A DNA stretch of 64,000 nt from Patescibacteria group bacterium (lineage in GTDB: Bacteria > Patescibacteriota > Microgenomatia > Daviesbacterales > UBA10151). The notes beneath the pieces are model-generated. The model did no database searches and had not been told where the DNA came from. It saw only the letters and a list, made by a program, of their open reading frames with translations. How positions within the stretch are numbered: position 1 is the stretch's first letter; the number at the start of each line of letters is the position of its first letter. This document shows, piece by piece, positions 1 through 64,000 of this stretch. The stretch covers positions 32,103 through 96,102 of the forward strand of contig CALRFD010000005.1 in assembly GCA_943356485.1 (NCBI GenBank). The letters run 5' to 3'. The position numbers and the translations under genes are program-made.

Positions 1-1
1 A

Positions 2-406
2 GATTTGGGCTATGGTATGTTTGATAAGATAAAAAAAGATTATCCAAATAGATTTATTAATACAGGCGCAGCCGAGCAATCAATGCTAGGTATTGTAATT
101 GGACTGGCGCTGGAAGGGAAAATTCCGTTTGTTTATTCTATTACACCATTTCTAATCTATCGACCGTTTGAAACCATTAGAAATTATATAGATCACGAAC
201 GGATTCCGGTAAGATTAGTAGGTTCTGGTAGAGATAAGGATTATTTCAAAGATGGGTTTTCCCATTGGGCAGAGGAAAATAAAAAAGTTATGAGAATATT
301 TAAAAATATAAATTCTGTTTGGCCAAAGACAAAAGAGGAGATTCCGGGATTAGTAAAAAGAATGGTGGAAGAAAACGTACCTTGGTATATTAATTTAAAA
401 AGGTAA
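2..406 (+). CDS. Transketolase-like ThDP enzyme, C-terminal (pyrimidine-binding) subunit fragment; 5' end lies outside the window
   Basis: It carries the FINTGAAEQ motif, matching the transketolase/DXS/PDH-E1beta pyrimidine-binding signature (FxNxGIAEQ). The ORF is open to the window start (in frame from nt 2). It is unusually short after the motif: GFSHW replaces the GxTHQ motif and the typical C-terminal domain is absent. Confidence 0.5.
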   Translation, partial: DLGYGMFDKIKKDYPNRFINTGAAEQSMLGIVIGLALEGKIPFVYSITPFLIYRPFETIRNYIDHERIPVRLVGSGRDKDYFKDGFSHWAEENKKVMRIFKNINSVWPKTKEEIPGLVKRMVEENVPWYINLKR

Positions 407-414
407 AAAATTTT

Positions 415-1347
415 ATGAATAAAAAAAAGACAATTTCTGCAATAATTGCCTGCTATAAAGACAGTGAAGCCATACCTTTTATGTATAAAAGGCTAACAGA
501 TGTATTTAGTAATATTGGAGTGAACTATGAAATAATCTTTGTAAATGACGGTAGTCCGGACAATACCGAAGAGGTAATCAAAAATATTGTAGGTAAAGAT
601 GGGCATGTGATTGGTATAAATCACTCCCGTAATTTTAGCTCCCAAATGGCTTTTACTTCAGGAATGGAAATAGCAAAGGGAGATGCTGTCGTATTGTTGG
701 ATGGAGATCTACAAGACCCACCTGAATTAATAGAAAAATTTTATCAAAAATGGAATCAGGGATATGATGTGGTATATGGAATTAGAGTAAAAAGAGAAGC
801 AGCTTTTTGGATGCAGGTTGCATACAAAGTATTTTATAGAGTATTTAATAAGATATCTTATATAAATATCCCTGTAGATGCAGGAGACTTCTCTTTAATT
901 GATAGAAAAGTTGTAGAAGAACTTAAAAAATTTCCCGAACGGGATAGATTCATTAGGGGACTTAGAGCTTGGGTAGGATTTAGGCAAATAGGTGTTTCTT
1001 ATGTAAGACCAGAGAGAATGTTTGGTAAGACAACCAATAATTTATTAAGAAATTTTAATTGGGCTACAAAAGGTATTTTTTCTTTTTCATATATACCGCT
1101 TCAGATAATGACTCTGTTATCAATGTTAACCTTTTTAATATCGTTGGTAGCTATGATATTACAAATTATTTTAAGGTTGATTTTGCCAAATTCTCCTCAG
1201 GGAATTACTACGGTTTTGATTGCAATCCTTTTTTTGGGTTCTATTCAGCTGCTTGGATTAAGTATTTTGGGGCAATATATTGGTAAAATATTTGAAGAGG
1301 TTAAGCAGAGACCTCAGTTTATCGTTAAAAGTATTTTAAGAAAGTAA
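415..1347 (+). CDS. GT2 polyprenyl-phosphate sugar synthase (GtrB/ArnC/DPM1-like) with C-terminal membrane anchor
   Basis: The N-terminus has the GT2 signature IIACYKD...IIFVNDGSPDNT and a DxD-like LLDGDLQD. Two C-terminal TM helices end in GQYIGKIFEEVKQRPQFIVK, which matches the typical GtrB/ArnC tail (GEYxGRIYxEVKxRPxYI). The length (310 aa) is typical. Confidence 0.8.
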   Translation: MNKKKTISAIIACYKDSEAIPFMYKRLTDVFSNIGVNYEIIFVNDGSPDNTEEVIKNIVGKDGHVIGINHSRNFSSQMAFTSGMEIAKGDAVVLLDGDLQDPPELIEKFYQKWNQGYDVVYGIRVKREAAFWMQVAYKVFYRVFNKISYINIPVDAGDFSLIDRKVVEELKKFPERDRFIRGLRAWVGFRQIGVSYVRPERMFGKTTNNLLRNFNWATKGIFSFSYIPLQIMTLLSMLTFLISLVAMILQIILRLILPNSPQGITTVLIAILFLGSIQLLGLSILGQYIGKIFEEVKQRPQFIVKSILRK

Positions 1348-1358
1348 ATTTATCTAGA

Positions 1359-2105
1359 CTAAGCCTTTTTATACATAATGTAATTACAAGCACAATATAA
1401 TCTATTAAAAAAAGGTATATTTTCAAAAAAAGGCTCGGTAAATTTTAATAATCTTGCCAGTGGGTCAGGACAGAAGTAGGGTACAATGCCATAGTACTTC
1501 TCGCTTATAACCCGGTATCCCCGCTTTATAAACCAACTATTAAGCAGAGGAGGGAAGTAAGATTTTTCTTCATGTTCCTTATGGTATGGCGAGGCTTTTT
1601 CGATTATCTTTAAAATGGGATTGTAGCCATTTGCTTCTATAATTATAACTGTTTGAAAGACCTTACTTATTTTCCAAATGGCATTTTCAGGTTGGTACAA
1701 ATGATGTAAAACTCCTCGAATGATTGCTAAATTAAACTGATTTTTTTTAAATAATTTATCAACGTCATAAATATTGCCGACTTTAAAAATAATCCCACCC
1801 TTGTTTTTTTTGTCTATTCTTTTTTTGGCAACTGAAATGGCCTCCTTAGCCGGGTCAATGCCTAATATTTGAGTTGGAGAAATACGTTTGAAAAGTTCGA
1901 CCGTATGTTTTCCATCTCCGCAGCCAATATCGACTATTTTTATCTTTTTTTTGAAATGTTTGTTTATAAGCTTTACTAATTCGTCTGTTTGTTTTTGAGT
2001 TGCAACTCTTGCCGAATATAATTTATCACTGGTGTATAAATAACCTGTATTTTTTGCAACATCTTTATTAAAGATATTAATATTTTTTTCTTTTTTAAGT
2101 TTCAT
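1359..2105 (-). CDS. Class I SAM-dependent methyltransferase
   Basis: It carries motif I, VDIGCGDGKHTVEL, in a Rossmann-like methyltransferase fold pattern. Confidence 0.75.
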   Translation of the reverse strand: MKLKKEKNINIFNKDVAKNTGYLYTSDKLYSARVATQKQTDELVKLINKHFKKKIKIVDIGCGDGKHTVELFKRISPTQILGIDPAKEAISVAKKRIDKKNKGGIIFKVGNIYDVDKLFKKNQFNLAIIRGVLHHLYQPENAIWKISKVFQTVIIIEANGYNPILKIIEKASPYHKEHEEKSYFPPLLNSWFIKRGYRVISEKYYGIVPYFCPDPLARLLKFTEPFFENIPFFNRLYCACNYIMYKKA

Positions 2106-2124
2106 GAAAATGATTATACTTCAA

Positions 2125-2154
2125 TTGACATTTATAAGGCAAAAAACTTATTAT
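2125..2154 (+). promoter_or_regulatory. Candidate sigma70-like promoter for the carbamoyltransferase gene (-35 TTGACA, -10 TATTAT)
   Basis: TTGACA sits at 2125-2130 and TATTAT at 2149-2154, separated by an 18-bp spacer, in the 64-bp divergent gap upstream of the start at 2170. Chance matches are frequent in AT-rich DNA. Confidence 0.3.
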
Positions 2155-2169
2155 ACCTGTAAATAATTT

Positions 2170-3873
2170 ATGGGAAAAAATATGGTAACAATTTTAGGAA
2201 TTCATGACGGACATAATGCAGGAGCAGCCTTAATTCAAGACGGCAAAGTCCTGGCAGCTATTTCTGAAGAAAGATTAAATAATATTAAAAATTATTCAGG
2301 AGTTCCAGAGCTTGCCATGAGAAAGGTTTTTGAAATCTCTGGAGTTAAGACTTCAGAGGTAGATTCAGTTGCAATTGCCAGTTTCTTAAGGTTGGATGAT
2401 CCGGTGAAAGTTGATGGAAATAAGCTGCATTTCCTGGCAGAAAATATTTCTCCTCTAATACATAACAAAACGTTTATAAAATATAGTGTTTCCTTTTTGC
2501 ATAAGTTTAGAAAGATAAAAGGGATAGTAGATGTTTTAGATGAAATTGGCATAAATAATAAGAAGGTTAAATTTGTTGAACACCATTTAGCTCATGCAGC
2601 GTGTGCTTATTATCAGAGACCCTGGGATGATAAAACCTTAATTTTAACCCTGGATGGCATGGGAGATGGACTATCTGCTACTGTTAGCATAGGATCAAAT
2701 TTTAGCATTAAAAGAATTGCTGAGACTTCCTTTTACGATAGTATAGGTAATAATTTATATTCTGAAGTTACAGCATATCTAGGGATGAAGCGATGGGAAC
2801 ATGAATATAAGATAATGGGATTAGCTCCTTATGGAAAATATGATCAGGTAATTGAAGATTTGAGAAAAGTTATAAGAATAAATCCTCAAAAACCAATGGA
2901 ATTTGAAAATATCTCAGGGTATTACCTTAAAAAGATGCAAATTTATTATCAAAAGGTTTTAGCCGGACAGCGGTTTGATAATATTGCCGCTGCTACGCAG
3001 AAACTTTTTGAAGAATTAGTTATTTTATGGGTAAAAAATGCAATTAGAGAAACTAAACTGCATAAATTAGTATGTGCCGGGGGATCATTTCTTAACGTAA
3101 AATTAAATAAATTAATCAGAGAACTTGATGAAGTTGAAGATGTGTTTTTTTATCCGGCCTCAGAAGATGGAGGGTCACCGGTAGGAGCGGCCATGGAAGA
3201 ATATTATAGATTTTGCCAAGCAAATAAAATTTCTCCTAAAAAGGCAATTGTTTCTGATGTATATTACGGTCAATCATTTACAGATTCAGAGATAGCTGAT
3301 TTTATTAGGTCTAATAAATTAAGTACTCGAGCAAGGAAGGTCTCACCTGCAGAAATTGCTAAACTATTAAGTCAGGGAAAGATAATAGCACGATTCTCGG
3401 GAAGAGATGAATGGGGTCCAAGAGCTTTAGGAAATAGAAGTATTATGGCTGATCCCAGGAGTATGAATGTAATCAGAAAAATTAATTTCGCTATAAAGCA
3501 ACGTGATTTTTGGATGCCCTTTGCTCCGGCAGTACTGGAAGAGGATCAAAACAGATATTTTAAGAAAAGCAGATTTGCTCCTTATATGATTGAAGCTTTT
3601 GATGCAAAAGATGATGCGGCGAAAGAAATTATTGCCGGATTGCACCCCTATGATCTAACTGGCAGACCACAGATAGTCAATAACTGGAATCCTGGTTGGG
3701 AAGCAATAATCAAAGAATTTAAAAGATTAACAGGGGTAGGGAGTATACTCAACACATCTTTTAATCTTCACGGTTATCCTTTAGTCGGTAGTTTAAAATC
3801 AGCTCTTTCTACATTTAAAGATAGTGATTTAGATGGGTTATTGCTTGGGGAATGGTTAATTTTGAAAAAATGA
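2170..3873 (+). CDS. Carbamoyltransferase (NodU/CmcH family)
   Basis: The N-terminus VTILGIHDGHNAGAALIQDGKVLAAISEERLNNIK is the hallmark of the Kae1/YgjD-like carbamoyltransferase N-domain. The 567-aa length is typical, and WMPFAP and a C-terminal domain are present. Confidence 0.85.
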   Translation: MGKNMVTILGIHDGHNAGAALIQDGKVLAAISEERLNNIKNYSGVPELAMRKVFEISGVKTSEVDSVAIASFLRLDDPVKVDGNKLHFLAENISPLIHNKTFIKYSVSFLHKFRKIKGIVDVLDEIGINNKKVKFVEHHLAHAACAYYQRPWDDKTLILTLDGMGDGLSATVSIGSNFSIKRIAETSFYDSIGNNLYSEVTAYLGMKRWEHEYKIMGLAPYGKYDQVIEDLRKVIRINPQKPMEFENISGYYLKKMQIYYQKVLAGQRFDNIAAATQKLFEELVILWVKNAIRETKLHKLVCAGGSFLNVKLNKLIRELDEVEDVFFYPASEDGGSPVGAAMEEYYRFCQANKISPKKAIVSDVYYGQSFTDSEIADFIRSNKLSTRARKVSPAEIAKLLSQGKIIARFSGRDEWGPRALGNRSIMADPRSMNVIRKINFAIKQRDFWMPFAPAVLEEDQNRYFKKSRFAPYMIEAFDAKDDAAKEIIAGLHPYDLTGRPQIVNNWNPGWEAIIKEFKRLTGVGSILNTSFNLHGYPLVGSLKSALSTFKDSDLDGLLLGEWLILKK

Positions 3874-3920
3874 TCTACGATTTACCTGTAGATTAAAGTT
3901 CTCTTAAAAAAATAATTAAA

Positions 3921-5528
3921 ATGCAAACTAATAAAAACAGCAATTTTAAATTTTATTTTATATCCTTTATTGCAATTTTATTAGTATCTTTTGTCGTTTT
4001 GCTTCCTTCCTTTAGATTAGCTTTTCAAGATGATGATTGGCGTGGGGTAGTACTTCCTAAAACCGATTATGCAAACGGAAGACTAATGACACCATATGGA
4101 ATTCAATTGTGGTTCTGTGGAGTTTTATATGATTTTTTTGATTCTAATTTTTATCTTTACTATATCCTATCATTTATATTAAGAAATTTAACAGCTTTAG
4201 GCATTTTGATATTCCTTTATACTATTACGAAAAACCGTTTAGCTTCTTTTTTAGGCGGCTTAATGGTAGCTGTAGGATTTAGCGGCTTACAAACTACATT
4301 TGAGACAGCAAGTACAAATGTTTATTTTGCACTGATTGGATATACTGTCTTTTTAACATCATTTTTCAAAACAAAAGACAGATTAATATTAAAACATCTG
4401 ATTATAATGGATATCTCTTTGGCCTTAGCTACTTTAGCCTCACCTGTTAGAAGCTATCCTTTGTATGCTTGGGCATTTATAGTGGATGGAATTTATTTGC
4501 TGATGCGATTTAAAAGAGAAAGAGTTAAAAATTTTTTAGTCAGGCAATCTATAATTTTAATGAGCTTTTTAATCCTTTATAAAGCAGGTATTTTTAACTG
4601 GTTTAGTTTAGATGCACCTGCTACAAATCATATTAATGATTTTGGTATTTTTATTTCGAAGGGGAAGCTTTTTCTTGAAGGTTTAGATTTTAATATCGTA
4701 CTAAATTTTATAAGAGGTTTGGGAAATATTGTTATTCCTAGTATCTGGGATAAAAGTGGGGTGATGGCAATATTTGTAGGCAGTAGCTACATAGTTCTTT
4801 TGATAGCTCTTTTGTTTTTTATATTTAAAAAAAGAGATGAAAAAATATTTTATATATTCACTTTTTTGTTTTGGCCACCTCTTCTGTATTTTTGTTATTT
4901 TGTAGTGATATTAAGCGGCTATGAAAATCTTTCTAAGGGTACGGTTGTATTGGAATCATTTCGACGTTATTTGCTTCCTCCGTTCATCGGTTTTGTTGTT
5001 TTCTTAGCAATACTTTTATCCTTGGAAAAAACTAATAAGAGGAAGCATATTTTAATAGGGTTCATTCTGCTTTTTATATTCATGCACTCATTTGCTACCT
5101 ATAGCTTTCTTAGTGAGTTGTCAAAAAGAAGAGATGGTTTTTTTATGGTGAATATATGGAAACAACTTGTAAAACTAATGCCATATTCTAGTTTAGATAT
5201 TAATAAAACAAATATATTTTATTTTGAAACTGATGGGTCAGCTAGGGCAATCTATACTTTGGACGATGGGTTTATCTTGCATGCTACAACTTTATATAAG
5301 ATTTACCCCGGGTCAATGAGTACCCCGGATGAAATTGATTCTTTTACGAAAGTATTAAGGCATACATTTTCTTTTAGTGAATTTATCTCTTTTGTCACAA
5401 AGGGTTTTCCAAATGATTCTGGACCTATTCCCTGGAAAAGGGTTTTTGCTTTCAGGGTAGAGGGTGAAAGAGTGATAAATATTAAGGAGGAAGTTAGAAA
5501 AAGATTAGAAAAAAGTTTAATTCAATAA
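3921..5528 (+). CDS. Polytopic membrane protein, function unknown (possible glycan-related GT-C-like enzyme)
   Basis: It has about 10 or more hydrophobic segments. An acidic QDDDW motif follows the first TM helix. It is co-oriented with the carbamoyltransferase gene and the following PMT-like gene. Confidence 0.45.
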   Translation: MQTNKNSNFKFYFISFIAILLVSFVVLLPSFRLAFQDDDWRGVVLPKTDYANGRLMTPYGIQLWFCGVLYDFFDSNFYLYYILSFILRNLTALGILIFLYTITKNRLASFLGGLMVAVGFSGLQTTFETASTNVYFALIGYTVFLTSFFKTKDRLILKHLIIMDISLALATLASPVRSYPLYAWAFIVDGIYLLMRFKRERVKNFLVRQSIILMSFLILYKAGIFNWFSLDAPATNHINDFGIFISKGKLFLEGLDFNIVLNFIRGLGNIVIPSIWDKSGVMAIFVGSSYIVLLIALLFFIFKKRDEKIFYIFTFLFWPPLLYFCYFVVILSGYENLSKGTVVLESFRRYLLPPFIGFVVFLAILLSLEKTNKRKHILIGFILLFIFMHSFATYSFLSELSKRRDGFFMVNIWKQLVKLMPYSSLDINKTNIFYFETDGSARAIYTLDDGFILHATTLYKIYPGSMSTPDEIDSFTKVLRHTFSFSEFISFVTKGFPNDSGPIPWKRVFAFRVEGERVINIKEEVRKRLEKSLIQ

Positions 5529-5531
5529 TCA

Positions 5532-7004
5532 ATGATGGAAAAATTAAAAGAAAATTGGTTCATTATAGTTATAATATTGTTGATTTTTTTTACCCGTTCT
5601 CTTTTGTTTAATAAAGATGCTGCCTTCTTTTGGGCTGATGAACGCCACTTTCAACAAATGATTATAAAACTTCAGGAGTCAAAAGAAAAAAATGACTTTA
5701 TGATTGCGGTAAATACAATTTTTCACTTAAACGCCCGCCCAGGACTCGGATTATTTTATTTTCCATCAGCAATTCTTCAATGGGAAAATCCTGATATTCC
5801 TTTTGGTTCTTATTTTAATATCTTCATTAATTCTTCAGTACTACTGTTAATTTATTTAATTGTAAAAAAAACTTACGGATTTAGATCAGCAATTTTATCT
5901 CTTTCTTTTGTGTTATTTTCTTCATCCACTGCTATTTATTTAAGACATTTATTGCCATATGATGCGTCGTTATTTACTTTACTACTAGGATTATTAATTT
6001 ATGTGTATACACAAAAAGCATTCAGATTTGGATTATTGGCAGGGTTGTCTTTTCTTACTTATGCCAGTTATTATTATATATTGCCAATTCCATTAGTTCT
6101 CTTTTTGTATCATAAATCCTTGAAGCCAGCTATATTTTTCTTACTGGGGACTGCAGCAACTCTTATCTTTGCAAATTTTATGTATATTTACTTTGACCAC
6201 TCATCCTACTTTCAATCTGTTAAAGCGGAGTCCGCAGGTGTAACTTCTGTTCACATAGGGGATTATGTATCGGCATTTTCTTATATAAGTCAGTATATTT
6301 TTACCATTGATGGAGTTTGGCATACATTTTTAATTTTTACCTCTTTAATCTTATTAATTTTTCAGTGGAAAGAAAAAAAGCTTAATATTTTGGGTACTTA
6401 TTTATTATTAACTTTTCTAATTATGGAAATTACATCCCATGTTCTAAAAATGCACGTGCTATATGGAAGGACTGTAAGGCCTTTTTATTTATCAGCATTA
6501 GTCATTTCCGGAATCATTTTTCATAGAGTATTTGCGCGAGTATCTAAAGGGAGTAAAGTAATCTATTTTCGGTATTTCTTCTTAATAATATTTGTTACAT
6601 TTTTAATTTGGTTACCAAATTTTTTAACGTTTAAAAATCTTATTTACCCGGAGCAATTTAAGAAATTGGCTAAGCAGTATTTAGTAACAAAATATAATAA
6701 TCCCTCAAATGTAGAGGAAGTCTTGTTTGTAAATTATTTCGGTGTAGGTAGCCCTCCAAAAATGAATGTCTTTAAGGAATATAAAGGTTCAAAACAAAAG
6801 ACGTTTTATATAGTTAATGCTAACGTTATTTATCCTTACTATGGCAGTTATGATATGAATTTATTTTGCAAAAATGAAATTTTACTTAAGGAGCTGCATA
6901 TACAGTCTAAATTTAAACCATACCTGTTTGAGGGATGGGGAGAAGCTATGAGAGGGCAAGCAGATAAGGATCCCCTTTATTATCAATTAATATACTGTAA
7001 ATAG
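5532..7004 (+). CDS. Polytopic membrane protein, probable PMT/ArnT-like GT-C glycosyltransferase
   Basis: Multiple TM helices are present. FFWADERHF after TM1 resembles the FDEvHF loop-1 motif of the GT39/PMT family. Confidence 0.45.
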   Translation: MMEKLKENWFIIVIILLIFFTRSLLFNKDAAFFWADERHFQQMIIKLQESKEKNDFMIAVNTIFHLNARPGLGLFYFPSAILQWENPDIPFGSYFNIFINSSVLLLIYLIVKKTYGFRSAILSLSFVLFSSSTAIYLRHLLPYDASLFTLLLGLLIYVYTQKAFRFGLLAGLSFLTYASYYYILPIPLVLFLYHKSLKPAIFFLLGTAATLIFANFMYIYFDHSSYFQSVKAESAGVTSVHIGDYVSAFSYISQYIFTIDGVWHTFLIFTSLILLIFQWKEKKLNILGTYLLLTFLIMEITSHVLKMHVLYGRTVRPFYLSALVISGIIFHRVFARVSKGSKVIYFRYFFLIIFVTFLIWLPNFLTFKNLIYPEQFKKLAKQYLVTKYNNPSNVEEVLFVNYFGVGSPPKMNVFKEYKGSKQKTFYIVNANVIYPYYGSYDMNLFCKNEILLKELHIQSKFKPYLFEGWGEAMRGQADKDPLYYQLIYCK

Positions 7005-7095
7005 TCTAAAAATGGACACGAATTTAGATAGTTCTCTTATATAGGAGTAAGCGATATAATCAAACCACAAAATTAAGCTTTAAGAAAACTATAAA

Positions 7096-8211
7096 ATGAT
7101 TAACTTAACCAATATTTATCTTGATAAAAAAATAGCAACTGAAGTACAAAAAGTTCTATTGTCCAAATCATTAGTGCAAGGAGAAAAAGTAAGAGAGTTA
7201 GAAGCAGAGATGAGTAAAGTTAACGAGACAAGGTACGCTGTGGTGGTTAATTCAGGGACTGCAGCTTTGCATACAGCTTTAGTAGCAATTGGCTTAAGAG
7301 AAGGAGATGAAGTTATTACAACACCATTTTCTTTTATCGCCACAGTAAATACTATCTTAATGTGCAAAGCAAAACCGGTTTTTATTGATGTAAATAAGGA
7401 AACTTTTACGATAGATCCTGATTTAATAGAGGATAGGATATCTAAAAAAACAAAGGCGATAGTAACAGTTGATTTATATGGACAGACCTGTGACTACAAA
7501 AAAATAAGTAAAATCGCCAAAAAATATAACCTTAAAATTATAAGTGATTCTTGTCAGGCAATTGGAGCTATGTATAAAAGTAAGCCAATAGCTAAATGGG
7601 TTGATATTGCTTGTTTCTCTTTTTATGCTACAAAAAATATCATGATGGGAGAAGGTGGAGCTTTGGTGACAAATAACAGAAAAGTTTTTGAATTCGCAAA
7701 GCGATTTAGGCAACATGGTCAGGATATGGAAAAGCCGTATTTTTACCATCACTTAGGATATAACTATAGATCGACAGATATTTTAGCTGTAATTGGACTC
7801 TCACAAATAAAATTTTTAAAAAAATGGACAAAACAAAGATATGATAATGCATGTAAATTAATAAAGGGTTTGAAAGGAATTCCAGGGATAATTACCCCTA
7901 ATTTAAGGGTTGAAGGGGAACATGTATTTCATCAATTTACTATTCGTATAACTAAGGATTATCCCTTGCTAAGAGATCAATTGCGTTCCTATCTTTTTGA
8001 TCACGGGGTTAGATCAGGCGTATATTATCCTTGCGTTTTAGCAGAATACCCTTTTATAAAAGAGATAATTCCTTATAACAAGGATATGTATCCGGTTGCT
8101 GAAGAACTTTCTTCTCAGGTATTGTCTCTTCCCGTTCATCCAATGCTTAAAAACTCAGAGATTAAAAAGATAGTATCCTTGATTAAAAAAGGGGCAAATG
8201 AAAAAAATTAG
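7096..8211 (+). CDS. DegT/DnrJ/EryC1/StrS-family PLP-dependent sugar aminotransferase (WbpE-like)
   Basis: It has DLYGQ, SFYATKN (the Lys region) and GEGGALVTNN motifs. It is followed by a Gfo/Idh/MocA oxidoreductase and an acetyltransferase. Confidence 0.85.
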   Translation: MINLTNIYLDKKIATEVQKVLLSKSLVQGEKVRELEAEMSKVNETRYAVVVNSGTAALHTALVAIGLREGDEVITTPFSFIATVNTILMCKAKPVFIDVNKETFTIDPDLIEDRISKKTKAIVTVDLYGQTCDYKKISKIAKKYNLKIISDSCQAIGAMYKSKPIAKWVDIACFSFYATKNIMMGEGGALVTNNRKVFEFAKRFRQHGQDMEKPYFYHHLGYNYRSTDILAVIGLSQIKFLKKWTKQRYDNACKLIKGLKGIPGIITPNLRVEGEHVFHQFTIRITKDYPLLRDQLRSYLFDHGVRSGVYYPCVLAEYPFIKEIIPYNKDMYPVAEELSSQVLSLPVHPMLKNSEIKKIVSLIKKGANEKN

Positions 8212-9142
8212 AGTAGGTGTAATAGGGGTTGGTAATATGGGAAGAAATCATGTCAGGGTTTACTCTAAAATTGCTAATTTAGTGGCAGTTTCTGATATAG
8301 ATGAAGAATTGGGTAAAGAGATTGCAAAAAAGTTTAATTTAAACTTTTATAAAAATTATAAGCAAATGATAGAACAAGAGAAGCTTGAAGCAGTCTCCGT
8401 GGTAGCCCCCACGTTTTTACATAAAAGTATTGTACTGTATTGTTTAAGTAAAAGCCTTCCTACTTTGGTTGAGAAACCAATAGCTATTAATATTTTGCAG
8501 GCGAAGGAAATAATGGAATGTGCAAAAAAGTATGCTACTCTTTTAATGGTTGGGCATGTGGAGAGATTTAATCCGGTAATTATCAAACTGAAAAAGATTA
8601 TAGATGAGGGTCGTTTAGGAAAAATTATTAGTCTTGTTGCTATCCGTGTTGGTATTAATCCCCCTAATCCTGCTGCATCAGACGTAGCTTTGGATTTGGG
8701 GATTCATGATGTAGATGTTTTTAATTATCTACTCGGAAAATTTCCAAAAAAGAAAAAGGTTATTAAAACAAAATTATTTTCTAAGAATACTGCGGATTCA
8801 TCTATTTTATTGTTAGAGTATGGTGAAGCAACAGGTATAATTCAAACAAATTGGATTACTCCGGTAAAATTAAGAAAATTGTTTGTAAGCGGAACCGAAG
8901 GGTATGTTGAGCTAGATTATATTCAGCAGAAATTAGTCTTACATGATAAAATTCTCAATATAAAGTTTAACGGATCTTTTTATGAGCTTTTATCCATTTC
9001 TGATCAAGCGCCAAGAAAAGAAGTTTATATTTCAAAAAAAGAACCCTTGAAAGAAGAACTACTTTATTTTTTGTCTAATATAAAAAATAGGGAATCAAAT
9101 AATATTGTTGATTCTATCGAGGCGCTCAAGGTCGTAAGTTAA
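8198..9142 (+). CDS. Gfo/Idh/MocA-family NAD(P)-dependent oxidoreductase (WbpB-like sugar 3-dehydrogenase)
   Basis: The N-terminus has the Rossmann motif IRVGVIGVGNMGRNH. The length (314 aa) is typical. It overlaps the upstream aminotransferase gene by 14 bp. Confidence 0.8.
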   Translation: MKKIRVGVIGVGNMGRNHVRVYSKIANLVAVSDIDEELGKEIAKKFNLNFYKNYKQMIEQEKLEAVSVVAPTFLHKSIVLYCLSKSLPTLVEKPIAINILQAKEIMECAKKYATLLMVGHVERFNPVIIKLKKIIDEGRLGKIISLVAIRVGINPPNPAASDVALDLGIHDVDVFNYLLGKFPKKKKVIKTKLFSKNTADSSILLLEYGEATGIIQTNWITPVKLRKLFVSGTEGYVELDYIQQKLVLHDKILNIKFNGSFYELLSISDQAPRKEVYISKKEPLKEELLYFLSNIKNRESNNIVDSIEALKVVS

Positions 9143-9143
9143 C

Positions 9144-9665
9144 ATGAAAAAAGTAAATATTCATAAAACAGCAGAAATAGGTAAAAATACAATAATTGGA
9201 GAGAATACTCGAATTTGGCATTTTGTACAAATACGGGAAAATGTAAAAATTGGTTCTAATTGTATTATAGGTAAAAACGTATATATCGATTTTGAAATAG
9301 AAATTGGAAATAACTGTAAGATTCAAAATAATTGTTCAATTTACCATAAAACAATTGTTGAGGATGGTGTTTTTATCGGACCTCATGTAATTATCACAAA
9401 TGACAAAAATCCCCGCGCAATAGATCAAAAAGGCAAGATAAAATCGGCAAACGATTGGAACGCAGGAAAGGTAACTGTACGTTTTGGCGCATCTATTGGA
9501 GCAGGGAGTATTATTCTGCCCAATATCACTATCGGAAAATTTGCGATGATAGGTGCCGGTTCAGTTGTATCTCATGATGTAGCGGACTTTGCTCTTGTTT
9601 ATGGAAATCCGGCTAAGCTGCATGGAAGAGTTGATGAAAGCGGTTCTATTATTGAACGGTTTTAA
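9144..9665 (+). CDS. Hexapeptide-repeat N-acetyltransferase (WbpD/WlbB/PglD-like)
   Basis: Left-handed beta-helix repeats are visible (IGENTRIWHFVQIRENVKIGSNCIIGKNVYI...). It starts 1 bp after the oxidoreductase stop and its size (173 aa) is typical of WbpD-type enzymes. Confidence 0.75.
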   Translation: MKKVNIHKTAEIGKNTIIGENTRIWHFVQIRENVKIGSNCIIGKNVYIDFEIEIGNNCKIQNNCSIYHKTIVEDGVFIGPHVIITNDKNPRAIDQKGKIKSANDWNAGKVTVRFGASIGAGSIILPNITIGKFAMIGAGSVVSHDVADFALVYGNPAKLHGRVDESGSIIERF

Positions 9666-9666
9666 T

Positions 9667-10608
9667 ATGTACAAACGCAGTAAGATTGCAGTATCGATTC
9701 CTGCTTATAATGAAGAATCTCTTATTAGGAAAACACTTGAAGCTATCCCATCATTGGTTGATTTAATAGTTGTAGTTGATGATAAAAGTAAGGATAAAAC
9801 TGTTGATGAAATTAAAAAGTGCATTAAGAAAGACAGAAGGATCCACTTGATAGTTTCAAAAAATAACATTGGTTTAGGAGGTACTGTCATAAAAGCGCAT
9901 CAATTTGCCATAGAAAAAAATGTAGATATTATCGTGGTTATGGCAGGGGATAATCAGATGGATTCATCTTACCTACCTTTATTGCTGGATGCGGTTATAG
10001 AGGATAGAGTAGATTTAGCAAAAGGAAATCGTTTTTTTCACCGCCAGGACTTAAAAAAAATGCCAGTTTTTAGAATAATAGGAAATATATTTTTGACTTT
10101 TGTGTCAAAATTTTGTACAGGCTATTGGTCGATTTCAGATCCTATCAACGGGTATACGGCTCTAAAAGCGGAGACCTTTAAAAAAATCGATGTTTCCAGG
10201 ATCTCATCTCGATATGGATTTGAGCCATCCTTGTTAATTGAACTTTCACTTATAAGCGCAAAAGTTAAAGATGTCTTTATACCAGCCCGTTATGGAGATG
10301 AAATATCGAAAGTAAATCTTTTTAAAGATCCCTTTTGGGTAGTTAAAACTTTTTTAAATGGATATCTGATAAGAATCTTTTTAAAATATACATTGTATAA
10401 TTTTCATCCGATCGCGCTTTTTTATGGGACAGGTTTTTTATTTAGTTTTACAGGTTTTTTGTTTGGGATTTATATTGCTTTTAACAGCCTTCTGTTACAT
10501 AAGATTGCCACCCCGGCAACGGTCGTATTATTTGTTGTGCCATTTTTACTGGGGGTACAGCTTATTCTTCAGGCAATTGTTTTAGATATTCAAAATGAGC
10601 CAAAGTAA
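9667..10608 (+). CDS. GT2 glycosyltransferase with C-terminal TM helices (polyprenyl-phosphate sugar synthase-like)
   Basis: The GT2 signature is IAVSIPAYNEE...VVVDDKSKDKT. Two hydrophobic C-terminal helices are present. I placed the start at ATG 9667 (MYKRSK), 1 nt after the upstream stop, rather than at 9589, which overlaps the upstream gene. Confidence 0.75.
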   Translation: MYKRSKIAVSIPAYNEESLIRKTLEAIPSLVDLIVVVDDKSKDKTVDEIKKCIKKDRRIHLIVSKNNIGLGGTVIKAHQFAIEKNVDIIVVMAGDNQMDSSYLPLLLDAVIEDRVDLAKGNRFFHRQDLKKMPVFRIIGNIFLTFVSKFCTGYWSISDPINGYTALKAETFKKIDVSRISSRYGFEPSLLIELSLISAKVKDVFIPARYGDEISKVNLFKDPFWVVKTFLNGYLIRIFLKYTLYNFHPIALFYGTGFLFSFTGFLFGIYIAFNSLLLHKIATPATVVLFVVPFLLGVQLILQAIVLDIQNEPK

Positions 10609-10625
10609 GTTATAGAGTAAATAAA

Positions 10626-11594
10626 TTATACTGAATTTTTTCTGTGCCACCTAATTGTTTTTATAATTCCGTTATCCAGATCTATTTTTGGTGAATAATT
10701 TAGCAGTTTTTTTGCTAAAGCAATATCTCCAAATCTTCTGTCTATATTATCAATTAATCTTTTTTCCGTATAAATAGTAGTAGAATTTGTTGCAGAAATA
10801 TTCTTTATTTTTTTTGCCAGTTGTTTAATTTTATACTCTTTTCCGCCGGATATATTGATAACTTTTCCTAAAGCATCTTTGACGAAAAAGGATTTTATGG
10901 TTATTTCTGCTACATCATCAATATAAGTAAAATCTCTGGTTTGGTTGCCGTCCCCATAAATATATAAAGGGGTGTTTGTTAGCGCGTTATGTATAAATAT
11001 TGAAATAACTCCTCCATAGCGTGAATCCTCTCTCTGTCTTGGTCCATAAACATTAAAATAACGCAGGGCAACAACGGGTAAATTGTATAGATGATGGTAA
11101 GCAATTACATATCTTTCAGCTGCAAGCTTTGATACGCCATATGGGCTTAGGGGAGAGGTTGAATCGGTTTCTTTTTCCGGCAAATGTTCTATATTTCCAT
11201 AAACTGAGGCGGATGAGGCATAAACAAGTCTTTTTACCCGGCTTTTTCGCATCAGTTCCAGCATCAATAATGTTCCTCTAACATTTACCTCCAACTCCAA
11301 TAGCGGATTGGCAGTAGAGAGTCCAATGCCCCGGACAGCAGCGTGATAGATATAATCAACCTTGTTTATATACTTTTTTAGTAGTCTTTTATTGCAGAAA
11401 TCTGCTTTTACAAACTCAAAGTTATGATTTTTAAAAAGGTGTTGGATATTATTTAAAGAGCCCGTATTAAGATTATCAATTCCGTATATATAGGCTCCTT
11501 TTGCAAGAAGCTTTTCTGTCACGAAACTGCCAATAAATCCGGCGCATCCTGTTACGAGAAATTTTTGACCTTTTATATTATTTTGCATAGCCAA
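10626..11594 (-). CDS. NAD-dependent epimerase/dehydratase (extended SDR; UDP-sugar 4-epimerase-like)
   Basis: It has the FLVTGCAGFIGS glycine-rich NAD motif, a YxxxK region (YGVSK) and a typical length (322 aa). Confidence 0.8.
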   Translation of the reverse strand: MAMQNNIKGQKFLVTGCAGFIGSFVTEKLLAKGAYIYGIDNLNTGSLNNIQHLFKNHNFEFVKADFCNKRLLKKYINKVDYIYHAAVRGIGLSTANPLLELEVNVRGTLLMLELMRKSRVKRLVYASSASVYGNIEHLPEKETDSTSPLSPYGVSKLAAERYVIAYHHLYNLPVVALRYFNVYGPRQREDSRYGGVISIFIHNALTNTPLYIYGDGNQTRDFTYIDDVAEITIKSFFVKDALGKVINISGGKEYKIKQLAKKIKNISATNSTTIYTEKRLIDNIDRRFGDIALAKKLLNYSPKIDLDNGIIKTIRWHRKNSV

Positions 11595-12927
11595 TTCTTT
11601 TTGTTACAAAACCTAAATTAGAAAGAGCTTTTTTATTAATGATATTTTTGGTGTCGATAACAATTTTTGTTTTGACTTGAGTTTTTACCATGCTCCAATT
11701 AATTTTTTTAAACGCTTTTTCCCCAGTAGTAATAATAATGCAATCAATTTTTGTAAAATCTTCTTTATATTTAAACCCTAATTTTTCTATATCCTCTTTG
11801 CTAAATTGGGGGTCATTTACATAAACAGTTTTAGATAAACTATTTAGCTCCAAAGCAATTTTTATCCCGGGAGATTTTCTTACCTCTTTTACTCCGGCTC
11901 TATAAGCAATACCTAAAATAAGAATATTTGCATCCTTTAAGGGGATATTTTTTTCTTTTAAGGCCTCTTTAGCTAGATAAATAACATGAGTGGACATCGA
12001 ATCATTAATCTGCCGGCTTAAATTTAATAGAAGATTATTTGTGTTTTCTTTAAGTATAAAATAAGGATATACCGGGATACAGTGTCCCCCGACACCGGGT
12101 CCTGGAGTTAGAATCCGGCAATATGGATTTGTGTTGGCTGCATTAATGACTTCAAAAGCATCTACCCCTAACTCTTTGCAGGAAAGATACAAAGTATTAG
12201 CAAAAGCGATATTAACATCACGATAAACTTCACCCCAAATTTTCACCAGTTCTGCCACAGTTGGATTTTGTACTGAAATAACATCCCGCTTATTAATTTT
12301 TTTATAAAGATATTCTGCTATGCGGGTGGTTTTTAAATCTGAGCCTCCGACTATTTTTGGACAGAGTCTTCCTTCTATGTCTTTAATTGCTGTTTGTGAG
12401 CTGATTCTTTCAGGACAATGCGCTAGTCCAAAATCTTTATTAAGTTTTAAGTTACTGATTTTCTCAAGCATTTTACCAATTACTTGTAAAGTAGTATTTG
12501 CCGGCGCGGTGCTTTCCAGAATAACAATATCTCCTTTTTGAAGACCAGTGCCAATTTTTTTGACTACGTCCTTAAGTAAGCTTAAATCCGGATTATTTTT
12601 ATCATCAAGATAGATTGGAATAATAATTATCTTAATATCTGAGGTTTTTGACGCCTCTACTCCGTCAGTTGTTGCTTTTAAAAAACCTGTCTTAGTGACT
12701 TTTCTAATAAGTGAAGAAAGTCCTTTTTCTTCTATAACTGGGTTTATTCCCTTATTGATAGAATCAACTGTTTTTTTGTTTATATCAACGCCTATAACTT
12801 TAAAGTTATGTTTGGCAAAGACGCCCGCAAGAGGCAGTCCCATCTTACCAAGCCCATAAATAGATATTGTTATATCTGCCGGATTTATATTGTTAAGTTT
12901 TACTCTGGATAAGTTATAAAGTTTCAT
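11578..12927 (-). CDS. Nucleotide-sugar 6-dehydrogenase (UDP-Glc/UDP-GlcNAc/UDP-ManNAc dehydrogenase family; WbpA/WecC-like)
   Basis: It has the N-terminal NAD motif ISIYGLGKMGLPLAGVFA, a catalytic Cys region (GGHCIPVYPYF) and a UDP-binding C-terminal domain. It is 449 aa. Confidence 0.8.
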   Translation of the reverse strand: MKLYNLSRVKLNNINPADITISIYGLGKMGLPLAGVFAKHNFKVIGVDINKKTVDSINKGINPVIEEKGLSSLIRKVTKTGFLKATTDGVEASKTSDIKIIIIPIYLDDKNNPDLSLLKDVVKKIGTGLQKGDIVILESTAPANTTLQVIGKMLEKISNLKLNKDFGLAHCPERISSQTAIKDIEGRLCPKIVGGSDLKTTRIAEYLYKKINKRDVISVQNPTVAELVKIWGEVYRDVNIAFANTLYLSCKELGVDAFEVINAANTNPYCRILTPGPGVGGHCIPVYPYFILKENTNNLLLNLSRQINDSMSTHVIYLAKEALKEKNIPLKDANILILGIAYRAGVKEVRKSPGIKIALELNSLSKTVYVNDPQFSKEDIEKLGFKYKEDFTKIDCIIITTGEKAFKKINWSMVKTQVKTKIVIDTKNIINKKALSNLGFVTKRIGYAK

Positions 12928-12962
12928 GCTACTCTAGTATCAGTATTTGGCATTATACAACA

Positions 12963-14000
12963 ATGATAACTTTACAAAAACCAATTAAAGAAGCCCTTCC
13001 TTCGGTATCTGTTGTTATCCCAACATACAACTCATCTGATTCAATTAAAGAGTGTTTAAAAAGTGTTTTTGATCAAGACTACCCGAAAGAAAATTTAGAA
13101 GTAATAATCGTAGATGGAGGGTCAAAGGATTCAACGCTAGAGATATTGACAGAATTTAAGATTAAACCTTATAAAGTACCGCCTAAGGATCAGGAAGCTG
13201 AATATAATAAAGGAACAGGATTATTATATGCAAAAAATGAGCTGGTTCTTTTTATAGATGCTGATAATATTCTTCCGCATAAAAATTGGTTAAGAAATAT
13301 GGTAAAGCCGTTAATGGAGAATGAGCAAATTGTAGGTTGTGAGGTTTTAAGATTTCACTATAACCCGAAGGATTATATTTTAGATAGGTATTTTGCTTTA
13401 CTGGGAGGAACGGATCCGGTGCCATACTATTTAGGGAAAGATGCAAAGCTGTCCTGGGCTTTTGATAAATATAACTTGCTGGGTGAAAGTAAGGATATGG
13501 GAGGTTATTATTTAGTAAAGTTTAGCGGTAAAAGGTTATCTACCATAGGGGCAAATGGTTTTATCCTGCGAAGAAAACTCTTAAAATTTGTTAAACCCGG
13601 ACCTCTGAATTTTTTTCATACAGATATAAATTTTGATCTGATACAAAAAGGGTTTAATACTTATGCATTTGTTAAAGATGACATAATCCATTTTAAAAGA
13701 ACTAAAATATCATATTTTATAAAGTTTTTGTTAAGACGAAAATATATAATGGAGACCCAATATTTTGAAAGGATCAACAGAAGACGACATGCGGTTTATG
13801 TGGCAGAAACTGACAGGTGGAATCTTATAAAATATATTGTTTACGCAATAACTTTTATTAAGCCGACGTATGATGCAATAAGAGGTTATCGCAAGGTTAG
13901 AGACGTAGCCTGGTTTTTGCACCCGATTGTATGCTTTGGATTTTTGATTGTATATTCCTGGGCAGTTATAGCTAGAACAATCAAAAGAGTGTTGGTATAA
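12963..14000 (+). CDS. GT2 glycosyltransferase
   Basis: It carries SVVIPTYNSSDSI...EVIIVDGGSKDST and a FIDADN DxD-like motif. Confidence 0.8.
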   Translation: MITLQKPIKEALPSVSVVIPTYNSSDSIKECLKSVFDQDYPKENLEVIIVDGGSKDSTLEILTEFKIKPYKVPPKDQEAEYNKGTGLLYAKNELVLFIDADNILPHKNWLRNMVKPLMENEQIVGCEVLRFHYNPKDYILDRYFALLGGTDPVPYYLGKDAKLSWAFDKYNLLGESKDMGGYYLVKFSGKRLSTIGANGFILRRKLLKFVKPGPLNFFHTDINFDLIQKGFNTYAFVKDDIIHFKRTKISYFIKFLLRRKYIMETQYFERINRRRHAVYVAETDRWNLIKYIVYAITFIKPTYDAIRGYRKVRDVAWFLHPIVCFGFLIVYSWAVIARTIKRVLV

Positions 14001-14010
14001 TCAACCAGTT

Positions 14011-14910
14011 ATGACAACAACTTCTTCAAAGATTGTTTTTACTGGTATAACTGGGTTGTTAGGTGGTTATTTTTTAAAAACAAAAAAATCTGGTTACGGA
14101 ATTATTGGCATAGGTAATAAGAATATTTCCCAGAATAATGATAATTTTTTCCAAATAGATATAACAAACAAAAAACAAGTTCTAGATTTTATTAATAAGA
14201 TTAATCCCTCGGTGATTATCCATGCGGCCTCAATTGGAAATGTGGATTATTGTGAAAGAAACCCTGATGAGGCATACAAGGTAAATATAGAAGGAACAAA
14301 AAATATTATAAACGCAGCAAAAAAAGCTAGAGCTAAGATTATTTTTTTATCTTCAAATGCAGTTTTTGATGGAAATAATCCTCTCTACGATGAAAAAGCG
14401 CTTTCTAGTCCGATTGATATATACGGTAAGACAAAGAAGGAGGGGGAGAGTTTAATAAAAATGAGCGGACTTAATTTTGTCATACTTCGTTTAATGACTA
14501 TGTATGGCTGGCCACAAGCAGGAGGGAGAGGCAACCCGGTAACTTGGATTATTGATAAGCTAAAAACAGGCGAGAAGATAAACGTTGTAAGTGATATTTA
14601 TAATAATCATTTATGGGCAGGACAGGCAGCAGAGGTTATTTGGGAAATTTTAAAAAAGGATATAAAAAATGAGACCTACAATATTGCCGGAATGGATTGT
14701 ATAAGCAGGTATGATTTGGCCTTGAAGGTTGCAAAAATTTTTGAACTTGACCCATCTTTAATAACTCCTGTTACCAGCGACTTTTTTAAAAGCATTGCAA
14801 AAAGACCAAAGAACACCTGCTTTAATGTTTCAAAAATGGAAACGCAGTTAGGAATAAAAGCAGTAAGCATTGATGAAGGCTTAGCCCTTATGAGAGAGGA
14901 ATCAAAATAA
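14011..14910 (+). CDS. RmlD-like sugar-nucleotide reductase / SDR (dTDP-4-dehydrorhamnose reductase family)
   Basis: The N-terminus IVFTGITGLLGG, the IIHAAS...D motif, FLSSNAVFDG and the ~300-aa size fit the RmlD substrate-binding-domain family. Confidence 0.65.
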   Translation: MTTTSSKIVFTGITGLLGGYFLKTKKSGYGIIGIGNKNISQNNDNFFQIDITNKKQVLDFINKINPSVIIHAASIGNVDYCERNPDEAYKVNIEGTKNIINAAKKARAKIIFLSSNAVFDGNNPLYDEKALSSPIDIYGKTKKEGESLIKMSGLNFVILRLMTMYGWPQAGGRGNPVTWIIDKLKTGEKINVVSDIYNNHLWAGQAAEVIWEILKKDIKNETYNIAGMDCISRYDLALKVAKIFELDPSLITPVTSDFFKSIAKRPKNTCFNVSKMETQLGIKAVSIDEGLALMREESK

Positions 14911-14960
14911 CTGAGCATTATTCTGGTTGATGAAATTTTGATTTAAGTGATAACTGAAAA

Positions 14961-15734
14961 TTAAGATTTAAAATTTTTCTCAAAATATTCTACGTCTTTG
15001 GGAGTGCCTAAGCCCCAGACTTTAGGAGTAATGGCTGCGACTATCTTCATACCTTTGTTAATTAGTCTTTGGTAAATCGGGGCAACATAAAACTCTTTCT
15101 TTCCTTCATCCCCGGTTAAATCATTTTCAAATATAGCTTCTTCTACTTCTTTAACAAAAACATTTCCATGAGTAAAATAATAACCACCAATATTAGCCAA
15201 AGCCCCTTTTTCTGCCAACTCTTTATCTTTTTCTCCAACTGCGGAAATTATTCCATCTTTTCCAACCAGTGAAAAACTCCATTTAGGATCTTTGTCCGGA
15301 GGTATGAAAACAGGAATAATCCCTTGAGTTTGCGGATCTTTGTTTAAAATTTTGTCATACAAAAAACTGCCGTCAAAATAATGATCAGAATCAGATATCA
15401 ACATATCTTCATCAGAATTGATATATTCTTTTGCCTTCAAAACAGTTTCCGCAGCGCCTTTCGTTATTTGATCAATAAATATTACTTTAATTTGATTGCT
15501 AAACAACTCTTTTAAAGACTGTGATATTTTAAATTCATCTTCCTGATCCTGGCGGCAGATAAAAATAAGGTCACTTGGATTTATCTTAAATTTAGCTAAG
15601 GAATCAATTGCCCAAACAATCATTGGTTTACCTTTAATATTAATCAGTGGTTTAGGTTTTTTATATTCAGGGTTAGAATCCTGGGCATCTAAAAATCTTG
15701 ATCCTCTTCCTGCCATTGGTATAACTATCTTCAT
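14961..15734 (-). CDS. Sugar-/polyol-phosphate nucleotidyltransferase-like protein (GT-A-like NTP-transferase fold), paralog 1
   Basis: The N-terminus is MKIVIPMAGRGSRF...KPL..I.GKPMI and the C-terminus carries GLGTPKDVEYF (a GTPEDL-like motif). It is a paralog of the adjacent gene. Confidence 0.55.
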   Translation of the reverse strand: MKIVIPMAGRGSRFLDAQDSNPEYKKPKPLINIKGKPMIVWAIDSLAKFKINPSDLIFICRQDQEDEFKISQSLKELFSNQIKVIFIDQITKGAAETVLKAKEYINSDEDMLISDSDHYFDGSFLYDKILNKDPQTQGIIPVFIPPDKDPKWSFSLVGKDGIISAVGEKDKELAEKGALANIGGYYFTHGNVFVKEVEEAIFENDLTGDEGKKEFYVAPIYQRLINKGMKIVAAITPKVWGLGTPKDVEYFEKNFKS

Positions 15735-16480
15735 TTTTTACCCTTCTCTGCAAGATTTAAATACCTGTTTAAATCCTCAGGTGTTCCAAGTCCGTGCATT
15801 TGCGATTGTTTAATCTCCCAATTTATTACTTGCCCGCCGGATAATATCATTTCGTTAAAAACCGGGCAAACGTAAAAATCATTATTAAATCTAATATTTT
15901 TTTCAATCAAGGAAAAAGCCGCTTTAACAAATGAAGAGCCTTTTTTAAAATAATAAATTCCAACTGTAGCCTGATCTGAAATAACCTTCTTTTCGGCAAC
16001 TTCATAGACAACTCCATTTTTTCCAACCCTGGCATAACTCCAACGGGGATGATGTGAGTTAAAGGTCATAATAACTCCATCAGCCTTTGATTCCCTGGCA
16101 AATTTAATAAAATGATCGATATCAACATCGATTACCTGATCGGCATTAGCAATAATTAATTCTTCATCATTATTAATGTAGTCAACAGCATTTAATACAC
16201 TGCAGACTGCACCCTGGGTTGTGCCAAATAAGGGGATGGAGATATAGTTGCCTTTGGTGGAATTATTAAAAATCTGATGAAGTGAAAATTTATCATACTG
16301 TTCCTTTTTAGAGATCAGGATAAATTTATGCTCTGTCTTCGGGGTTAGATTTTCTATGACCAGTTGAATCATCGGTTTGCCGTTTATGTCAATTAAAGGT
16401 TTAGGGAAAGTGTATCCGGCCTGGATAAAACTTGTACCGCTTCCTGACATTGGTATAACAATATTTAGATTATTTTTCAT
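15731..16480 (-). CDS. Sugar-/polyol-phosphate nucleotidyltransferase-like protein, paralog 2
   Basis: It has NIVIPMSGSGTSF...KPLIDINGKPMI and a C-terminal GLGTPEDLNRY. It overlaps paralog 1 by 4 bp. Confidence 0.55.
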   Translation of the reverse strand: MKNNLNIVIPMSGSGTSFIQAGYTFPKPLIDINGKPMIQLVIENLTPKTEHKFILISKKEQYDKFSLHQIFNNSTKGNYISIPLFGTTQGAVCSVLNAVDYINNDEELIIANADQVIDVDIDHFIKFARESKADGVIMTFNSHHPRWSYARVGKNGVVYEVAEKKVISDQATVGIYYFKKGSSFVKAAFSLIEKNIRFNNDFYVCPVFNEMILSGGQVINWEIKQSQMHGLGTPEDLNRYLNLAEKGKK

Positions 16481-16483
16481 TTT

Positions 16484-17131
16484 TTAAATTAAGTTTAAAT
16501 CCAAGAACAGTGAAAGGTTTACATCCTCAAATCCTGCAACGGCAATAACTTTAGCCCCGCTTCTTTTTGCAGCTTCTATTCCATGTAGGGCGTCTTCAAC
16601 AATAATAGCTTCACCCGGGTTAATCTTGAGCTTTTTAAAGGCTGCTAGATATATATCCGGTTGAGGTTTAGGTTTATATCCCTCGTCATTTCCTAGAATA
16701 AAATCAAAAAAGTGGCTAATCCCAGCTCCATTTAGCATGTTTAAAACAGAATATTTTTGGGCATTACTACAGCAGGCTAATTTGTACCCTTTATTTTTTA
16801 AAGTTGTGAGCATAATTTGTTTTTCATGGGTAGGGGTGCAAAGTTGTCTTACCCTTTCATCAGTATATTTTCTTTTTAATACTCTTACAATCTCATGTAA
16901 ACCAGTAGGAAGGCCTTTGCGCTCTGATAAAAGTTTAAGTTTTTCATGGGTGGGTAATCCGTTGTAGGTGCTTAAATGTTCTTCCATACCTATCTCATAA
17001 CCGAAGACTTTTAGAGCATCATTTAAAGCTTCGAAGTGCCACTGTGTTGCATCAATTAATACTCCGTCTAAATCAAAAATAATTGCCTTGATCATACCTT
17101 TTGTATAGTATACTATATCTACTTTTTTCAA
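16484..17131 (-). CDS. HAD-superfamily hydrolase (subfamily IA, beta-phosphoglucomutase/phosphatase-like)
   Basis: It has motif I IIFDLDGVLID and a C-terminal GxxDxxxG-like region (IIVEDALHGIEAAKRSGA). The start may instead be the internal Met at 17095 (MIKAIIFDL), which would leave a 39-bp divergent gap. Confidence 0.7.
   Translation of the reverse strand: MKKVDIVYYTKGMIKAIIFDLDGVLIDATQWHFEALNDALKVFGYEIGMEEHLSTYNGLPTHEKLKLLSERKGLPTGLHEIVRVLKRKYTDERVRQLCTPTHEKQIMLTTLKNKGYKLACCSNAQKYSVLNMLNGAGISHFFDFILGNDEGYKPKPQPDIYLAAFKKLKINPGEAIIVEDALHGIEAAKRSGAKVIAVAGFEDVNLSLFLDLNLI
17104..17117. promoter_or_regulatory. Perfect 14-bp palindrome TATAGTATACTATA in a divergent promoter gap (candidate operator)
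   Basis: The palindrome is read directly: 17104-17117 is self-complementary. It lies between the divergent HAD gene (-) and the methyltransferase gene (+), whose downstream genes run co-directionally through 44223. Confidence 0.3.
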
Positions 17132-17134
17132 GAT

Positions 17135-18070
17135 ATGAAATTATCAAACAGCGAATCTGCAATTGCGAAATTTTACTCGGAATATCCATTTCCTAACGTT
17201 GCTATCTACAAAAAGCAGGATCTTTATAAAACTTTAATATATGAGCTTATATATGGGCTAAGCAAAAAATATTTAGACAAGTATAAAAATAAAAAGATAA
17301 AAATATTGGACGCAGGATGTGGCACAGGAGAGTTAAGTTTAGGCTTGGCGGATGGAAGAAGAGATATCCTAGGTGTAGATATTAACAAAAAATCACTTAA
17401 GATAGCTAAGAGCAGAGCCTTGAAATTTAAGATTACCAGTGTAAAATTTAGTGAATTTGATTTTGCCAAAGCAGATTTACCTAAAGATCACTATGATTTT
17501 ATTTTTTCTATAGGAGTACTGCACCATACTGAGAAGCCGGAAAAGAATTTTAGCCGCTTAGTCGAAGCCCTAAAAATTGGAGGCTATATTACAATTGGCA
17601 TCTACAATCCGTTTGGTTCACTAAAGGTAAGACTAAAAAGAGGGATATTAAAAATATTAGCAGGTGATAATTTTGAAAAGAAAATTGAAATCTATAGGAG
17701 GCTGTTTTACCGAAGAGAGTTAAGTATTTCTGAGAAAGTAGCAGTGGCAGATGCTTTTGCTAATCCATACAGGAGATATTATACTTTTGAACAGCTTCTA
17801 AAATGGTTTGAAAGAAATAATATTCAGTTTTTAGACAGCGCTCCTTCTATTGAGCTATCTAAAAATATTAAATTAATAAAGGTAATCTTTAAAAATATTC
17901 TGGCGGGTAAGAAAGTAAGTTTGATGTCAATCTGGCAGGATATAGTTTACAAACATGAACCAGTTAAAAAATGGGAAATTTCAAAACCAGTATCTTTCCT
18001 TACCCAACTTTCCTGGTCTGTTATTGGCAGAGGGGAATTAATTAATATGATTGGCAGGAAAATGAAATGA
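17135..18070 (+). CDS. Class I SAM-dependent methyltransferase
   Basis: It carries motif I ILDAGCGTGELSLGLA and the post-I acidic residue pattern. It is 311 aa. Confidence 0.75.
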   Translation: MKLSNSESAIAKFYSEYPFPNVAIYKKQDLYKTLIYELIYGLSKKYLDKYKNKKIKILDAGCGTGELSLGLADGRRDILGVDINKKSLKIAKSRALKFKITSVKFSEFDFAKADLPKDHYDFIFSIGVLHHTEKPEKNFSRLVEALKIGGYITIGIYNPFGSLKVRLKRGILKILAGDNFEKKIEIYRRLFYRRELSISEKVAVADAFANPYRRYYTFEQLLKWFERNNIQFLDSAPSIELSKNIKLIKVIFKNILAGKKVSLMSIWQDIVYKHEPVKKWEISKPVSFLTQLSWSVIGRGELINMIGRKMK

Positions 18071-19380
18071 TACTGGATCTTTCCTTAAAGAGAAAAATAG
18101 AAGAGGCGCAGTACTATAGTAGTCCAATAAATCAACTATACCATCCTACAGCTTTGTTTGGCGTAGAGTCAAAGGAGATAGTTTACTCCTGGGGAAATTT
18201 AAATCTGACTAAATTTATCCCAATCTTACTTAAAGAGTGGTTTTATTTAATAAAAAAAGACGAATTTTTGGTGATAGATTATATCCCAAATGACATTTGT
18301 AATAGTCAGAAATTAGAAGAATATATGGAGTTTTTATGGAAAGGCAAATATAAGATCATCTATCATGATTTTATTGATGATTATGAATTTAAAAATTTGA
18401 ATGCCGAAAAAATTAAAAACTTCATTTATAAAAAAGAACGTAATGTAAAAAAAGATAAATATTTAAGGTTTATCTGTCAAAAGATTATCTCTTTAAAAAT
18501 TCCAAATGATGAGATTACAAAATGGACTTTTGGAATAATTACTAACGGTAAAAGGGATCATTGGGTGGATAAAATTATTGACTCTATAAAAAAGCAAAAG
18601 ATTCCAAGTTATGAAATTATTGTTTGTGGAAACTATGAAGGAAAAAACGGAATAATCCATATTCCGTTTAATATAAATGATGATAAAGGATGGATCACCC
18701 GGAAGAAAAATTTAATCGTAAAAAGAGCAAAGTTTGAAAATATCTGTATGCTTCATGACAGAATAGTTTTAGGTCTTAATTGGTATAAGGGTATGAAAAA
18801 ATGGGGTAATTGTTTCGAGAATTTAGGCTGTAAACAATTATATGAAGGTATTAGAGTTAATGATTGGATAGCTTCACACTATTTTATCAGGAATAAAAAT
18901 AATGAGAAATTTTCTTTTGAATCTTACCTTGATTATAAAGACTGGTATCCTCAAGTGTGGTTTTTAGGACAATTAAATATCTTTAAAAGAAGTGAAATTG
19001 CCAAAAATAATCTTTGGTGGAATGAAAATCTTTTTTATGGACAGAGAGAAGACTTTGATTTTTCTTTAAAACTATACCAAAAAGGTTTTATACCAAGGCT
19101 TAATATTTTCTCAGAAGTTGAAACATTAACTAATAAATATGTAAATCCTACATTCATTAGTTATAGTTTAACATCCCTTAATCCTAAGATGAAGCTTAAC
19201 AATAAAAATGCTTACTTAAAAGCAGCCACTTACCTGTTATTAAAAATATTGGGTTTGATCGGAATAAGGTTATCTTTTAGCGCACTGGAAAATATCAGAG
19301 GTAAAATATATACTTTTATTCTAATGTTTACCCCAATCAAGTATTCCCACAATAGGGAATGGAAAAAGGTTATAAAATGA
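18067..19380 (+). CDS. Hypothetical protein; C-terminal half possibly a GT-A-like glycosyltransferase domain
   Basis: I recognise no hallmark motif. YEIIVCGNYEG and QREDFDFSLKL are reminiscent of GT-A DxD/acidic motifs. The C-terminus is hydrophobic. It overlaps both neighbours. Confidence 0.35.
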   Translation: MILDLSLKRKIEEAQYYSSPINQLYHPTALFGVESKEIVYSWGNLNLTKFIPILLKEWFYLIKKDEFLVIDYIPNDICNSQKLEEYMEFLWKGKYKIIYHDFIDDYEFKNLNAEKIKNFIYKKERNVKKDKYLRFICQKIISLKIPNDEITKWTFGIITNGKRDHWVDKIIDSIKKQKIPSYEIIVCGNYEGKNGIIHIPFNINDDKGWITRKKNLIVKRAKFENICMLHDRIVLGLNWYKGMKKWGNCFENLGCKQLYEGIRVNDWIASHYFIRNKNNEKFSFESYLDYKDWYPQVWFLGQLNIFKRSEIAKNNLWWNENLFYGQREDFDFSLKLYQKGFIPRLNIFSEVETLTNKYVNPTFISYSLTSLNPKMKLNNKNAYLKAATYLLLKILGLIGIRLSFSALENIRGKIYTFILMFTPIKYSHNREWKKVIK

Positions 19381-21125
19381 TTACTATTGGTTTTTATAAG
19401 GGACATAATGCCACAGCCTGTATTTTGAAGGACGGTAAAATATTAGCTGCTGTTTCTGAAGAGAGATTTAATAGAATTAAGAATGCAGACGTTTTTCCAA
19501 AAGAGGCAATTAACTATTGCTTAAATAAAGCAGGGATAAATGGTAAAGATGTAGATTTATTTGTTAGAATTTACGAGCATCCGGAAGGGTATATTAGCCC
19601 AACAGGAGAGGCTAAAAGCCCAAAATTAGTAGAACTAGTCCTTTTTCCTCTACCCTACTTAAAGAAATTTATTTTTCAATTCCCCCCAGTAGGTTTTTTC
19701 CTTAAAGAGACATATGCTTTTTTTTCAGCTAAAATACTTGCCCCCTTTTATCAAAAAATATTTAAGGAAAATATGGCCAGATTTTTAAATATCAGCAAAG
19801 ATAAAATAATTTTTGCTAACCATCATCTGTGTCACGGCTATGCAGCGTATTTTGGTTTTCTGTCTGAGAGTGAAAGGAAAAAGGATCAGCTTGTCATTAC
19901 TTTAGATGGTGAGGGTGACAATATTTGCGGTACTGTTTGGACAGTGACAGATGGTAAGTGGAAAAAAATTGCCGAAACATCAGGAGGAAATTCTATAGCA
20001 ACTTTTTATGGTTTAATTACCCATTTTTTAGGTATGAAAATGAATGAGCATGAGTATAAGGTAATGGGACTGGCGCCTTACGTCTCTTTGGTAGAAATGG
20101 ATAAGATCTATCCTTTTTTTAAAGATTTGTTTTGGGTTGATGATAATCTTTCTATTCATTCAAAATATCCATCAGGTTCTTATCTATACTACTTTGATAA
20201 AGTCCTAATACATCAGAGATTTGATGGTATAGCTGCCGGCGCACAAGCATTGGCAGAAAATTTGGTGGTTGAATTAATTAGCAAGGCCATAAAGAAAACG
20301 GGGATTAAAAATATTGTGCTTTCCGGTGGCTTTTTTATGAATATTAAAGCCAATAAAAAAATCTCTGAGATAGAGGCTGTTGAAAGCCTGACGATTTGTC
20401 CCTCTTCCGGCGATGAATCTGCGCCTTTTGGGGGAGCCTACTTTGGTTTTGAGAGTTTAGGCGGTAAGAGCTTTCAGGGAATTTCTGATTTATATTTGGG
20501 TCCAGATTACTCGGATGAGGATATTGAAAAAGCGATCAAAGAAGACCCCTCAGTTAAAAAATACAGCATAAAAAAAATTGCTGATATAGAAAAAAAAGTT
20601 GCAACTTTATTAGCTGAAGGAAAAATAGTCGGTCGTTTTAAAGGCAGGATGGAGTGGGGAGCAAGAGCGTTGGGGGATAGATCAATCCTGATGGATCCAA
20701 GCAGAGTTGATTTAAAGCAAGAGTTGAATGAACAAGTAAAATCAAGGGATTTTTGGATGCCTTTTGCGGCAACTATTTTGGATGAATGTCAAAAAGAGTA
20801 CATTATTAATCCTAAAAATATTAAAGCTTTTTATATGGCAATAGGGTTTGATACAACTCCAAAGGGTAAAAAAGAGTTGGCTGCCGCAGTGCACCCCTAT
20901 GATTTTAGCTGCCGCCCTCAAATATTAAGAAAAGAAGATAATCCTGATTATTATAAATTGATTAAGTATTTTAAATCACTGACAGGAATAGGAGCATTGC
21001 TTAATACTTCATTTAATTATCATGGGGAGCCGGTCGTTTGCAGTCCGCAAGATGCTCTGCGTACGTTTGAGGTTACCAACCTAAAGTATTTGGCAATAGG
21101 AAACTATTTAATGTCCAAAAAATGA
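19377..21125 (+). CDS. Carbamoyltransferase (NodU/CmcH family), second copy
   Basis: MITIGFYKGHNATACILKDGKILAAVSEERFNRIKN matches the carbamoyltransferase N-terminus. I placed the start at ATG 19377, an ATGA overlap with the upstream stop at 19378-19380, rather than at 19359. Confidence 0.85.
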   Translation: MITIGFYKGHNATACILKDGKILAAVSEERFNRIKNADVFPKEAINYCLNKAGINGKDVDLFVRIYEHPEGYISPTGEAKSPKLVELVLFPLPYLKKFIFQFPPVGFFLKETYAFFSAKILAPFYQKIFKENMARFLNISKDKIIFANHHLCHGYAAYFGFLSESERKKDQLVITLDGEGDNICGTVWTVTDGKWKKIAETSGGNSIATFYGLITHFLGMKMNEHEYKVMGLAPYVSLVEMDKIYPFFKDLFWVDDNLSIHSKYPSGSYLYYFDKVLIHQRFDGIAAGAQALAENLVVELISKAIKKTGIKNIVLSGGFFMNIKANKKISEIEAVESLTICPSSGDESAPFGGAYFGFESLGGKSFQGISDLYLGPDYSDEDIEKAIKEDPSVKKYSIKKIADIEKKVATLLAEGKIVGRFKGRMEWGARALGDRSILMDPSRVDLKQELNEQVKSRDFWMPFAATILDECQKEYIINPKNIKAFYMAIGFDTTPKGKKELAAAVHPYDFSCRPQILRKEDNPDYYKLIKYFKSLTGIGALLNTSFNYHGEPVVCSPQDALRTFEVTNLKYLAIGNYLMSKK

Positions 21126-22195
21126 ATAAAGAGCAACCTTTAGTCACCGTATTAGTACTGACTTATAACAGATGCGATCTGCTTAAAAACTGTTTGGATA
21201 GCGTTTTAGCGTCTGATTATCCTAATCTAGAATTTATTGTTTCCGATAATGGTTCAACTGAGGACATAGAAGGTTTTGTTAAAGAAAATTATTCTAAAAA
21301 AGTGATTAACCAGTTGATACAAGTTGTTAGATTAAAACAAAATAAAGGATTAACCGGAGGTTTTAACTACGGATACAAGTTTTGCAAAGGCAAATACATA
21401 ATGATTTTAAGTAACGATACTAGACTTAAAAAAGATGCAATTTCAAAGATGGTAGAAATGGTTGAAAGTGATCCGACAATTGGAATTATTTCCCCTAAAA
21501 TAATTCAGATGAAGGATCCTCTACATTTTCATCATGCAGGAAGTTTTATAACTTTTTCAGGTCTTTTGTACCACTACGGGTTGCTGCAAGATATAAATGA
21601 TAAAAAATATCAGAAAAGCTACTATGTTTTTAGCTGTAACGGGGCGGGTTTTTTAATACGTAAAGAAGCGGCGGAGAGTTGTGGTTTATTTGAAGAGGAT
21701 TTTTATATTTATTATGAGGAGAGTGATTTGTCCCATAGAATCTGGTTAGCAGGATATAGCATTGTTTATTGTCCTAGCGCTTACCTTTGGCATCTTTGGG
21801 GAGCAACAATGGGAGCAGGACCTGAGATCTGGTACTATAATCATAGAAACCATATAAGCTCTTTTATTAGAAATTTGTCCCTACCTTACCTTTTTTTAAT
21901 GCTTTTAAATTTTAATTTATTGCTTATATTTTGGTTTATTTTGTATTCTTTGCAGTTAAGGTTTGATATAAGTATTGCACTTCCTAAAGCTTACCTTTGG
22001 CACTTAATGCATATTAAACAAACACTAAGAAAAAGAAAATTTATACAAAATAAGATTAGAAAAGTATCAGATAAAGAAATCTTTGAAAAAACTTTAGTAT
22101 CCCCGGGTTGGAGATATTATTTTATACACTTAAAGCTAGCTTACCAGGATATTGAGTTACCCAAAAGAGTATTATATCTGGAGAAAAAGAAATGA
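21122..22195 (+). CDS. GT2 glycosyltransferase
   Basis: It carries VTVLVLTYNRCDLLKNCLDSV...FIVSDNGSTED and a hydrophobic C-terminal segment. ATGA overlaps occur at both ends. Confidence 0.8.
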   Translation: MNKEQPLVTVLVLTYNRCDLLKNCLDSVLASDYPNLEFIVSDNGSTEDIEGFVKENYSKKVINQLIQVVRLKQNKGLTGGFNYGYKFCKGKYIMILSNDTRLKKDAISKMVEMVESDPTIGIISPKIIQMKDPLHFHHAGSFITFSGLLYHYGLLQDINDKKYQKSYYVFSCNGAGFLIRKEAAESCGLFEEDFYIYYEESDLSHRIWLAGYSIVYCPSAYLWHLWGATMGAGPEIWYYNHRNHISSFIRNLSLPYLFLMLLNFNLLLIFWFILYSLQLRFDISIALPKAYLWHLMHIKQTLRKRKFIQNKIRKVSDKEIFEKTLVSPGWRYYFIHLKLAYQDIELPKRVLYLEKKK

Positions 22196-24333
22196 AATCA
22201 ATTACCCGGGATTTAATAATTTTAACCAGCCTTTGTTTAATACTGGTATTTTTATGGTTTTCAAAAGGGTTAATTTTTGCCGGAGGAGAGGAAGGAATTC
22301 CTTTTTATGATTTAAATAAAACTACAGAATTTGTTTCATATTCCTGGCAGGATGTTTCAGCAGGTTACCCAACGCAGCTTCTTTTAAATAGAATTCCTTA
22401 TTTTAATTTTCTAAAGCTTTTTTATCTGATGGGTTTTCCCGGATTCTTATCACAAGCCTTGCACTTTTTCCTTATTATGAGTTTTGGTGCCATCTCTTTT
22501 TATTTTTTACTCAGAGAGACGATACAAAAAGAATTGGCTGTAAAAGATGAAGCTTTTAAATTAGTATCTTTAATCGGTGCTATTTTTTATTTACTTAATC
22601 CTTTTTCAATGACTCAAATTTGGGGGAGGGGACTTTATTTGCAATTTTTCCCCTTTGCTTTATTCCCGTTTTTTTTATTAATGTTTATATTAGGTCTTAA
22701 GGGCAAAAATTTTATCTATGGTTTGCTGGGTTTGTTTGCATCAGTTTTTTTTGCGGGGTCTTTTGGTAATCCTACTTATATTTTCTCTTTATGGATCCTT
22801 ATTTTTATCTACCTTTCTACTTACCTGTTCATTAATCGAAATAAAAAAGAAGCAATATTTGCTATTGGTTACTTCTTATTTATGATGATTGGTTGGTTAA
22901 TAGTTCAAATTTGGTGGATCTATCCTTTTCTTAAAATTTCATCAAACCAATTTAGTTCTGCTTTGAATAATTGGGATGAAAATATAGGAACCCTGAAAGG
23001 GATTAGTAAAGACTATAAAATATACAGTCTTCTAAGATTGATTCATGAAGGCTATTATTTTAGAGATCAGATGTATGGAAGTATATATTTGTCAATCCCG
23101 TTTTTTTTACTGAGCTGGATAATTCCAGTTGCCTCAGCTTTTTCTTATAAAATTCTTAAAAGAAGTAAGTTCTTTTTATTTTTTGCCGGGTTGTTTATAT
23201 TTTCTTTATTTATCTGTTCAGGTTCTAACTTACCTGCTGGTAAGCTGTTTATTTTTATATTCAGAATTTTTCCTCCCTTCCAGGCTTTCAGAAATCCTTT
23301 TGAGAAATTTGGTCTGGTTTTAACTTTGGCCTATGCGCCTTTTTTTGCAATAGGAAGCATAGTTTTATCGCAATATTTAAATAAAATATCTAAAAAATTT
23401 GGACAGAAATTATATTTATCGGGAATATTATTTTTAGTTTTTGGAGTTTTTCTCTGGCCTTTTTGGGTTGGTCAGTTTGCAGGAGGAGTTAAAATCAGCC
23501 CCTGGATTAAAGTGCCGGAATATTACAAACAAGCGGATGATTGGTTAAGCAGGCAGGGGGATGATGGAAGGATAATACATCTTCCGATAAATCCGGGTGA
23601 TGGATTGCGGTATAGCGGTTGGGATTATCCTTATCAGGGGATAGAGCCGGGGGAATATATATTCAGCAGGCCTTCTATCGGTAAAAATGGTCAGCAGTTT
23701 AAGCTTTACTACAACGTGTTGTTGCAAAGATTTAATAATTTTCATAAAGGATCCTATGGTTCTGATCCGGATATAACAAATTCTGAGTTTAAAAGTAAAG
23801 AGTTATTTGAAGAATTAGCAAAGTTAAACGTAAGATATATTATTTTACACCGTGATATTAATCCGGAGATTGGACAAGTCGGTTCCTTTGAAAATGTGGT
23901 TTCTTATTTGCAAAATCAAAAAAATATTAAGAAGATTAATACTTTTGGTAAACTTGATTTATACAAAGTGGAAATACCTGATGAAATTCATTTAATTTAT
24001 TCACCCAGTGTTGATTTGAAATATTCCAAAATTAACTCAACTTTATATAAAATTAATTTTCATAATGTTAAGAATCAGTTTAGCCTATTCTTCTTAGAAA
24101 ATTTCGATCCTAATTGGGAAATAAGTATTGATGGTCAAAAAATTGAAAATCATGAAAGAATATTTTCTTATGCTAATAGCTGGAAAATAAAAAAAGTAGG
24201 CACTTTTTCAGCTGTTTTAAGATATAAGCCACAGGATTATATGAATGAGGGAATGAACATAACGAAAACAGCAGTATTACTTGGAGTTTTTATCTGTGCC
24301 GGTTATTTTTTAAACAAAGGAGTTAGGAAATGA
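22192..24333 (+). CDS. Large polytopic membrane protein, GT-C-like (YfhO/AftD-like architecture); smallest member of the 4-gene paralogous family
   Basis: The N-terminus has GGEEGIPFYD (compare GGGDVGLPSYD in the paralogs). Other shared motifs are NPFSMTQIWGRG (compare NPYMMIQIWHRF), FRNPFEKFG and IIHLPI, plus a C-terminal TM anchor. It is 713 aa and directly follows a GT2 gene. Confidence 0.5.
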   Translation: MKSITRDLIILTSLCLILVFLWFSKGLIFAGGEEGIPFYDLNKTTEFVSYSWQDVSAGYPTQLLLNRIPYFNFLKLFYLMGFPGFLSQALHFFLIMSFGAISFYFLLRETIQKELAVKDEAFKLVSLIGAIFYLLNPFSMTQIWGRGLYLQFFPFALFPFFLLMFILGLKGKNFIYGLLGLFASVFFAGSFGNPTYIFSLWILIFIYLSTYLFINRNKKEAIFAIGYFLFMMIGWLIVQIWWIYPFLKISSNQFSSALNNWDENIGTLKGISKDYKIYSLLRLIHEGYYFRDQMYGSIYLSIPFFLLSWIIPVASAFSYKILKRSKFFLFFAGLFIFSLFICSGSNLPAGKLFIFIFRIFPPFQAFRNPFEKFGLVLTLAYAPFFAIGSIVLSQYLNKISKKFGQKLYLSGILFLVFGVFLWPFWVGQFAGGVKISPWIKVPEYYKQADDWLSRQGDDGRIIHLPINPGDGLRYSGWDYPYQGIEPGEYIFSRPSIGKNGQQFKLYYNVLLQRFNNFHKGSYGSDPDITNSEFKSKELFEELAKLNVRYIILHRDINPEIGQVGSFENVVSYLQNQKNIKKINTFGKLDLYKVEIPDEIHLIYSPSVDLKYSKINSTLYKINFHNVKNQFSLFFLENFDPNWEISIDGQKIENHERIFSYANSWKIKKVGTFSAVLRYKPQDYMNEGMNITKTAVLLGVFICAGYFLNKGVRK

Positions 24334-25511
24334 ATTTCATAATTATTGCAATGACAGCCCAAGGGGAAGGGATTTCCGGTTGTGATCGGATCTCTGTTGA
24401 ACTTTCTAAAAGATGGAGTAAGCAGTATCCACTGACTGTTTATTTATGGGAAGAAGGTTACAAGATGTATAAAAGACAACATTTAAGTGATAAGGAAGTA
24501 GAGTTTAAGATAATTGATATGAATCCCTGGAAAAAGATGGGATTTTTTATTAACTATATTGCTGTTATTCTTTCCTCCATTGTTTTTGCCCTAAATCTTA
24601 AATTAAAAGACGCGAAGGAAACTATAGTTTACTCTGCTTCTGAATTTTGGATGGATTCTTTGCCCGGTCTAATTTTGAAAATCAGATTTCCAAGAATTAC
24701 CTGGGTTGCTACCTGGTTTCAAACAGCACCTGATCCGCTGACTGGTTTTAAGGAAGGAGACAGGGCTCTTTCTTACAGGCTGCATGCTTTGCCATATTGG
24801 TTTGTGCAGTTACCGATAAAACCTCTTATTAAAAAATTTGCCAGTCTTGTTTTGGTCAATAACGAGTTTGAAAAAAAAGAATTTCCCCAGATGGATAAAG
24901 AGCAAAAAGTGAAAGTAGTTTTGGGAGCAGTTGATTTAACCTTAATTAGTAAATTTGCCCGGAGGTTTAAAAACGAAAAAAAGATTTTTGACGGAGTTTT
25001 CCAGGGGCGCTTTCACCCACAAAAAGGAGTAGTGGAATTAATAGATATTTGGAAGTTAGTAGTTAGTAAAAAGCCGGATGCAAAACTGGCTTTAATTGGT
25101 GACGGTCCACTTATGGCGGATGTTAAAGAAAAAATAATTAACTTAAATTTACAAAAAAATATTGAACTTTTTGGTTATGTATTTGATGGGTTTAAGAAAT
25201 ACAAAATATTTTCCCAAAGCAAAATAGTATTGCATCCGGCCTTTTATGATTCGGGCGGAATGGCTGCTGCTGAGGCTATGGCTTTGGGTCTCCCGGCAAT
25301 TGGCTTTGACCTGACATCTTATAGGTCTTACTATCCTAAAGGAATGGTAAAAGTTCCTGTTAATGATTTATTGAATTTTGCCCAAACCGTGCTTGATTTA
25401 TTAAAGGATAAAAAATTATACTCAAAAATAGCAAAAGAGTCACGCGAGATGATTTTTAAAAATTGGTCCTGGGATAAAAGAGCAAAAGAAATATTGGAAT
25501 ATATTAAATAG
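24330..25511 (+). CDS. GT4 (GT-B fold) glycosyltransferase
   Basis: The C-terminal domain has GGMAAAEAMALGLPAIGFD, an EX7E-like donor-binding motif. It is 393 aa. Confidence 0.75.
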   Translation: MNFIIIAMTAQGEGISGCDRISVELSKRWSKQYPLTVYLWEEGYKMYKRQHLSDKEVEFKIIDMNPWKKMGFFINYIAVILSSIVFALNLKLKDAKETIVYSASEFWMDSLPGLILKIRFPRITWVATWFQTAPDPLTGFKEGDRALSYRLHALPYWFVQLPIKPLIKKFASLVLVNNEFEKKEFPQMDKEQKVKVVLGAVDLTLISKFARRFKNEKKIFDGVFQGRFHPQKGVVELIDIWKLVVSKKPDAKLALIGDGPLMADVKEKIINLNLQKNIELFGYVFDGFKKYKIFSQSKIVLHPAFYDSGGMAAAEAMALGLPAIGFDLTSYRSYYPKGMVKVPVNDLLNFAQTVLDLLKDKKLYSKIAKESREMIFKNWSWDKRAKEILEYIK

Positions 25512-25512
25512 T

Positions 25513-26415
25513 ATGAAAACAGGAGTATCAATAGTTATACCCAGCTTTAACGGCAAAAAATTTATTTTTAGGTTGTTAAATTCTATCAAAGAGCTAAATT
25601 ACCAAAATATAGAAACTATTGTTGTAGATAATGGGTCAAAAGACAAGACTTTAGCAGAAGGGCAAAAGAGATATAAATGGGTAAGATGGGTTGATGGCGG
25701 AGAGGAAAATATCGGGCAAACAGGTTGTTATAACCTGGGTTTTGCTTACGCTAAAAAAAACAATCATATTCTTTATTGCGACGCAGATGTGGTCTTGGAA
25801 AAAAATATGGTTAGTAAGCTAGTGGAAAAAATAGAATCAGATGATAAAATCGGCGTTGTAACTCCGATGATCCTTTATTTATCAGATAAAAATTGGGTGA
25901 ATCAGGCAGGGGCAAATGTTGATTTAATAACAGGCAGAGTAAAGGTGGGTTGGGGGCCAAAAGAGAATTTTTTAAAAGCTAAGGTTGTACAAAATTCAGG
26001 TACGGTAATGTTATTTAAAAATTCTGTAGTTAAAAAAATAGGCGGTATGGAGGATTGGTTTATGTGTTATTTTGATCCGGATTATTGTTTAAGAGCCAAA
26101 AAGGCGGGTTTTGACACCTGGTATGTACCTGAGGCAATAGCCTTTCATGACCAGTCAAAAGATCCCAAAGTTTGGCGACCAAGAGTTTTAGGCAGGGCGT
26201 ATCTTTTAGGCAGAAACAGAGTGTTGTTTATAAGAAAACACGGTAATATCTTTACCTTTTCAATCTTTTTACCATTGCTTTTAGCTTATTACTTAATTGA
26301 GGCGATAAGATTTGGGCAGTTTGGAAATTTTTTTGAACTTTTTTGGGGGAGTATTGTAGGTTATTTTTATCCTTTAAATTCCGGCTTGTACATTCCTTTA
26401 CCAAAAATTAAATAA
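25513..26415 (+). CDS. GT2 glycosyltransferase
   Basis: It carries VSIVIPSFNGKKFI...IVVDNGSKDKT and DAD. Confidence 0.8.
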   Translation: MKTGVSIVIPSFNGKKFIFRLLNSIKELNYQNIETIVVDNGSKDKTLAEGQKRYKWVRWVDGGEENIGQTGCYNLGFAYAKKNNHILYCDADVVLEKNMVSKLVEKIESDDKIGVVTPMILYLSDKNWVNQAGANVDLITGRVKVGWGPKENFLKAKVVQNSGTVMLFKNSVVKKIGGMEDWFMCYFDPDYCLRAKKAGFDTWYVPEAIAFHDQSKDPKVWRPRVLGRAYLLGRNRVLFIRKHGNIFTFSIFLPLLLAYYLIEAIRFGQFGNFFELFWGSIVGYFYPLNSGLYIPLPKIK

Positions 26416-26572
26416 CTGTTGTAGTTAAATTTTCATTTACCAAAAAATTAAGTTCAAAATTGGGGATTTAATTTTTCTGTAAAATGATATATTAATAGAT
26501 CTGCTTAAATTATGAAGTGTATTCCAATAAAGCTTCACTATATAATACAGCGGGAAGATTTGGTTTCATTTA

Positions 26573-28810
26573 ATGAAAGATAAAAAATTAGTATCAGTAG
26601 TTATCGTAAGCAGGGATCGGAAGAAAGATCTTACAGAGTGTATTGAATCTTATCTTAACTCCTCATACAAAAATATTGAGGTTATTGTTGTTGATAATGC
26701 TTCCAGGCAGCCAATTTCAGATTGGGTTAGAAAGAAGTACCCTAAAGTAAAAATCATCACCAGTGATAGTAATTTAGGGGCAGCAGAAGGTAGGAATATG
26801 GGTCTTGATGTATCAAAAGGAGACTATATTATTTTCACTGATGATGATGCTTATGCTGATAAAAATATGACAAGGTATTTAGTGGAGGCTTTTGAAAAAA
26901 AGAATGATGCAGGAATTATTCAGCCCTTAGTTTACGACAAACAGGAAAAGAGTACTTTGCAAGGAGCCGGCCATGATATAGATTTGACAACAGGTAGAAT
27001 CAAAGCATGGGGGGTAAAAGAGGAAGATCAGGGTCAATATGAAGGGTTGCGGGAAGTACCGATGTGTGGTTGTGTTTGGATGGTAAAGAGGGAGGTTTTT
27101 AATAAAATTGGCGATTATGATAAGGAGTACTTTATTCCTTATGAGGATTCTGATTTTTCCATTAGGGCAAGGAAAGCAGGTTATAAACTTTATTGTTATT
27201 CACTGGCCAAAAGTTGGCATCAGGGAGTAAAGAAAACCTATATACACCCCTGGATTGAGTGGTTAGGTATCACCTCTTCGATCAGGGCGTATAGAGTAGC
27301 CAGAAATAAAATAATTTTTATGGCAAAGCATTCAGAGTATCCTTCAAATGTCCTTTTTTTTAGCATATTCCTGCCTATCTATATAATTTCGCATTCTTTA
27401 ATAATCATAGCTGCAGGTAAATTTCAGCTATTAAGCTATTATTTAAAAGGAGTTTTTTCGGGTTTAACATATCTGCTTAAAAAGATTTTTAATAGTTTGA
27501 CTTTATTAATTTTAGCCTGGAGTGATCCTCTACCCTGGGTAATTGATAGATCAGCCAAAAGTATATTGGACATAGGTTGTGGGGAAGGTCTGCCTATGAG
27601 GTTAATTAAAAAAAGGATGAAGGTGGAGAGCTCAACAGGGGTTGATTTATTTGAGCCTTATATTAAAAAAGCAAGAAATATACAAACTCACGGCAGTTAC
27701 GAGTTACAGGATATAAGAAAATTAAACTATGGTAGAGAGTCCTTTGATGTTGTAATCGCCTCTCATGTTTTAGAACATTTACCTAAAGAAGAAGCTTTAA
27801 TGGTATTAGAGAAATTAGAGCGGATTGCAAAGAAACAAATTATCATAGCAGCTCCTATTGGTGAAATGTATCATCCGGAGGTGGATGGTAATAAGTTACA
27901 GCTGCATTTATCTGAATTTGAACCGGAAGAATTCGAAAAACGTAATTACCGGATAATAAGATACGGGTGGAAATGGTTGTTGGGCGAGAAAGGTTTAATT
28001 AATAAATATCCTAATATTTTTATTCGAAAGTTAATTTTTATCATCCATTTATTATCAACCCCCCTATTTTACATATTTACTGATATTGGAACATATACCT
28101 TTGTGGCATATAAAACAAAGCCCAAAAAGGAAAATCATGACTTGTTAGTAGATAAACCCAGTAGGCTAAAAATATTTTTAATGTCTCTAACAGATCCTCT
28201 TCCACATGTTGTCGATAAAACTGCCAGGTCAATCTTGGATTTAGGTAGTGGTCAGGGAAAGCCCATGGCAATGATTAAATTTTGGAGAAAGATTGAAAAA
28301 GCAGTTGGAGTAGAGTTATACAGACCTTATATCGACCAGGCTAAACAGCTAGGCTTATATGATCAGTATCTACTTGAGGATGTCAGAAAAATAAATTTTC
28401 CGCCTAAATCTTTTGATATTGTGATGGCCTCTCACGTTTTAGAACATTTATCTCAAAAAGAGGGCTGGGTACTGCTTTCCAGGATGGAGAAAATTGCCAA
28501 AAAACAGGTTATTATTGCAACTCCAATTGGAGAAATTTATCAGCCTATGTTTGATAAGAATATATTACAAGAACATAAGTCTTATTTTTTGCCGGAGCAA
28601 TTTATCAAACGTGGTTATAAAGTTATTAAATATGGAGCAAGATGGATTTTGGATGAACATTCCAATAGTCTAGTATATCAAGCTAGAAACCCTTATTTGA
28701 AAAAATTAGTCTATATCTTTAATTATTTGATTACTCCGCTTTATTACTTTTTTCCGGAGATCTGTGATTATTCATTTGTTGCCTACAAAAATATGACAGA
28801 TGAAAGTTAA
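26573..28810 (+). CDS. Trifunctional fusion: GT2 glycosyltransferase + membrane segment + two tandem class I SAM-methyltransferase domains
   Basis: The N-terminus has the GT2 signature VSVVIVSRDRKKDL...VIVVDNASRQ. Mid-protein TM helices follow. Two repeated units each carry DPLP(W/H)V(I/V)D(R/K)(S/T)A(K/R)SILD(I/L)G(C/S)G(E/Q)G motif I and ASHVLEHL...IAKKQ(I/V)IIA(A/T)PIGE. Confidence 0.75.
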   Translation: MKDKKLVSVVIVSRDRKKDLTECIESYLNSSYKNIEVIVVDNASRQPISDWVRKKYPKVKIITSDSNLGAAEGRNMGLDVSKGDYIIFTDDDAYADKNMTRYLVEAFEKKNDAGIIQPLVYDKQEKSTLQGAGHDIDLTTGRIKAWGVKEEDQGQYEGLREVPMCGCVWMVKREVFNKIGDYDKEYFIPYEDSDFSIRARKAGYKLYCYSLAKSWHQGVKKTYIHPWIEWLGITSSIRAYRVARNKIIFMAKHSEYPSNVLFFSIFLPIYIISHSLIIIAAGKFQLLSYYLKGVFSGLTYLLKKIFNSLTLLILAWSDPLPWVIDRSAKSILDIGCGEGLPMRLIKKRMKVESSTGVDLFEPYIKKARNIQTHGSYELQDIRKLNYGRESFDVVIASHVLEHLPKEEALMVLEKLERIAKKQIIIAAPIGEMYHPEVDGNKLQLHLSEFEPEEFEKRNYRIIRYGWKWLLGEKGLINKYPNIFIRKLIFIIHLLSTPLFYIFTDIGTYTFVAYKTKPKKENHDLLVDKPSRLKIFLMSLTDPLPHVVDKTARSILDLGSGQGKPMAMIKFWRKIEKAVGVELYRPYIDQAKQLGLYDQYLLEDVRKINFPPKSFDIVMASHVLEHLSQKEGWVLLSRMEKIAKKQVIIATPIGEIYQPMFDKNILQEHKSYFLPEQFIKRGYKVIKYGARWILDEHSNSLVYQARNPYLKKLVYIFNYLITPLYYFFPEICDYSFVAYKNMTDES

Positions 28811-31800
28811 AGGTTTAATACCAATATTCCTGATATTTATACTGTCCACAGTTCTTATATTCACCTGGTTTCAAGAAGGGTATATGTATGGAGGCGGCGA
28901 CGTGGGTTTACCTTCATATGATCCAGCCCGTACCCTGGAAAAATCAGAGCATATTTGGTGGGAGGCTTCTGCTCCCGGTACAACAGTTCCACAAGGTTTG
29001 ACCTCTGTTCCTTTTCAGGTTTTACAGTCTTTTTTGCACAATATCGGTTTATCACCGGTGATGATACAGGCTTTTGTCTTCTGGAGCCTGCTCTTTTTGA
29101 TGGGTATTGGGATGTATTTTTTAGCCTTAGGGGTGTTTGAAGAAAACTTTCTTTTGGCAACAGTAGCAGCATTATTTTATATGTTCAATCCATATATGAT
29201 GATTCAAATTTGGCACAGATTTATTCATAATACAATCTTTTTGGCTGCTGTTCTTCCCTTTATATATATTTTCTGGAAAAGTTGGATTAAAACAGGTAAT
29301 TATACAAAATTATTTTTATACATACTGACAAATTTGCTGGGGGTTTATCTTTTCGGAACAATTGCTTTTATTGCCACAATTTTTATTTTAATAAGTTTTA
29401 TTTCCCTGATTGAAATCTTATTTCCCTGGCAAGGTTGGAAAAAATTTCGGATGGTTTCTAAGAGATCTATTCTAGGTATAATATTTTGGTCTTTAGCTAA
29501 TATTTGGTGGTTGTGGCCGGTATTAACGATTGCACCGGCCAGCTTATCCTTGCAGCACTCAATTGGAGAAAGCTTAGGCACCCTGCTTGCAATCAGCAGA
29601 CAAGCCATAATACCCTACAGCCTTTTAGGTATAAATTCCTTTTATCTTTATGATAAGGCGGATTGGGGGGATATATATAATAACTACTTTTTCAGGATCT
29701 TGCCCTGGCTGTCTTTATTTTTTTTAATTCCAGGTTTTATTAAAGGTTTAACAAATAGAAATTGGTTATCCTGGTCGTTACTTTTAATCTTAGGGTTATT
29801 TTTAGCCAAGGGCGCGGCAGCCCCTTTTGGTTATATCTATATTTGGGGGTTTAATCATTTTTTTGCTTTGGGAGCTTTAAGAAATCCTTTTGAAAAATTG
29901 GGTATTTTATTGCCTTTTTCTTCCGCTATTTTAATAACAATAGGTATTGATTGGTATTTAGCTAAGTTTAAGAGTCGATTGAAGATAATGATTAGGACAG
30001 GGATTTGTTTAATAATGGTACTGCTTTTGATAGTTAATCTTTGGCCAATGTGGCTTGGAAAAATATTCGGTACCCTGGAAAAACCCGGTTTTGTGGAAGT
30101 ACCTTCAGTCTATAAAGCGGCGGATAATTTCATAAAAAATCAGAGTAAAGACGGTAAAATTTTACACCTGCCACTCACAAGCGGTGAATCTATTACTTAT
30201 AACTGGCCACATGGTTATCATGGCGTTGAACCTTCTCAATTACTTTTTAAATCATTGCCCTCTGTCTCCCATGGATTCAATATTAATCCGGTTGATGATA
30301 GCTTAAATGCGCTGTCTTATATTTTCTTATTATCGGATTCTGAGGATAAGATAATTTCTATTCTGCAGTCATTTAATATTAAGTTTATTGTTTTACATAA
30401 AGATATAGAATGGCATGGAGGAGATTTAGAAGATCCTCAAAAGCTGGAAAAGCGCTTGGATGAATTTGATTTTCTTGAAAATAAAACTCAATTTGGAGAT
30501 TTGATTGTTTATAGATTGAAAGATATGTATTTTTATTCCAGGCTTAGGCTAACTAATAACATTTCCTATTTTATTTCATCTGAAAATAATATTTATTGGC
30601 CATGGTTACTCTCTTCTAATAAATCAGATCTAATTTCATCTCTGCAAAAAAAGAAAGACGATCTACTTATTAAACTTGGAACCGAAATGATTATTCCTCC
30701 CGACCATGTTTATAAATATAGTCCTCAAAAGATCGTTAAAGAAAATATAATAGGGGAAATGCCGGCTGCTAAAGTTTTACCGGACTCCCCCCTCTATCTC
30801 TTTATAAGAATTAAAGAGATGGTTCAATATTTTAGTCTACCCATTAATGATAAATTTTCTTTTAAGCTAACTTTAGCTGGTAAGAGATTAGTAGAGAGTT
30901 ATCTGATTAAAGAAAAAAAATCATCTTTATTAATTACTCCTCAACTTCAAGAATATCAACGAATCTTGACAGAAATTAGGGATGGGGTTTATGCACGGAG
31001 TAATGGAGATGAAGGGAGTAAGGAACTTTCTATTAATTTTATATTATCTCATCATTTAACCACTTTAGAACTTATTAAACAAAAGACTGTCGGTAAAGAG
31101 ATGAAGATAGTTGAATCAACCATAACGCAGTTAACTAATTTAATGAAAGAGGCAAATATTACTCCCTACAACCAACTCATTGAGAGAGAAAATTTACCCT
31201 CTGTTGGCAGATTAATTTCCAAATTTAACCTGCCTATTTCCGGCAAATATGAACTACTTCAGGCTAATGAACAAAGCCAGGGTATTTATCCAAATGGATT
31301 AGGGACTAATGATTTTCAGATTAATAATACGGTTTCGAACTTAAATGGAAAAGCTGCAGGAAATTTTATCTCCTTTGGGACGGTTAATTTAGAGGAAGGA
31401 TTAAGTGAAATAAGCTTTAATTCGATTCCATCTATAGATTTATCTACAATTAACAGAACTTCCAGAAAAGGGGATGTTAAGGAGTCGGGTGATGGAATTG
31501 AAGTAACCTCCAGTGAACACGATTCAAGTTATGTTGACTTAAATATCGATCCGATTCACGGCGGTAATTGGTATCAGCTTAGCTTTGATGCCTGGTTTAA
31601 ACTGGGGGATACCTTCAAGATACAAATAATGCAGGACACAGATCCTTATGACTCTGAAAAACCGGGTGAAAAGATACCCTCCTATGACAATGATTTTCAT
31701 AGGGATGCTTATATAAATGACTGGAATAATAACGTATTTAATTTCTATGTTAATCCGACTACGAGTAAAGTTGTAATTAGATTCCTGGTTATACCCTGGG

Positions 31801-32285
31801 ATGGCTGCAAATACTTTCTGATCTCAAAGACAGTCTGTTCCAATAAATTAGTTAAATACATTTATGAGAAATCCAGTAAGATCTCCTTTCGGAATATCAG
31901 TGTAATTAGGCCTTTAAGCAATCCTATTTTTCTAAAATCAGAAACTGCTTTCGCTCCTCAAAAAAATGAAGGTACGGTTAAATACACTCAAAATAGTGTT
32001 ACTTCATATTCGGGAAGTATAAGCCTAAGCTCTCCGGCCTTCTTAATATTTAGTGAGACATATCATCCGGGCTGGAAGTTGGAGCTTTTTAATCCAGATA
32101 AGTCTACAGTTTTGCAAAGATTTGTAGCTAATAATTATAGTAATGCCTGGTACATCGACCATCCTGGAAATTATACTTTTAAGCTTGAATTTACTCCTGA
32201 GAGGAAAGTAATTGTTGGTTTAATAATTAGCGGCTTAAGCATTTTGGGTTTACTAATTATTGTTATTAAGAAAATAAGACCATGA
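28800..32285 (+). CDS. Giant polytopic membrane protein (1161 aa), GT-C-like N-terminal domain + large extracytoplasmic domain + C-terminal TM anchor (YfhO/AftD-like architecture)
   Basis: Conserved motifs are GGGDVGLPSYDP, IWWEASAPGT, NPYMMIQIWHRF, RNPFEKLG and KILHLPLT. The C-terminus carries SETYHPGWKL...NAWYI...LEF-P followed by a TM helix. It overlaps the upstream fusion gene by 11 bp. Confidence 0.5.
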   Translation: MKVKGLIPIFLIFILSTVLIFTWFQEGYMYGGGDVGLPSYDPARTLEKSEHIWWEASAPGTTVPQGLTSVPFQVLQSFLHNIGLSPVMIQAFVFWSLLFLMGIGMYFLALGVFEENFLLATVAALFYMFNPYMMIQIWHRFIHNTIFLAAVLPFIYIFWKSWIKTGNYTKLFLYILTNLLGVYLFGTIAFIATIFILISFISLIEILFPWQGWKKFRMVSKRSILGIIFWSLANIWWLWPVLTIAPASLSLQHSIGESLGTLLAISRQAIIPYSLLGINSFYLYDKADWGDIYNNYFFRILPWLSLFFLIPGFIKGLTNRNWLSWSLLLILGLFLAKGAAAPFGYIYIWGFNHFFALGALRNPFEKLGILLPFSSAILITIGIDWYLAKFKSRLKIMIRTGICLIMVLLLIVNLWPMWLGKIFGTLEKPGFVEVPSVYKAADNFIKNQSKDGKILHLPLTSGESITYNWPHGYHGVEPSQLLFKSLPSVSHGFNINPVDDSLNALSYIFLLSDSEDKIISILQSFNIKFIVLHKDIEWHGGDLEDPQKLEKRLDEFDFLENKTQFGDLIVYRLKDMYFYSRLRLTNNISYFISSENNIYWPWLLSSNKSDLISSLQKKKDDLLIKLGTEMIIPPDHVYKYSPQKIVKENIIGEMPAAKVLPDSPLYLFIRIKEMVQYFSLPINDKFSFKLTLAGKRLVESYLIKEKKSSLLITPQLQEYQRILTEIRDGVYARSNGDEGSKELSINFILSHHLTTLELIKQKTVGKEMKIVESTITQLTNLMKEANITPYNQLIERENLPSVGRLISKFNLPISGKYELLQANEQSQGIYPNGLGTNDFQINNTVSNLNGKAAGNFISFGTVNLEEGLSEISFNSIPSIDLSTINRTSRKGDVKESGDGIEVTSSEHDSSYVDLNIDPIHGGNWYQLSFDAWFKLGDTFKIQIMQDTDPYDSEKPGEKIPSYDNDFHRDAYINDWNNNVFNFYVNPTTSKVVIRFLVIPWDGCKYFLISKTVCSNKLVKYIYEKSSKISFRNISVIRPLSNPIFLKSETAFAPQKNEGTVKYTQNSVTSYSGSISLSSPAFLIFSETYHPGWKLELFNPDKSTVLQRFVANNYSNAWYIDHPGNYTFKLEFTPERKVIVGLIISGLSILGLLIIVIKKIRP

Positions 32286-32638
32286 TTATAAATCTTAAAA
32301 AAAATCGTGATACGCTAATTAAAATACTAATTCAATTTATTTTTATCTTTCCAGTGATTTTTTTCTTAAATGCAGGTTCGCTAACAGATACATATTGGAA
32401 AGTTGCCCAATCAGTTATTTTAACCGTTGTATTTATCGCTGGATTAAGCCGGCCACAGCTAAAAAAGAATATTTTTTTATTGGGTTTATATTTAATTATC
32501 ATAATGGTGATCCTGTATGTGTTTGGTTTAGTTGATTCAGCTGATTTAGCAGGAAGTAGCGGAGTAGGAATAATAACGATGAATCTATTAACCTATCTTC
32601 CTGAATTAATAAACTTGGGTTATATTAAGAAGATATAA
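32282..32638 (+). CDS. Small 3-4 TM membrane protein, partner of the upstream giant membrane protein
   Basis: It is 118 aa and hydrophobic. It is a paralog of 36084..36413, sharing the tail LTYLPELINLGYIKK versus LSYLPDLVRIGFVKDK. There is a 4-bp overlap with the upstream gene. Confidence 0.45.
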   Translation: MIINLKKNRDTLIKILIQFIFIFPVIFFLNAGSLTDTYWKVAQSVILTVVFIAGLSRPQLKKNIFLLGLYLIIIMVILYVFGLVDSADLAGSSGVGIITMNLLTYLPELINLGYIKKI

Positions 32639-32646
32639 TCTAAGTA

Positions 32647-35600
32647 ATGAAATCTATAAACATTTTTAAAAATAATTTTCCTCAGTTTTTTATTTTTTTG
32701 TTAGTTAGCCTTTTTTTAACCATAAGCTGGTTTAGATCTGGATATATTTATGGTGGAGGCGATGTGGGTCTGCAGGTATATAACCCAATTAGGATTCTGG
32801 AACTTGTATCTTATATCTGGTGGGAGGCTACAGGACCTGGTTCTCCTACGCCACAGGGTTTAACTGCCCTTCCATTCAATTATTTTTTTTCCGGCTTAAA
32901 ATTAATAGGTTTTAGTCCTCTGATGCTTCAGTCAACTCTTTTTTTTCTGATTCTTTTTGCAATGGGTACAGGGATGTATCTGCTTATATTATTTCTCTTT
33001 AATGAAAATCATAAGAAGTATGCACTCTTGGCCGGTTTATTTTACATTTTTAACCCATATATGATGATTCAGGTATGGCATAGGTTTGTTCATAGTACAT
33101 TTTTTATTTCCGCAGCGTTGCCGTTCTTAATGATTTATTGGTTAAAGTGGGTTAGAAACAGAAAACCCCAATCGCTTTTGATATTTCTAATAATTAATTT
33201 AATATCTTTATATGGTTTTGGGACGATCGCCTATATTTTAACTCTTTGGTCTTTTCTCCTACTGATTACAATTCCTGAAATTATCTTCCCTTGGGGTGGA
33301 TTAAAAAATGCGAGGAGAGTATCACTTTTATTTTTTGTTGGGTTTTTGTTCTGGATTTTGACTAATATATGGTGGCTATTACCAATTTTTAAAATTGCTC
33401 CAAGCTTTCTATCAGAGCAGCACAGCAACGAGCAGACGCTAGCTACTATTTATACGCTAGGGTATCAAACGGTCTTGCCTTACTCCTTGCAAATGATTAA
33501 CCCTTTTTATCTCTTTTCCCAGCTGGATTTTGGCAGTAGCTATCTGCATATTTTTTTGCGCATTATCCCCTGGATTTTTGTGGCAGTTATTTTTGTAGGA
33601 ATTATAAAAGGGTTATTTAATCCAAAAAGCGCAAAATGGTCTATAGTCTATCTTTTAGTCTTAGTTCTTTCAAAAGGGGTAGCATCTCCCTTTGGATATT
33701 TTTATGTTTTAGGAATGAAGTATTTTTTTCCATTGGGAGTTTTAAGAAATCCGTTTGAGAAAATGGGGGTTTTATTGCCTGTAGTCAGCTCGATTGTATT
33801 AGTTATAGGTACGAAGATAATCTTCGATTTTTTTAAAGTAAAAACAAATATTAAATTGGCTAATTTGGTGCTACTTACAGCCTTTGGCTTAATTTTTTCT
33901 TTTTGCTGGCCAATGTTTACCGGACAAATTTTTGGTAAGTTTGATAAGCCGGAGTTTGTGGATGTGCCAAAAAGTTATAGTGAAGCTGATCAATGGATAA
34001 AAGCAGATTACTCTTCAGACTTGCATCAAAACCCCGGTAAAATTTTACACCTGCCTTTAACTAAGGGAGAAAGTATTGACTATAGCTGGGAGCATGGTTA
34101 TAGCGGCCTTGAATCAAGCGCCTTGTTTTTTACCAGCGCTCCTTCTATCTCTCATGGTTTTAATTTAGCACAGGTAGATAATGCCCTAACTTCGCTTTAC
34201 CAGGCTTTTCATAAAAGTTTTGTAAGTCCGGATACAATATTAAGGCTTTTAAACGATTTTAATGTTAAATACATAGTTCTACATAAAGATGTAAAATTGC
34301 AGGGTGGAGAATTTTATGATCCAAAACAAACTGAGGAAAAACTAAACAGCTTAGAGTATCTTACACCACCCAAAAGATTTGGTGATCTGGTTATTTATAA
34401 AATTTCTGATAAATTTTTCAGGCCAAAAATTAGTTTAACAAATAAATTTGTTTTACTCTCTCCTCCGGATAATCCTAGTCTTTGGCCTTGGATTTTAGCA
34501 GGTGATAGAACTTTGATTACAGATTTAAGTAAAAATGGGGAGATAGAGAAAGCCTCTAACGCATTTATTTTTCCCAAAAAATCTTTTTCTTATGAAGAGG
34601 CTTCTCCCTCTTCAGCAATAAGTTTAATCAACCAGCTTCTTATAAACCCTAACTACGATAATTTATGGCTTAGTTCTTTGCTTAATCTTAAAACAATTTA
34701 TCGGGCAAATAATGAAATACAGGGAGAACAGTTAAATGATAAGCTAATATCAGCTTCAAAAAAGATTTTGAAAATTGCCAGATCTATCTTTGTTGATAAT
34801 AAAATCTTTTCCTTGTCTGAATTAGATGATTATGCGGAGGAGATGAAACAGATTCTTTCTTCCAACTCAGCGGTGCTTTCCTTTTATGCTAAAGACAAAA
34901 CTATATCAAATATTTTCCAGGTTCATTTATATCTGCTTAAGGCTATAGCTAAAAAAACTCCGGTAGGTGGAAATAGCGCTGCAAGAGCTGCAGATGATTT
35001 GAAGAAAAATTTAGTATCAAATAATTTTATCTCTGAAAATTATGCAGAAGGTGAGATTCCCGTTTTGTTTGAAAAAACAGTTTTAAAGTTTGAAATACCG
35101 AAAGACTCAAATTACGAACTTTTGCTGACTCATTCCAGTAAAGAGAATTTATATCAGGAGAGATATGAAAAAATGGTAGTGCTGGTTGATGGAAAATTAA
35201 ATAATCTCACCCTTAACAAAAAGGAGAATGTTACTTCTTTAGGCGTATTCTTCTTAAGTAAAGGGACTCATGAAATAGATCTGCCAATACGATATTCAGA
35301 TAATTTGCTTTCTAACAAACAGGAAGATGTAAAAATAGAATCAATTAAGGATAAGTTGGGTTATTTTGAAGATAAGATAAGCTATGTTACAGGTCAAGAC
35401 CGCTACAAGGTAAGTTTTAGTGCAAAGGTTGAGAAAGGAAGTGGGTTTTATATTCAACTGGTGCAGGATACGGATAGTAGGGGGTCAAATAACCAAGTTA
35501 ATTATCAGGTAAATGAGTTTATAAGCCAACCATCCGGTCAGGATTTTAGGGATTATAGTTTTCCTCTTCCTGATTTAAGGTTAACCACTAAAGATGCTGC

Positions 35601-36075
35601 AGTAAGATTTTTAGCATCCTCTCCCGATGGCGGAAATCTGGTTTCTTCTTCTATGCTAATCAGAAATCTGCAGGTTAGAAGGTTTTCTGATGAGGAAGTC
35701 TTCCTGCAGGATTTTGGGAAAACCGAACCGGATATGCCATCATCCGGTCACATTTCGATAAACCAAAAAACACCTACCTTTTATGAAGGACGGATACAAA
35801 TAAGTGAACCGGCATTTGTTATTTTTAGTGAGAGCTATCATCCTGGTTGGAAATTAAGTTTGCAAAAAGAAAATAAGGAATATATTTCTAATACTCATTT
35901 TCTGGCTAATTTGTATGCTAATGCCTGGTATATAAATGAAGCAGGTAATTATAACTTTAAGCTTGAGTTTGAACCTCAGAATATAGTTAATTATGGATTT
36001 ATTATAGCTATAATAAGTTATATAGCATTAGTGTTGTATTCCCTAATTGTTAGCTTTAAAAAAGAGAAAGTATAA
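32647..36075 (+). CDS. Giant polytopic membrane protein (1142 aa), paralog of 28800..32285
   Basis: It shares the same motif set (GGGDVGLQVYNP, IWWEATGPGS, NPYMMIQVWHRF, RNPFEKMG, KILHLPLT, SESYHPGWKL...NAWYI) and a C-terminal TM helix. Confidence 0.5.
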   Translation: MKSINIFKNNFPQFFIFLLVSLFLTISWFRSGYIYGGGDVGLQVYNPIRILELVSYIWWEATGPGSPTPQGLTALPFNYFFSGLKLIGFSPLMLQSTLFFLILFAMGTGMYLLILFLFNENHKKYALLAGLFYIFNPYMMIQVWHRFVHSTFFISAALPFLMIYWLKWVRNRKPQSLLIFLIINLISLYGFGTIAYILTLWSFLLLITIPEIIFPWGGLKNARRVSLLFFVGFLFWILTNIWWLLPIFKIAPSFLSEQHSNEQTLATIYTLGYQTVLPYSLQMINPFYLFSQLDFGSSYLHIFLRIIPWIFVAVIFVGIIKGLFNPKSAKWSIVYLLVLVLSKGVASPFGYFYVLGMKYFFPLGVLRNPFEKMGVLLPVVSSIVLVIGTKIIFDFFKVKTNIKLANLVLLTAFGLIFSFCWPMFTGQIFGKFDKPEFVDVPKSYSEADQWIKADYSSDLHQNPGKILHLPLTKGESIDYSWEHGYSGLESSALFFTSAPSISHGFNLAQVDNALTSLYQAFHKSFVSPDTILRLLNDFNVKYIVLHKDVKLQGGEFYDPKQTEEKLNSLEYLTPPKRFGDLVIYKISDKFFRPKISLTNKFVLLSPPDNPSLWPWILAGDRTLITDLSKNGEIEKASNAFIFPKKSFSYEEASPSSAISLINQLLINPNYDNLWLSSLLNLKTIYRANNEIQGEQLNDKLISASKKILKIARSIFVDNKIFSLSELDDYAEEMKQILSSNSAVLSFYAKDKTISNIFQVHLYLLKAIAKKTPVGGNSAARAADDLKKNLVSNNFISENYAEGEIPVLFEKTVLKFEIPKDSNYELLLTHSSKENLYQERYEKMVVLVDGKLNNLTLNKKENVTSLGVFFLSKGTHEIDLPIRYSDNLLSNKQEDVKIESIKDKLGYFEDKISYVTGQDRYKVSFSAKVEKGSGFYIQLVQDTDSRGSNNQVNYQVNEFISQPSGQDFRDYSFPLPDLRLTTKDAAVRFLASSPDGGNLVSSSMLIRNLQVRRFSDEEVFLQDFGKTEPDMPSSGHISINQKTPTFYEGRIQISEPAFVIFSESYHPGWKLSLQKENKEYISNTHFLANLYANAWYINEAGNYNFKLEFEPQNIVNYGFIIAIISYIALVLYSLIVSFKKEKV

Positions 36076-36083
36076 AAGTCACT

Positions 36084-36413
36084 ATGAATAAAATAGTTAT
36101 TAAATTTTTTATATCAACTATATCAATTGCTTTTTTTTGGGGACTTGAATCAGGTTTTACACAGAGAAACGGGTATGAGTTAATAAAATCTATAATTTTT
36201 GCCTCTTCTTTTTTTATAGTTTTAACTAAAAAGTATAAACAATATATTCTTTGGATATCTACTTTCCTATTGATCAGTATGATTATTCTATACTTACTTT
36301 GGCAAATACAACTCTCTGATTTATTAGGAAGTATTGGATTCGGTATGTTTTTTATATTTATCTTAAGCTATTTGCCCGATTTAGTAAGGATTGGGTTTGT
36401 TAAAGATAAGTGA
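36084..36413 (+). CDS. Small 3-4 TM membrane protein, partner of the upstream giant membrane protein (paralog of 32282..32638)
   Basis: It is 109 aa and hydrophobic, with a conserved C-terminal LSYLPDLVRIGFVKDK. It occupies the same position relative to its giant gene, 8 bp downstream. Confidence 0.45.
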   Translation: MNKIVIKFFISTISIAFFWGLESGFTQRNGYELIKSIIFASSFFIVLTKKYKQYILWISTFLLISMIILYLLWQIQLSDLLGSIGFGMFFIFILSYLPDLVRIGFVKDK

Positions 36414-36570
36414 AATTGTATGTATATTTTAAGATATCTTTCTATTTTTAGTTTTTTGATATTGGATTTATTAATTATTACCGGGCATTTTGGTCTGGTT
36501 AATAAATCAGTGAATTTTGTTTTTATTTTAATTGTCATTAATGTAGTTTTTTATCTTTTAGAAATAAAGA

Positions 36571-39252
36571 ATGAATAAGTTTACCTTGGTTTTTATTTTT
36601 ATATTTGCTATTTTGTTTTGGGTTTTCTGGCTGCCTGGCCCCAGGGTTGCAACAGATTATTATTTAAGCACAAGCGAAATAGTTAAAGATTATACTTTTC
36701 CTTGGGGCTGGAGGGAGAATTCATCAGATGGATTAGGGACGTATACAGTCGGAACTTTATGGTCTCAACCGATACATCTTTTATCAAGAATTCTGCTGGA
36801 GCTTAATATATCTGTTGTTTGGATTACCAAGATTTTACTCATATTATTTCTAGCGGCAGGATTTTTTTCTATAAAAAGGCTACTGGGTTATCTGCAAATA
36901 AAGGGAATGGCAAAATATACAGGGGTTTTATTTTATTTACTTAACACGTATTTCTTGCTTTTGATAGATGGGGGACAGCTTTCTTTAGCCTTTGTGTATT
37001 GTTTAGTTCCTCTTTGTATATATTTTTATCTTAAGACAATGAGTGAGCAGAGCACTAAGAATAGATTAAATTTTATAGCCTCCCTTCTTACGGTTTCATT
37101 TTTAGATATAAGGTTTGTTTTTTTATTATTTTTAATCTTTTTTATTCACATTTTATTCAGTATGGCAAAAACTACTAAAAACACAAAATTAAAATTATTT
37201 AAAAATATTTTCATAACGGGAATATTAACAGTAATATTTTTAATCCTCGCCCATATATATTGGATTTTACCAACATTTTTTTCGCATAGCATTCAATTAC
37301 CTCAAACATATGAAAGAAGCTCGCAGGTAGATTTTTTAAGTTGGTCTTCCTTAGCCCATTCTTTATTTATGCAGCAGCCTCATTGGTACAAGAATATATT
37401 CGGAAATATTTCTAATGTAGGATTAGAGTTTTCAATGATTCCAATATTAGTATTTTTAACGATTATATTAAAAAGAAAGGATAAGGTTGTTGGGTTTTGG
37501 TTAATCATAGCCATTCTAGGAATATTTTTGAGTAAAGGTTCGAAAGAGCCATTCGGAGGGATTTACACTTGGGCATTTACTAATATTCCGGGGTTTTCTT
37601 TATTCAGAGATCCGGTTAAGTTTTATCTGCTAACAGCCCTTTCTTATAGCATCTTAATATCTATTTCAATAAGTGAGATTTCAAAGTTTGATACCAGCAA
37701 AAAATTTATTAATCGGCTTGTCAAACTTATCCCAATTCTTACATTAGTATATTTAATCCTGTTAGCTTGGCCGCTTTATTTTAAGCAGATGACAGGAATG
37801 TTTTCTGAACCAAGTTATGAACAGGAGTTTTTTCAACAGTCGGAAATCTTATCCAAGGACTTCGGCTTTTCCAGAATAGTTTGGATACCAGTTCAGAAAC
37901 CTCTTGGTTTTGCCAGCACCAACCATCCTTCAATCGGGGCGATAAGATTATCCCAAAAGCGGCCGTTTGAGGTAGGTATAACAGGTACCTATGAAACGCT
38001 TAATTTTTTAAGAGATACACCTTTTATGGGAGAGATTTTTGATATTGCAGGTATTGGTTATATTAATTATCCCTATCTTGATGTTAAAAGGGATGAGATG
38101 AGTTTTGATAATAGAAAATACTTTTATACATTTTTAAATCAGCTATCGAAACTTTCCTGGCTTGAAAAAGTACCAGAGTCAAAAATCCCTCTTTTTAAAA
38201 CTACCCATCATCAAGATAGATTTTTTATTGCGCCAAATGTTTGGTGGGTAATAGGGTCAGATAAAATTTATAATGAAGCAACTAAGAGTTCCAATCTAAA
38301 ACTTGCTAACAATGCTTTGATTTTCTCAGAAGAGTACTCAGGGTTAGGGGCGGAAATTAGTAATCTGCCAAATGTAAAGATTATCCTGCAAAATAAAACA
38401 GCCATTGACCTTGCAGCTTCATTTATACAGAAAACTTTAATTTTTCCAGCAAAGCAATTAAAGTTTGATCCGGATCTAAATTCCGGATGGTGGAAAAGGG
38501 AGGCCTCAGATTTGATTAATTGGAGGGATTTTTTGCAGTCTAAGTACGGTATTAATAACCAGGATTTTGATTTAGGCGGAGGATGGGCGGTTGGCGAAGG
38601 AAATAAACAGTTGAAAATTGAAGTTTCCAAAAAAGGAAAAGAGTCTTTGAGAGAAGGAAATGTTTTATTAGCTAGGGTAATGGAGAGCACCAGAAGCGGT
38701 TCATTAAGCTTTTATCAGGATGATCAGTTAATAGGAACTCTAAATACTGAAAAAGAAGGCAATAATATCAGGTGGTTTGAAATAGGCCAGTTACGTAAAT
38801 CAGACGGACAACTGAGGATTCTATCGTTTGGGGATATTAATGTAGTTAATGCCTTAGCAATTTTAGACGCTAAAGACTGGCAGGTATTAAAAAATAAAGC
38901 TGTTTTGCTTAAGGGTAGGATTATGGATTTTAATGAAATGAATGCAAGCAGTTCTGGCGTTCCTAAAATTTCTTACCAGAAAATAAATCCGACTAAATAT
39001 GTTGTTAATATTAATGGTTTAACAAAAAGCTCTCTTTTAATATTTTCCCAAAATTACGACAGATCCTGGAAAATTAATAATCAGGAACCGCTACCTATAT
39101 ATAGTTTGCTAAACGGATTTGCTGTAAATACAGATGGCCGCTATGTTATCGAATTTGAACCTCAAAAATATATTAATTTAGGGTTAATTATTTCTATATT
39201 CACAATGAGTATCCTGATTCTTCTCATAATTAAATACAGCAAACAACGGTGA
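36571..39252 (+). CDS. Large polytopic membrane protein (893 aa), divergent member of the giant GT-C-like family
   Basis: It has the same architecture: an N-terminal multi-TM domain, a soluble domain and a C-terminal TM helix. Related motifs are FSLFRDPVKF (compare RNPFEKLG) and the C-terminal FSQNYDRSWKI...EFEPQ (compare SETYHPGWKL...LEFTPE). Confidence 0.45.
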   Translation: MNKFTLVFIFIFAILFWVFWLPGPRVATDYYLSTSEIVKDYTFPWGWRENSSDGLGTYTVGTLWSQPIHLLSRILLELNISVVWITKILLILFLAAGFFSIKRLLGYLQIKGMAKYTGVLFYLLNTYFLLLIDGGQLSLAFVYCLVPLCIYFYLKTMSEQSTKNRLNFIASLLTVSFLDIRFVFLLFLIFFIHILFSMAKTTKNTKLKLFKNIFITGILTVIFLILAHIYWILPTFFSHSIQLPQTYERSSQVDFLSWSSLAHSLFMQQPHWYKNIFGNISNVGLEFSMIPILVFLTIILKRKDKVVGFWLIIAILGIFLSKGSKEPFGGIYTWAFTNIPGFSLFRDPVKFYLLTALSYSILISISISEISKFDTSKKFINRLVKLIPILTLVYLILLAWPLYFKQMTGMFSEPSYEQEFFQQSEILSKDFGFSRIVWIPVQKPLGFASTNHPSIGAIRLSQKRPFEVGITGTYETLNFLRDTPFMGEIFDIAGIGYINYPYLDVKRDEMSFDNRKYFYTFLNQLSKLSWLEKVPESKIPLFKTTHHQDRFFIAPNVWWVIGSDKIYNEATKSSNLKLANNALIFSEEYSGLGAEISNLPNVKIILQNKTAIDLAASFIQKTLIFPAKQLKFDPDLNSGWWKREASDLINWRDFLQSKYGINNQDFDLGGGWAVGEGNKQLKIEVSKKGKESLREGNVLLARVMESTRSGSLSFYQDDQLIGTLNTEKEGNNIRWFEIGQLRKSDGQLRILSFGDINVVNALAILDAKDWQVLKNKAVLLKGRIMDFNEMNASSSGVPKISYQKINPTKYVVNINGLTKSSLLIFSQNYDRSWKINNQEPLPIYSLLNGFAVNTDGRYVIEFEPQKYINLGLIISIFTMSILILLIIKYSKQR

Positions 39253-40538
39253 TTTTTTTATATAATAGCTATATGCTCAAATCAATTATTAAGAGTGCAA
39301 CTTTTAAACAATCGCAGGTAGCTATAATCAGTACCATAATTAACGGAACATTAGGGGCTTTATTCTATATTACCCTGGCTAGATTAGTAGGTCCCTCTAG
39401 CTTTGGATTATTAACTGTTTCCTTGACCACCCTGGTTTTAATCGCAGATATTGTTGATATTGGTACAAACACAGGTTTAATCCGTTTTGTCTCTTCAAAT
39501 TTAACAACGGATAGGAACAAGGCATATAGGTTCTTAAAGTTAAGTTTGGAGATTAAATTAATAGTATGGCTGATAACTTTTGTTGTTATTTTTTCCCTTG
39601 CTCCTTTCTTAGCGACGAATATTTTTCATAAGAGTTCTCTTGTTAGCCCGCTACGTTTGGTTGGCTTTGGAGTAGGGGGAGCTTTGCTTTTTACTTTTGC
39701 TACTTCAATGTTGCAGGCGTTTCAAAAATATTTTCTTTGGAGTCTAGTAAATATTACTACCAATTTTTTAAGATTACTTCTGATACTTATCTTAGGTTTT
39801 TATCTAAAACTTAATGTTCAGAGCAGCTTGGCTACATATATTGCACTTCCAATGTTTGGTTTTTTTATGACGCTTTTATTAGTTCCTGCTCGGGAAATAT
39901 TTTCTGCTAAATCAGAATTTCTTTTACTAAAAGAATTACTTAAATATAATTTACCGGTGGCAATATTTACTATAATTGCTGCTTTCTCTTCAAAATTAGA
40001 CACTTTTCTAAGCGCTACACTTCTTTCCAGTCGGGAGGTTGGAATTTATGGAGCCGCAAGCCAGCTTGTACAAGTTGTGCCTCAGGTGGTTGCAGGTTTA
40101 GGTTTAGTTGCCGCACCCAAGTTTTCTTCCTTTACGAGTGAACATCAGATGGTAATTTATTTAAAAAAACTACAACTACTTGTTTCAGGGTTAGTACTAA
40201 TAGGCATCTTATTGCTTCCTTTAGCAATCTATCTGATTCCGGTATTGTTTGGGCAAGCTTATCAGGATTCGATATCAATATTCATAATTTTATTTTTTGC
40301 TATGCTTGTATTCCTTTTTTCACTGCCGGTTCACAGTAGTGTAATTTTTTATTTTGGCAGACCAGATGTTTTTATTTGGGTATCAATTGGTAATTTAATT
40401 TTGGTCGGAGGACTAGGGTATTTAATGATTCAAAATTTAGGTATGATAGGTGCAGCAGTTTCTGTTTTAATAGGTACAGCCTTTAGCTTTTTATATCCTT
40501 TGGTTTGGCTGTTAGTTAAATTAAAAAAAAATAAATGA
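39249..40538 (+). CDS. Wzx-like oligosaccharide flippase / polysaccharide biosynthesis protein (MOP superfamily)
   Basis: It is 429 aa with about 12 TM helices. The N-terminus SQVAIISTIINGTLGALFYITLARLVGPSSFGLL is typical of the Polysacc_synt/Wzx family. Confidence 0.6.
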   Translation: MIFLYNSYMLKSIIKSATFKQSQVAIISTIINGTLGALFYITLARLVGPSSFGLLTVSLTTLVLIADIVDIGTNTGLIRFVSSNLTTDRNKAYRFLKLSLEIKLIVWLITFVVIFSLAPFLATNIFHKSSLVSPLRLVGFGVGGALLFTFATSMLQAFQKYFLWSLVNITTNFLRLLLILILGFYLKLNVQSSLATYIALPMFGFFMTLLLVPAREIFSAKSEFLLLKELLKYNLPVAIFTIIAAFSSKLDTFLSATLLSSREVGIYGAASQLVQVVPQVVAGLGLVAAPKFSSFTSEHQMVIYLKKLQLLVSGLVLIGILLLPLAIYLIPVLFGQAYQDSISIFIILFFAMLVFLFSLPVHSSVIFYFGRPDVFIWVSIGNLILVGGLGYLMIQNLGMIGAAVSVLIGTAFSFLYPLVWLLVKLKKNK

Positions 40539-41335
40539 AAATTTGGGTAAATACGATTGTAAATAATGAAGAGAACTTTTTATGGTTTAGCGTAATGAGT
40601 GTAGTTGATTTTGTAGATAAGATTTTAATCTGGGACAGTGGGTCAACAGATAACAGTGTTGAAATAATTAAAAAGCTAAAAGAGCTTAAGGGAGATAAAA
40701 TTGAGTTTAAACAGGTGGGGAGGGTAAGCGGTTTGGAGTTTACGAAGATGCGTCAAAAAATGCTGGATCAGTCAAAAAGTGACTGGATCATAATTCTGGA
40801 TGGTGATGAGATCTGGTGGCAAGCCTCTATTAAAAAAATTATTTCTGAAATTATCAAGCGTGGCAGGCAGGTAGAGGGAATTGTTGTGCCGATGGTAGTT
40901 CCTGTTGGAGATATATATCATATTCAAGATGAGAGAGCAGGTAGATATAATATTCTAGGTAAAAAAGGACACTTTAGTTTAAAAGCTTTCAGTAAAGCTA
41001 TCCCCGGTCTTCACGCAGATTGGCCTTATGGGAAAGAGGGATTTTTTGACAAAGATAATCGTTTAATCCAGGAAAGAGAAAAGATCGTTTTTTTGAATGC
41101 CCCCTTTCTACACCTTACACATTTAAAAAGATCGAATTCTAAAAGGCTTTATAATAAGTTTAAATATGAATTAGGTAGATTAGTTCCGGAGGGATTTAAG
41201 TTTCCGGAAATCTTATATAGGGAATTTCCGGAAATGATCTCTTCCCCCTGGAAAAAAATTTCCGGTATAGATTATATTAAAGCAATAATCCAAACACCAT
41301 TAAGATGGATTAAAAGGAGGATTTATTATAGATAA
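40535..41335 (+). CDS. GT-A-like glycosyltransferase (family 2-like)
   Basis: It has LIWDSGSTDNSVEII and a DxD-like ILDGDEIWW. It is 266 aa. Confidence 0.5.
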   Translation: MKIWVNTIVNNEENFLWFSVMSVVDFVDKILIWDSGSTDNSVEIIKKLKELKGDKIEFKQVGRVSGLEFTKMRQKMLDQSKSDWIIILDGDEIWWQASIKKIISEIIKRGRQVEGIVVPMVVPVGDIYHIQDERAGRYNILGKKGHFSLKAFSKAIPGLHADWPYGKEGFFDKDNRLIQEREKIVFLNAPFLHLTHLKRSNSKRLYNKFKYELGRLVPEGFKFPEILYREFPEMISSPWKKISGIDYIKAIIQTPLRWIKRRIYYR

Positions 41336-41348
41336 ATCAAGTCAAACT

Positions 41349-42020
41349 TTGGAATCAATGAGTCAAGCTGTTTGGTATAACAGATGGGTTGAAGGGCAAT
41401 TTTATAAATATCTTTCCGGGAATATCCTAGAAGTCGGTTGTGGTATAGCTAACTTTAGTCAATATCTGTCTAAATATGGAAAATTAACCGCGATAGATAT
41501 AAATAGAGAATATATAAAGCAGGCAAAAAAGAAAGCGGGTATAGATGTAAGAGTAGGATTTGGGGATATTGAGAATGGCCAATATTTTTTTAAAGAACGA
41601 AATTTCAATACTGTTGTTTGTATCAATGTCCTGGAACATATAAATAATGATAAAAAGGCTCTAAAAAATATTGCGGAGTTGTTATTACCAAAAGGCTATT
41701 TGGTTTTGCTTGTCCCGGCTGGTAAATTTCTCTATAATCTAATAGATAGGTCAATCGGTCATTTCCGGCGTTACGAAAAAAATGAACTTTTGCTGCAGTT
41801 AGAGGAAGCAGATTTTGAGATAGTTAAATCAAAAAGGCTAAACTTCTTAGGGGCTTTGGGTTGGTTTATTTCCGGTAGGGTATTTAAAGACAGTAGTGTT
41901 GGTGAAGGGAAGATTAGAATATTTAATTTAATTGCCCCCTTATTTTTAAAGATTGAAAGTATAATTGAGCCGCCCGTTGGGACTTCAATATTAATCATAG
42001 CCAGAAAGAAAGAGAAATGA
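41349..42020 (+). CDS. Class I SAM-dependent methyltransferase
   Basis: It carries motif I ILEVGCGIANFS and NVLEHI...LLPKGYLVL. Confidence 0.75.
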   Translation: MESMSQAVWYNRWVEGQFYKYLSGNILEVGCGIANFSQYLSKYGKLTAIDINREYIKQAKKKAGIDVRVGFGDIENGQYFFKERNFNTVVCINVLEHINNDKKALKNIAELLLPKGYLVLLVPAGKFLYNLIDRSIGHFRRYEKNELLLQLEEADFEIVKSKRLNFLGALGWFISGRVFKDSSVGEGKIRIFNLIAPLFLKIESIIEPPVGTSILIIARKKEK

Positions 42021-42715
42021 AATTATCAATTATTATTCCTGTCTATAACGAGGAAAAGACAGTGGAAGAAATTCTAAAACGGGTTTTAGCAGTCAAGTTG
42101 CCTTTAAAAATAGAAAAAGAGATAATTGTTGTAGATGATGGTTCATCTGATAATACGCCAGTAATTATAAACAAGTTTACCGGGGTAAAAAAAATATTCC
42201 ATCAAAATAATTTAGGTAAAGGCTCTGCCATAAAAACCGGGCTGAAAGTTGCAACAGGAGAGGTAATTGTTATTCAGGATGGTGATTTGGAATATGATCC
42301 CCTTTATTACCCCCTCTTACTAAAACCAATCCTGGATAAAAAGGCAGATGTTGTATATGGCACCAGGTTGATTAATTATCCTTTGAGGTTATGGGGAGAA
42401 AATAAGACTATTCTACCTTTGCATTTGGTTGCAAACAGATTTTTGACGGTCTTAACTAATATCCTTTATGGTTCAAACTTAACCGATATGGAAACTTGCT
42501 ATAAAGTCTTTAGAAGAAGTTGTATTAGCGGAGTTGAATTAATCTCGAGTGGGTTTGCTTTTGAACCTGAAATAACTGCAAAATTTCTGAAAAAAGGATT
42601 AAAGATCATAGAAGTCCCTATTAAAGTTAAACCAAGAACTCATAAAGAAGGTAAAAAAATTAGCTGGTTTGATGGACTTGAGGCTGTCTTTACCTTGTTT
42701 AGATATAGGTTATGA
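42017..42715 (+). CDS. GT2 glycosyltransferase, DPM1/ArnC-like polyprenyl-phosphate sugar synthase (soluble form)
   Basis: It has LSIIIPVYNEEKTV...IIVVDDGSSDNT and IQDGDLEYDP. It is 232 aa and is immediately followed by a GT-C membrane enzyme. Confidence 0.7.
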   Translation: MKLSIIIPVYNEEKTVEEILKRVLAVKLPLKIEKEIIVVDDGSSDNTPVIINKFTGVKKIFHQNNLGKGSAIKTGLKVATGEVIVIQDGDLEYDPLYYPLLLKPILDKKADVVYGTRLINYPLRLWGENKTILPLHLVANRFLTVLTNILYGSNLTDMETCYKVFRRSCISGVELISSGFAFEPEITAKFLKKGLKIIEVPIKVKPRTHKEGKKISWFDGLEAVFTLFRYRL

Positions 42716-44223
42716 ATAGAAAAGGTATTTTCCTGCTAATTTTGATTTTAGCTCTCTCCTTAATTCTAAGGTTTTATCGTTTACATGATATTTATGTTTT
42801 TAACTTCGATGAGGAATATCAGGCTAGCTATGCCTGGACCTTAGTCAAAGACGTTCATCCAATTTGGATAGGGGTTAGTTCCTCTTTTTTAGATTTTTAT
42901 CTGGGACCTTATTTTACTTATTTTACTGCCGTTCTTCTTTATTTTTCTTCAGGAGACCCGATGTTAACTGCTTATTTTGCAGCTTTTTTGGGTGTAGTAA
43001 CCACAGGTATAATCTTTTTCGTCGGCCGTAAAATATTTAATAACCAGATTGGATATATTGCTTCCCTACTTTATGCCACAATGCCCATTTTTGTTTTTTT
43101 TGATCAGAAATATTGGAATCCGATGTTTACGCCAATAATTGTGTTATTTTTATTTTTGACGCTCTACTACAATTTAAAATCCTACTGGTTTTGGATAGGA
43201 GCCGCTGTCTTATTTGGAACTGTGCTTAATACGCATTTGGGTCCGGCACCACTATTTTTAATAGGAGTTTACCAATTTTTCAAAGGAGGTTATTGGAAGT
43301 CCATTAAATTAATTATTATCAGCTTTTTGGCATTTCTAATATTTTATTGGCCTCTAATAGTCTTTGACTTTAATCATAATTTCAGTAATATCAGCAGTTT
43401 TTTAAGAATTGGTAGCAGTTTGAGCCAATCAAAGATAGCATTTAACCCTCAAGTAAAGCTTCAATCATTAGCAGATACGTTGGGCAGATTCTGGTATTTA
43501 AAAAGTGGAAATCCAAACGCTGATGAGATTAACTTCTCCTGCAATTCCCTAACCGTAAAGCCGGAATTTAAAGATGTTGGTCGGTACGCTAAAAGAACAA
43601 GCGCGCCGCTTGTGTTATCTATTTTAAGCTTGATATTAATTTTTTATTACTCTTGGGTAAATTACAACAGTCAAAAATTTGAGCTAAAATTATTAACTGC
43701 TTTTTTGATGGTGGCAATTTTCTCTTTTTTACTTTACCCCGGGGCTTCTTCTGAGTACTATACTATGTCAATTTTGGTCTTGTTTACCTTTGTGCCGGGA
43801 ATATTAATTAGTCAATCAAACAAAAAACTGGCAGTAGGTTTGTTCGGAATAATTATTATATTCTCTATTTTAGGTATTAACACCGTTCTTCATACTTCAG
43901 ATGAATTTAGTTTAGGCCCAAAGAAAAAACTAATTGCTGAAGTAATGAAGATTGTAGGTCAAGAGGACTTTGCCATTGAAGGAAGGGGAATATGTCATAA
44001 TTATGAAGGCTGGAGATATTTATTTAAAGTCTATGGCAGGGTTCCAACTCAGAGCTATACTGATGATAGCCTTGGCTGGTTATATCCCAAAGAGATAGGA
44101 AAGGAAAAACCTGCCATCACTGTTATCCTTTCTGAAGACAGGATTCCGCTTAAAGAAGATCTATCCAGCCTTACCTCTGTCAGATCAGGAGGGTATAGGG
44201 CGTATATCAGGAAAGACAGGTAA
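42712..44223 (+). CDS. PMT/ArnT-like GT-C membrane glycosyltransferase (GT39/83-like), paralog A
   Basis: It is a multi-TM protein. FNFDEEYQASYAW matches the PMT-family loop-1 FDEvhfgxfaxyY motif. Its C-terminal 143 aa are identical to paralog B (46686..48215). Confidence 0.6.
   Translation: MNRKGIFLLILILALSLILRFYRLHDIYVFNFDEEYQASYAWTLVKDVHPIWIGVSSSFLDFYLGPYFTYFTAVLLYFSSGDPMLTAYFAAFLGVVTTGIIFFVGRKIFNNQIGYIASLLYATMPIFVFFDQKYWNPMFTPIIVLFLFLTLYYNLKSYWFWIGAAVLFGTVLNTHLGPAPLFLIGVYQFFKGGYWKSIKLIIISFLAFLIFYWPLIVFDFNHNFSNISSFLRIGSSLSQSKIAFNPQVKLQSLADTLGRFWYLKSGNPNADEINFSCNSLTVKPEFKDVGRYAKRTSAPLVLSILSLILIFYYSWVNYNSQKFELKLLTAFLMVAIFSFLLYPGASSEYYTMSILVLFTFVPGILISQSNKKLAVGLFGIIIIFSILGINTVLHTSDEFSLGPKKKLIAEVMKIVGQEDFAIEGRGICHNYEGWRYLFKVYGRVPTQSYTDDSLGWLYPKEIGKEKPAITVILSEDRIPLKEDLSSLTSVRSGGYRAYIRKDR
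43783..44214 (+). repeat. 432-bp near-identical direct repeat, copy 1 (3' end of GT-C paralog A)
   Basis: 430 of 432 nt are identical to 47778..48209. The only differences are two adjacent bases in caatcaaa versus caactaaa. The flanks are strongly diverged. Confidence 0.9.
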
Positions 44224-44224
44224 T

Positions 44225-45355
44225 TTAGAGGATTTTCTTCAATACTTCAACCATATAATCTATTTCACTATTTTTAAGCTGAGGGTAAATTGGTAGCCTG
44301 ATTAAGGTGGAGGAAACCTCTTCTGTAATTGGGCAGGATCCTTTTTTGTAACCCAGTTGTTTCCCCATAACTGATGTATGGAGCGGTAGGAAATGAAATG
44401 AGGCTTCGACTCCGTATGATTTAAGCTCTTTAACAATGCGACTGCGGGACGACTTTGGCACTCTGATGGCAAAAATATGCCAGTTTGGATCAGTTCCTTG
44501 ACTAACCTGAGGCAGAACTATTTTTGAAGAAAGTGATCTTAGCTTTGTTAATAGATACTCAGCCTTTTTTTGTCTTAAAGAGGTAATCTGGCTCAATTTT
44601 TTCATTTGGACTAGCGCAATCGCAGATAAAATATCCGATAAAATTAAACTGCGCCCGACTCTAACCCATGAATACTTTCCCCTTTCCCCCCGCATAAACG
44701 AAGAACGGTTAGTACCCTTTTCCCTGATAATCTCGGCAATTTTATTAATTTTTGAATTATTTGTTACAAATGCACCTCCTTCACCTGAAGCAGCATTTTT
44801 TGTGCCATGAAATGAGTAACATCCTATCAGACCAAGGGTTCCCAAGTATTTACCATAATACTTTGCTCCCAGCGCGTGGGCTGCATCTTCTATGACAATA
44901 AGTTTATAAGTGTGGGCGATCTTATTAATTTCTTCCATGTCGGCGGCCATACCGGCGTAGTGAACAACCATAATTGCTTTAGTTCTTTTGGTGATTAATT
45001 TTTCTATATCTTTCGGGTTTATATTATAAGTTTGAATATCAATGTCAGCAAAAACAGGTTTTCCTCCGGCTAAGAGTATGGCATTGGCGCAGGATGAAAA
45101 AGTAAATGAAGGTAATATCACCTCATCTCCTTTGTTTAAGAAAAGGGCAAAGGCTAATTCAAGAGAAGCAGTGCCTGAACCTGTGGGTAGTGCGTATTTA
45201 GAGCCTACTATTTGTGATATTTCTTTAGAAAGAAGTTCACTATAATTTAGATCCCCTACTCCTGTACCGCTACGCATAGCCATGACTGCTGCTTTTTCTT
45301 CGTCTTTTCCCCAGAATGGTTTATGTAAAGGTATGAGGTATTTATTTTGAGACAT
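44225..45355 (-). CDS. DegT/DnrJ/EryC1-family PLP-dependent sugar aminotransferase (ArnB/PglE-like), second copy
   Basis: It has the FHGTKN Lys motif and GEGGAFVTNN. It is 376 aa. Confidence 0.85.
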   Translation of the reverse strand: MSQNKYLIPLHKPFWGKDEEKAAVMAMRSGTGVGDLNYSELLSKEISQIVGSKYALPTGSGTASLELAFALFLNKGDEVILPSFTFSSCANAILLAGGKPVFADIDIQTYNINPKDIEKLITKRTKAIMVVHYAGMAADMEEINKIAHTYKLIVIEDAAHALGAKYYGKYLGTLGLIGCYSFHGTKNAASGEGGAFVTNNSKINKIAEIIREKGTNRSSFMRGERGKYSWVRVGRSLILSDILSAIALVQMKKLSQITSLRQKKAEYLLTKLRSLSSKIVLPQVSQGTDPNWHIFAIRVPKSSRSRIVKELKSYGVEASFHFLPLHTSVMGKQLGYKKGSCPITEEVSSTLIRLPIYPQLKNSEIDYMVEVLKKIL

Positions 45356-45361
45356 TTTTAG

Positions 45362-46084
45362 TTATTTTTTTGGAATTTGAGACCTAAAACGGTATATTTT
45401 TTTTAGGTAATCCAAGGTATCAGGTATCAGATTGACTGTGGATTTTTTGTCAGTTCGTCTGATAAAAAGAACCGGTATCTGACTAATTCTTAATCCTTTC
45501 CAAAAAGAACGGGCGCAGATTTCCGTATCCCAGAACCAACCCTTCTCTGTAATCTTTGAGATAACCGGCAAAATTGCTTCTCTTTTGAAAAATTTATAAC
45601 CTGCTTCCGTATCATCAATGGGTAAGCGTAGAAGCCAATGAACTATTAGTTTATAACCTTTGGAAGAAATCACCCTGGAGATAGCTGATAAATTTTTTTC
45701 ATAAAATCTGTTTCCAACAACTAAATCAAAACCTTTTTCCAGTTCCTGAATAAACAAAGGAATATAGTCTGCAGAAACCTCTAAATCAACATCTAAAAAA
45801 CCACAATAAATGCCTTTTGCCCAGTTGATCCCATCACTAACTGCTTTTCCCCTGCCTTCATTTTTGCTATGTTGAATTAAGCGGCTGTTTTTAAAACCCG
45901 GTAATAATTTTTGTATTTTTTGCAGGGTGTTATCCGTACTTTTATCTTCAACAAAAATTAATTCCCAACTCTTTGTCAATTTTTGTAAACTCTTATAAAT
46001 TATTTTTAAGTTTTGCTCAAGAATTGAACCTTCATTATACAGAGGAATTATTAATGAAAGGTAAGGCTTTGACATTGGCTTCAT
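45362..46084 (-). CDS. GT2 glycosyltransferase, ArnC/DPM1-like polyprenyl-phosphate sugar synthase
   Basis: It carries LSLIIPLYNEGSIL...LIFVEDKSTDNT and FLDVDLE. It is 240 aa. Confidence 0.7.
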   Translation of the reverse strand: MKPMSKPYLSLIIPLYNEGSILEQNLKIIYKSLQKLTKSWELIFVEDKSTDNTLQKIQKLLPGFKNSRLIQHSKNEGRGKAVSDGINWAKGIYCGFLDVDLEVSADYIPLFIQELEKGFDLVVGNRFYEKNLSAISRVISSKGYKLIVHWLLRLPIDDTEAGYKFFKREAILPVISKITEKGWFWDTEICARSFWKGLRISQIPVLFIRRTDKKSTVNLIPDTLDYLKKIYRFRSQIPKK

Positions 46085-46143
46085 TCTAATTAAATGTATA
46101 TATAATGTAAAGGTATGTTATATAATTTTTATAGAACAAATCT
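46085..46143. promoter_or_regulatory. Divergent promoter gap with two TATATAAT-like -10 boxes
   Basis: The sequence reads gtatatataatg and gttatataattt in the 59-bp gap between the divergent GT2 (-) and acetyltransferase (+) genes. Confidence 0.3.
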
Positions 46144-46689
46144 ATGCAGGCAATTAAAGAAATAGGATTCAAAAAGGCATTTAAATTTTTCCTGTTTAGT
46201 TTTTTCCAACTTTTTTTTGGCTTAATGATTTTGCCCCAACTTAGAAAAGTGCTATTGCAGATTGGCGGAGCAAAAATCGGCAGAGATTCTATTATTATGG
46301 GAGTACGGTTTTTTAACTGGCATCATCAAGGATTAAGTGGGGTTAATATTGGAAAAGAATGTTTTATTGGTGATGAGACTCTGATTGATTTATATAATAA
46401 AGTAGTTTTAGAAGATCAGGTGACAATCGCTCAGAGGGTCACCCTTTTAACCCATATGAATGTGGGTTATAGAAACCATCCCTTGCAAAAATATTTTCCG
46501 TCCAGCAGCGCACCGATTCTTTTAAAGAGAGGATCGGTGATTGGAGCTTCCGTAACTATTTTACCCGGGGTGGTTATCGGAGAAAATTCAATGGTTGCAT
46601 CAGGAGCAGTGGTTACAAAAGATGTCCCAGATATGACTTTAGTAGGTGGAGTTCCTGCTAAGGAAATAAGAAAATTAGATGAAAAATGA
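46144..46689 (+). CDS. Hexapeptide-repeat acyltransferase (WcaF/LacA-like sugar O-acetyltransferase type)
   Basis: An N-terminal hydrophobic segment is followed by left-handed beta-helix repeats (IGGAKIGRDSIIMG...IGKECFIGDETLID...). It is 181 aa. Confidence 0.7.
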   Translation: MQAIKEIGFKKAFKFFLFSFFQLFFGLMILPQLRKVLLQIGGAKIGRDSIIMGVRFFNWHHQGLSGVNIGKECFIGDETLIDLYNKVVLEDQVTIAQRVTLLTHMNVGYRNHPLQKYFPSSSAPILLKRGSVIGASVTILPGVVIGENSMVASGAVVTKDVPDMTLVGGVPAKEIRKLDEK

Positions 46690-48215
46690 AGATCTTAAAT
46701 TTAGTAAAGAAGTATAGAGTTTATCTTTTATTTGTCCTGATTATAGCCATTTCTATTTTTCTTAGATTTCACCGTTTGGGCGATATTTATGTTTTTAACT
46801 TAGATGAAGAGTACCAAGCGAGTTATGCCTGGACAGAAGTTTTGCACCCGCACAGGATTTGGATTGGTCTGGTAGCGGCTGCGCTGGAGTTTTATATTGG
46901 GCCTTATGTGGTTTATCTGACTGCAATCTTGCTTGGTATATCACATGGAGACCCACTAATCACCGCTTATTTCGCTGCCGGCTTAGGAGTGGTAACTACA
47001 GCAGCAATATTCTTTATCGGGAAGAAGGTTTTTAATTTAACTACAGCAGTTTTGGCCGCCTCTCTTTATGCCACAATGCCCATTTTTGTTTTTTTTGATC
47101 AGAAATATTGGAATCCGATGTTTGGTCCTTTAGTAACAGTATTACTATTTTTAAGCTTAATACAAACTAAACAATCAAAATGGTGGTGGGTTGTTTTTGC
47201 CGGTCTGGCCGGAATAATATTTGAAACTCATTTACCGCCATTTCCACTTTTATTGATTGGAGGATGGGGTTTTCTAAAGCATCGATATTGGCAGGATCTA
47301 AAACTACTTACTTTTTGTATAGTTGTATTTTTAATATTCTATTGGCCGCTTTTAGTTTTTGATTTTAATCATGATTTCAGTAATTTAAAGGTTGTTACCA
47401 GACTTTTTGTAACAAATAGCCAGTCAAAGGTATCTTTTAATCCAGGAGCTAAATTCGGCACGCTTTTTGATAGTATGGGTAGATTTTGGTATTTAAGACC
47501 CGGCTCCCCGAATGCAGATGAGGTTAATTTTGGCTGTTCATCGCTATCTTTATCAACCGGTTTTGAAACAATAGATAAATATACCAGGAGAACATATGCG
47601 CCATTTTGGTTATCTTCAATCTCCCTTATATTGCTTTTAATCTTTTTAAGAAAGAATCTAAGGAATGCGGACGATAATTGTAGGATTTTAGCACTATTTT
47701 TAACTATTTCCGGATTTTTCTTCCTGATTTATCCCGGAGGATCTTTTGAATATTATGCTCTGATATTTTTGACTTTATTTACCTTTGTGCCGGGAATATT
47801 AATTAGTCAACTAAACAAAAAACTGGCAGTAGGTTTGTTCGGAATAATTATTATATTCTCTATTTTAGGTATTAACACCGTTCTTCATACTTCAGATGAA
47901 TTTAGTTTAGGCCCAAAGAAAAAACTAATTGCTGAAGTAATGAAGATTGTAGGTCAAGAGGACTTTGCCATTGAAGGAAGGGGAATATGTCATAATTATG
48001 AAGGCTGGAGATATTTATTTAAAGTCTATGGCAGGGTTCCAACTCAGAGCTATACTGATGATAGCCTTGGCTGGTTATATCCCAAAGAGATAGGAAAGGA
48101 AAAACCTGCCATCACTGTTATCCTTTCTGAAGACAGGATTCCGCTTAAAGAAGATCTATCCAGCCTTACCTCTGTCAGATCAGGAGGGTATAGGGCGTAT
48201 ATCAGGAAAAAATAA
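46686..48215 (+). CDS. PMT/ArnT-like GT-C membrane glycosyltransferase, paralog B
   Basis: It has FNLDEEYQASYAW. The N-terminal ~360 aa are diverged from paralog A, but the 3' 432 bp are nearly identical to it. Confidence 0.6.
   Translation: MKILNLVKKYRVYLLFVLIIAISIFLRFHRLGDIYVFNLDEEYQASYAWTEVLHPHRIWIGLVAAALEFYIGPYVVYLTAILLGISHGDPLITAYFAAGLGVVTTAAIFFIGKKVFNLTTAVLAASLYATMPIFVFFDQKYWNPMFGPLVTVLLFLSLIQTKQSKWWWVVFAGLAGIIFETHLPPFPLLLIGGWGFLKHRYWQDLKLLTFCIVVFLIFYWPLLVFDFNHDFSNLKVVTRLFVTNSQSKVSFNPGAKFGTLFDSMGRFWYLRPGSPNADEVNFGCSSLSLSTGFETIDKYTRRTYAPFWLSSISLILLLIFLRKNLRNADDNCRILALFLTISGFFFLIYPGGSFEYYALIFLTLFTFVPGILISQLNKKLAVGLFGIIIIFSILGINTVLHTSDEFSLGPKKKLIAEVMKIVGQEDFAIEGRGICHNYEGWRYLFKVYGRVPTQSYTDDSLGWLYPKEIGKEKPAITVILSEDRIPLKEDLSSLTSVRSGGYRAYIRKK
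47778..48209 (+). repeat. 432-bp near-identical direct repeat, copy 2 (3' end of GT-C paralog B)
   Basis: It is the counterpart of 43783..44214 at an offset of 3995 bp. A second identical 60-bp patch lies at the same offset (43069..43128 and 47064..47123). Confidence 0.9.
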
Positions 48216-48217
48216 TA

Positions 48218-49162
48218 ATGAAAATTGTATTTCTTAGCAGATATCAAAACAGTATTCAACGCGGAGCAGAAACTTTCGTTAGAGAATTAAGCAAGCAGTT
48301 AAGTCTAAGTCATGAAGTTAGTATTTTAGTTGGAGAAAAGGCCGATAGCTTAAGCGAAATTTTAAAAGGTGATTATCAAATTGTAGTAGCAGTTAATGGT
48401 GGGGCGCAAAGCCTGAAAGCTTCTATTGGGAGATTAAGAAAAAAGTATAAGTTGATAATTACCGGGCAGGCAGGGATTGGCAGGGGAGAAATTTTTAACC
48501 TGGCGGTTGCCAGGCCGGATTTATATGTGGCGCTGACAGACGCTATGTTTAAATGGGCAAAACCTTGGGCTTGGGGGAGTAAGGTTGTTAAAATATCAAA
48601 CGGGGTAGATATAGAAAAATTTACTCCGTTTGGAAAAAAGATGAGTCTTAATTTAGTAAGCCCGGTTATTTTATCAGTCGGGGCGCTGGTTGATTATAAG
48701 CATCATGAAAGAAGCATTATTGCAGTCTCTAAGTTAAATAAGGGCTCACTTTTGATAGTCGGACAGGGACCAAAGGAGAGTAGGCTTCAGGGTTTAGGTG
48801 ATAGGCTATTAAAATCCAGGTTTAAAATATTACATGCAGATTATCAGGATTTGCCAAAAATTTATCGAAGCGCTGACCTTTTTGTTTTGCCGTCCTGGTC
48901 AAGGGAGGCGTTTGGTATAGTATACTTGGAGGCTATGGCTTCTGGACTGGGAATCGTAGCACCAGATGATCCATCAAGAAGGGAAATTATTAGTGAGGCT
49001 GGAATATTAACAGATGTGCTAGATGATAATAAATATACTGAGGCGATCGAAAGGGCACTTCTAATTGATTGGCAGTCTAAGGCTTTAAAACAGGCAAAGC
49101 TTTTTAGTTGGGATAAAATTGGGAGAAAATATGAAGAAGAGTTTGAAAAATTATTAAAATGA
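48218..49162 (+). CDS. GT4 (GT-B fold) glycosyltransferase
   Basis: The C-terminal domain has FGIVYLEAMASGLGIVAPDD, an EX7E-like motif. Confidence 0.7.
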   Translation: MKIVFLSRYQNSIQRGAETFVRELSKQLSLSHEVSILVGEKADSLSEILKGDYQIVVAVNGGAQSLKASIGRLRKKYKLIITGQAGIGRGEIFNLAVARPDLYVALTDAMFKWAKPWAWGSKVVKISNGVDIEKFTPFGKKMSLNLVSPVILSVGALVDYKHHERSIIAVSKLNKGSLLIVGQGPKESRLQGLGDRLLKSRFKILHADYQDLPKIYRSADLFVLPSWSREAFGIVYLEAMASGLGIVAPDDPSRREIISEAGILTDVLDDNKYTEAIERALLIDWQSKALKQAKLFSWDKIGRKYEEEFEKLLK

Positions 49163-49923
49163 ATATGATTTCAGCAGTTATTGTTACTTTTAATGAAGAA
49201 AAGAAACTGGAAGACTGTTTAAAGAGCATTTATAAAAAGGTAGATGAAATAATAATAGTTGATTTAGGCTCAACTGACAAAAGTCTGCAGATTGCATCCA
49301 AATACGAGGCTAAAGTTTTTAAACATGAAAATGTTGACTATGTTGAAAAGGTTAGGGATTTTTCTATTTCCAAAGCAAATGGTGAGTGGATTTTAGTTTT
49401 GGATCCTGATGAAAGGATAACACATTCACTTTTTGAAAAATTAAAGGAGATAATATCAGAGGGTAAATATACAGCTGTAAACATCCCTCGAAAAAATATT
49501 TTTTTTGGCCGATGGATAAGGCATACAAACTGGTGGCCGGATAGACAAATTAGGTTTTTTAAAAAAGGTAAAGTAAGCTGGAGCAGTAAAATACACAGTT
49601 ATCCGAAGGTTTATGGGTTGAGTCTGGAATTAATTTCCAGACCGGAATTATCAATAACGCATTATGGTTATGATAATATCCAACAGTTTATAGACAGGCA
49701 AAACAGGTATTCCTCAATTGAAGCGGAAAATAGATTTAACCTGGGAGAGAGATTTTCCTTTTTTAAACTTGGCTGGTTTCCTTTAAGGGAGTTTATAGTC
49801 AGGTTTATAAGACACGGCGGTTATTTAGACGGAAAATATGGATTTATTTTAACTTATTTAATGATGGTATATCAATTGATGGTAATGATCAAAATTTGGG
49901 AGTTGAGGAAAAGGGGAAAATGA
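49159..49923 (+). CDS. GT2 glycosyltransferase
   Basis: It carries ISAVIVTFNEEKKLEDCLKSI...IIVDLGSTDKS and LDPDE. Confidence 0.7.
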   Translation: MNMISAVIVTFNEEKKLEDCLKSIYKKVDEIIIVDLGSTDKSLQIASKYEAKVFKHENVDYVEKVRDFSISKANGEWILVLDPDERITHSLFEKLKEIISEGKYTAVNIPRKNIFFGRWIRHTNWWPDRQIRFFKKGKVSWSSKIHSYPKVYGLSLELISRPELSITHYGYDNIQQFIDRQNRYSSIEAENRFNLGERFSFFKLGWFPLREFIVRFIRHGGYLDGKYGFILTYLMMVYQLMVMIKIWELRKRGK

Positions 49924-51350
49924 TTTGGTTGATATTATTTTTAAGTCTAATACTTAGGATAGTGAGTTTAAATCAAAGCCTTTGGTTAGATGAGGCAATT
50001 AATGTCATGGCGGCGCGAAGCTATTCTTTTTTAGGAATTTTAACAGAGTATGCTAAAGCTGATTTTCATCCACCCCTATACTTTATAATTATTTGGATCT
50101 GGACAAAACTATTCGGCTTTTCTGAAGTTTCAGCCAGATTACCTTCAGTTATTTTTGGCTTATTAACAATCTGGCTGGTCTTTTTAATTGGCCGGAAGTT
50201 ATATTCTAAGACATTAGGCATCTTAGCTGCTTTATTATTGGCACTTAATCCACTGCATATTTATTACAGTCAGGAAGCAAGGATGTATTCTATGGCAGCT
50301 TTTGCAGTGGTGCTTAACTTACTTTTTTTTATTTTTTTATTAAAAAAAGAAAGGATAAATTTAGTCTTTATTATTTTTAGTAATTTTTTAATATTAATGT
50401 CAGATTATGTTGCATATTTGATTTTTCCATCTCAGTTATTATTAATATTACTATTAAAGGAAAGGAGCCTTTTAAAAAGATGGGGAGTTGGTTTGCTTAT
50501 CTCTTTAATCTTAATTATTTTTTGGATACCTGTATTTTTAAGTCAAATAAGCATAGGTCTTAATATTTCTAAAGATATTCCGGTCTGGAAAGCCGTTGTG
50601 GGCGCTTTTGATTTAAAAAACATAGCCTTAACTTATATTAAATTTATAATTGGAAGAATTAGCCTGGATAATAAATTAATTTATGTAAGTATACTTATGC
50701 CCGTTTGCGCATACTTTGGCTATTTCTTATTTAGAGGGTTAAAATTTGCTTCCAATTTTAATAGAAAATTATTACTGATATTAACTATAGTTCCTATATT
50801 TTTAGCATCAGCAATTTCGATAGTAGTGCCTATATACAGCTATTTTAGATTACTCTTTCTATTGCCTATTTTCCTTATCATAGTTTCATCTGGGATCTTG
50901 TCATTTAAAGCCAGAAGCAGACACTTTTTTTTAATTGTTTTTATCTTGATTGAGACTTTTTCGTCTATGACTTATTTATTAAATACTACTTTTCAAAGGG
51001 AAGACTGGAGAGGTTTAGTTACTTTTCTTAAATCCAAAAACAGCGTACCCGTTTTATTTGAAAGCTCCGGTGCTTTTTCACCGTTTGACTACTACGGGGG
51101 AAAAACAATTAAAGGAGTTGGTGCGCTGAAGAACTTTCCAGCCAGAGATTTAAAGGATATAAAAGACTTAAAAACAGAACTAGGTAGTAAAAACGATGTT
51201 TTTTTGATAGATTATTTAGTCGATATATCTGATCCTTCAAGATTGGTTTCGAAAAGTTTATTATCTTTAGGATATAAACAGATGAGAACTTATAACTTTA
51301 ATGGGGTTGGATTTGTATATTATTTTAAGAAAGATGAAAATGCGCAGTAA
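49920..51350 (+). CDS. PMT/ArnT-like GT-C membrane glycosyltransferase (GT39/83-like)
   Basis: The N-terminus has LWLDEAINVMAARSYSF (a DE loop-1 motif) and HPPLYF, in a multi-TM protein. I placed the start at ATG 49920, an ATGA overlap, rather than at 49896. Confidence 0.65.
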   Translation: MIWLILFLSLILRIVSLNQSLWLDEAINVMAARSYSFLGILTEYAKADFHPPLYFIIIWIWTKLFGFSEVSARLPSVIFGLLTIWLVFLIGRKLYSKTLGILAALLLALNPLHIYYSQEARMYSMAAFAVVLNLLFFIFLLKKERINLVFIIFSNFLILMSDYVAYLIFPSQLLLILLLKERSLLKRWGVGLLISLILIIFWIPVFLSQISIGLNISKDIPVWKAVVGAFDLKNIALTYIKFIIGRISLDNKLIYVSILMPVCAYFGYFLFRGLKFASNFNRKLLLILTIVPIFLASAISIVVPIYSYFRLLFLLPIFLIIVSSGILSFKARSRHFFLIVFILIETFSSMTYLLNTTFQREDWRGLVTFLKSKNSVPVLFESSGAFSPFDYYGGKTIKGVGALKNFPARDLKDIKDLKTELGSKNDVFLIDYLVDISDPSRLVSKSLLSLGYKQMRTYNFNGVGFVYYFKKDENAQ

Positions 51351-52701
51351 GATATTACTAATTTTAATTATAATTTTCCATATTTTTATTTTATATAAAC
51401 TGATATTTTTCCCTTATCCGGAGTTTTTTGTTTATCCTTATTTAACTAATCACGGACTTTTGCCTTATCAACAAATTTTAGATCAGCATTTTCCCGGTTT
51501 AATGTTTCTGCCAATTAATTTTGATAACTTAGGGATGAATAATGAGCATATTGCCAGAATTTGGCTCGTAATGGTAGTTGTTTTGACCCAGGTGCTTATT
51601 TACTGGAGCGCTAAAAATATACTGAAAAGCTCTTACATTGCGTTGCTGGTAAATCTTCTTTATCTGATATGGCAGCCTTTTTTTGAAGGGTGGGTACTTT
51701 GGATTGATACTTTTCTTCCTTTATTTTTAATACCGGCCTTTTATTTAACTTATAAATTTATAGTTGAAGGTAAAAAGAGTATTAAACTGTCTTTTTTTAT
51801 AGGTTTACTACTAGGAATAAGTGTTGTTTTTAAACAGGTTGTTTTACCTTTGACAGGACTTAGCTTTATATACTTACTCTGGCAGAAAAAAAGTATTAAA
51901 TTTGCCTTACCTTTTTTGCTTGGTTTTTTACCCCCGGTTTTAATGATGTTATTTTTTCTTTATCAAATTGGGGTAATTAAGGATTTTTGGTATTGGACAG
52001 TTGTTTTTAATTTGACAACTTTTGCAGAATATGGCAGAAAATTACCCTTTCTTAGCGGTTTAGTCAGAGTTGGTTTTGTTTTATTTTTTGGTTTATCAGT
52101 CTTTTTTTGCAGGGACAGGAAGCTTTATTTAACCCTAGCTCTTTTTACCTTAGGTTCTTTAATGGCTATTTATGCGCGTTTTGACTTTGTGCATTTTCAG
52201 CCAGCTCTACCTTTTATATTAATATCTACTGTCGTTGGTATGAATTCAATAAAAGATAAAATTTATTTTAAAGGGCTAGTCCTCATTTATTTAGCTGTTA
52301 TTTTTTGGTGGATGTTTATTTTTTATAAAGGCCATCTGGTAAATAAAGTTATGTTTTTTGACACTCAGACAAAAGAAATTGCAGCAAAGGTCAGTCGATA
52401 TACAAAGCCAGGGGATAAAATATTTATTTTCGGTACAGTGCCTCATATTTACCAGATGACAAATACCATGCCAGCAGGGGACGTCTTCGTTTTTCAGTTC
52501 CCTTGGTTTTTAAGAGTAACTGAGGATAGGTTGTTGGAGGGATTAAAAGAGGATAAGCCCCGGATTGTTGTTTCGGATAGAACAGTTGAGATTGAAGGTA
52601 GTAAAATAGTGGATTTTGCAAAGAAGTTGGACACTTATATACAACAAAACTATAGGCAAATAGATCAGGTTGGTGATACTAAGATTTTACGCCGGTTGTA
52701 G
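51334..52701 (+). CDS. Polytopic membrane protein, function unknown
   Basis: It has about 10 hydrophobic helices. I placed the start at the internal Met MKMRSKILLIL (51334), overlapping the upstream stop by 17 bp. The ORF track starts it at 51301. Confidence 0.5.
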   Translation: MKMRSKILLILIIIFHIFILYKLIFFPYPEFFVYPYLTNHGLLPYQQILDQHFPGLMFLPINFDNLGMNNEHIARIWLVMVVVLTQVLIYWSAKNILKSSYIALLVNLLYLIWQPFFEGWVLWIDTFLPLFLIPAFYLTYKFIVEGKKSIKLSFFIGLLLGISVVFKQVVLPLTGLSFIYLLWQKKSIKFALPFLLGFLPPVLMMLFFLYQIGVIKDFWYWTVVFNLTTFAEYGRKLPFLSGLVRVGFVLFFGLSVFFCRDRKLYLTLALFTLGSLMAIYARFDFVHFQPALPFILISTVVGMNSIKDKIYFKGLVLIYLAVIFWWMFIFYKGHLVNKVMFFDTQTKEIAAKVSRYTKPGDKIFIFGTVPHIYQMTNTMPAGDVFVFQFPWFLRVTEDRLLEGLKEDKPRIVVSDRTVEIEGSKIVDFAKKLDTYIQQNYRQIDQVGDTKILRRL

Positions 52702-52745
52702 TATCAATCTGATAGAATGTATTTGCAGGTTTTGCCAATTTACTT

Positions 52746-53768
52746 ATGAAAAAAATTTTAATAGGAATGGATATATCACAACTTGCCCACCCCGGGGGTG
52801 TAGCTACTTATACGAAAAATATTGCAGAAAATTTGTCTAAAATTACGGATCTGGAAATGATTTTTTTCTACTCATCACTTAGAAAGCCTTATAAAGGCAG
52901 TTTAAGTAATGTGAAATCATACAAGCTGCCGCCTTCTATCTTTGAATTGTTTTTTAACAAAATAAGAAATGTCAGGATAGAAAAATTTTTAGGTTCTTTG
53001 GATATTTTCCATTCATCGGATTGGACACAACCTCCTGCAAAGGCTAAGAAAATTACTACCTATCATGATCTTGTTCCTTTAAAATATCCGCAATGGTCTA
53101 ATCCGAAAATAGTTTCAGTACACAAAAGAAGACTAAAATTAGTTGAGAGAGAGATTGACCGGGTAATTGCAGTATCGCAGGCTACGAAAAAGGATCTAAT
53201 TGAAACAAGTAAAATTCCGCAGGAAAAGATTACAGTAATTTATGAAGGCCCAACTGCAGAGTTCAAACAACCCTCCAGGGAGGAGCTTCAAGAATTTAGC
53301 AGAAAATACAGTCTGCCTGAGAAATTTGTATTGGCAATTGGGGGTATTGGGCAAAGACGGAATTTATCCAGAATTAAAGATGCCTGCAAGGGATACAGTT
53401 TACTGGTAGCAGGACAAGACCTGCCTTGGCTCAGTACTGGAGAGTTAGGTTTACTTTATCATAGCGCTCATTTACTGATGTATTGTTCGCTTTATGAAGG
53501 GTTTGGTTTACCGATTTTGGATGCTTTCACCTGTGGTTTACCTGTTGTAACATCCAGCGTTTCGTCTATGCCGGAAGTGGGCGGTGAGGCTGCTTTGTAT
53601 GTTGATCCTTTGGATATTGATGATATAAAAAATAAGCTGAAGATAGTTTGGGAAGATAAGGAGTTAAGGCAGGAAATGATTAAAAAAGGATTTGTGCAAG
53701 CAAAGAAATTTTCCTGGGAAAAATGCGCCAGGGAAACAGCGGCAGTTTACCGGGAGATGATCGGATGA
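52746..53768 (+). CDS. GT4 (GT-B fold) glycosyltransferase
   Basis: It has YEGFGLPILDAFTCGLPVVTSSVSSMPEVGG, the EX7E motif. Confidence 0.8.
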   Translation: MKKILIGMDISQLAHPGGVATYTKNIAENLSKITDLEMIFFYSSLRKPYKGSLSNVKSYKLPPSIFELFFNKIRNVRIEKFLGSLDIFHSSDWTQPPAKAKKITTYHDLVPLKYPQWSNPKIVSVHKRRLKLVEREIDRVIAVSQATKKDLIETSKIPQEKITVIYEGPTAEFKQPSREELQEFSRKYSLPEKFVLAIGGIGQRRNLSRIKDACKGYSLLVAGQDLPWLSTGELGLLYHSAHLLMYCSLYEGFGLPILDAFTCGLPVVTSSVSSMPEVGGEAALYVDPLDIDDIKNKLKIVWEDKELRQEMIKKGFVQAKKFSWEKCARETAAVYREMIG

Positions 53769-54883
53769 ACATTTGGATTGATGGATATGAAGCAAATATT
53801 AAACAAAGATTAGGATCTTCGCAGGTAGCTTTTGAACTAATCAGACATATAGAGAAAAATGATAAACAAAATGAGTATACAATTTTAATTCCATCTATTC
53901 CCCTTGATGATATGCCCCTTGAAAGAGTAGGGTTTAAATATAAAATCTTAAAACCAAAAAAACTTTGGACCAAGATTGCTTTACCTTTGGCTTTATACAC
54001 TGCAAAACAAAAGCCGGATCTTATTTTTTCTCCCACACACTATATTCCCTGGTTTTCACCTGTTAAAAGAATAGTTACTGTATTTGACCTGTCCTTTTTA
54101 CATTTTCCAAAGATGTTTACAAAACGTGATCTTTGGCAGCTTAAAAATTGGACTAAATTTTCCATACAAAACGCAGACCATATTATCACCATTTCAAATT
54201 TTTCAAAAAAAGATATTATCTCCCAGTATAAGTTAGATAACAGCAGGGTGAGTGTTGCTTATCCGGGATTTAATAAAAAAATCTTTATGCCAAAGCAGAA
54301 AGATGAAAAAAGTAAACAGATTTTAGATAAATATCAGATTAAGGATACCTACATTATATATATAGGTACAATCCAGCCAAGAAAAAATTTAATCAGATTA
54401 ATGGAAGCTGTTTCCAGGATTGAGGGGCTTAATCTAATAATTGCGGGAAAGACAAAGGGTGAAGGCCGGGAAGGCTGGATGTTTGAGGAAACTCTGCAGA
54501 CGCCAAAAAATTTAGCCATAGAAGATAGGGTTAAATTTTTAGGGTTTGTGCCGACTGAGGATCTGCCGGTACTTATTTCAAACTCAATTGCCTTTATTCA
54601 GCCCTCCCTTTGGGAAGGATTTGGAATACCGGTTGTTGAAGCTATGGCTTGTGGAGTGCCGGTTTTAGTATCAGACAGATGTTCCCTTCCTGAGGTTGCG
54701 GGAAAAGCTGGGTTAAGTTTTAATCCTTATTCAGTCGACCAGATTGAGCAAGCTATTAGAACAATAGTTTCTGATAAAAAACTACATAACAAATATTCCA
54801 AAAATGCCCTTATCCAAAGCAAAAAATTTTCCTGGGATAAGATGTCTCGGGAAGTGATAAAAATATTTAAAATCTTTGCTTGA
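53765..54883 (+). CDS. GT4 (GT-B fold) glycosyltransferase
   Basis: It has WEGFGIPVVEAMACGVPVLVSDRCSLPEVAG. The start ATG 53765 forms an ATGA overlap with the upstream stop. Confidence 0.8.
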   Translation: MNIWIDGYEANIKQRLGSSQVAFELIRHIEKNDKQNEYTILIPSIPLDDMPLERVGFKYKILKPKKLWTKIALPLALYTAKQKPDLIFSPTHYIPWFSPVKRIVTVFDLSFLHFPKMFTKRDLWQLKNWTKFSIQNADHIITISNFSKKDIISQYKLDNSRVSVAYPGFNKKIFMPKQKDEKSKQILDKYQIKDTYIIYIGTIQPRKNLIRLMEAVSRIEGLNLIIAGKTKGEGREGWMFEETLQTPKNLAIEDRVKFLGFVPTEDLPVLISNSIAFIQPSLWEGFGIPVVEAMACGVPVLVSDRCSLPEVAGKAGLSFNPYSVDQIEQAIRTIVSDKKLHNKYSKNALIQSKKFSWDKMSREVIKIFKIFA

Positions 54884-54895
54884 TTTAAGCCGCTT

Positions 54896-55510
54896 GTGTA
54901 TAATCTTTATATGATCTTTAAAGACAGGATGGGTAAAACTCTTAATTTTAATGAAGTTTTAGGCAAAATTGCAGGAAGAATACTTAGTTGGTTTTTAGAT
55001 TTTGAACTGATGTTAATTACCTGGGCAGGTTTAGTCCCCCTACATACTTTCAGATTGCTTATTTATAAATTGGCCGGAGTTAAAATAGGTAAAAACTCAA
55101 GAATTCATGTTGGGGCAAAGTTTTTTTATCCGGCTAATATAGTTATAGGCAATGGGACAATTATTGGCGATAATGCTTTTTTAGACGGCAGATCAAGGCT
55201 AATAATTGGAGATAATGTGGATATAGCCTCTGGAGTTATGATTTACAACAGCGAGCATGATATAAACTCAACAGATTTCCATGCAATATTGGCGCAGGTT
55301 GAGATTGGAGATTATGTATTTATTGGACCAAGAGTTATTATTTTGCCGGGTGTTAAGATAGGCAAGGGGGCTATAGTAGCGGCAGGAGCTGTGGTTACGA
55401 AAGACGTTTTGGAGTTTGCTATAGTTGGAGGCGTTCCGGCAGAAGTTATAGGTGAGAGAAAGATAAAAGATCTGCATTATAAGTTGGGAAGGGCTAGATT
55501 ATTCCAGTAA
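54896..55510 (+). CDS. Hexapeptide-repeat acyltransferase (WcaF/LacA-like)
   Basis: A hydrophobic N-terminal segment is followed by IGKNSRIHVGAKFF...IGNGTIIGDNAFLDGRSRLIIGDNVDIASGVMI repeats. The start may instead be Met at 54911. Confidence 0.7.
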   Translation: MYNLYMIFKDRMGKTLNFNEVLGKIAGRILSWFLDFELMLITWAGLVPLHTFRLLIYKLAGVKIGKNSRIHVGAKFFYPANIVIGNGTIIGDNAFLDGRSRLIIGDNVDIASGVMIYNSEHDINSTDFHAILAQVEIGDYVFIGPRVIILPGVKIGKGAIVAAGAVVTKDVLEFAIVGGVPAEVIGERKIKDLHYKLGRARLFQ

Positions 55511-55512
55511 AA

Positions 55513-56055
55513 ATGAAGTATCTCTTTACTATTTTTAGTGTTCTCCTGCTAATTTATATGGTGGTGCCAGGACCTGTTAGCATATCTAATTTTAAAGATT
55601 TACCGGCTTCAGAAAAGTCAAAGCTGGAAGGTGATACAATACAGATTCCTAATGTAGCAGGGTATTTTTCAAATAATTATAGAAAATTTGTTACAGATTA
55701 TTATTTAAAAGATTATCAGAAAAAAACCTGGTTACCCTTTCCCCCTTTAAGATTAAACCATCCTCCTGAGTATTCATGGAAGGTGATTAAAGTAAATACA
55801 GACAGTACTTATTTAGAAGAGTTTGTATATCCGCTAAGAGATTCTCTGTATGTTAATGGTTTTGAGCCCTTTTACTCAGATGGAAGTCCGAAATATTGGG
55901 GAGCGGTTAAACTGGAGACAAATAAAGAGAGTTGGTTTACTAAGACTACGTTAAGGTATTATCCTTCAGGTTTAACGGTAAGATTTTTGACCTGGTTTGG
56001 GATTAGTTTGTCTATATTCATGATTTATAGGTTAGGTAAAAAAATTATATTATAA
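55513..56055 (+). CDS. Hypothetical N-terminally membrane-anchored protein
   Basis: A single N-terminal TM helix (IFSVLLLIYMVVPG) is followed by a soluble domain. I recognise no motif. Confidence 0.4.
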   Translation: MKYLFTIFSVLLLIYMVVPGPVSISNFKDLPASEKSKLEGDTIQIPNVAGYFSNNYRKFVTDYYLKDYQKKTWLPFPPLRLNHPPEYSWKVIKVNTDSTYLEEFVYPLRDSLYVNGFEPFYSDGSPKYWGAVKLETNKESWFTKTTLRYYPSGLTVRFLTWFGISLSIFMIYRLGKKIIL

Positions 56056-57474
56056 ATGGAAAAAACAGCAAAGTTTATTAAAAAAGTATTATTTTTTTTG
56101 GTAGTATTGCTATTTATATTTATTCCTTTATACCCAAAATTTCCATTGATTAATATTAAAGGAACCTTTGTGGCGATCAGGTTTGAAGATTTTATTATCG
56201 GGTTGAGCGTTGGAATATGGGTTATATATTTGATTATCTCAAAACAGCTAAAGTTTTTGTTAAAAGATAAATTAAATCAGGCGATACTACTATTTTTTTT
56301 TGTTGGCCTGGTTTCAACTTTTTCAGCCTCATTTTTAACCCATTCGGTAGTTTGGTACCTAAGTTTACTGCACCTTTTAAGAAGAGTCGAGTTTATGATT
56401 TTGTTACCTGTTGTAGCAACTATTGTAACTGACAAAAAAAGATTGATTTGGATTTTGTCTTTTTTAATCCTAACTCTAATTTTAGTTAATATATATGCTT
56501 TGGGACAGCAATATTTAGATTGGCCGGTAATATCCACCACTAATTCTGAATTTTCAAAAGGGCTTATTTTACGTTTAACACCGGGCGCTCGCGTAAATTC
56601 CACTTTTGCCGGGCATTATGACTTAGCTGTATTTTTGGCGATGGCACTCGTGATGTTAACCGCGCTTTTCTTCACTGTAAAAAAGCGGATAAAAGTCTTA
56701 CTTTTAATATTAGGCGGAATATCCCTTTTGGTATTAATTATGACTGCGGCCAGGCTTTCATTTGCGGCGGCTTTTATCGGGGTTATCGCTGCTTTACTTT
56801 TCACAAAAAAAAGAAAGTACATAATTTTTATTATTGTTGGACTAGCAGCTATTTTGATATATCCTTCTCAACTGCAGGAAAGATTTATTTCTACCATTAC
56901 AGTTAACCTGTTTCATCAGGGACAAAGATATGTAGGTCAGAGTGAAGATCAAAATATCAGAAGTAAAATAAATATTCCAACTCTGGCAATAAAGACCTCA
57001 AGCAATTCTGCAAAAACATCAACTTTTTCTACCCAGTCTGGGACTATCTCTTCTGACATTGCTCCGGGTGAACCGGTTGATACAACAGAGTTAGGGGTTT
57101 ACCGGTCTTTTGAAATCAGGTATAAAATTGAATGGCCAAGGGCGATTGAAGCTTTTGTTAAGAATCCTTTCTTGGGGACAGGCTACTCTTCGATTGATAT
57201 TGCGACCGATAATGATTTCTTAAGATCACTGGGAGAAGTAGGACTATTAGGTACAATTTCTTTTATTTTGGTATTTATTGAAATTATTAAAAGAATCTTT
57301 TCAGGATTCAAAAATCCAGACAGGTTTCTGCGATATTTTTATGCAGGTACCTTAGCGATGTTAATTGCGTTTTTGGTAAATGGATTATTTATTGATGTAT
57401 TTGAAGCCTCAAAAGTAGCTTCTCTTTTTTGGATGATGGTAGGACTTTGTTTAGCTATAGAGCAATATAGCTAA
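56056..57474 (+). CDS. Wzy_C/O-antigen-ligase-family membrane protein (Wzy polymerase or WaaL-like ligase)
   Basis: It has about 10-12 TM helices. The large loop carries RYKIEWPRAIEAFVKNPFLGTGYSS...DNDFLRSLGEVGLLG, resembling the Wzy_C R...W...P.FG.G signature, and is preceded by a Ser/Thr-rich stretch. Confidence 0.5.
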   Translation: MEKTAKFIKKVLFFLVVLLFIFIPLYPKFPLINIKGTFVAIRFEDFIIGLSVGIWVIYLIISKQLKFLLKDKLNQAILLFFFVGLVSTFSASFLTHSVVWYLSLLHLLRRVEFMILLPVVATIVTDKKRLIWILSFLILTLILVNIYALGQQYLDWPVISTTNSEFSKGLILRLTPGARVNSTFAGHYDLAVFLAMALVMLTALFFTVKKRIKVLLLILGGISLLVLIMTAARLSFAAAFIGVIAALLFTKKRKYIIFIIVGLAAILIYPSQLQERFISTITVNLFHQGQRYVGQSEDQNIRSKINIPTLAIKTSSNSAKTSTFSTQSGTISSDIAPGEPVDTTELGVYRSFEIRYKIEWPRAIEAFVKNPFLGTGYSSIDIATDNDFLRSLGEVGLLGTISFILVFIEIIKRIFSGFKNPDRFLRYFYAGTLAMLIAFLVNGLFIDVFEASKVASLFWMMVGLCLAIEQYS

Positions 57475-57493
57475 AGATGTTTTAATTTAAGAT

Positions 57494-58960
57494 ATGAAAA
57501 TAATAACTGTTTTAAAAAATCAATATTTTTGGTTGAGTTTAATTATTATTTTTGGATTTTTAGTAAGAATTTATAAAATTGATGCCCCGGTTGCAGATTG
57601 GCATTCGTGGCGGCAAGCGGATACAGCAGCAGTTACCAGAAATTTTATAAAATTAGGTTTTAATCCATTTATACCAAAATATGATGATATGTCAGGAGTT
57701 TCGGAGCAGCCTGTTGTAAATTTAGGTCGATTCCGTTTTGTAGAGTTTCCTCTTTACAATATTTTTGTCTACCCATTTTATTTAATGTTTGGTGTAAGCG
57801 AAAAATATCACCGGCTTGTAACTATTATTTTTTCGATGGGTTCAACAACTTTGCTTTTTTTTATTGTCAGAAAATATTCTGGAGTTTTAGAAGGATTACT
57901 AACCTCTTTTATATATGCTTTTATGCCGTTTAATGTTTTTTTTACTCGGACTATCTTACCGGATCCGACCTTTGTTTGTTTTTCTTTAGGGATGATTTAT
58001 TTTGTCAGTAATTGGATTGAGAAAGAAAGGCGAAAGGATTTATTGTTTGGCTTATTCTTTACAAGCCTCGCTTTTTTATTAAAACCCTGGGCAATATTTT
58101 TCTATTTGCCGCTTTTATATTTGTTATTTAAAAAAAACAAAAAGTTTATCTTAAAATTTTTTATATTTTCCGTTCTTTCTTTTTTACCGTTTCTAATTTG
58201 GAGACTTTGGATTTTGCAGCAGCCGGAGGGGATACCTGCATCAAGTTGGCTGCTTAACAGTGATGGGATAAGATTTCGGCCGGCATTTTTCTGGTGGATT
58301 ATTTCTGAAAGATTGGGTCAGGAAATTTTAACTGCCACAGGCATGGTGCTTTTTTTCATCGGGTTAATTATTAAACCTAAAAATGGAAATTACTTTTTGC
58401 ATTTTTGGGCTTTATCGGCTTTTTTATTTATTGTAATATTTGCCACCGGAAATGTCAGACATAATTATTACCAAATTTTATTTATTCCTGTTGCCTCGAT
58501 ATTTCTTGGCAAAGGTTTTTTAGATTTATTAAAAGGGAGCGGATTATTTTTACCAAGAATATATACTATTCCCTTAGCCCTATTATTTTTTGTTCTGACT
58601 TTTTATTTTGGGGCAAAACAAACAGTAGGTTTTTATCAAATAAATAATCCGGTAATTGTTGAGGCGGGTAAGAAGGCGGATAAAATTTTGCCGCAAAATG
58701 CTATAGTTTTGGCGCCATATAATGGTGATACAGCTTTTCTTTATCAGAGTAATAGAGCCGGATTTGCTTTTGTTCCATTACCCATAACTGATATGATTGC
58801 AGATTATGGAGTTACCAGTTATGTATCGACCACTTATGACCCAAAAACAGCTTGGGTAATCAGACATTTTAAAGTATTGGAACAAAATCCAGGATTTGTA
58901 ATTGTTGATTTAACAACGATTAAGGTAAAGCTTGACTATTTAGTTGATCCTGAGCCTTAA
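57494..58960 (+). CDS. Polytopic membrane protein, probable ArnT/PMT-like GT-C glycosyltransferase
   Basis: The N-terminus has DAPVADWHSWRQADTAAVTRNF after TM1, followed by multiple TM helices and a C-terminal soluble region. Confidence 0.45.
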   Translation: MKIITVLKNQYFWLSLIIIFGFLVRIYKIDAPVADWHSWRQADTAAVTRNFIKLGFNPFIPKYDDMSGVSEQPVVNLGRFRFVEFPLYNIFVYPFYLMFGVSEKYHRLVTIIFSMGSTTLLFFIVRKYSGVLEGLLTSFIYAFMPFNVFFTRTILPDPTFVCFSLGMIYFVSNWIEKERRKDLLFGLFFTSLAFLLKPWAIFFYLPLLYLLFKKNKKFILKFFIFSVLSFLPFLIWRLWILQQPEGIPASSWLLNSDGIRFRPAFFWWIISERLGQEILTATGMVLFFIGLIIKPKNGNYFLHFWALSAFLFIVIFATGNVRHNYYQILFIPVASIFLGKGFLDLLKGSGLFLPRIYTIPLALLFFVLTFYFGAKQTVGFYQINNPVIVEAGKKADKILPQNAIVLAPYNGDTAFLYQSNRAGFAFVPLPITDMIADYGVTSYVSTTYDPKTAWVIRHFKVLEQNPGFVIVDLTTIKVKLDYLVDPEP

Positions 58961-58966
58961 ACCAAA

Positions 58967-60157
58967 ATGAAGATTCTAATGCTTACGCCGTATCTACCCT
59001 ATCCTTTACTTACAGGAGGTCAAACCAGATCATATAATTTAATAAAGAGGCTTGCTGCTTTAGGGCATAAGATAACCCTTTTTTGTTTAGTAAAAAGCGA
59101 CAAGGAAAAAAAATATGTTGGAGAGCTGGAAAAATTCTGTGAGGAGGTTTCCGTATTCAACAGATCTGAGAGGCCTTGGACTTTAAGCAATATTTTTAAA
59201 ACAGGATTTTCAATTTATCCTTTTTTGGTTATTAGAAATTGGGCTAGCGGAGAGCGGTCGGCTATAGAAAAAAAGCTTAAGGATCAAAAGTTTGACTTAA
59301 TACATGCAGAGACTTTTTATGTAATGCCGCACATCCCTAAGACAGAGATACCGATCCTTTTGGTTGAACAAACAATTGAATATTTGGTTTATAGTCATTT
59401 TGCAGAGGAGTCGGGTAATCTGGCGCTGAAGCCTCTTTTTTATTTTGATGTTTTGAAGATGAAGTACTGGGAACTTCGATATTGGCAACAGGCGGCAAAA
59501 GTGGTTGCAATGTCAGATGAAGATAGAAGCATAATGATTTCTGAGGTATCCAGATTGAGTGTAGATATTGTTCCTAATGGAGTTGACAGTGTATATTTCA
59601 ACAAATCTATTGCCAGCCGTTCTAAAGAGCAAATAATATTATATGTCGGTAATTTTACCTGGCTGCAAAATCGGGAAGCTGTAGATATTTTGGTAAGAAG
59701 AATCTGGCCAAAGATAAAAAGCCAGTTACCTTTAGCCAAACTTTGGATTATCGGTAAAGAAGCAGAGAAATTTTTCCCAAATTTATCCGAGCAGGATATC
59801 AGGGTTGAGGAAGTTGCCGATATTAGAGAGGTTTATCAGCAGGCATCTGTTTTAGTGGCGCCTATTTATGGAGGAGGGGGAACAAGATATAAAAATTTTG
59901 AAGCCTTTGCTTCCGGGTTACCGGTGGTGACGACCAGTATCGGGATTTCCGGAACAGAGGCAAAGGATGGAGTGGAGGTTATAATCCGGGATCAACCGGA
60001 AGAGATGGCTCAGGCTGTGGTAGAACTTTTGGGAAGTAAAGATCTGTATAGTAAAATCGCCAAAAAGGCTAGAGAAATGGTTAAAAACAGATACGATTGG
60101 GACAGTATCTCCAAAAAATTAAGTGATATTTATGAGCAGCTAGGGAAAAGGGTATAG
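58967..60157 (+). CDS. GT4 (GT-B fold) glycosyltransferase
   Basis: The C-terminus has GGGGTRYKNFEAFASGLPVVTT, an EX7E-like motif. It is 396 aa. Confidence 0.75.
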   Translation: MKILMLTPYLPYPLLTGGQTRSYNLIKRLAALGHKITLFCLVKSDKEKKYVGELEKFCEEVSVFNRSERPWTLSNIFKTGFSIYPFLVIRNWASGERSAIEKKLKDQKFDLIHAETFYVMPHIPKTEIPILLVEQTIEYLVYSHFAEESGNLALKPLFYFDVLKMKYWELRYWQQAAKVVAMSDEDRSIMISEVSRLSVDIVPNGVDSVYFNKSIASRSKEQIILYVGNFTWLQNREAVDILVRRIWPKIKSQLPLAKLWIIGKEAEKFFPNLSEQDIRVEEVADIREVYQQASVLVAPIYGGGGTRYKNFEAFASGLPVVTTSIGISGTEAKDGVEVIIRDQPEEMAQAVVELLGSKDLYSKIAKKAREMVKNRYDWDSISKKLSDIYEQLGKRV

Positions 60158-60177
60158 TTAATATTTTCCTTAGGTTT

Positions 60178-60759
60178 CTATCTGATGAACACCGGTGTTG
60201 CTTGTACAATTGTCTCGTATCGTGTTACAACAGCCATAAAGTTTTTTTGATGATCCCAATTTACTATCCTGTCAAAAGTATCTCCAAGAGTTATGGCATA
60301 TTCTCTTCCTCTTGTAGTAGGAGCAAACAATTCTCGGCTATCCTCATCTGTTCTAACAATAACTAACCCAAGTCCTTCGAGAGAATATAATTCTTTAAGA
60401 AGTGGTCTTACTGAACCATCTCCTGCAAGAAAGTCGGCTAGCGATCTAGGTTGTTCGTTAGGAGCAATGGGTTCGGTTCTAGGCAATTTGTGTAATTCAT
60501 CAGTAGTATAGCTTAATGATACATGATTAAGAAAAGCATCCTGGAAAAACTTTCTGTGGCGGCCTGCTTTTAACAATTGTGCTGCATGAGATGCTTCTGC
60601 AAGAGATTCAACTACTCCTTGCTGAGTGTTTGTGTCAATAACAGCTGCAAGATCTTCAACTTGTCTGCGCGTCAGAGTACCTAATTGATCAACAACATAA
60701 AGAAGAGCATACTTACGTTCTAACTTAGGAACATTTACCGGTAGTCTTTCTTTAGGCAT
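60178..60759 (-). CDS. Hypothetical protein with atypical (GC-richer, Ala/Arg/Leu/Glu/Thr-rich) composition; probably horizontally acquired
   Basis: The track ORF is 60178..60831 from a GTG start. The first 24 codons are AT-rich like intergenic DNA. The composition shift begins exactly at the internal ATG (MPKERLPVN, 60759), so I prefer that start. I recognise no motif. Confidence 0.45.
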   Translation of the reverse strand: MPKERLPVNVPKLERKYALLYVVDQLGTLTRRQVEDLAAVIDTNTQQGVVESLAEASHAAQLLKAGRHRKFFQDAFLNHVSLSYTTDELHKLPRTEPIAPNEQPRSLADFLAGDGSVRPLLKELYSLEGLGLVIVRTDEDSRELFAPTTRGREYAITLGDTFDRIVNWDHQKNFMAVVTRYETIVQATPVFIR

Positions 60760-60827
60760 CGTATGTTTATTATAAATAGAAATATACCATTTGAAAAAAT
60801 TTAAAGCAATATAAAGTCTAAAACTAA

Positions 60828-60928
60828 CCACAACACCACAATTTGTGGACTTTCACGCACGAAAACCACAATTGTTATCCACAACTATCTCTTGTGGTGA
60901 AAGGGGCTCTGCGACAAGCTGATTGTGG
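60828..60928. promoter_or_regulatory. Cluster of seven CCACAA/TTGTGG hexamers incl. a perfect DnaA-box nonamer TTATCCACA and a 13-bp palindrome CCACAATTTGTGG
   Basis: CCACAA occurs at 60828, 60836, 60866 and 60879. TTGTGG occurs at 60843, 60892 and 60923. TTATCCACA lies at 60875-60883 and the palindrome at 60836-60848. The cluster sits in the divergent gap between the atypical gene (-) and a GT4 gene (+). Confidence 0.4.
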
Positions 60929-60992
60929 TAGAGATAAAAATAATTTACACCAGTAATTACAGTCTTTCTTAAGAAAGTATATAATTGTACTT

Positions 60993-62102
60993 ATGCGTAT
61001 CGGAATTGATGCCAGGATGTATTTAGAGTCTGGAATTGGCAGGTATATCCGTAATGTTATAAATAAGCTTCAGGAACTCGATAAGGAAAACGAGTATTTT
61101 ATTCTGCTGAGAAAAGAAGATTTTGAGAACATAAAGTTTAACAGTAATTTTCATAAAGTATTAGCGGATTTTTCCTGGTATGGAATTACCGAGCAGATTA
61201 AATTACCTAAAATATTAAATTCTCTAAAACTGGATCTAGTACATTTTCCTCATTTTAATGTGCCAATTCTTTATAAGGGTAAGTTTGTAGTTACCATTCA
61301 TGATCTAATCCATCAGCATTATCAAATGAAAAGGGCAACAACTCACGGCTTACCAACTTATAAAATTAAACAGTTAGGATATAGAGCAATTTTTAAAAAT
61401 GCCATCTCAAAATCTGTAAAAATATTAGTCCCGTCAGCTTATGTTAAAGAGTTGTTAATAGATGACTGGAAGATAGATATAGGAAAAATAGTTATTACCC
61501 CGGAGGCTGTCGATGACACTATCTTTTCGGTCGTGAACATAATGAAAGGAAAGGATGAACAGGTGATGAAAAAATTTAACATTAAATCGCCATACATATT
61601 TTATGTTGGTAATGCGCATCCGCATAAAAATGTGGAAGGGCTAATTAAGGGGTTTATCAGATTAAGGAATAAATATAAAGACCTGCAATTGGTTTTATCC
61701 GGCAGTGACCATTATTTTTGGCAGAAAATAAAAAAAGAGTTTCACTGGGAAGGAGTTATTTATACAGGATTTATTTCTGATGAAGAGTTAGTTTCACTTT
61801 ATAAAAATGCCAAGTGTTTTGTGATGCCATCATATGAAGAAGGTTTTGGAATACCTTTGCTGGAAGCAATGGCCTGCAAAACCCCGGTTGTTTCATCTAT
61901 GAGCGGATCTTTAAAAGAAGTTGGAGGAGAGGCAGCGGTTTATTTTGATCCGCATAATCTGGAAGATATGATTAAAAAAATAGAGCAGGTTTTAGATAAC
62001 GACAAATTAAGAAAAGATTTAATATCTAAAGGACAAAAAAGAGTAAAGGATTTTAGTTGGGAAAAACTAGCCAAACAAACCCTGGGGGTTTATTTAAAAT
62101 GA
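60993..62102 (+). CDS. GT4 (GT-B fold) glycosyltransferase
   Basis: It has EEGFGIPLLEAMACKTPVVSSMSGSLKEVGG, the EX7E motif. It is 369 aa. Confidence 0.8.
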   Translation: MRIGIDARMYLESGIGRYIRNVINKLQELDKENEYFILLRKEDFENIKFNSNFHKVLADFSWYGITEQIKLPKILNSLKLDLVHFPHFNVPILYKGKFVVTIHDLIHQHYQMKRATTHGLPTYKIKQLGYRAIFKNAISKSVKILVPSAYVKELLIDDWKIDIGKIVITPEAVDDTIFSVVNIMKGKDEQVMKKFNIKSPYIFYVGNAHPHKNVEGLIKGFIRLRNKYKDLQLVLSGSDHYFWQKIKKEFHWEGVIYTGFISDEELVSLYKNAKCFVMPSYEEGFGIPLLEAMACKTPVVSSMSGSLKEVGGEAAVYFDPHNLEDMIKKIEQVLDNDKLRKDLISKGQKRVKDFSWEKLAKQTLGVYLK

Positions 62103-63166
62103 AAGTAGCTATCGTGCATGATGATTTAGTGCAATGGGGTGGGGCGGAGAGGGTATTGCAGGGGATTTGTGAAGTTTTTCCTGAGGCAGCAATTTATACC
62201 TCTGTTTTTGATAGATCCAACAAGCGGCTCTCTGAAGCATTTAAAGATAAAAAAATTATCACCTCTTTTTTGCAAAAAATTCCCGGGTGGAAACTTTTAT
62301 ATAAATTGCTACTCCCCTTCTACGCTATTGCTTTTGAGCAGTTTAACTTTGACAATTTTGATCTGGTTATTTCGCATACCACCCGGCTTGCAAAAAGCAT
62401 TATTACCAAACCGGAAACAAAACACATATGCCTTTGCCATACTCCGCCCAGATTTTTATGGCACTTCTCAGGAGAGAAGAATTATGGTTTGGGCGAGTTG
62501 CTTTTAACTAAGTTAAGAATCTTTGATCAGGTATCAGCCAAAAGAGTTGATTGTTTTTTAGCCGGTTCCAAAAATGCCCAGAGGAGAATAAAGAAAATTT
62601 ACAAAGTTGAGTCCAGGGTTTTATATCCATTTATTGATCTTGGCAGGTTTAAAAATTTGACTAGTTTTGATGGTGGATATCTTGTTGTGGTGTCAAGATT
62701 AAATAAATATAAAAGGGTAGATATTGCAATAGCGGCTTGTATTGAATTGAATATTCCCCTTAAAGTGGTTGGAACCGGTTCTCAAATTGAGTATCTGAAA
62801 TCATTAGACAAAAAAGATCAGGTTCAATTTTTAGGTAATATTAATGAATCCTTATTAGATTTAGTGTTATCCGGTGCAAAGGCTCTTTTGATACCCGGAG
62901 AAGAAGATTTTGGACTTGTTTCATTGGAAGCCCAGGCTTTAGGTAAGCCTGTTATTGCTTTTGGTAAAGGTGGAAGTTTGGAAACTATAGTGGATAATAA
63001 AACAGGCATTTTTTTTGAGATTCAAACAAAGGATGCAATGGTAGATGCAATTAAAAGGTTTGAATTAATGAAAATAAATGCATCAGATTGCAGAGAGATG
63101 GCAGCAAAATTTAGTAAAGAAATATTCAGCAAAAAGTTAAAAGAACAAATTGCTCAAGTTATGTAG
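62099..63166 (+). CDS. GT4 (GT-B fold) glycosyltransferase
   Basis: The N-terminus MKVAIVHDDLVQWGGAERV is a GT4 N-domain start. The C-terminal EEDFGLVSLEAQALGKPVIAFGKGGSLE is EX7E-like. The start ATG 62099 forms an ATGA overlap with the upstream stop. The track ORF starts at 62057. Confidence 0.7.
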   Translation: MKVAIVHDDLVQWGGAERVLQGICEVFPEAAIYTSVFDRSNKRLSEAFKDKKIITSFLQKIPGWKLLYKLLLPFYAIAFEQFNFDNFDLVISHTTRLAKSIITKPETKHICLCHTPPRFLWHFSGEKNYGLGELLLTKLRIFDQVSAKRVDCFLAGSKNAQRRIKKIYKVESRVLYPFIDLGRFKNLTSFDGGYLVVVSRLNKYKRVDIAIAACIELNIPLKVVGTGSQIEYLKSLDKKDQVQFLGNINESLLDLVLSGAKALLIPGEEDFGLVSLEAQALGKPVIAFGKGGSLETIVDNKTGIFFEIQTKDAMVDAIKRFELMKINASDCREMAAKFSKEIFSKKLKEQIAQVM

Positions 63167-63217
63167 CAGTCACTTCAACTGAACTCATCGTCGAAGTCTT
63201 GCCTTTTTTTGGAACAA
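63166..63217 (+). terminator. Weak candidate intrinsic terminator (imperfect hairpin + T7 tract)
   Basis: ACTTC...GAAGT arms are followed by CCTTTTTTTGG downstream of the GT4 stop. The stem is short and the loop long, so the support is weak. Confidence 0.2.
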
Positions 63218-63236
63218 AACGTAAACTTATAAAACA

Positions 63237-63866
63237 ATGTTATACGATATATTAAAAAGATTAACAGATATAGCCGGTTCTTTGTTTGGTTTAATTATAT
63301 TGTCTCCTGTAATATTGATGGTGGCTATTGCAATCAAATTGGATTCAGCTGGTCCTGTCTTGGCAGAGACTCCAATGCGGGCAGGTAAAAAAGGTAGATT
63401 ATTTAGAATATACAAATTCAGGTCAATGGTTCAAAATGCACAAGAAATTTTAGAAAAAAATCCCCAGCTTTTGGAGGAGTATAAAAAAAATAGCTATAAA
63501 ATCTTTAATGACCCTAGGGTTACTAGGGTTGGTAAGTTCATCAGAAGGTTTTCTATTGATGAATTTCCTCAGTTTCTTAATATTTTAAGCGGAGATATGA
63601 GTCTAGTGGGGCCAAGAGCATATTATCCTTATGAGTTAGAAGAACAGCAGGAGAAATACCCTGAATCCAGAAAATATGTTAAGGTGATATTATCAGGTAA
63701 ACCTGGTCTGACTGGCCTTTGGCAAGTAACAGGAAGGTCAGAGATTAACTTTGATAAAAGGGTCAAGATGGATGCTTTATATGTCAAACGGAGATCAATA
63801 ATTTACGATCTTTGGATTATTATTAAAACTATCCCGGCTGTTTTATCAGGAAGGGGAGCGGTTTAA
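63237..63866 (+). CDS. Initiating polyprenyl-phosphate sugar-1-phosphate transferase (bacterial sugar transferase, PglC/WbaP-C-terminal-domain type)
   Basis: An N-terminal reentrant helix (LFGLIILSPVILMVAIAIKLDS) is followed by GPVLAETPMRAGKKGRLFRIYKFRSM, DPRVTRVGKFIRRFSIDEFPQFLNILSGDMSLVGPRA, the classic Bac_transf motifs. It is 209 aa. Confidence 0.85.
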   Translation: MLYDILKRLTDIAGSLFGLIILSPVILMVAIAIKLDSAGPVLAETPMRAGKKGRLFRIYKFRSMVQNAQEILEKNPQLLEEYKKNSYKIFNDPRVTRVGKFIRRFSIDEFPQFLNILSGDMSLVGPRAYYPYELEEQQEKYPESRKYVKVILSGKPGLTGLWQVTGRSEINFDKRVKMDALYVKRRSIIYDLWIIIKTIPAVLSGRGAV

Positions 63867-63873
63867 AGATTTA

Positions 63874-64000
63874 TGGCTTTAACTAATTTAAATAAAAGAT
63901 TAGATAATTTAAATAGAATTTATCCAAAAAAGTCTCCAAATAAAAAAAGGCTGAGAAGACTGGGAGTAATAATAATTATATTATCAATAGCTTTAATTTT
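63874..64000 (+). CDS. Partial ORF at 3' window edge: basic N-terminus + TM helix (type II membrane topology; possibly chain-length/LCP-like)
   Basis: It reads MALTNLNKRLDNLNRIYPKKSPNKKRLRRLGVIIIILSIALI and continues past the window end. Only 42 codons are visible, so it is very tentative. Confidence 0.25.

Follow-up and report, generated by a model that had tools for sequence, protein, structure and literature searches.

Two class III carbamoyltransferases within a large surface-glycan gene cluster of a Daviesbacteria-like Patescibacteria genome

The Patescibacteria (CPR) are uncultivated episymbionts whose surface chemistry is, to our knowledge, essentially unknown; we know of no CPR glycan that has been analysed. 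The stretch of DNA considered here, hereafter the window (64,000 nucleotides), derives from a Daviesbacteria-like member of this group and belongs to a surface-sugar gene cluster spanning at least 74 kb. The window encodes 11 GT-C-like membrane proteins, over 20 further glycosyltransferases and single copies of a Wzx, a Wzy-like protein and an initiating transferase:

39249..40538 (+), Wzx-type flippase
56056..57474 (+), Wzy_C / O-antigen-ligase-like polytopic protein
63237..63866 (+), initiating polyprenyl-phosphate sugar-phosphate transferase (Bac_transf)

Both carbamoyltransferases described below lie inside this glycan supercluster, in agreement with an earlier note on this DNA that had placed them in an envelope-glycan locus. 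That note had also directed all of the predicted decorations to one polymer, which is not demonstrable with such a complement of glycosyltransferases beside a single flippase, polymerase-like protein and initiating enzyme. CT1 and CT2, as we call the two enzymes, belong to distinct transcription units that are separated by about 15 kb and by minus-strand genes. A search of the approximately 74 kb of window and flanks for genes supplying carbamoyl phosphate (OTC, carbamate kinase, CarAB) gave none.

2125..2154 (+), candidate sigma-70-like promoter (TTGACA-18-TATTAT) in the 64-nt gap 5' of CT1
2170..3873 (+), CT1, predicted class III O-carbamoyltransferase, likely start 2182 (Pfam, PDB, AF2, residue mapping)
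19359..21125 (+), CT2, class III carbamoyltransferase and paralogue of CT1, likely start 19377 (Pfam, residue mapping)

Pfam and PDB-sequence matches confirm that CT1 (2170/2182-3873) and CT2 (19359/19377-21125) are full-length class III (NodU/CmcH/TobZ-type) carbamoyltransferases. Each is a single chain of about 570 aa, free of hydrophobic segments, in which an N-terminal Kae1/TsaD-like domain (PF02543, Carbam_trans_N; 4.5e-45 in CT1, 4.5e-35 in CT2) precedes a C-terminal YrdC-like domain (PF16861, Carbam_trans_C; 1.1e-54 and 1.4e-58), and the two share 37% identity from end to end. Gene callers place the start of CT1 at 2182, for a product of 563 aa, and that of CT2 at 19359; for the latter, a start at 19377 is no worse, as it shares an ATGA with the stop codon of the preceding gene, follows an AAGG by 7-8 nt and yields a beginning (MITIGFY) that matches the MVTILGIH of CT1 in pattern. 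The N-terminal motif previously quoted for both proteins is exact in CT1 (LGIHDGHNA...ISEERLNNIK) but only approximate in CT2 (IGFYKGHNA...VSEERFNRIK). The promoter candidate, the top-scoring site (11/12) in the first 20 kb, is only suggestive because the total number of sites is no higher than in shuffled sequences.

The active-site residues of the family are retained in both proteins. In GdmN, iron is bound by H133/H137/D156/D333 and H27 serves as the base (PMC9633730). The four metal ligands, two His and two Asp, correspond to H138/H142/D162/D333 in CT1 and H155/H159/D183/D352 in CT2 and are at least 97% invariant among 385 family sequences, and the catalytic His (CT1 H15, CT2 H16; GdmN H27, TobZ H14) is invariant in 44/44 sequences. 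The YrdC-domain residues probed in TobZ are likewise in place: K443, M473 and S530 of CT1 align without gaps to K443, M473 and S530 of TobZ, for which CT2 has K461, M493 and S551, and the YrdC-domain motifs GRxExGxRALGxRS and NTSFN that mark family membership are present. CT1 matches VtdB, GdmN, NovN and TobZ over its full length (2e-52 to 7e-45), whereas CT2 aligns end to end with VtdB and with the other solved members over the C-terminal two-thirds. The AF2 model of CT1 (pLDDT 92.8) superposes on GdmN, TobZ, NovN and VtdB with TM 0.84-0.85.

CT1 is surrounded by a split transketolase, a GT2, a methyltransferase and a diacetamido-sugar pathway:

1359..2105 (-), class I SAM methyltransferase, oriented divergently to CT1
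3921..7004 (+), pair of polytopic membrane proteins of 535 and 490 aa with 6-7 hydrophobic segments, immediately 3' of CT1
7096..9665 (+), WbpE-like aminotransferase, WbpB-like UDP-GlcNAc 3-dehydrogenase and WbpD/NeuD-like N-acetyltransferase (9144-9665)

The two membrane proteins gave no family match, and homologues of them occur near CT1 orthologues in four related loci (L001, L002, L083 and L086). At 7096-9665, a GFO/IDH/MocA 3-dehydrogenase, a DegT aminotransferase and a left-handed beta-helix N-acetyltransferase adjoin one another, which on sequence identifies a WbpB/WbpE/WbpD-like pathway to a diacetamido nucleotide-sugar. The exact sugar is uncertain because the specific NCBIfam equivalogs score below their cut-offs (archaeal UDP-GlcNAc 3-dehydrogenase model 3e-84, NeuD/PglB/VioB 3e-28).

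The surroundings of CT2 comprise a methyltransferase, a GT-A enzyme, a GT2, a GT-C and a GT1:

17135..18070 (+), methyltransferase that opens the CT2 operon, 86% conserved in L086
18067..19380 (+), predicted GT-A-fold glycosyltransferase of a CPR-restricted family, translationally coupled to CT2
21122..25511 (+), GT2 (357 aa), AftD-like GT-C (713 aa) and GT1/GT4 (393 aa), with 4-nt start/stop overlaps

The identity of the 18067 product came only from structure prediction, which assigns it the GT-A fold; searches of Pfam and of PDB sequences returned no match for it, nor did the PDB search for the GT-C at 22192. Its family co-occurs with CT2 homologues on at least 10 contigs. Loci L086 and L087 keep the order CT2-GT2-GT-C-GT1, and L088 and L089 keep its CT2-GT2 pair. 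Two 157-nt intergenic gaps (26416 and 36414), compared for a common element, are not homologous.

Further candidate decorating enzymes are encoded downstream:

26573..28810 (+), GT2 carrying two fused methyltransferase domains in tandem
41349..42020 (+), methyltransferase
46144..46689 (+), hexapeptide acetyltransferase, probably an O-acetyltransferase by sequence (best match the WcaF family, score under the family cut-off)
54896..55510 (+), hexapeptide acetyltransferase (best match the WcaF family)

Five methyltransferase domains (1359, 17135, 41349 and two in 26573) had been claimed, and Pfam-type matches bear all of them out; the tandem pair share 47% identity and each matches Methyltransf_11/25. 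The three hexapeptide acyltransferases (9144, 46144, 54896) are equally real, although the first was miscast as a polymer decorator and is rather the N-acetyltransferase of the nucleotide-sugar set described above. The carbamoyltransferase, methyltransferase and acyltransferase calls are all strong domain matches in long ORFs, and chance is excluded.

Carbamoyltransferases of this kind had been described as rare outside Nod factors and antibiotic biosynthesis, a view that does not survive a count: at E<=1e-30 the family comprises 4,863 clusters at 50% identity, with matches on 472 plasmids and in 148 phages, up to four matching places in one cyanophage record, and further members in rfb-linked loci of Leptospira. 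Among 88 homologue loci from bacteria and archaea, 72 have a glycan-type gene within 10 kb, the commonest neighbours being GT4 enzymes (47 loci, adjacent in 25) and NAD-dependent epimerase/dehydratases (31), with some co-location expected by chance because the glycosyltransferase probes used represent families common in genomes. The contexts of the CPR orthologues are all glycan loci. CT1 and CT2 are retained together on the contigs of relatives, and the whole block is syntenic in L086. Each has its own orthologues at 60-87% identity, which, together with the 37% identity between them, rules out a recent duplication within the locus; by these comparisons CT1 and CT2 are assigned to different, anciently diverged subfamilies. 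A more distant CT2 homologue, in another Daviesbacteria genome (L090), adjoins a GDP-heptose pathway. In two loci, L087 and L068 (one Woesebacteria, one DPANN), the homologue has a bona fide ornithine carbamoyltransferase as its neighbour, which hints at a local supply of carbamoyl phosphate there and is consistent with real use of this substrate. The carbamoyltransferase-fold neighbour in L073, in contrast, is a PyrB among housekeeping genes (enolase, RsmE) and is discounted as coincidence. We found nothing specific in the literature on carbamoyltransferases or carbamoylated glycans in CPR.

Taken together, we consider it probable that CT1 and CT2 are active cytoplasmic class III carbamoyltransferases that modify sugars of envelope glycans, probably two different sugars or positions. 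By analogy with TobZ and GdmN, the C-terminal YrdC-like domain would condense carbamoyl phosphate and ATP to carbamoyl-AMP. From the context, the acceptors would be sugar residues in intermediates of envelope-glycan synthesis, whether nucleotide-sugars or polyprenyl-linked oligosaccharides, and the carbamoyl group would presumably be O-linked. Because ATP is needed, the reaction is expected on the cytoplasmic side, ahead of Wzx flipping. The gene context gives good support for a glycan target. As the two enzymes belong to different subfamilies and different operons, separate sugars or positions are their most likely targets.

Several other explanations compete with parts of this proposal. The two enzymes might serve different glycoconjugates, for example a Wzx/Wzy-type polysaccharide and a GT-C-built lipoglycan or protein glycan. 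Numerous GT-Cs and small GT2s are typical of multiple extracytoplasmic glycosylation systems, and the window has, besides its 11 GT-C-like proteins, several small GT2s sized like polyprenyl-phosphate sugar synthases; the separate transcription units and the low identity of CT1 to CT2 point the same way. The single Wzx, Wzy-like protein and initiating transferase and the synteny of the whole block in L086 argue for one system, and we regard the division as a real possibility that falls somewhat short of probable. Unlikely, in our estimation, is a more specific route in which CT2 modifies a polyprenyl-phosphate monosaccharide made by the GT2 at 21122, which is then flipped and transferred outside by the AftD-like GT-C at 22192. 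GT-C enzymes do take lipid-phosphate sugars as donors, and the overlapping CT2-GT2-GT-C-GT1 genes keep their order down to 59% carbamoyltransferase identity in Woesebacteria, with the CT2-GT2 pair more widely kept. However, this GT2 has its closest solved relatives among ordinary GT2 domains (chondroitin synthase, 2.6e-15; GalT1), with DPM synthase reaching only 4e-3, and we know of no carbamoylated lipid-linked monosaccharide donor on record.

The chemistry and the acceptor class also admit alternatives. One or both enzymes could N-carbamoylate an amino sugar to a ureido sugar, for which the 3-amino intermediate of the WbpB/WbpE pathway is a candidate acceptor: CT1 shares an operon with the aminotransferase/dehydrogenase set (7096-9142), and in L083 the gene immediately upstream of the CT1 orthologue encodes a DegT aminotransferase. 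Since every class III member of known structure recovered here is an O-carbamoyltransferase and a dedicated N-acetyltransferase (9144) is available for the amino group, we find this very improbable. The acceptors of the family range over sugars, macrolactams, beta-lactams, saxitoxin and 5hmC in DNA (PMC9633730, PMC8670742), the last being a target of some phage carbamoyltransferases (PMC8670742), so that substrate class is unpredictable from homology and a secondary metabolite, nucleic acid or protein might be the acceptor instead. Against this, no PKS, NRPS, aminoglycoside, DNA-hydroxymethylase or hydrogenase-maturation genes were found in the window or its 8+2 kb flanks, and glycan genes neighbour most of the 88 related loci. 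HypF proteins carry acylphosphatase and zinc-finger domains and place YrdC before Kae1, an architecture that rules out HypF-type protein carbamoylation here; the HypF model (TIGR00143) gives CT1 and CT2 only local matches of 29 and 28 bits against a cut-off of 466, which settles the concern that they might belong to that branch. A non-glycan acceptor is, in our view, very improbable.

The preferred reading, sugar modification of envelope glycans, can be extended, tentatively and with considerable doubt, to a broader one. Dedicated ancient class III subfamilies might underlie widespread O-carbamoylated surface glycans in CPR, DPANN and other archaea, Chloroflexota and Planctomycetota; metabolically reduced cells might draw carbamoyl phosphate from citrulline through the ornithine carbamoyltransferase of glycan operons; and the CT2-GT2-GT-C module might deliver a carbamoyl-sugar to the outer side of the membrane. 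The CT1/CT2 locus is itself an ordinary example of a gene type common in the sugar-coat clusters of many microbes. If confirmed on CPR glycans, carbamoyl, methyl and acetyl groups would be epitopes of interest for how these cells attach to hosts and are recognised by phages, and the CT2 module with its CPR-restricted GT-A partner would offer handles on the CPR surface. Carbamoyltransferase genes are routine in the glycan loci of many lineages, yet carbamoylated glycans are seldom reported; as the carbamoyl group is lost during alkaline work-up (PMC8005017), this suggests an analytical blind spot and not biological rarity.

With respect to known systems, CT1 and CT2 have the two-domain architecture, fold, metal ligands, His base and K443/M473/S530 equivalents in common with TobZ, VtdB, NovN and GdmN, whereas structure-aligned identity to the CT1 model is only 23-27%. 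Those enzymes tailor antibiotics in secondary-metabolite clusters, in contrast to the envelope-glycan setting of CT1 and CT2, and GdmN and NovN (682/687 aa) have a C-terminal dimerisation domain that CT1 and CT2 (567/588 aa) are without. TobZ, VtdB and NovN act on sugar hydroxyls, and the earlier note erred in grouping TobZ with enzymes of non-sugar substrates, as both TobZ and VtdB carbamoylate sugars. The cyanophage "Nol-like" and phage 5hmC carbamoyltransferases are of the same family at about 28% identity, in a phage context.

NodU and NolO (Nod-factor 6-O and 3-O, respectively) belong to the same Pfam family, have sugar acceptors and are accompanied in nod clusters by a methyltransferase and a GT2, as here. 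A Nod-factor-like system (methyltransferase, carbamoyltransferase and GT2 as NodS, NodU and NodC) was nevertheless rejected: the NodU equivalog NF041651 scores 122 (CT1) and 91 (CT2) bits, far under its cut-off of 1000, the GT2 is not NodC-like, and no NodA, NodB or NodC is encoded in the window. Pseudomonas WapO/PA5005 is a putative 7-O-carbamoyl transferase for the core heptose of LPS, with the carbamoyl group on the product chemically proven (PMC8005017), and is itself a precedent against the supposed rarity of such enzymes in envelope-glycan loci. WapO acts on the LPS inner core of a diderm, and no Kdo, heptosyltransferase or heptose-kinase genes of its type of context occur in the window. 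Like CT1 and CT2, it is the product of a carbamoyltransferase-family gene within an envelope-glycan cluster, and it is their nearest precedent by function.

Two class III (NodU/CmcH/TobZ-type) carbamoyltransferases, CT1 (2170-3873) and CT2 (19359-21125), are encoded in the window, each carrying both a Carbam_trans_N and a Carbam_trans_C domain (E 1e-35 to 1e-58) and aligning with the other from end to end at 37% identity. All elements listed by the earlier note were recovered at its coordinates, and its choice of start for CT2 (19377, where ATGA overlaps the upstream stop, AAGG lies nearby and the protein begins MITIGFY) is the probable one; for CT1 the probable start is that of the gene caller, 2182, from which the protein begins MVTILGIH. 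The N-terminal motif that had been quoted for both proteins is exact in CT1 and approximate in CT2. Both match the solved class III O-carbamoyltransferases VtdB (7xb6), GdmN, NovN and TobZ (E = 1e-44 to 1e-62), CT1 over its full length in every case and CT2 over its full length to VtdB and roughly its C-terminal two-thirds to the other three. An AlphaFold model of CT1 built with 44 homologs as input (pLDDT 92.8, pTM 0.92) superposes on these four structures with TM 0.84-0.85, and Kae1/TsaD structures match its N-terminal half only. In GdmN, the Kae1-like domain holds an iron site and a catalytic base, while carbamoyl-AMP formation is assigned to the YrdC-like domain (PMC9633730). The corresponding residues are as follows.

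Functional residues of CT1 and CT2 and their counterparts in characterised enzymes
Metal ligands: GdmN H133, H137, D156, D333; CT1 H138, H142, D162, D333; CT2 H155, H159, D183, D352
Catalytic base: GdmN H27 (TobZ H14); CT1 H15; CT2 H16
YrdC-domain residues: TobZ K443, M473, S530; CT1 K443, M473, S530; CT2 K461, M493, S551

The metal ligands are at least 97% invariant among 385 family sequences, the histidine base is invariant in an alignment of 44, and the three TobZ residues, which have been probed by deposited variants, lie in a gap-free alignment. Because the catalytic residues are kept in both, the modelled fold of CT1 matches and neither protein contains a hydrophobic segment, CT1 and CT2 are very probably active, cytoplasmic enzymes dependent on ATP and carbamoyl phosphate. 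Two other identities were ruled out: HypF, at 29 bits against a cut-off of 466, and NodU orthology, at 122 and 91 bits against a cut-off of 1000.

The paralogs represent separate subfamilies. A protein identical to CT1 is encoded on a metagenomic contig of 99 kb. Among the species-representative genomes searched, the nearest relative of CT1 (79% identical) is found in a Candidatus Daviesbacteria metagenome-assembled genome and the next in other Patescibacteria, and its clade retains 50-60% identity across CPR bacteria, Chloroflexota and archaea. Orthologs of CT2 (59-82% identical) also come from Patescibacteria, Woesebacteria included, and its clade is mostly confined to Patescibacteria. These relationships identify the organism as a CPR bacterium of Microgenomates/Daviesbacteria type. 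Both paralogs are kept together in relatives, as on contigs of 117,740 bp (proteins P0002 and P0122) and 45,022 bp (P0012 and P0124).

What these enzymes modify is a matter of context. Known acceptors in the family range from sugars (TobZ, VtdB, NovN, NodU) through macrolactams (GdmN) to 5-hydroxymethylcytosine in DNA (PMC8670742), and homology therefore cannot name the substrate of CT1 or CT2. No PKS/NRPS, DNA-modification or hydrogenase-maturation genes were found near either gene. Each of the nine ortholog or homolog contexts that came with precomputed Pfam annotation is a glycan locus, and a glycan-type gene lies within 10 kb in 72 of 88 homolog loci (Patescibacteria, Chloroflexota, Planctomycetota, Thermoproteota, Asgard and DPANN archaea, and others), most exceptions being short contigs. 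In unsupervised neighbour clustering, a GT4 gene is near the homolog in 47 loci and immediately adjoining in 25, a co-location partly expected by chance, as glycosyltransferase genes are common in genomes; the adjoining GT4 is on the homolog's strand in 21 of the 25, which argues for real association. NAD-dependent epimerase/dehydratases (31 loci, adjoining in 13), GT2 families and AsnB-like amidotransferases (17 loci) also recur. Given these neighbours, the acceptor of CT1 and CT2 is probably a glycan or sugar, and the glycan target proposed in the earlier note is plausible on this genomic footing. Carbamoylation would take place on a nucleotide-sugar or lipid-linked intermediate prior to flipping, since the reaction needs ATP.

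The surrounding DNA (G+C about 33%, nearly all coding, predominantly on the + strand) forms a single unbroken envelope-glycan supercluster, as judged by Pfam and NCBIfam scans of about 55 ORFs. These scans identified at least 13 GT2 and eight GT1/GT4 glycosyltransferases, and counts of hydrophobic segments identified 11 GT-C-like polytopic membrane proteins, six matching PMT_2 and three the AftD arabinofuranosyltransferase model. Nucleotide-sugar genes encode DegT aminotransferases, epimerase/dehydratases, an RmlD-like reductase, a UDP-ManNAc-dehydrogenase-like enzyme, two nucleotidyltransferases and a beta-phosphoglucomutase-like HAD protein, and decoration-type domains comprise five methyltransferases, three hexapeptide acyltransferases and the two carbamoyltransferases. 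Upstream, the cluster runs on for at least 8 kb (further GT2/GT4, two methyltransferases, a GDPD and a split transketolase); downstream it ends about 2 kb past the window, where a DUF4012 protein (629 aa) precedes recO (L091, the downstream flank, 5990-8550; about 7-2,567 bases beyond the window end). The cluster therefore spans at least 74 kb, a large investment for CPR bacteria, whose genomes are typically about 1 Mb.

Several features of its membrane proteins were noted in passing. The three AftD matches fall among four big GT-C-like proteins (22192-24333, 28800-32285, 32647-36075 and 36571-39252), of which those at 28800 and 32647 are tandem paralogs (37% identical), each trailed by a small protein (32282 and 36084; 109-118 aa, 2-3 hydrophobic segments) that is without family match and could be a GtrA-like flippase. 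Two PMT_2-like proteins (42712-44223 and 46686-48215) are 67% identical, pointing to a recent in-locus duplication; near each lies a small GT2 whose length (232-240 aa) matches that of polyprenyl-phosphate sugar synthases.

The earlier note had placed all marks on one polymer, a view that the gene content does not support, as it points both ways. A single backbone is favoured by the presence of one copy each of three assembly genes:

39249, Wzx flippase
56056, Wzy_C/ligase-like protein
63237, initiating Bac_transf phosphoglycosyltransferase

Several products or branches are favoured by the many GT-C systems and the separate operons. Nor do all the listed enzymes fit as decorators. The hexapeptide protein at 9144 best matches NeuD/PglB/VioB-type N-acetyltransferases and lies directly 3' of a 3-dehydrogenase and an aminotransferase, and on these grounds is assigned to synthesis of a 2,3-diacetamido sugar precursor rather than polymer decoration. 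For those at 46144 and 54896 the best match, below cut-off, is to polysaccharide O-acetyltransferases of the WcaF family. The methyltransferases belong to the generic class I type; the 26573-28810 protein joins a GT2 domain to two tandem methyltransferase domains (47% identical mutually), an architecture that seems similar to the chain-modifying GT-methyltransferase fusions in pathways for S-layer and O-antigen glycans.

CT1 heads a transcription unit, preceded at 2125-2154 by the sigma-70-like candidate site that scores best in the first 20 kb and followed by two polytopic membrane proteins (3921-5528 and 5532-7004), to which no Pfam or NCBIfam model matches even at E=1, and then by the WbpE/WbpB/WbpD-like trio. 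Homologs of the two polytopic proteins were also found close to CT1 orthologs in related CPR contigs. Companions of CT1 in its closest relatives include a split transketolase, a GT2 (310-317 aa), an epimerase and methyltransferases. The transketolase (ThDP-binding and pyrimidine-binding subunits) lies just 5' of CT1 (window 5-406 with 7003-8225 of L081, the upstream flank) and adjoins CT1 orthologs in loci L001/L083, L002, L003/L084 and L004, an arrangement that hints at a two-carbon-branched or extended sugar as part of the same pathway.

CT2 is translationally coupled to the gene at 18067-19380, whose 437-aa product has no Pfam or PDB sequence match and belongs to a family of 155 proteins restricted to CPR bacteria; its AF2 model (pLDDT 93) has the fold of a GT-A glycosyltransferase plus an additional domain at the N-terminus. 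This family shares a contig with CT2 homologs in at least 10 cases (contigs paired by equal bp), and also in L086 and L090. The order CT2-GT2-GT-C(AftD-like)-GT1, with 4-nt overlaps, is kept in L086 and in Woesebacteria locus L087, and the CT2-GT2 pair also in L088 and L089. From such conservation, the sugar on which this module works may be the one that CT2 modifies; one speculative option is a lipid-phosphate sugar that the GT-C protein would use afterwards. In another Daviesbacteria genome (L090:2618-6477), a 46%-identical CT2 homolog adjoins what looks like a complete GDP-heptose pathway (SIS isomerase, GHMP kinase, HAD phosphatase, nucleotidyltransferase), echoing the carbamoyl-heptose of the Pseudomonas LPS core.

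Two homolog loci bear on the carbamoyl donor. In L087, an in-operon ORF (16267-17217) directly 3' of the GT1 scores 424 bits to an ornithine carbamoyltransferase (OTC) model (cut-off 306), and in L068 (Aenigmatarchaeota, DPANN) an OTC (5051-6007; 335 bits, passing the NCBIfam cut-off) overlaps the stop of the carbamoyltransferase homolog. A third candidate, in L073, was rejected as a PyrB among housekeeping genes. In its phosphorolytic direction, OTC converts citrulline to carbamoyl phosphate, and in metabolically reduced CPR and DPANN cells it could feed the class III enzyme locally. On the basis of two loci of about 90, operon-linked OTC may thus be a supplier; the window and the retrieved flanks of its contig contain no OTC-type gene.

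The rarity claimed for such carbamoyltransferases fails at the gene level, as family members fall into 4,863 clusters (50% identity) at E<=1e-30 and 10,833 at 1e-10, are found on 472 plasmids and in 148 phage genomes (with up to 4 matching places per cyanophage record) and have envelope precedent. A more far-reaching reading, in which surface glycans of CPR bacteria, DPANN and other archaea commonly bear O-carbamoyl groups that have escaped notice, with citrulline as the source of the donor, is rather improbable. CT1 and CT2 are new, uncharacterised members of an already known kind of system; mildly new are their occurrence in CPR bacteria, the way in which two subfamilies stay paired, the conserved CT2 module and its CPR-specific GT-A partner, and the OTC encoded in an occasional operon. 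Carbamoyltransferase genes have been noted in rfb-linked loci of Leptospira, and the chemistry-backed precedent is WapO/PA5005 of Pseudomonas, an envelope-cluster carbamoyltransferase putatively responsible for 7-O-carbamoyl on core heptose II (PMC8005017).

Follow-up and report, generated by a model that had tools for sequence, protein, structure and literature searches.

The window analyzed here, a stretch of 64 kb, was found to encode 11 GT-C(A)-type proteins within 3921-58960, which take up 34.6% of the window at a frequency of one every 5 kb, besides one Wzy_C-like protein. The exceptional density of GT-Cs claimed in the first-pass annotation was therefore borne out. The source lineage, described in the first-pass annotation as AT-rich and apparently unrelated, is CPR (Patescibacteria) of the Microgenomates/Daviesbacteria type, which is ultra-small and uncultured. 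Because these 11 GT-Cs lie in a gene order common to distant relatives, an elaborate surface glycan is probably built or decorated outside the membrane by this lineage. The favored reading, held with moderate confidence, is that the window covers most of a glycan-biosynthesis locus of ~70 kb encoding a hybrid pathway, where a lipid-linked backbone would be made in the cytoplasm and then repeatedly glycosylated outside the membrane. The GT-Cs included four AftD-like proteins, five of the PMT_2 type, and two whose families are covered by no model (named below by their first coordinate):

3921..5528, + strand: GT-C-fold membrane protein without a Pfam or NCBIfam model; loop-1 AFQDDDWRG
5532..7004, + strand: GT-C-fold membrane protein without a Pfam or NCBIfam model; loop-1 FWADERHF
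22192..24333, + strand: AftD-like GT-C, 713 aa; loop-1 AGGEEG; 11 TM segments, one of them C-terminal
28800..32285, + strand: AftD-like GT-C, 1161 aa; loop-1 YGGGDVG; GT-C_AftD match
32647..36075, + strand: AftD-like GT-C, 1142 aa; 723 bits to 28800
36571..39252, + strand: divergent AftD-like GT-C-type protein, 893 aa; paralogy to 22192 and 28800
42712..44223, + strand: PMT_2-type GT-C; loop-1 FNFDEEYQASYAW
46686..48215, + strand: PMT_2-type GT-C; close paralog of 42712
49920..51350, + strand: PMT_2 GT-C; loop-1 LWLDEAINV; PMT_2 64.4 bits, above the gathering score
51334..52701, + strand: PMT_2-like GT-C candidate; falls short of the PMT_2 gathering score (23.9 bits; cut-off 26.1)
57494..58960, + strand: PMT_2 GT-C; loop-1 VADWHSWRQADTA; PMT_2 62.3 bits, above the gathering score

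Eight ORFs named earlier (3921, 5532, 42712, 46686, 49920, 51334, 56056, and 57494) were all present at the coordinates then assigned to them, with alternative starts at TTG 49896 for 49920 (end 51350) and at 51301 for 51334 (end 52701), and all were polytopic, with 8-11 hydrophobic segments each. The motifs quoted for them, FWADERHF in 5532, FN(F/L)DEEYQASYAW in 42712 and 46686, and LWLDEAINV in 49920, sit right behind TM1. The FDE-like motifs also held up in family alignments: loop-1 acidic residues were conserved in the 3921, 5532, 42712, and AftD-like families (D36/E37, invariant across the 5532 family, 100%; D37, 100%; D33, kept in the 42712 family alignment, 95%; D34, 87%). A scan with Pfam models placed two proteins above the PMT_2 gathering score (26.1 bits) and two above that of GT-C_AftD (26 bits), while three PMT_2-type proteins (42712, 46686, and 51334) and two AftD-like proteins fell below their own.

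Among the PMT_2-type proteins, 42712 and 46686 share 66% identity (737 bits) and matched PMT_2 at 22.6 and 21.1 bits, respectively, both below the gathering score. The family of 42712 comprised 2239 representatives, and PMT_2 was matched by 53 of its 59 aligned members. NCBIfam Agl23 was matched by 49920 at 44.9 bits. An obvious acidic (DE) loop-1 motif was not found in 51334, which aligned with the 42712 family profile in hhalign (94% probability, E 1.4e-7) and has an ortholog in the metagenome contig L011 (610 bits).

The four AftD-like proteins are paralogs. The GT-C_AftD model was matched above its gathering score by 22192 (43.3 bits) and 28800 (30.3 bits, residues 41-570), which are paralogs (190 bits), and below it by 32647 (22.8 bits). 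The divergent 36571 had no Pfam match and a weak NCBIfam match to MmpA (36 bits), and phmmer related it to both 22192 and 28800 at 1e-16 in the C-terminal segment as well as in the N-terminal TM domain. The protein 28800 is built of an N-terminal domain with ~10 TM segments, ~700 extracytoplasmic aa forming a domain that corresponds to DUF5667 in relatives, and a TM segment at the C-terminus. Its 257 homologs included many from Ca. Daviesbacteria, and 18 of 31 members of its family matched GT-C_AftD. No significant alignment was obtained between the AftD-like and PMT_2-type profiles, and sequence searches with the AftD-like and 42712 family profiles found none of the solved structures, including the solved AftD.

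For 3921 and 5532, no Pfam match was found even at E 10, NCBIfam gave no match, and searches of PDB sequences were empty. Their AF2 models (pLDDT 82.3 for 3921; 88.6 for 5532, with pTM 0.89) had only GT-C structures among their top structural matches. The best Foldseek matches of 5532 were ALG9, ALG12, STT3, Pmt4, AftA, PglB, and ArnT, and 3921 was nearest to Pmt4 and STT3/AglB/PglB. In hhalign, 5532 aligned with the 42712 family (97.4% probability), their DE motifs falling in register, and 3921 aligned with the PMT_2-type family at 85.7%. There were 38 homologs of 5532, with Patescibacteria as the only named source. On the basis of these predicted models, both are GT-C-fold proteins and putative transferases.

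The other genes of the locus considered here were:

415..1347, + strand: GT2, polyprenyl-phosphate sugar synthase-like (GtrB/ArnC/PgfS type, NCBIfam)
9589..10608, + strand: GT2, AglJ-like (NCBIfam), possible polyprenyl-phosphate sugar synthase; C-terminal TM segments
21122..22195, + strand: GT2, PgaC/rhamnosyltransferase/GlfT1 type; overlaps 22192 by 4 nt
25513..26415, + strand: GT2, rhamnosyltransferase/PgaC type
26573..28810, + strand: rhamnosyltransferase-type GT2 carrying two methyltransferase domains as a fusion; 11-nt overlap with 28800
32282..32638, + strand: small membrane protein, 118 aa, ~4 TM segments; paralog of 36084 (39 bits); ortholog in L006
36084..36413, + strand: small membrane protein, 109 aa, ~4 TM segments; paralog of 32282
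39249..40538, + strand: Wzx/MOP-type flippase; Pfam Polysacc_synt 66.9 bits
42017..42715, + strand: GT2, polyprenyl-phosphate sugar synthase-like, TM-less; 4-nt overlap with 42712
44225..45355, - strand: DegT-type sugar aminotransferase; Pfam 327 bits
45362..46084, - strand: GT2, polyprenyl-phosphate sugar synthase-like; paralog of 42017 (73 bits)
46144..46689, + strand: hexapeptide acyltransferase
49159..49923, + strand: GT2 of ambiguous subtype, one C-terminal TM; SunS-like 48 bits; overlaps 49920 by 4 nt
56056..57474, + strand: Wzy_C-type protein, ~10 TM segments; Pfam Wzy_C at 31.7 bits, which is its gathering score
63237..63866, + strand: small phosphoglycosyl transferase (Bac_transf), initiating enzyme; Pfam 204.9 bits

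Donor-synthase-like GT2s had been proposed for the locus and were indeed identified by NCBIfam similarity to PgfS, ArnC, AglJ, and PpgS, with all matches far below the equivalog cut-offs. The candidates were 415 (PgfS 234.8 bits and ArnC 157.8, both full length; two C-terminal TM segments at ~224-289), 9589 (AglJ 71.7 bits over residues 33-334; PpgS 42.8), 42017 (AglJ 118 bits; PpgS 66.4, full length; ArnC 66.6; PgfS 67.5), and 45362 (PgfS 78 bits; AglJ 57). The strongest of these, 415-1347, and also 9589 had been overlooked previously. Of the five pairs in which a GT2 was said to sit directly upstream of its GT-C, four are adjacent, with overlaps of 4-11 nt. The exception is 45362, which is divergent from 46686 on the minus strand with an acetyltransferase gene in between. 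The further claim that the five GT2s are donor synthases is supported by sequence resemblance for 42017 and 45362, is ambiguous for 49159, and is not supported for 21122 and 26573, which matched GT2s of the PgaC/rhamnosyltransferase/GlfT1 type, had no match to the NCBIfam polyprenyl-phosphate sugar synthase models, and from their sequences look like cytoplasmic backbone enzymes. The adjacency of 49159 to a PMT_2 gene was also kept in L011, and many 4-nt gene overlaps give the locus an operon-like structure.

Family membership suggests an order of events. The Bac_transf protein 63237 would prime polyprenyl phosphate on the cytoplasmic face, and the backbone would be extended by soluble GT4 enzymes (seven genes in the locus) and GT2s of the rhamnosyl/GlfT1 type, with sugars tailored by aminotransferases, acetyltransferases, methyltransferases, and two carbamoyltransferases, all encoded in the locus. 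The lipid-linked material may then be exported via the Wzx/MOP flippase 39249 and polymerized or ligated by 56056, a candidate polymerase, ligase, or O-oligosaccharyltransferase. The GtrB/ArnC/AglJ/PpgS-like 415, 9589, 42017, and 45362 would each attach a single sugar to polyprenyl phosphate. A flippase of the GtrA family was not found in the window, and these donors could be flipped by the MOP protein or by the two small, conserved 4-TM proteins, which had no Pfam match at E 10 and of which 32282 is a candidate lipid-sugar flippase or accessory subunit. The eleven GT-Cs, assigned by fold and motif, would finally use the donors outside the membrane and would differ in the residue or linkage that each adds, be it to surface proteins or to the glycan.

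A comparison with related genomes, as the first-pass annotation had advised, revealed a shared gene order, with orthologs in one-to-one correspondence, over 19-53 kb of the window in L003 and L006 (Patescibacteria MAG), L007 (Ca. Daviesbacteria), and the metagenome contigs L010 and L011, with membrane proteins at ~35-50% identity. For example, orthologs in L006 were found for 22192 (1085 bits), 32647 (1621 bits), and 36571 (1250 bits), the last also in L007 (881 bits) and L010 (907 bits). Because this order recurs in relatives, the locus is a lineage trait, and since distant relatives carry a separate ortholog of every GT-C paralog, eleven non-redundant steps are indicated rather than recent redundancy. 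Differences were also observed: the DegT/GT2/acetyltransferase module between 42712 and 46686 is missing at that position in L010, and L006 has an additional 765-aa gene that is absent from the window.

These two differences, together with the recent-looking paralogs 42712 and 46686, would suit interchangeable, strain-variable decoration modules that diversify surface antigens or phage receptors in the manner of Gtr seroconversion cassettes, with no single fixed glycan. This is an improbable account, as hypervariable cassettes would not yield ordered one-to-one orthologs. A slightly less improbable one is that several of the GT-C-fold proteins serve as scaffolds, lipid or glycolipid delivery factors, or acceptor-binding subunits, leaving well below 11 catalytic steps; the 87-100% conservation of loop-1 acidic residues and the four proteins above their gathering scores argue against it. 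That the candidates are transporters or other unrelated polytopic proteins with coincidental DE-like motifs, the outcome by which the first-pass annotation said it would be refuted, is very improbable. The empty database searches for 3921 and 5532 would fit, but the GT-C fold matches, the profile matches, and the conserved acidic residues refute this reading as far as computation shows.

The most probable alternative, though still unlikely, is that the GT-Cs mainly glycosylate proteins of the cell surface (S-layer, pilin, or others) in the manner of PMT/PMT_2 O-mannosyltransferases, with the Wzy_C protein as an O-oligosaccharyltransferase. Five proteins belong to the PMT_2 family, the 3921 model lies nearest to protein-glycosylating enzymes, the Wzy_C domain is also found in O-oligosaccharyltransferases, and the fusion of GT2 and methyltransferase domains is reminiscent of WsaE and similar enzymes of S-layer glycans. 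However, a WWDxG-type oligosaccharyltransferase motif was absent from every protein in the window, and the locus carries a full polysaccharide toolkit. The very large extracytoplasmic domains of the AftD-like proteins also speak against it, since in characterized relatives such domains serve to bind acceptors that are polysaccharides (PMC11127046, PMC8035078). The protein-glycosylation and polysaccharide readings are mutually compatible.

The hybrid pathway can be placed among known systems. The GT-Cs of eukaryotes and archaea that depend on Dol-P-sugars (ALG3/9/12, PMT, STT3/AglB) share 7-14% sequence identity with those found here, which lack a WWDxG motif and stand in a bacterial context. 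The published framework is that of multi-component transmembrane glycosylation systems (GtrB/GtrA/GtrC, CsbB/GtcA/YfhO, GacI/GacJ/GacK/GacL, and ArnC/ArnE-F/ArnT), where polyprenyl phosphate receives a single sugar from a GT-A/GT2, to be passed on outside the membrane by a GT-C (PMC8035078; PMC11127046). The overlap of 42017 with 42712 follows this three-component logic, the 44225(DegT)-45362(GT2)/46144(acetyltransferase)-46686(GT-C) module mirrors the amino-sugar logic of Arn and PpgS/Rv3779, and the TM-less GT2s, small membrane proteins, and Wzx-type flippase recall GacI/J/K/L. Such systems have one or a few GT-Cs decorating a polymer made elsewhere, whereas here 11 occur in one conserved locus with only ~4 candidate donor synthases and no detectable GtrA-family protein, and several adjoin GT2s of non-synthase type. 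The pentofuranose systems of GT136 (Kelly et al. 2024, PMC11127046) resemble the present one in that a GT-C carries an appended extracytoplasmic domain for acceptor binding and that a flippase of the MOP/MATE superfamily is encoded in the same locus, but a polyprenyl-phosphoribose synthase was not identified here.

Mycobacterial arabinogalactan/LAM assembly (WbbL, GlfT1/2, AftA-D, EmbA-C, and decaprenyl-phosphate arabinose) belongs to an unrelated host lineage; in addition, the Pfam annotations of the window included no recognizable DPPR synthase of the UbiA type and no recognizable DprE1/E2, and PMT_2-type enzymes, two unclassified GT-C families, and a Bac_transf/Wzx/Wzy_C toolkit are added here. 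An outer-face glycan of arabinogalactan-like logic is a reasonable proposal for the locus. Cytoplasmic rhamnosyl/GlfT-type GT2s adjoin multiple large GT-Cs, four of which are in or beside the Pfam AftD family with big extracytoplasmic domains and a C-terminal TM segment, and many GT-Cs go with few lipid-linked donors. The density of GT-Cs is also comparable to that of the embCAB region, which has about six in ~35 kb.

Eleven GT-C(A)-type genes were identified in 55 kb of the window, corresponding to one per 5 kb and to 34.6% of the window, with the Wzy_C-type gene 56056 found in addition (genes are designated by their start positions). The exceptional density of GT-C glycosyltransferases claimed in the first-pass annotation was hence borne out, and all of the ORFs cited there were present and polytopic, with the quoted motifs located directly after the first transmembrane helix (TM1). 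The eleven included four AftD-like proteins (22192, 28800, 32647, and 36571), five PMT_2-type proteins (42712, 46686, 49920, 51334, and 57494), and two proteins without a profile model (3921 and 5532). All 11 contained 8-11 hydrophobic segments in a Kyte-Doolittle scan, which is not a dedicated topology predictor, as compared to the 7-13 TM helices typical of GT-C(A) enzymes. The acidic residues of loop 1, which would be extracytoplasmic in the inferred orientation, were kept at 87-100% across all four family alignments. Specifically, D36/E37 was at 100% in the 5532 family, as were D37 and D/E at positions 38 and 39 in the 3921 family; D33 and E35 were at 95% and 88% in the 42712 family, and D34 and D/E55 at 87% and 94% in the AftD-like family. 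The post-TM1 loop included LDE in 49920 and ADW..RQAD in 57494, and an acidic loop-1 motif was not evident in 51334 and was indistinct in 36571. A transporter identity of the candidates was ruled out by the fold-search results, as far as computation can do so, and the motifs persisted when aligned by family.

Among the PMT_2-type proteins, 49920 (64.4 bits) and 57494 (62.3 bits) scored above the gathering threshold of the PMT_2 model (PF13231; 26.1 bits). The scores of 42712 (22.6 bits), 46686 (21.1 bits), and 51334 (23.9 bits) were just under this threshold, and these proteins were therefore placed by transitive evidence from family-level matches and profile alignment. The 42712 family comprised 2239 representatives in a whole-library HMMER search, and PMT_2 was matched by 53 of its 59 aligned members, with a best E-value of 8.6e-15. 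Additionally, 51334 aligned to the 42712-family profile with a probability of 94% (hhalign). A PDB sequence search with this profile returned nothing useful, and NCBIfam provided no name for most of the GT-Cs.

The proteins 3921 and 5532 had no Pfam or NCBIfam match. AlphaFold models built from their homolog alignments were confident (pLDDT of 82.3 for 3921 and 88.6 for 5532), and both revealed a three-dimensional likeness to solved GT-C enzymes. The top Foldseek matches of the 5532 model were ALG9, ALG12, STT3, Pmt4, AftA, PglB, ArnT, and AftB, and a PDB sequence search with 5532 gave nothing useful. At the profile level, the 5532 family aligned to the 42712 family such that the DE motifs coincided (hhalign, 97.4%), and the 3921 family did so more weakly (85.7%). 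The 3921 and AftD-like families did not align significantly in hhalign, and neither did the AftD-like and PMT_2-type families. A reading of 3921 as an oligosaccharyltransferase of the STT3/PglB/AglB type was dropped, as the WWDxG motif is absent from it; none of the proteins encoded in the window contained WWD or W[WY]DxG in a regular-expression search. In this analysis, families of the 3921 and 5532 types were confined to CPR-type metagenome sequences, and as families without a profile model they are candidates for new CAZy families.

The four AftD-like proteins constitute one paralogous family. In all four, about 10 TM helices make up the N-terminal domain, the extracytoplasmic region is large, and the C-terminal segments, which carry a last TM helix, are homologous to one another. 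The GT-C_AftD model (PF11847, threshold 26 bits) was matched by 22192 (43.3 bits, over a partial stretch) and 28800 (30.3 bits, residues 41-570). With 32647 below the threshold (22.8 bits) and 36571 unmatched, these two were tied to the family by paralogy, and 18 of the 31 aligned relatives matched the model. The family profile matched no solved AftD chain in the PDB, a PDB sequence search with 28800 gave nothing useful, and no UbiA or DprE-type family was among the Pfam matches of the window. An identity as mycobacterial AftD proper was thus rejected for want of a sequence-level match to solved AftD, with no gene of the DPA pathway recognized in the window. The extracytoplasmic domains span about 450-700 amino acids, and DUF5667 was found in relatives. 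By analogy to the carbohydrate-binding modules of AftD, Emb, and GT136, which bind the acceptor polymer (PMC11127046, PMC8035078), these domains may bind an acceptor polymer as well.

Two of the giant AftD-like proteins are each followed by a small membrane protein:

32282-32638, small protein of about 4 TM helices (118 aa), directly after 28800
36084-36413, small protein of about 4 TM helices (109 aa), directly after 32647

The two small proteins are paralogous, and each has a separate ortholog in contigs L006 and L010. Neither matched any Pfam family, including GtrA, even at an E-value of 10. Within the framework available for small membrane partners (PMC8035078), they could be GtrA/SMR-like lipid-sugar flippases, or GacJ-like activators or accessory subunits.

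The window has a GC content of 33%, and its genes are densely packed, with many 4-nt overlaps and nearly all coding on the plus strand. When all ORFs of 100 aa or more were scanned against Pfam and NCBIfam, nearly all of the genes could be assigned to glycan biosynthesis. The content besides the GT-C genes was as follows:

Glycosyltransferases: ten GT2 and seven GT4
Amino-sugar and acylation genes: two DegT aminotransferases, one GFO oxidoreductase, and three hexapeptide acyltransferases
Sugar-nucleotide genes: a UDP-sugar dehydrogenase, epimerase/reductase genes, two nucleotidyltransferases, and a HAD phosphatase
Tailoring genes: several methyltransferases and two carbamoyltransferases
Initiation, export, and polymerization: the Bac_transf phosphoglycosyl transferase 63237, the Wzx/MOP flippase 39249, and the Wzy_C-type 56056

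The Wzy_C (PF04932) assignment of 56056 is marginal, since its score of 31.7 bits is exactly the gathering threshold of 31.7 bits. Upstream, the locus starts a few kb before the window with GDPD, epimerase, and split transketolase genes (flanking contig L001), and downstream it ends with a DUF4012 gene directly preceding recO (flanking contig L008). With its bounds placed by these contigs, the locus extends over about 70 kb.

Several gene sets in the locus hint at the sugars involved. The two carbamoyltransferases (2170-3873 and 19359-21125) are of the NodU/CmcH type with a mutual score of 346 bits, which by family implies O-carbamoylated sugars, and the 19359 copy is kept in both L003 and L006. 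A DegT aminotransferase, a GFO oxidoreductase, a hexapeptide acetyltransferase, and a UDP-sugar 6-dehydrogenase are encoded at 7096-9665 and 11578-12927 (minus strand), and the family content of this set resembles the WbpA/B/E/D route to a 2,3-diacetamido uronic acid. The transketolase is split into separate genes for the N half and the pyrimidine-binding half (5-406 of the window and 3653-4875 of L001), and it may have a role in the synthesis of branched or two-carbon-modified sugars, not in central metabolism. Three ORFs were without a family match:

18067-19380 (437 aa), with a C-terminal TM helix and a very weak GT2-like match (E 0.18)
55513-56055 (180 aa), with an N-terminal TM helix, just upstream of the Wzy_C gene 56056
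60178-60831, minus strand (217 aa)

The first-pass annotation had further proposed five pairs of a GT2 and a GT-C with the logic of GtrB-GtrC (21122 with 22192, 26573 with 28800, 42017 with 42712, 45362 with 46686, and 49159 with 49920). NCBIfam matches sorted the GT2s of the window into synthase-like, backbone-like, and ambiguous groups, and a GtrB-like role for all five was ruled out by this profile. The best matches of 415, 9589, 42017, and 45362 were PgfS, ArnC, AglJ, or PpgS, all far under the equivalog cut-offs, such that these four resemble polyprenyl-phosphate sugar synthases. For example, 415 matched PgfS at 235 bits and ArnC at 158 bits over its full length and carries two C-terminal TM helices, and 42017 matched AglJ (118 bits), PpgS (66 bits), and ArnC (67 bits); the matches of 45362 and 9589 were to PgfS (78 bits) and AglJ (72 bits), respectively. 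In contrast, 21122, 25513, and 26573 matched PgaC, rhamnosyltransferase, HpsN, and GlfT1 types but no synthase model, and would fit better as cytoplasmic backbone transferases like WbbL and GlfT of mycobacteria. One of them (26573-28810) combines a rhamnosyltransferase-type GT2 with two tandem SAM methyltransferase domains in a single fusion protein, the functions of which are split in L007 between a GT2 with one methyltransferase domain and a separate methyltransferase. Of the five proposed pairs, those of 42017 and 45362 would therefore fit the GtrB-GtrC logic, and those of 21122 and 26573 do not; 49159 belonged to no clear NCBIfam group, and its adjacency to 49920 was nonetheless kept in relatives.

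The gene 42017 overlaps 42712 by 4 nt, an adjacency kept in L010, and a similar GT2 lies directly beside 3921/5532 homologs in L003 and L004. The gene 45362 is on the minus strand, and together with the DegT aminotransferase 44225, the acetyltransferase 46144, and the GT-C 46686 it may form an amino-sugar module of the Arn or PpgS/Rv3779 kind. About four donor-synthase candidates were thus found against eleven GT-Cs, which would be a normal ratio if many GT-Cs draw on a single lipid-linked donor, as they do on DPA and Dol-P-Man.

Homologs of 5532, 3921, and 28800 were almost all metagenome proteins, and the named ones belonged to Patescibacteria, Microgenomates, and Candidatus Daviesbacteria. 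The bacterial nature of the organism was confirmed by Bac_transf and RecO. Comparison with related genomes revealed a shared gene order. In a Patescibacteria MAG (JBBTSA010000010; L003 and L006), the following block occurs in the order of the window:

First half: carbamoyltransferase, GT2, AftD-like (712 aa), GT4, GT2, GT2 with methyltransferase, AftD-like (1181 aa)
Continued: small TM protein, AftD-like (1128 aa), small TM protein, 890-aa protein, Wzx, GT2, methyltransferase, GT2

Every AftD-like paralog and every small protein has its own ortholog there. Similarly, a Candidatus Daviesbacteria genome (L007) encodes orthologs of 28800, 32647, and 36571 and two PMT_2-type genes within 14 kb, and the metagenome contigs L010 and L011 are syntenic through 36-53 kb of the window, including the 42017 GT2 with its GT-C and the 49159 GT2 followed by PMT_2 and PMT_2-like genes. 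This synteny with orthologs in relatives indicates that the arrangement is an old trait preserved by selection in the lineage, and that it is neither a one-off nor an artefact of assembly. Where the window has its 157-bp gap (26416-26572), L006 carries an extra gene of 765 aa without a Pfam match (6044-8341).

Building on the observed family and fold memberships, motifs, operon structure, and synteny, a model can be proposed in which the catalytic steps, topology, donors, and acceptor are all putative. A lipid-linked backbone would be initiated by the Bac_transf enzyme and extended by the cytoplasmic GT4 and GT2 enzymes, with amination, acetylation, methylation, and carbamoylation as its tailoring steps. 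The MOP protein would then flip it, and the Wzy_C protein would polymerize or ligate it. Polyprenyl-phosphate monosaccharides would be made and flipped in parallel, and the eleven GT-Cs would use these lipid-phosphate-linked donors on the extracytoplasmic face. The one-to-one orthology of the paralogs suggests a separate specificity for each GT-C.

On a tentative reading, to which we give rather less than even weight, CPR bacteria of the Microgenomates type have retained a conserved line for an extracytoplasmic glycan of arabinogalactan scale, although their genomes measure only about 1 Mb. This line would comprise eleven GT-C steps, none of them redundant, including those of the 3921 and 5532 families, which lack a model, and would pair each giant AftD-like enzyme with a dedicated small 4-TM protein. 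From it would come a major and complex wall or surface polymer, specific to the radiation and possibly central to episymbiotic attachment. A role of the GT-Cs in protein glycosylation, which is compatible with the proposed model, fits the PMT_2 and STT3-like similarities but appears unlikely, as the window proteins lack an oligosaccharyltransferase motif and the gene toolkit looks to be of the polysaccharide type. The multiplicity of GT-Cs could alternatively represent variable decoration cassettes. The synteny with relatives argues against such cassettes, with the exceptions of the duplication of 42712 and 46686 and of an inserted module between them. There, a DegT gene, a minus-strand GT2, and an acetyltransferase (44225-46689) separate two 42712-type GT-C genes that are directly adjacent in L010 (7172-10220), which looks like the insertion of a module that may add an amino-sugar donor.

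Parts of the locus are of two known kinds, namely the multi-component transmembrane glycosylation systems and the GT-C-rich wall assembly of mycobacteria. In three- or multi-component systems, the GT-C is encoded with its synthase, as is 42712 here with the synthase-like 42017, and a dedicated flippase is present (GtrA, SMR, Wzx, or MATE), for which the Wzx/MOP protein 39249 may be a counterpart here, with no GtrA-family match in the window by Pfam. The GT-C density is like that of the embCAB region of mycobacteria, but in a host whose genome is probably smaller by a factor of four to five. New are the scale of eleven GT-Cs in one conserved locus, the CPR host lineage, the two GT-C families without a profile model, and the pairing of giant GT-Cs with conserved small membrane proteins; no relevant literature was found on CPR GT-C loci. 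The CPR comprises uncultured, ultra-small bacteria of minimal metabolism, whose envelope chemistry, to our knowledge, has hardly been described. As a result drawn entirely from sequence and structure prediction, the finding appears solid and of note to both CPR biology and bacterial glycobiology. Such an investment of some 70 kb in a surface glycan, with a third of the window given to outward-facing GT-C transferases and the gene order kept in distant relatives, speaks for strong selection on a complex polymer, and this polymer could plausibly contribute to attachment to a host or to protection from phage or predators. The locus also supplies a large AftD-like family outside Mycobacteriales, which, like the families of 3921 and 5532, offers concrete targets for structural studies and heterologous expression.

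A promoter or repeat common to the 157-bp gaps (26416 and 36414) and the 161-bp gap (60832) was considered and rejected, as alignment showed the gaps to be unrelated. A cluster of CCACAA/TTGTGG repeats was observed at 60825-60890, in the intergenic region between 60178 (minus strand) and 60993 (plus strand), with copies TAACCACAAC at 60825, AACACCACAATT at 60832, AAAACCACAATT at 60862, and TATCCACAAC at 60876, where TTGTGG denotes the opposite strand. Flanked by the divergent 217-aa ORF without a family match and by a GT4 gene, this cluster may be an operator.

Follow-up and report, generated by a model that had tools for sequence, protein, structure and literature searches.

Four giant AftD-related GT-C membrane proteins in a glycan-biosynthesis island of a Daviesbacteria-like bacterium

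Gene organization of the locus

Four related giant membrane proteins, here called P1 to P4 (Table 1), are encoded in a gene cluster for a sugar polymer in a Daviesbacteria-like bacterium that has not been cultivated. Their coordinates and lengths as given in the first-pass annotation are exact, and all four genes are on the + strand. According to Pfam annotation, the entire window (the 64-kb stretch of DNA that was analysed) is a glycan-biosynthesis island, encoding a priming phosphoglycosyltransferase, Wzx, Wzy_C, GT2 and GT4 enzymes, GT2s resembling polyprenyl-phosphate-sugar synthases, five PMT_2-like GT-Cs and sugar-nucleotide modifying enzymes. The GT2 enzymes of the island show likeness to ArnC, PgfS, AglJ and PpgS. 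P1 to P4 are embedded in a co-directional array, annotated with Pfam, in the order methyltransferase, unknown ORF, carbamoyltransferase, GT2, P1, GT4, GT2, GT2-MT-MT, P2, S2, P3, S3, a micro-ORF, P4, Wzx, GT2, methyltransferase, GT2 and a PMT_2-like GT-C. Adjacent genes in it share 4-22 nt or lie no more than 13 nt apart, save for one gap of 157 nt.

Table 1. Positions in the window of the array, its genes and conserved segments of P2
Feature	Positions	Strand	Description
Co-directional array	17135..44223	+	19 genes; P1-P4 embedded
P1	22192..24333	+	713 aa; shortest AftD-like GT-C paralog
P2	28800..32285	+	1161 aa; AftD-like GT-C
GGGDVG, P2 aa 31-36	28890..28907	+	First outside loop (predicted outside)
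RNPFEK, P2 aa 361-366	29880..29897	+	TM9-TM10 loop; counterpart of AftD R357-N358-V-H360-K361
SETYHPGWKL...NAWYI...LEFTP, then TM12, P2 aa 1085-1158	32052..32273	+	C-terminal block
S2	32282..32638	+	118 aa; ~4 TM helices; start overlaps P2 stop codon by 4 nt
P3	32647..36075	+	1142 aa; tandem paralog of P2, with the architecture of P2
S3	36084..36413	+	109 aa; ~4 TM helices; after P3
Micro-ORF	36420..36578	+	52 aa; 2 hydrophobic segments; overlaps P4 start by 8 nt
P4	36571..39252	+	893 aa; divergent AftD-fold paralog
Wzx-type flippase (Polysacc_synt)	39249..40538	+	Pfam PF01943, PF13440

The proposal that the four proteins form a paralogous family was borne out by BLASTP, hhalign and HMM searches, in which their similarity lies far above chance. 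Full-length identity between P2 and P3 is 37%; P1 is 29% identical to P2 over 594 aa (E 4e-56) and has the C-terminal block in common with it as well. The BLASTP match of P4 to P2 is weak (25% over ~230 aa, E 3e-9); alignment of the P2-family and P4-family profiles with hhalign reaches a probability of 99.9% (E 2e-33, 539 columns). Of the 66 window ORFs with 80 aa or more, exactly P1 to P4 are matched by HMMs built from the homologs of each family. As judged from profile comparison and its predicted fold, P4 is therefore a divergent member of the family. In other genomes, P2-type and P3-type orthologs are separate genes found on the same contigs.

The small proteins S2 and S3 are themselves paralogs. 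Orthologs of S2 are found at the equivalent position in the related loci L001, L083 and L084, while S3, with its motifs LESGF and a C-terminal YLPxLxxxG(Y/F)V, is kept after the P3-type gene in L001, L082, L083 and L084. S2 has no family match in Pfam or NCBIfam, and its family is narrow (83 clusters in 1.84e9 representatives). Neither GtrA nor any other Pfam family matches S2, S3 and ten homologs above noise, and the likeness to GtrA is one of size and helix count alone. Homologs of the micro-ORF (53-57 aa, with invariant G22, H23 and G25) are present at the equivalent place in L084, L082 and L001, and a 29-aa remnant is left in L083. The Wzx gene directly follows the P4-type gene in every related locus examined, and the order P2-S2-P3-S3-micro-ORF-P4-Wzx is kept in four other genomes.

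Architecture and relation to AftD

The layout put forward for the four proteins, an N-terminal multi-TM domain, a soluble domain and a C-terminal TM anchor, holds for each of them, with about 11 helices, the soluble domain and one C-terminal helix predicted from hydropathy and the positive-inside rule (P1-P4) and from AF2 secondary structure (P2 and P4). The size of 500 to 700 aa ascribed to the soluble domains is incorrect, since they measure 257 (P1), 709 (P2), 684 (P3) and 460 aa (P4). The loop after helix 1, which carries a conserved acidic residue, is poor in Lys and Arg and alternates with short loops rich in them, so that it is predicted to lie outside; a cytoplasmic position of this residue, named beforehand as an argument against the GT-C reading, was not found. 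The same positive-inside pattern places the soluble domain outside. The predicted chain runs from the core to an extracytoplasmic α/β domain, CBM-like β-sandwiches, a final β-sandwich of PGW type and the single C-terminal helix, and a helical bundle is present in the soluble part of P2 and P3. In P2, the 11-TM core is followed by the α/β domain, a five-helix bundle (~aa 660-785, weakly DUF5667-like), CBM-like β-sandwiches (~aa 800-1000), the C-terminal β-sandwich and TM12 (aa 1133-1159). P1 consists of 11 TM helices, its outside domain and the C-terminal TM helix, and P4 keeps CBM-like modules. Carbohydrate-binding modules are thus predicted in the outside domain, as in AftD.

AftD, the arabinofuranosyltransferase D of Mycobacteriales (PDB 6W98, 6WBX, 6WBY), belongs to the Pfam family PF11847 (GT-C_AftD, formerly DUF3367), which has a gathering cut-off of 26 bits. 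P1 (43.3 bits) and P2 (30.3 bits) score above this cut-off and P3 (22.8 bits) below it; P4 has no Pfam match at E <= 1 and no NCBIfam match above cut-off. P3 and P4 are joined to the AftD family only via P1 and P2 and, in the case of P4, its predicted fold. Precomputed PF11847 annotations are found on nearly all or most homologs of the P1 type and on many of the P2 type, some homologs being named 'alpha-(1->3)-arabinofuranosyltransferase family protein' by NCBI. In hhalign comparisons with a profile built from genuine AftD proteins of actinobacteria, the P1 family gives a collinear alignment of 527 columns (95.5%, E 1.5e-8) and the P2 family a weaker one (44%, E 2.4e-4), while the P4 family does not reach AftD (18%). 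Among PDB sequences, AftD (6w98_A) is the top match of the P1 profile (E 0.034).

Structural comparison points the same way. The AF2 model of P4 (pLDDT 89.7) retrieves AftD as the top match in Foldseek (E 4.3e-11), with STT3 next, and all strong structural matches of the P2 and P4 models besides AftD are GT-C enzymes. A lack of likeness to GT-C folds, which had been set as grounds for rejection, was not found: AftD is the best structural match of both models, and these show a GT-C fold with an 11-helix core, for which AftD is the nearest solved structure. Furthermore, helix count and loop layout agree with the published description of AftD, including the helices of EL1, a kink in TM3 where the NP motif lies, a long EL4 (TM7-TM8) and EL5 (TM9-TM10). 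Of the YfhO/AftD-type architecture initially suggested, the AftD half therefore stands and the YfhO half does not, Pfam YfhO (PF09586) having no match at E <= 1 in P1, P2, P3 or P4. The idea of a new GT-C subfamily goes too far for P1-P3, given that Pfam already has a family covering them and that some homologs carry arabinofuranosyltransferase-type names; the P4 type alone is not recognised by current libraries.

Conserved motifs and residues

A set of motifs had been described as common to all four proteins. Upon inspection with regular expressions the set was recovered in P2 and P3, for the most part in P1, and hardly at all in P4. GGG[DE][VE]G.P.YD matches P2 alone in its literal form and P1-P3 in a relaxed form, and is missing from P4. 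IWWEA-x-PG as written matches none of the proteins; the gap is two residues, and the motif is found in P2 and P3 alone. The NP(Y/F)(M/S)M... and (F/L)RNPFEK(L/M/F)G motifs occur in P1-P3 and not in P4, whereas KI(L/I)HLP (RIIHLP in P1, RIVWIP in P4) and the SE(T/S)YHPGWKL / NAWYI / LEF-P block are restricted to P2 and P3. Motif by motif, P4 therefore proves to be without nearly the whole set; its counterparts read ATD29YY, NTYFLLLIDGGQ, FRDPVKF and YDRSWKI. A relaxed C-terminal core, (F/Y)(D/H)(P/R)xW(K/E)(L/I), is found in all four.

The first outward loop contains an invariant acid in each protein (E33 in P1, D34 in P2, D39 in P3, D29 in P4). D34 of P2, present in all 52 ungapped members of the family, is a candidate catalytic or metal-binding acid and falls into the same loop segment as D37-T-K39-L-D41 of AftD, the register being uncertain by 1-3 residues. 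The loop between helices 9 and 10 contains, in all four proteins, the motif R-(N/D)-x(2-3)-K, which is likewise invariant. In P2, R361, N362, E365 and K366 are invariant in all 55 members; P3 has RNPFEK at aa 367-372 and P1 has R367-N368-P-F-E371-K372, the RN of which is paired by hhalign with R357-N358 of AftD. The C-terminal block of P2, in which W1092 and F1127 are invariant in the family, resembles ESxNPGW...NGWQQGW...TLTF directly before TM12 of AftD (hhalign 76%, E 2.3e-5). The P4 family has its own invariant residues, namely D29, D133-G-G-Q136, D179, R181, K322, D347 and K350 (57 of 57) as well as R346 (56 of 57). A mostly conserved Glu of the α/β domain pairs with E475 of AftD; at this position the P4 of the window has Gly, where the P4 family mostly has Glu.

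In AftD, K39, D41, E251, K361 and D474 were shown to be essential. As a set these five residues are not conserved in the P1-P4 families, although part of them is kept, according to low-confidence profile alignments, which are not structural superpositions. K39 has no counterpart, as the loop corresponding to D37/D41 keeps the invariant acid without an accompanying Lys. Aligned with E251 is a His in the P2 family (53 of 55 members, P2 and P3 types) and, in the P1 family, a position that varies between E, Q and D. The Lys of the RN..K motif corresponds to K361 within a register uncertainty of one residue, and D474 aligns with Ile or Val, while the neighbouring E475 is mostly kept.

Probable function and comparison with known systems

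From their paralogy, the family and fold assigned to them, their predicted topology, the conserved residues and the synteny, we infer that P1-P4 are probably paralogous AftD-type GT-C glycosyltransferases, which would transfer sugars from polyprenyl-phosphate donors at the outer face of the membrane to a cell-surface glycan. Their distant kinship with AftD makes it most likely that they act outside the cell and attach sugars there to a polysaccharide of its surface, and the CBM-like modules suggest a glycan acceptor. In such a pathway, GT2 enzymes of the island would first charge polyprenyl phosphate with sugars in the cytoplasm, and flipping of the lipid-linked sugars across the membrane would follow. 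Each of the four GT-Cs may add a different sugar or linkage to a polymer that is exported through the island's Wzx/Wzy-type machinery, with the acceptor held by the CBM-like modules, and P2, P3 and P4 would work in a conserved cassette with dedicated small membrane proteins.

A further-reaching proposal, which we regard as rather doubtful, is that S2, S3 and the micro-ORF, translationally coupled to P2, P3 and P4, respectively, are obligate membrane subunits of these GT-Cs, and that the cassette is an undescribed heteromeric machine building a complex branched surface polysaccharide in Daviesbacteria. The small proteins could then be a detached functional counterpart of the TM13-16 regulatory bundle of AftD, which follows TM12 and is packed against TM8 and TM9, or a dedicated subunit for lipid-sugar delivery; no profile similarity to the AftD tail was found for proteins of the S2/S3 type (hhalign E 0.28). 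If true, P2-S-P3-S-micro-P4-Wzx would be a CPR functional analogue of mycobacterial arabinan assembly.

The small membrane proteins are also part of the case for reading P1-P4 as functional equivalents of the Gram-positive YfhO/GtlB-type systems, and hence not as chain-building AftD-like enzymes. CPR bacteria are monoderm, the island contains GT2 enzymes resembling C55-P-sugar synthases, and proteins of ~4 TM helices adjoin the GT-C genes, as GtrA-type flippases do there. Moreover, NCBI gives one distant homolog the name 'YfhO family protein', and a C-terminal β-sandwich followed by a TM helix is a feature of YfhO, too. We consider this reading unlikely, as both sequence and structural links point to AftD, Pfam YfhO fails to match any of the four proteins, and the small proteins lack a match to GtrA or any Pfam family; the two readings differ in acceptor and processivity and share the same chemistry.

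For P4 above all, one could think of a non-transferase scaffold with AftD fold, or a handler of lipids or lipid-linked glycans that aids export or assembly. The precedent is MmpA (Rv0226c), a membrane protein resembling the N-terminal part of AftD, which affects trehalose-lipid transport and has no known catalytic domain or demonstrated transferase activity. P4 lacks the motif set of P1-P3 and a Pfam match, the P4 of the window has Gly at the position of AftD E475, and its sole library match is MmpA (NCBIfam NF053599), at 36.2 bits over aa 293-430 only and far under the curated cut-off of 210 bits. However, charged residues are invariant in the P4 family at the places expected for a GT-C active site (D29, D133, D179, R181, K322, D347-P-x-K350), and the CBM-like modules are retained, which makes such a role for one or more members quite improbable. 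Least plausible is that P1-P4 are oligosaccharyltransferases of the STT3/PglB/AglB type glycosylating proteins such as an S-layer protein. STT3, AglB and PglB are the second-best structural matches, and the island contains an AglJ-like GT2, but AftD ranks above the oligosaccharyltransferases in every search, the core of 11 helices fits AftD and not the solved STT3, AglB and PglB with their 13, the WWD(Y/W/F)G motif was found by regular expression in none of P1-P4, and the CBM-like modules suggest a glycan acceptor.

Among known systems, the other GT-Cs (STT3, PglB, AglB, AftA, AftB, ArnT, Pmt and ALG) all rank below AftD; the solved cores of STT3, AglB, PglB and ArnT have 13 helices, compared with 11 here and in AftD. 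MmpA (NCgl2761/Rv0226c) is likewise polytopic and AftD-N-terminus-like, and its weak match to P4 spans the region of the RDPxK motif, but it has 474 aa in C. glutamicum with a single small outside domain, in contrast to the far larger, CBM-bearing one of P4. The YfhO/GtlB-type systems follow the same logic: polyprenyl phosphate is loaded by a GT2 in the cytoplasm, a small protein with 3-4 TM helices takes part in the membrane, and the GT-C, whose extracellular domains bind carbohydrate, works on the outer side. However, the small proteins here are associated one-to-one with particular GT-C paralogs, whereas one flippase serves several systems there, and the GT-C genes here are far larger and arranged in tandem.

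From AftD itself, P1-P4 differ by a sequence identity of about 9-13% and by the lack of its C-terminal four-helix bundle (TM13-16), as all end after a single C-terminal helix and would thus have no ACP-binding module. Further differences are the five-helix bundle inserted in P2 and P3, the gene layout with four paralogs per locus and small partner proteins, and the hosts, CPR bacteria without arabinogalactan. Nothing indicates arabinose as the transferred sugar, and no genes of an arabinofuranose-donor pathway (prenyltransferase-type or DprE-type) appear in the Pfam annotation of the window's ORFs. Common to AftD and the P1-P4 type are the 11-helix GT-C core, the α/β domain, the β-sandwich CBMs and TM12, together with the final β-sandwich with its (N/H)PGW motif, the RN..K motif in the TM9-TM10 loop, the acidic residue of loop 1 and the Glu pairing with E475. 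P1-P4 are thus not orthodox AftD proteins but form a divergent branch, in CPR bacteria, of a family already known: the lineage and the layout are new, the type of enzyme is not, and no new enzyme class is at hand.

Four paralogous membrane proteins within a glycan-biosynthesis island

The four large membrane proteins P1-P4 lie exactly at the coordinates given by the first-pass annotation, all on the forward strand, and their reading as one paralogous family is borne out by sequence identity, profile comparison and HMM specificity. P2 and P3 are 37% identical from end to end. P1 resembles P2 in two places, with 29% identity over the N-terminal 594 residues of P2 (E 4e-56) and a further match in the C-terminal block. 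P4 shows weak BLASTP similarity to P2 (25% over ~230 residues, E 3e-9); in profile comparison, however, alignments of P2-type and P4-type homologs match over 539 collinear columns (99.9% probability, E 2e-33). HMMs built from the homologs of each protein recover P1-P4 alone among the 66 window ORFs of at least 80 aa. Of the motifs listed as common to all four, NP(Y/F)(M/S)M... and RNPFEK are found in P1-P3, but the rest are narrower: IWWEA..PG, with a gap of two residues rather than one, KILHLP, and the SE(T/S)YHPGWKL / NAWYI / LEF-P block occur in P2 and P3 only, and P4 contains none of the listed motifs as they were written. The soluble domains, put at 500-700 aa, actually measure 257 (P1), 709 (P2), 684 (P3) and 460 aa (P4). 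The P2/P3 duplication is old, since the orthologs of P2 group apart from those of P3. All four proteins are present, unnamed, in public protein collections, and their homologs come overwhelmingly from MAGs of Candidatus Daviesbacteria, Microgenomates and Patescibacteria. A few close homologs, all on MAG contigs, are labelled as other phyla ("Nanoarchaeota archaeon," "Actinobacteria bacterium"), for which mis-binning seems likelier than real transfer.

According to the Pfam annotation, the entire 64-kb window (G+C ~33%) is a glycan-biosynthesis island, with roughly 12 GT2 and GT4 enzymes, several methyltransferases, hexapeptide-repeat acetyltransferase-like proteins and sugar-nucleotide enzymes. 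Counting five PMT_2-type GT-C candidates of 466-509 aa (two above the Pfam cut-off, three below), the locus holds at least nine candidate lipid-sugar-dependent transferases. Four GT2s resemble polyprenyl-phosphate-sugar synthases, all scoring below curated cut-offs, and plausibly supply donors for the GT-C enzymes; a dolichyl-phosphate hexose transferase is also among the likenesses of the island GT2s. The two carbamoyltransferase genes suggest a carbamoylated glycan. The family HMMs place the three ORFs without a Pfam family outside the AftD-like group.

Features of the island discussed in the text
Feature	Coordinates	Strand	Length (aa)	Remarks
Synthase-like GT2	415-1347			Full-length match to PgfS and ArnC
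Carbamoyltransferase, NodU/CmcH type	2170-3873	+
ORF	3921-5528	+	535	No Pfam family
ORF	5532-7004	+	490	No Pfam family
Synthase-like GT2	9589-10608
ORF	18067-19380	+	437	No Pfam family
Carbamoyltransferase, NodU/CmcH type	19359-21125	+
P1	22192-24333	+	713
GT2 fused to two methyltransferase domains	26573-28810	+	745	Adjoins P2 upstream, 11-nt overlap
P2	28800-32285	+	1161
S2	32282-32638	+	118	~4 TM helices; directly after P2, 4-nt overlap with its stop codon
P3	32647-36075	+	1142
S3	36084-36413	+	109	~4 TM helices; directly after P3; paralog of S2
Micro-ORF	36420-36578	+	52	Two hydrophobic segments; 8-nt overlap with P4 start
P4	36571-39252	+	893
Wzx-type flippase	39249-40538
Synthase-like GT2	42017-42715			Matches AglJ and PpgS
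PMT_2-type candidate	42712-44223	+
Synthase-like GT2	45362-46084	-
PMT_2-type candidate	46686-48215	+
PMT_2-type candidate	49896-51350	+
PMT_2-type candidate	51301-52701	+
Wzy_C-like protein	56056-57474
PMT_2-type candidate	57494-58960	+
Priming polyprenyl glycosylphosphotransferase	63237-63866

P1-P4 are part of a co-directional array of 19 genes (17135-44223), in which most genes overlap their neighbors by 4-22 nt or lie no more than 13 nt from them. Four related loci in other genomes (L001, L082, L083 and L084) contain the cassette GT2/methyltransferase, P2-type, small ORF, P3-type, small ORF, P4-type, Wzx, GT2 and methyltransferase, from which the first small ORF is missing in L082, the Microgenomates Gr01-1014_7 relative. 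At the position of the GT2-methyltransferase fusion, the related loci encode a shorter GT2-methyltransferase fusion of 518-535 aa, except for L082, which has an unfused GT2. In two of the four loci, a P1-type gene accompanied by GT4 and GT2 genes lies upstream of the cassette. The P1 sub-module (carbamoyltransferase, GT2, P1-type, GT4) is also found on a further contig (L087), which carries a protein attributed by NCBI to Candidatus Woesebacteria, and no P2-P4 cassette is present there within 8 kb downstream of the sub-module.

Family assignment, fold and predicted topology

The Pfam model PF11847 (GT-C_AftD, former DUF3367; cut-off 26 bits) matches P1 with 43.3 bits and P2 with 30.3 bits, P3 falls below the cut-off with 22.8 bits, and P4 gives no match. 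NCBIfam offered no usable family for the six proteins searched, and the P4 type is so far outside the coverage of both collections. Against PDB sequences, single-sequence phmmer searches with P1, P2 and P4 found nothing, and the P2-family profile returned nothing beyond spurious coiled-coil and TM-protein matches; the P1-family profile alone among those tried reached AftD, the mycobacterial arabinofuranosyltransferase D, albeit weakly. The AftD fragment from this match led to actinobacterial aftD loci, the best of which reproduces the published numbering (K39, D41), and thereby to an AftD alignment. Compared with the resulting profile, the P1 family aligns over 527 collinear columns (95.5% probability, E 1.5e-8), the match of the P2 family is marginal (E 2.4e-4), and that of the P4 family falls short of significance. 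The SE(T/S)YHPGWKL block aligns with ESxNPGW...NGWQQGW...TLTF of AftD, just before its TM12 (probability 76%, E 2.3e-5).

Confident AlphaFold2 models were obtained for P2 (pLDDT 86.3, pTM 0.80) and P4 (pLDDT 89.7, pTM 0.86), and a Foldseek search of the PDB with either model revealed GT-C similarity, with AftD (6w98_A) ranking first both for P2 (E 2.8e-15, query TM-score 0.49), followed by STT3, DPY19 and PglB, and for P4 (E 4.3e-11, query TM-score 0.53), followed by STT3, ALG9 and PglB. The modeled core of P2 comprises 11 helices, with TM3 kinked at the NPYMM motif, a long TM7-TM8 loop and the RNPFEK motif in the loop between TM9 and TM10, which is the layout described for AftD. The core is followed by an α/β domain, CBM-like sandwiches, a terminal sandwich and a single C-terminal helix; P2 and P3 have an extra five-helix bundle (~aa 660-785) between the α/β domain and the CBM-like sandwiches, with a weak match to DUF5667. 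Hydropathy and the positive-inside rule predict that the N-terminus and the short K/R-rich loops are cytoplasmic, and place the large domain outside, together with loop 1 and the loops TM7-8 and TM9-10. Loop 1 is acidic and poor in K/R, and its conserved acid is thus predicted to lie on the outer face and not in the cytoplasm.

The AftD/GT-C part of the original YfhO/AftD-like reading is therefore supported, but membership in YfhO was rejected, as the Pfam YfhO model matches none of P1-P4. The observation was largely correct; the proteins belong to a family already known, as a divergent CPR branch of it, rather than to the new GT-C subfamily that had been considered. No paper connecting AftD or DUF3367 with CPR or Patescibacteria was found in the searched literature.

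Candidate active-site residues and small partner proteins

Five residues of AftD are essential in vivo: K39, D41, E251, K361 and D474 (bioRxiv 10.1101/2019.12.22.885152). Mapped through profile alignments, and with conservation taken from 39-57 homologs per family, an acid in loop 1 is invariant (D34 in 52/52 of the P2 family, E33 in 39/39 of the P1 family, D29 in 57/57 of the P4 family) and shares a segment with D37-T-K-L-D41 of AftD, in a register uncertain by 1-3 residues; the loop-1 lysine has no counterpart. Likewise invariant is an RN..K motif (R361-N362-P-F-E365-K366 in P2, R367-N368-..-K372 in P1, R346-D347-P-x-K350 in P4), which corresponds to R357-N358-x-H-K361. The position of E251 is occupied by His253 in 53 of 55 P2-family members and varies among E, Q and D in the P1 family, and that of D474 by Val or Ile. 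At E475-P476 a Glu is mostly conserved (P2 family 49/55, P1 34/39, P4 40/57); residue 456 of the window's P4, at the E475 position, is Gly, compared with Glu or Asp in 46 of the 57 family members, which could reflect relaxed constraint in this copy or a tolerated variant. By these alignments, P1-P4 thus retain a GT-C-like residue constellation, but not the exact AftD set.

The small membrane proteins that follow P2 and P3 (S2 and S3) share a GS motif that precedes the last helix and a C-terminal (Y/F)(L/I)PxL..xG(Y/F)(I/V) motif, and are kept at the same positions in the related genomes. L082 lacks the small ORF behind its P2-type gene, and in the region concerned (13213-13507) only a 54-aa ORF on the opposite strand is called; the first partner is therefore not universal, though the one after the P3-type gene is present. 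The S2/S3 family is narrow: among 1.84 billion representative proteins a profile search found only 83 clusters, nearly all of 104-127 aa, and neither S2, S3 nor ten homologs matched a Pfam family above noise. A micro-ORF precedes P4; homologs of 53-57 aa with an invariant G-H-x-G are found at the equivalent position in three of these loci (L084, L082 and L001), and in L083 only a 29-aa remnant is left. In size and helix count the small partners resemble GtrA-type flippases (PMC8035078), but homology to GtrA was not detectable. They also resemble the TM13-16 bundle of AftD in helix number and in position after TM12; the idea that they are its split-off C-terminal bundle is nevertheless unsupported by sequence, since hhalign produced no alignment of the 80-sequence small-protein alignment with the AftD tail (E 0.28) or with whole AftD (E 0.7). 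Within the literature searched, such a tight pairing of a GT-C protein with a small membrane protein is undescribed, and it provides a concrete, testable lead.

Proposed role and relation to AftD

Building on the fold, topology, conservation and synteny of P1-P4, we infer their activity, donor and acceptor, and a function for the partners, in the following scheme. Sugars would be loaded onto polyprenyl phosphate in the cytoplasm by the island GT2 enzymes and the lipid-sugars flipped to the outer face, where each of P1-P4 would pass a sugar from the lipid carrier on to a surface glycan that the Wzx/Wzy-type machinery exports; the CBM-like modules would hold the acceptor. The same chemistry could serve another acceptor if P1-P4 acted like YfhO and decorated teichoic-acid-type polymers; no family-model support was found for such a role, which we consider unlikely. 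A non-catalytic role like that of MmpA, an AftD-N-terminus-like protein that acts in trehalose-lipid transport (PMC8698533), is most plausible for P4, which gives a weak MmpA match in NCBIfam, but the charged residues that are invariant across the P4 family speak against it; we consider this role improbable. Protein oligosaccharyltransferase activity is very unlikely indeed and was rejected: none of the four proteins has a WWDYG motif, and every search puts AftD first. Transfer of lipid-linked sugars by AftD-like GT-C enzymes is the probable interpretation.

To our knowledge, there is almost no experimental work on the cell envelopes of CPR/Patescibacteria, whose surface glycans probably play a role in host attachment. 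In Daviesbacteria-like organisms, four enzymes with the AftD fold take up over 11 kb of a 64-kb glycan island.

AftD itself is an essential mycobacterial cell-wall enzyme, with which P1-P4 share 9-13% identity. AftD has a four-helix bundle, TM13-16, that is required for function and binds acyl carrier protein; P1-P4 lack it, since all four stop after TM12. The label "alpha-(1->3)-arabinofuranosyltransferase family protein" that NCBI gives to some homologs is probably over-specific about the sugar, because the Pfam annotation of the window contains no family indicative of decaprenyl-phospho-arabinose synthesis, and the result flags this automatic naming. As distant and simpler relatives, P1-P4 help to separate the features of the fold core from those of AftD that are lineage-specific.
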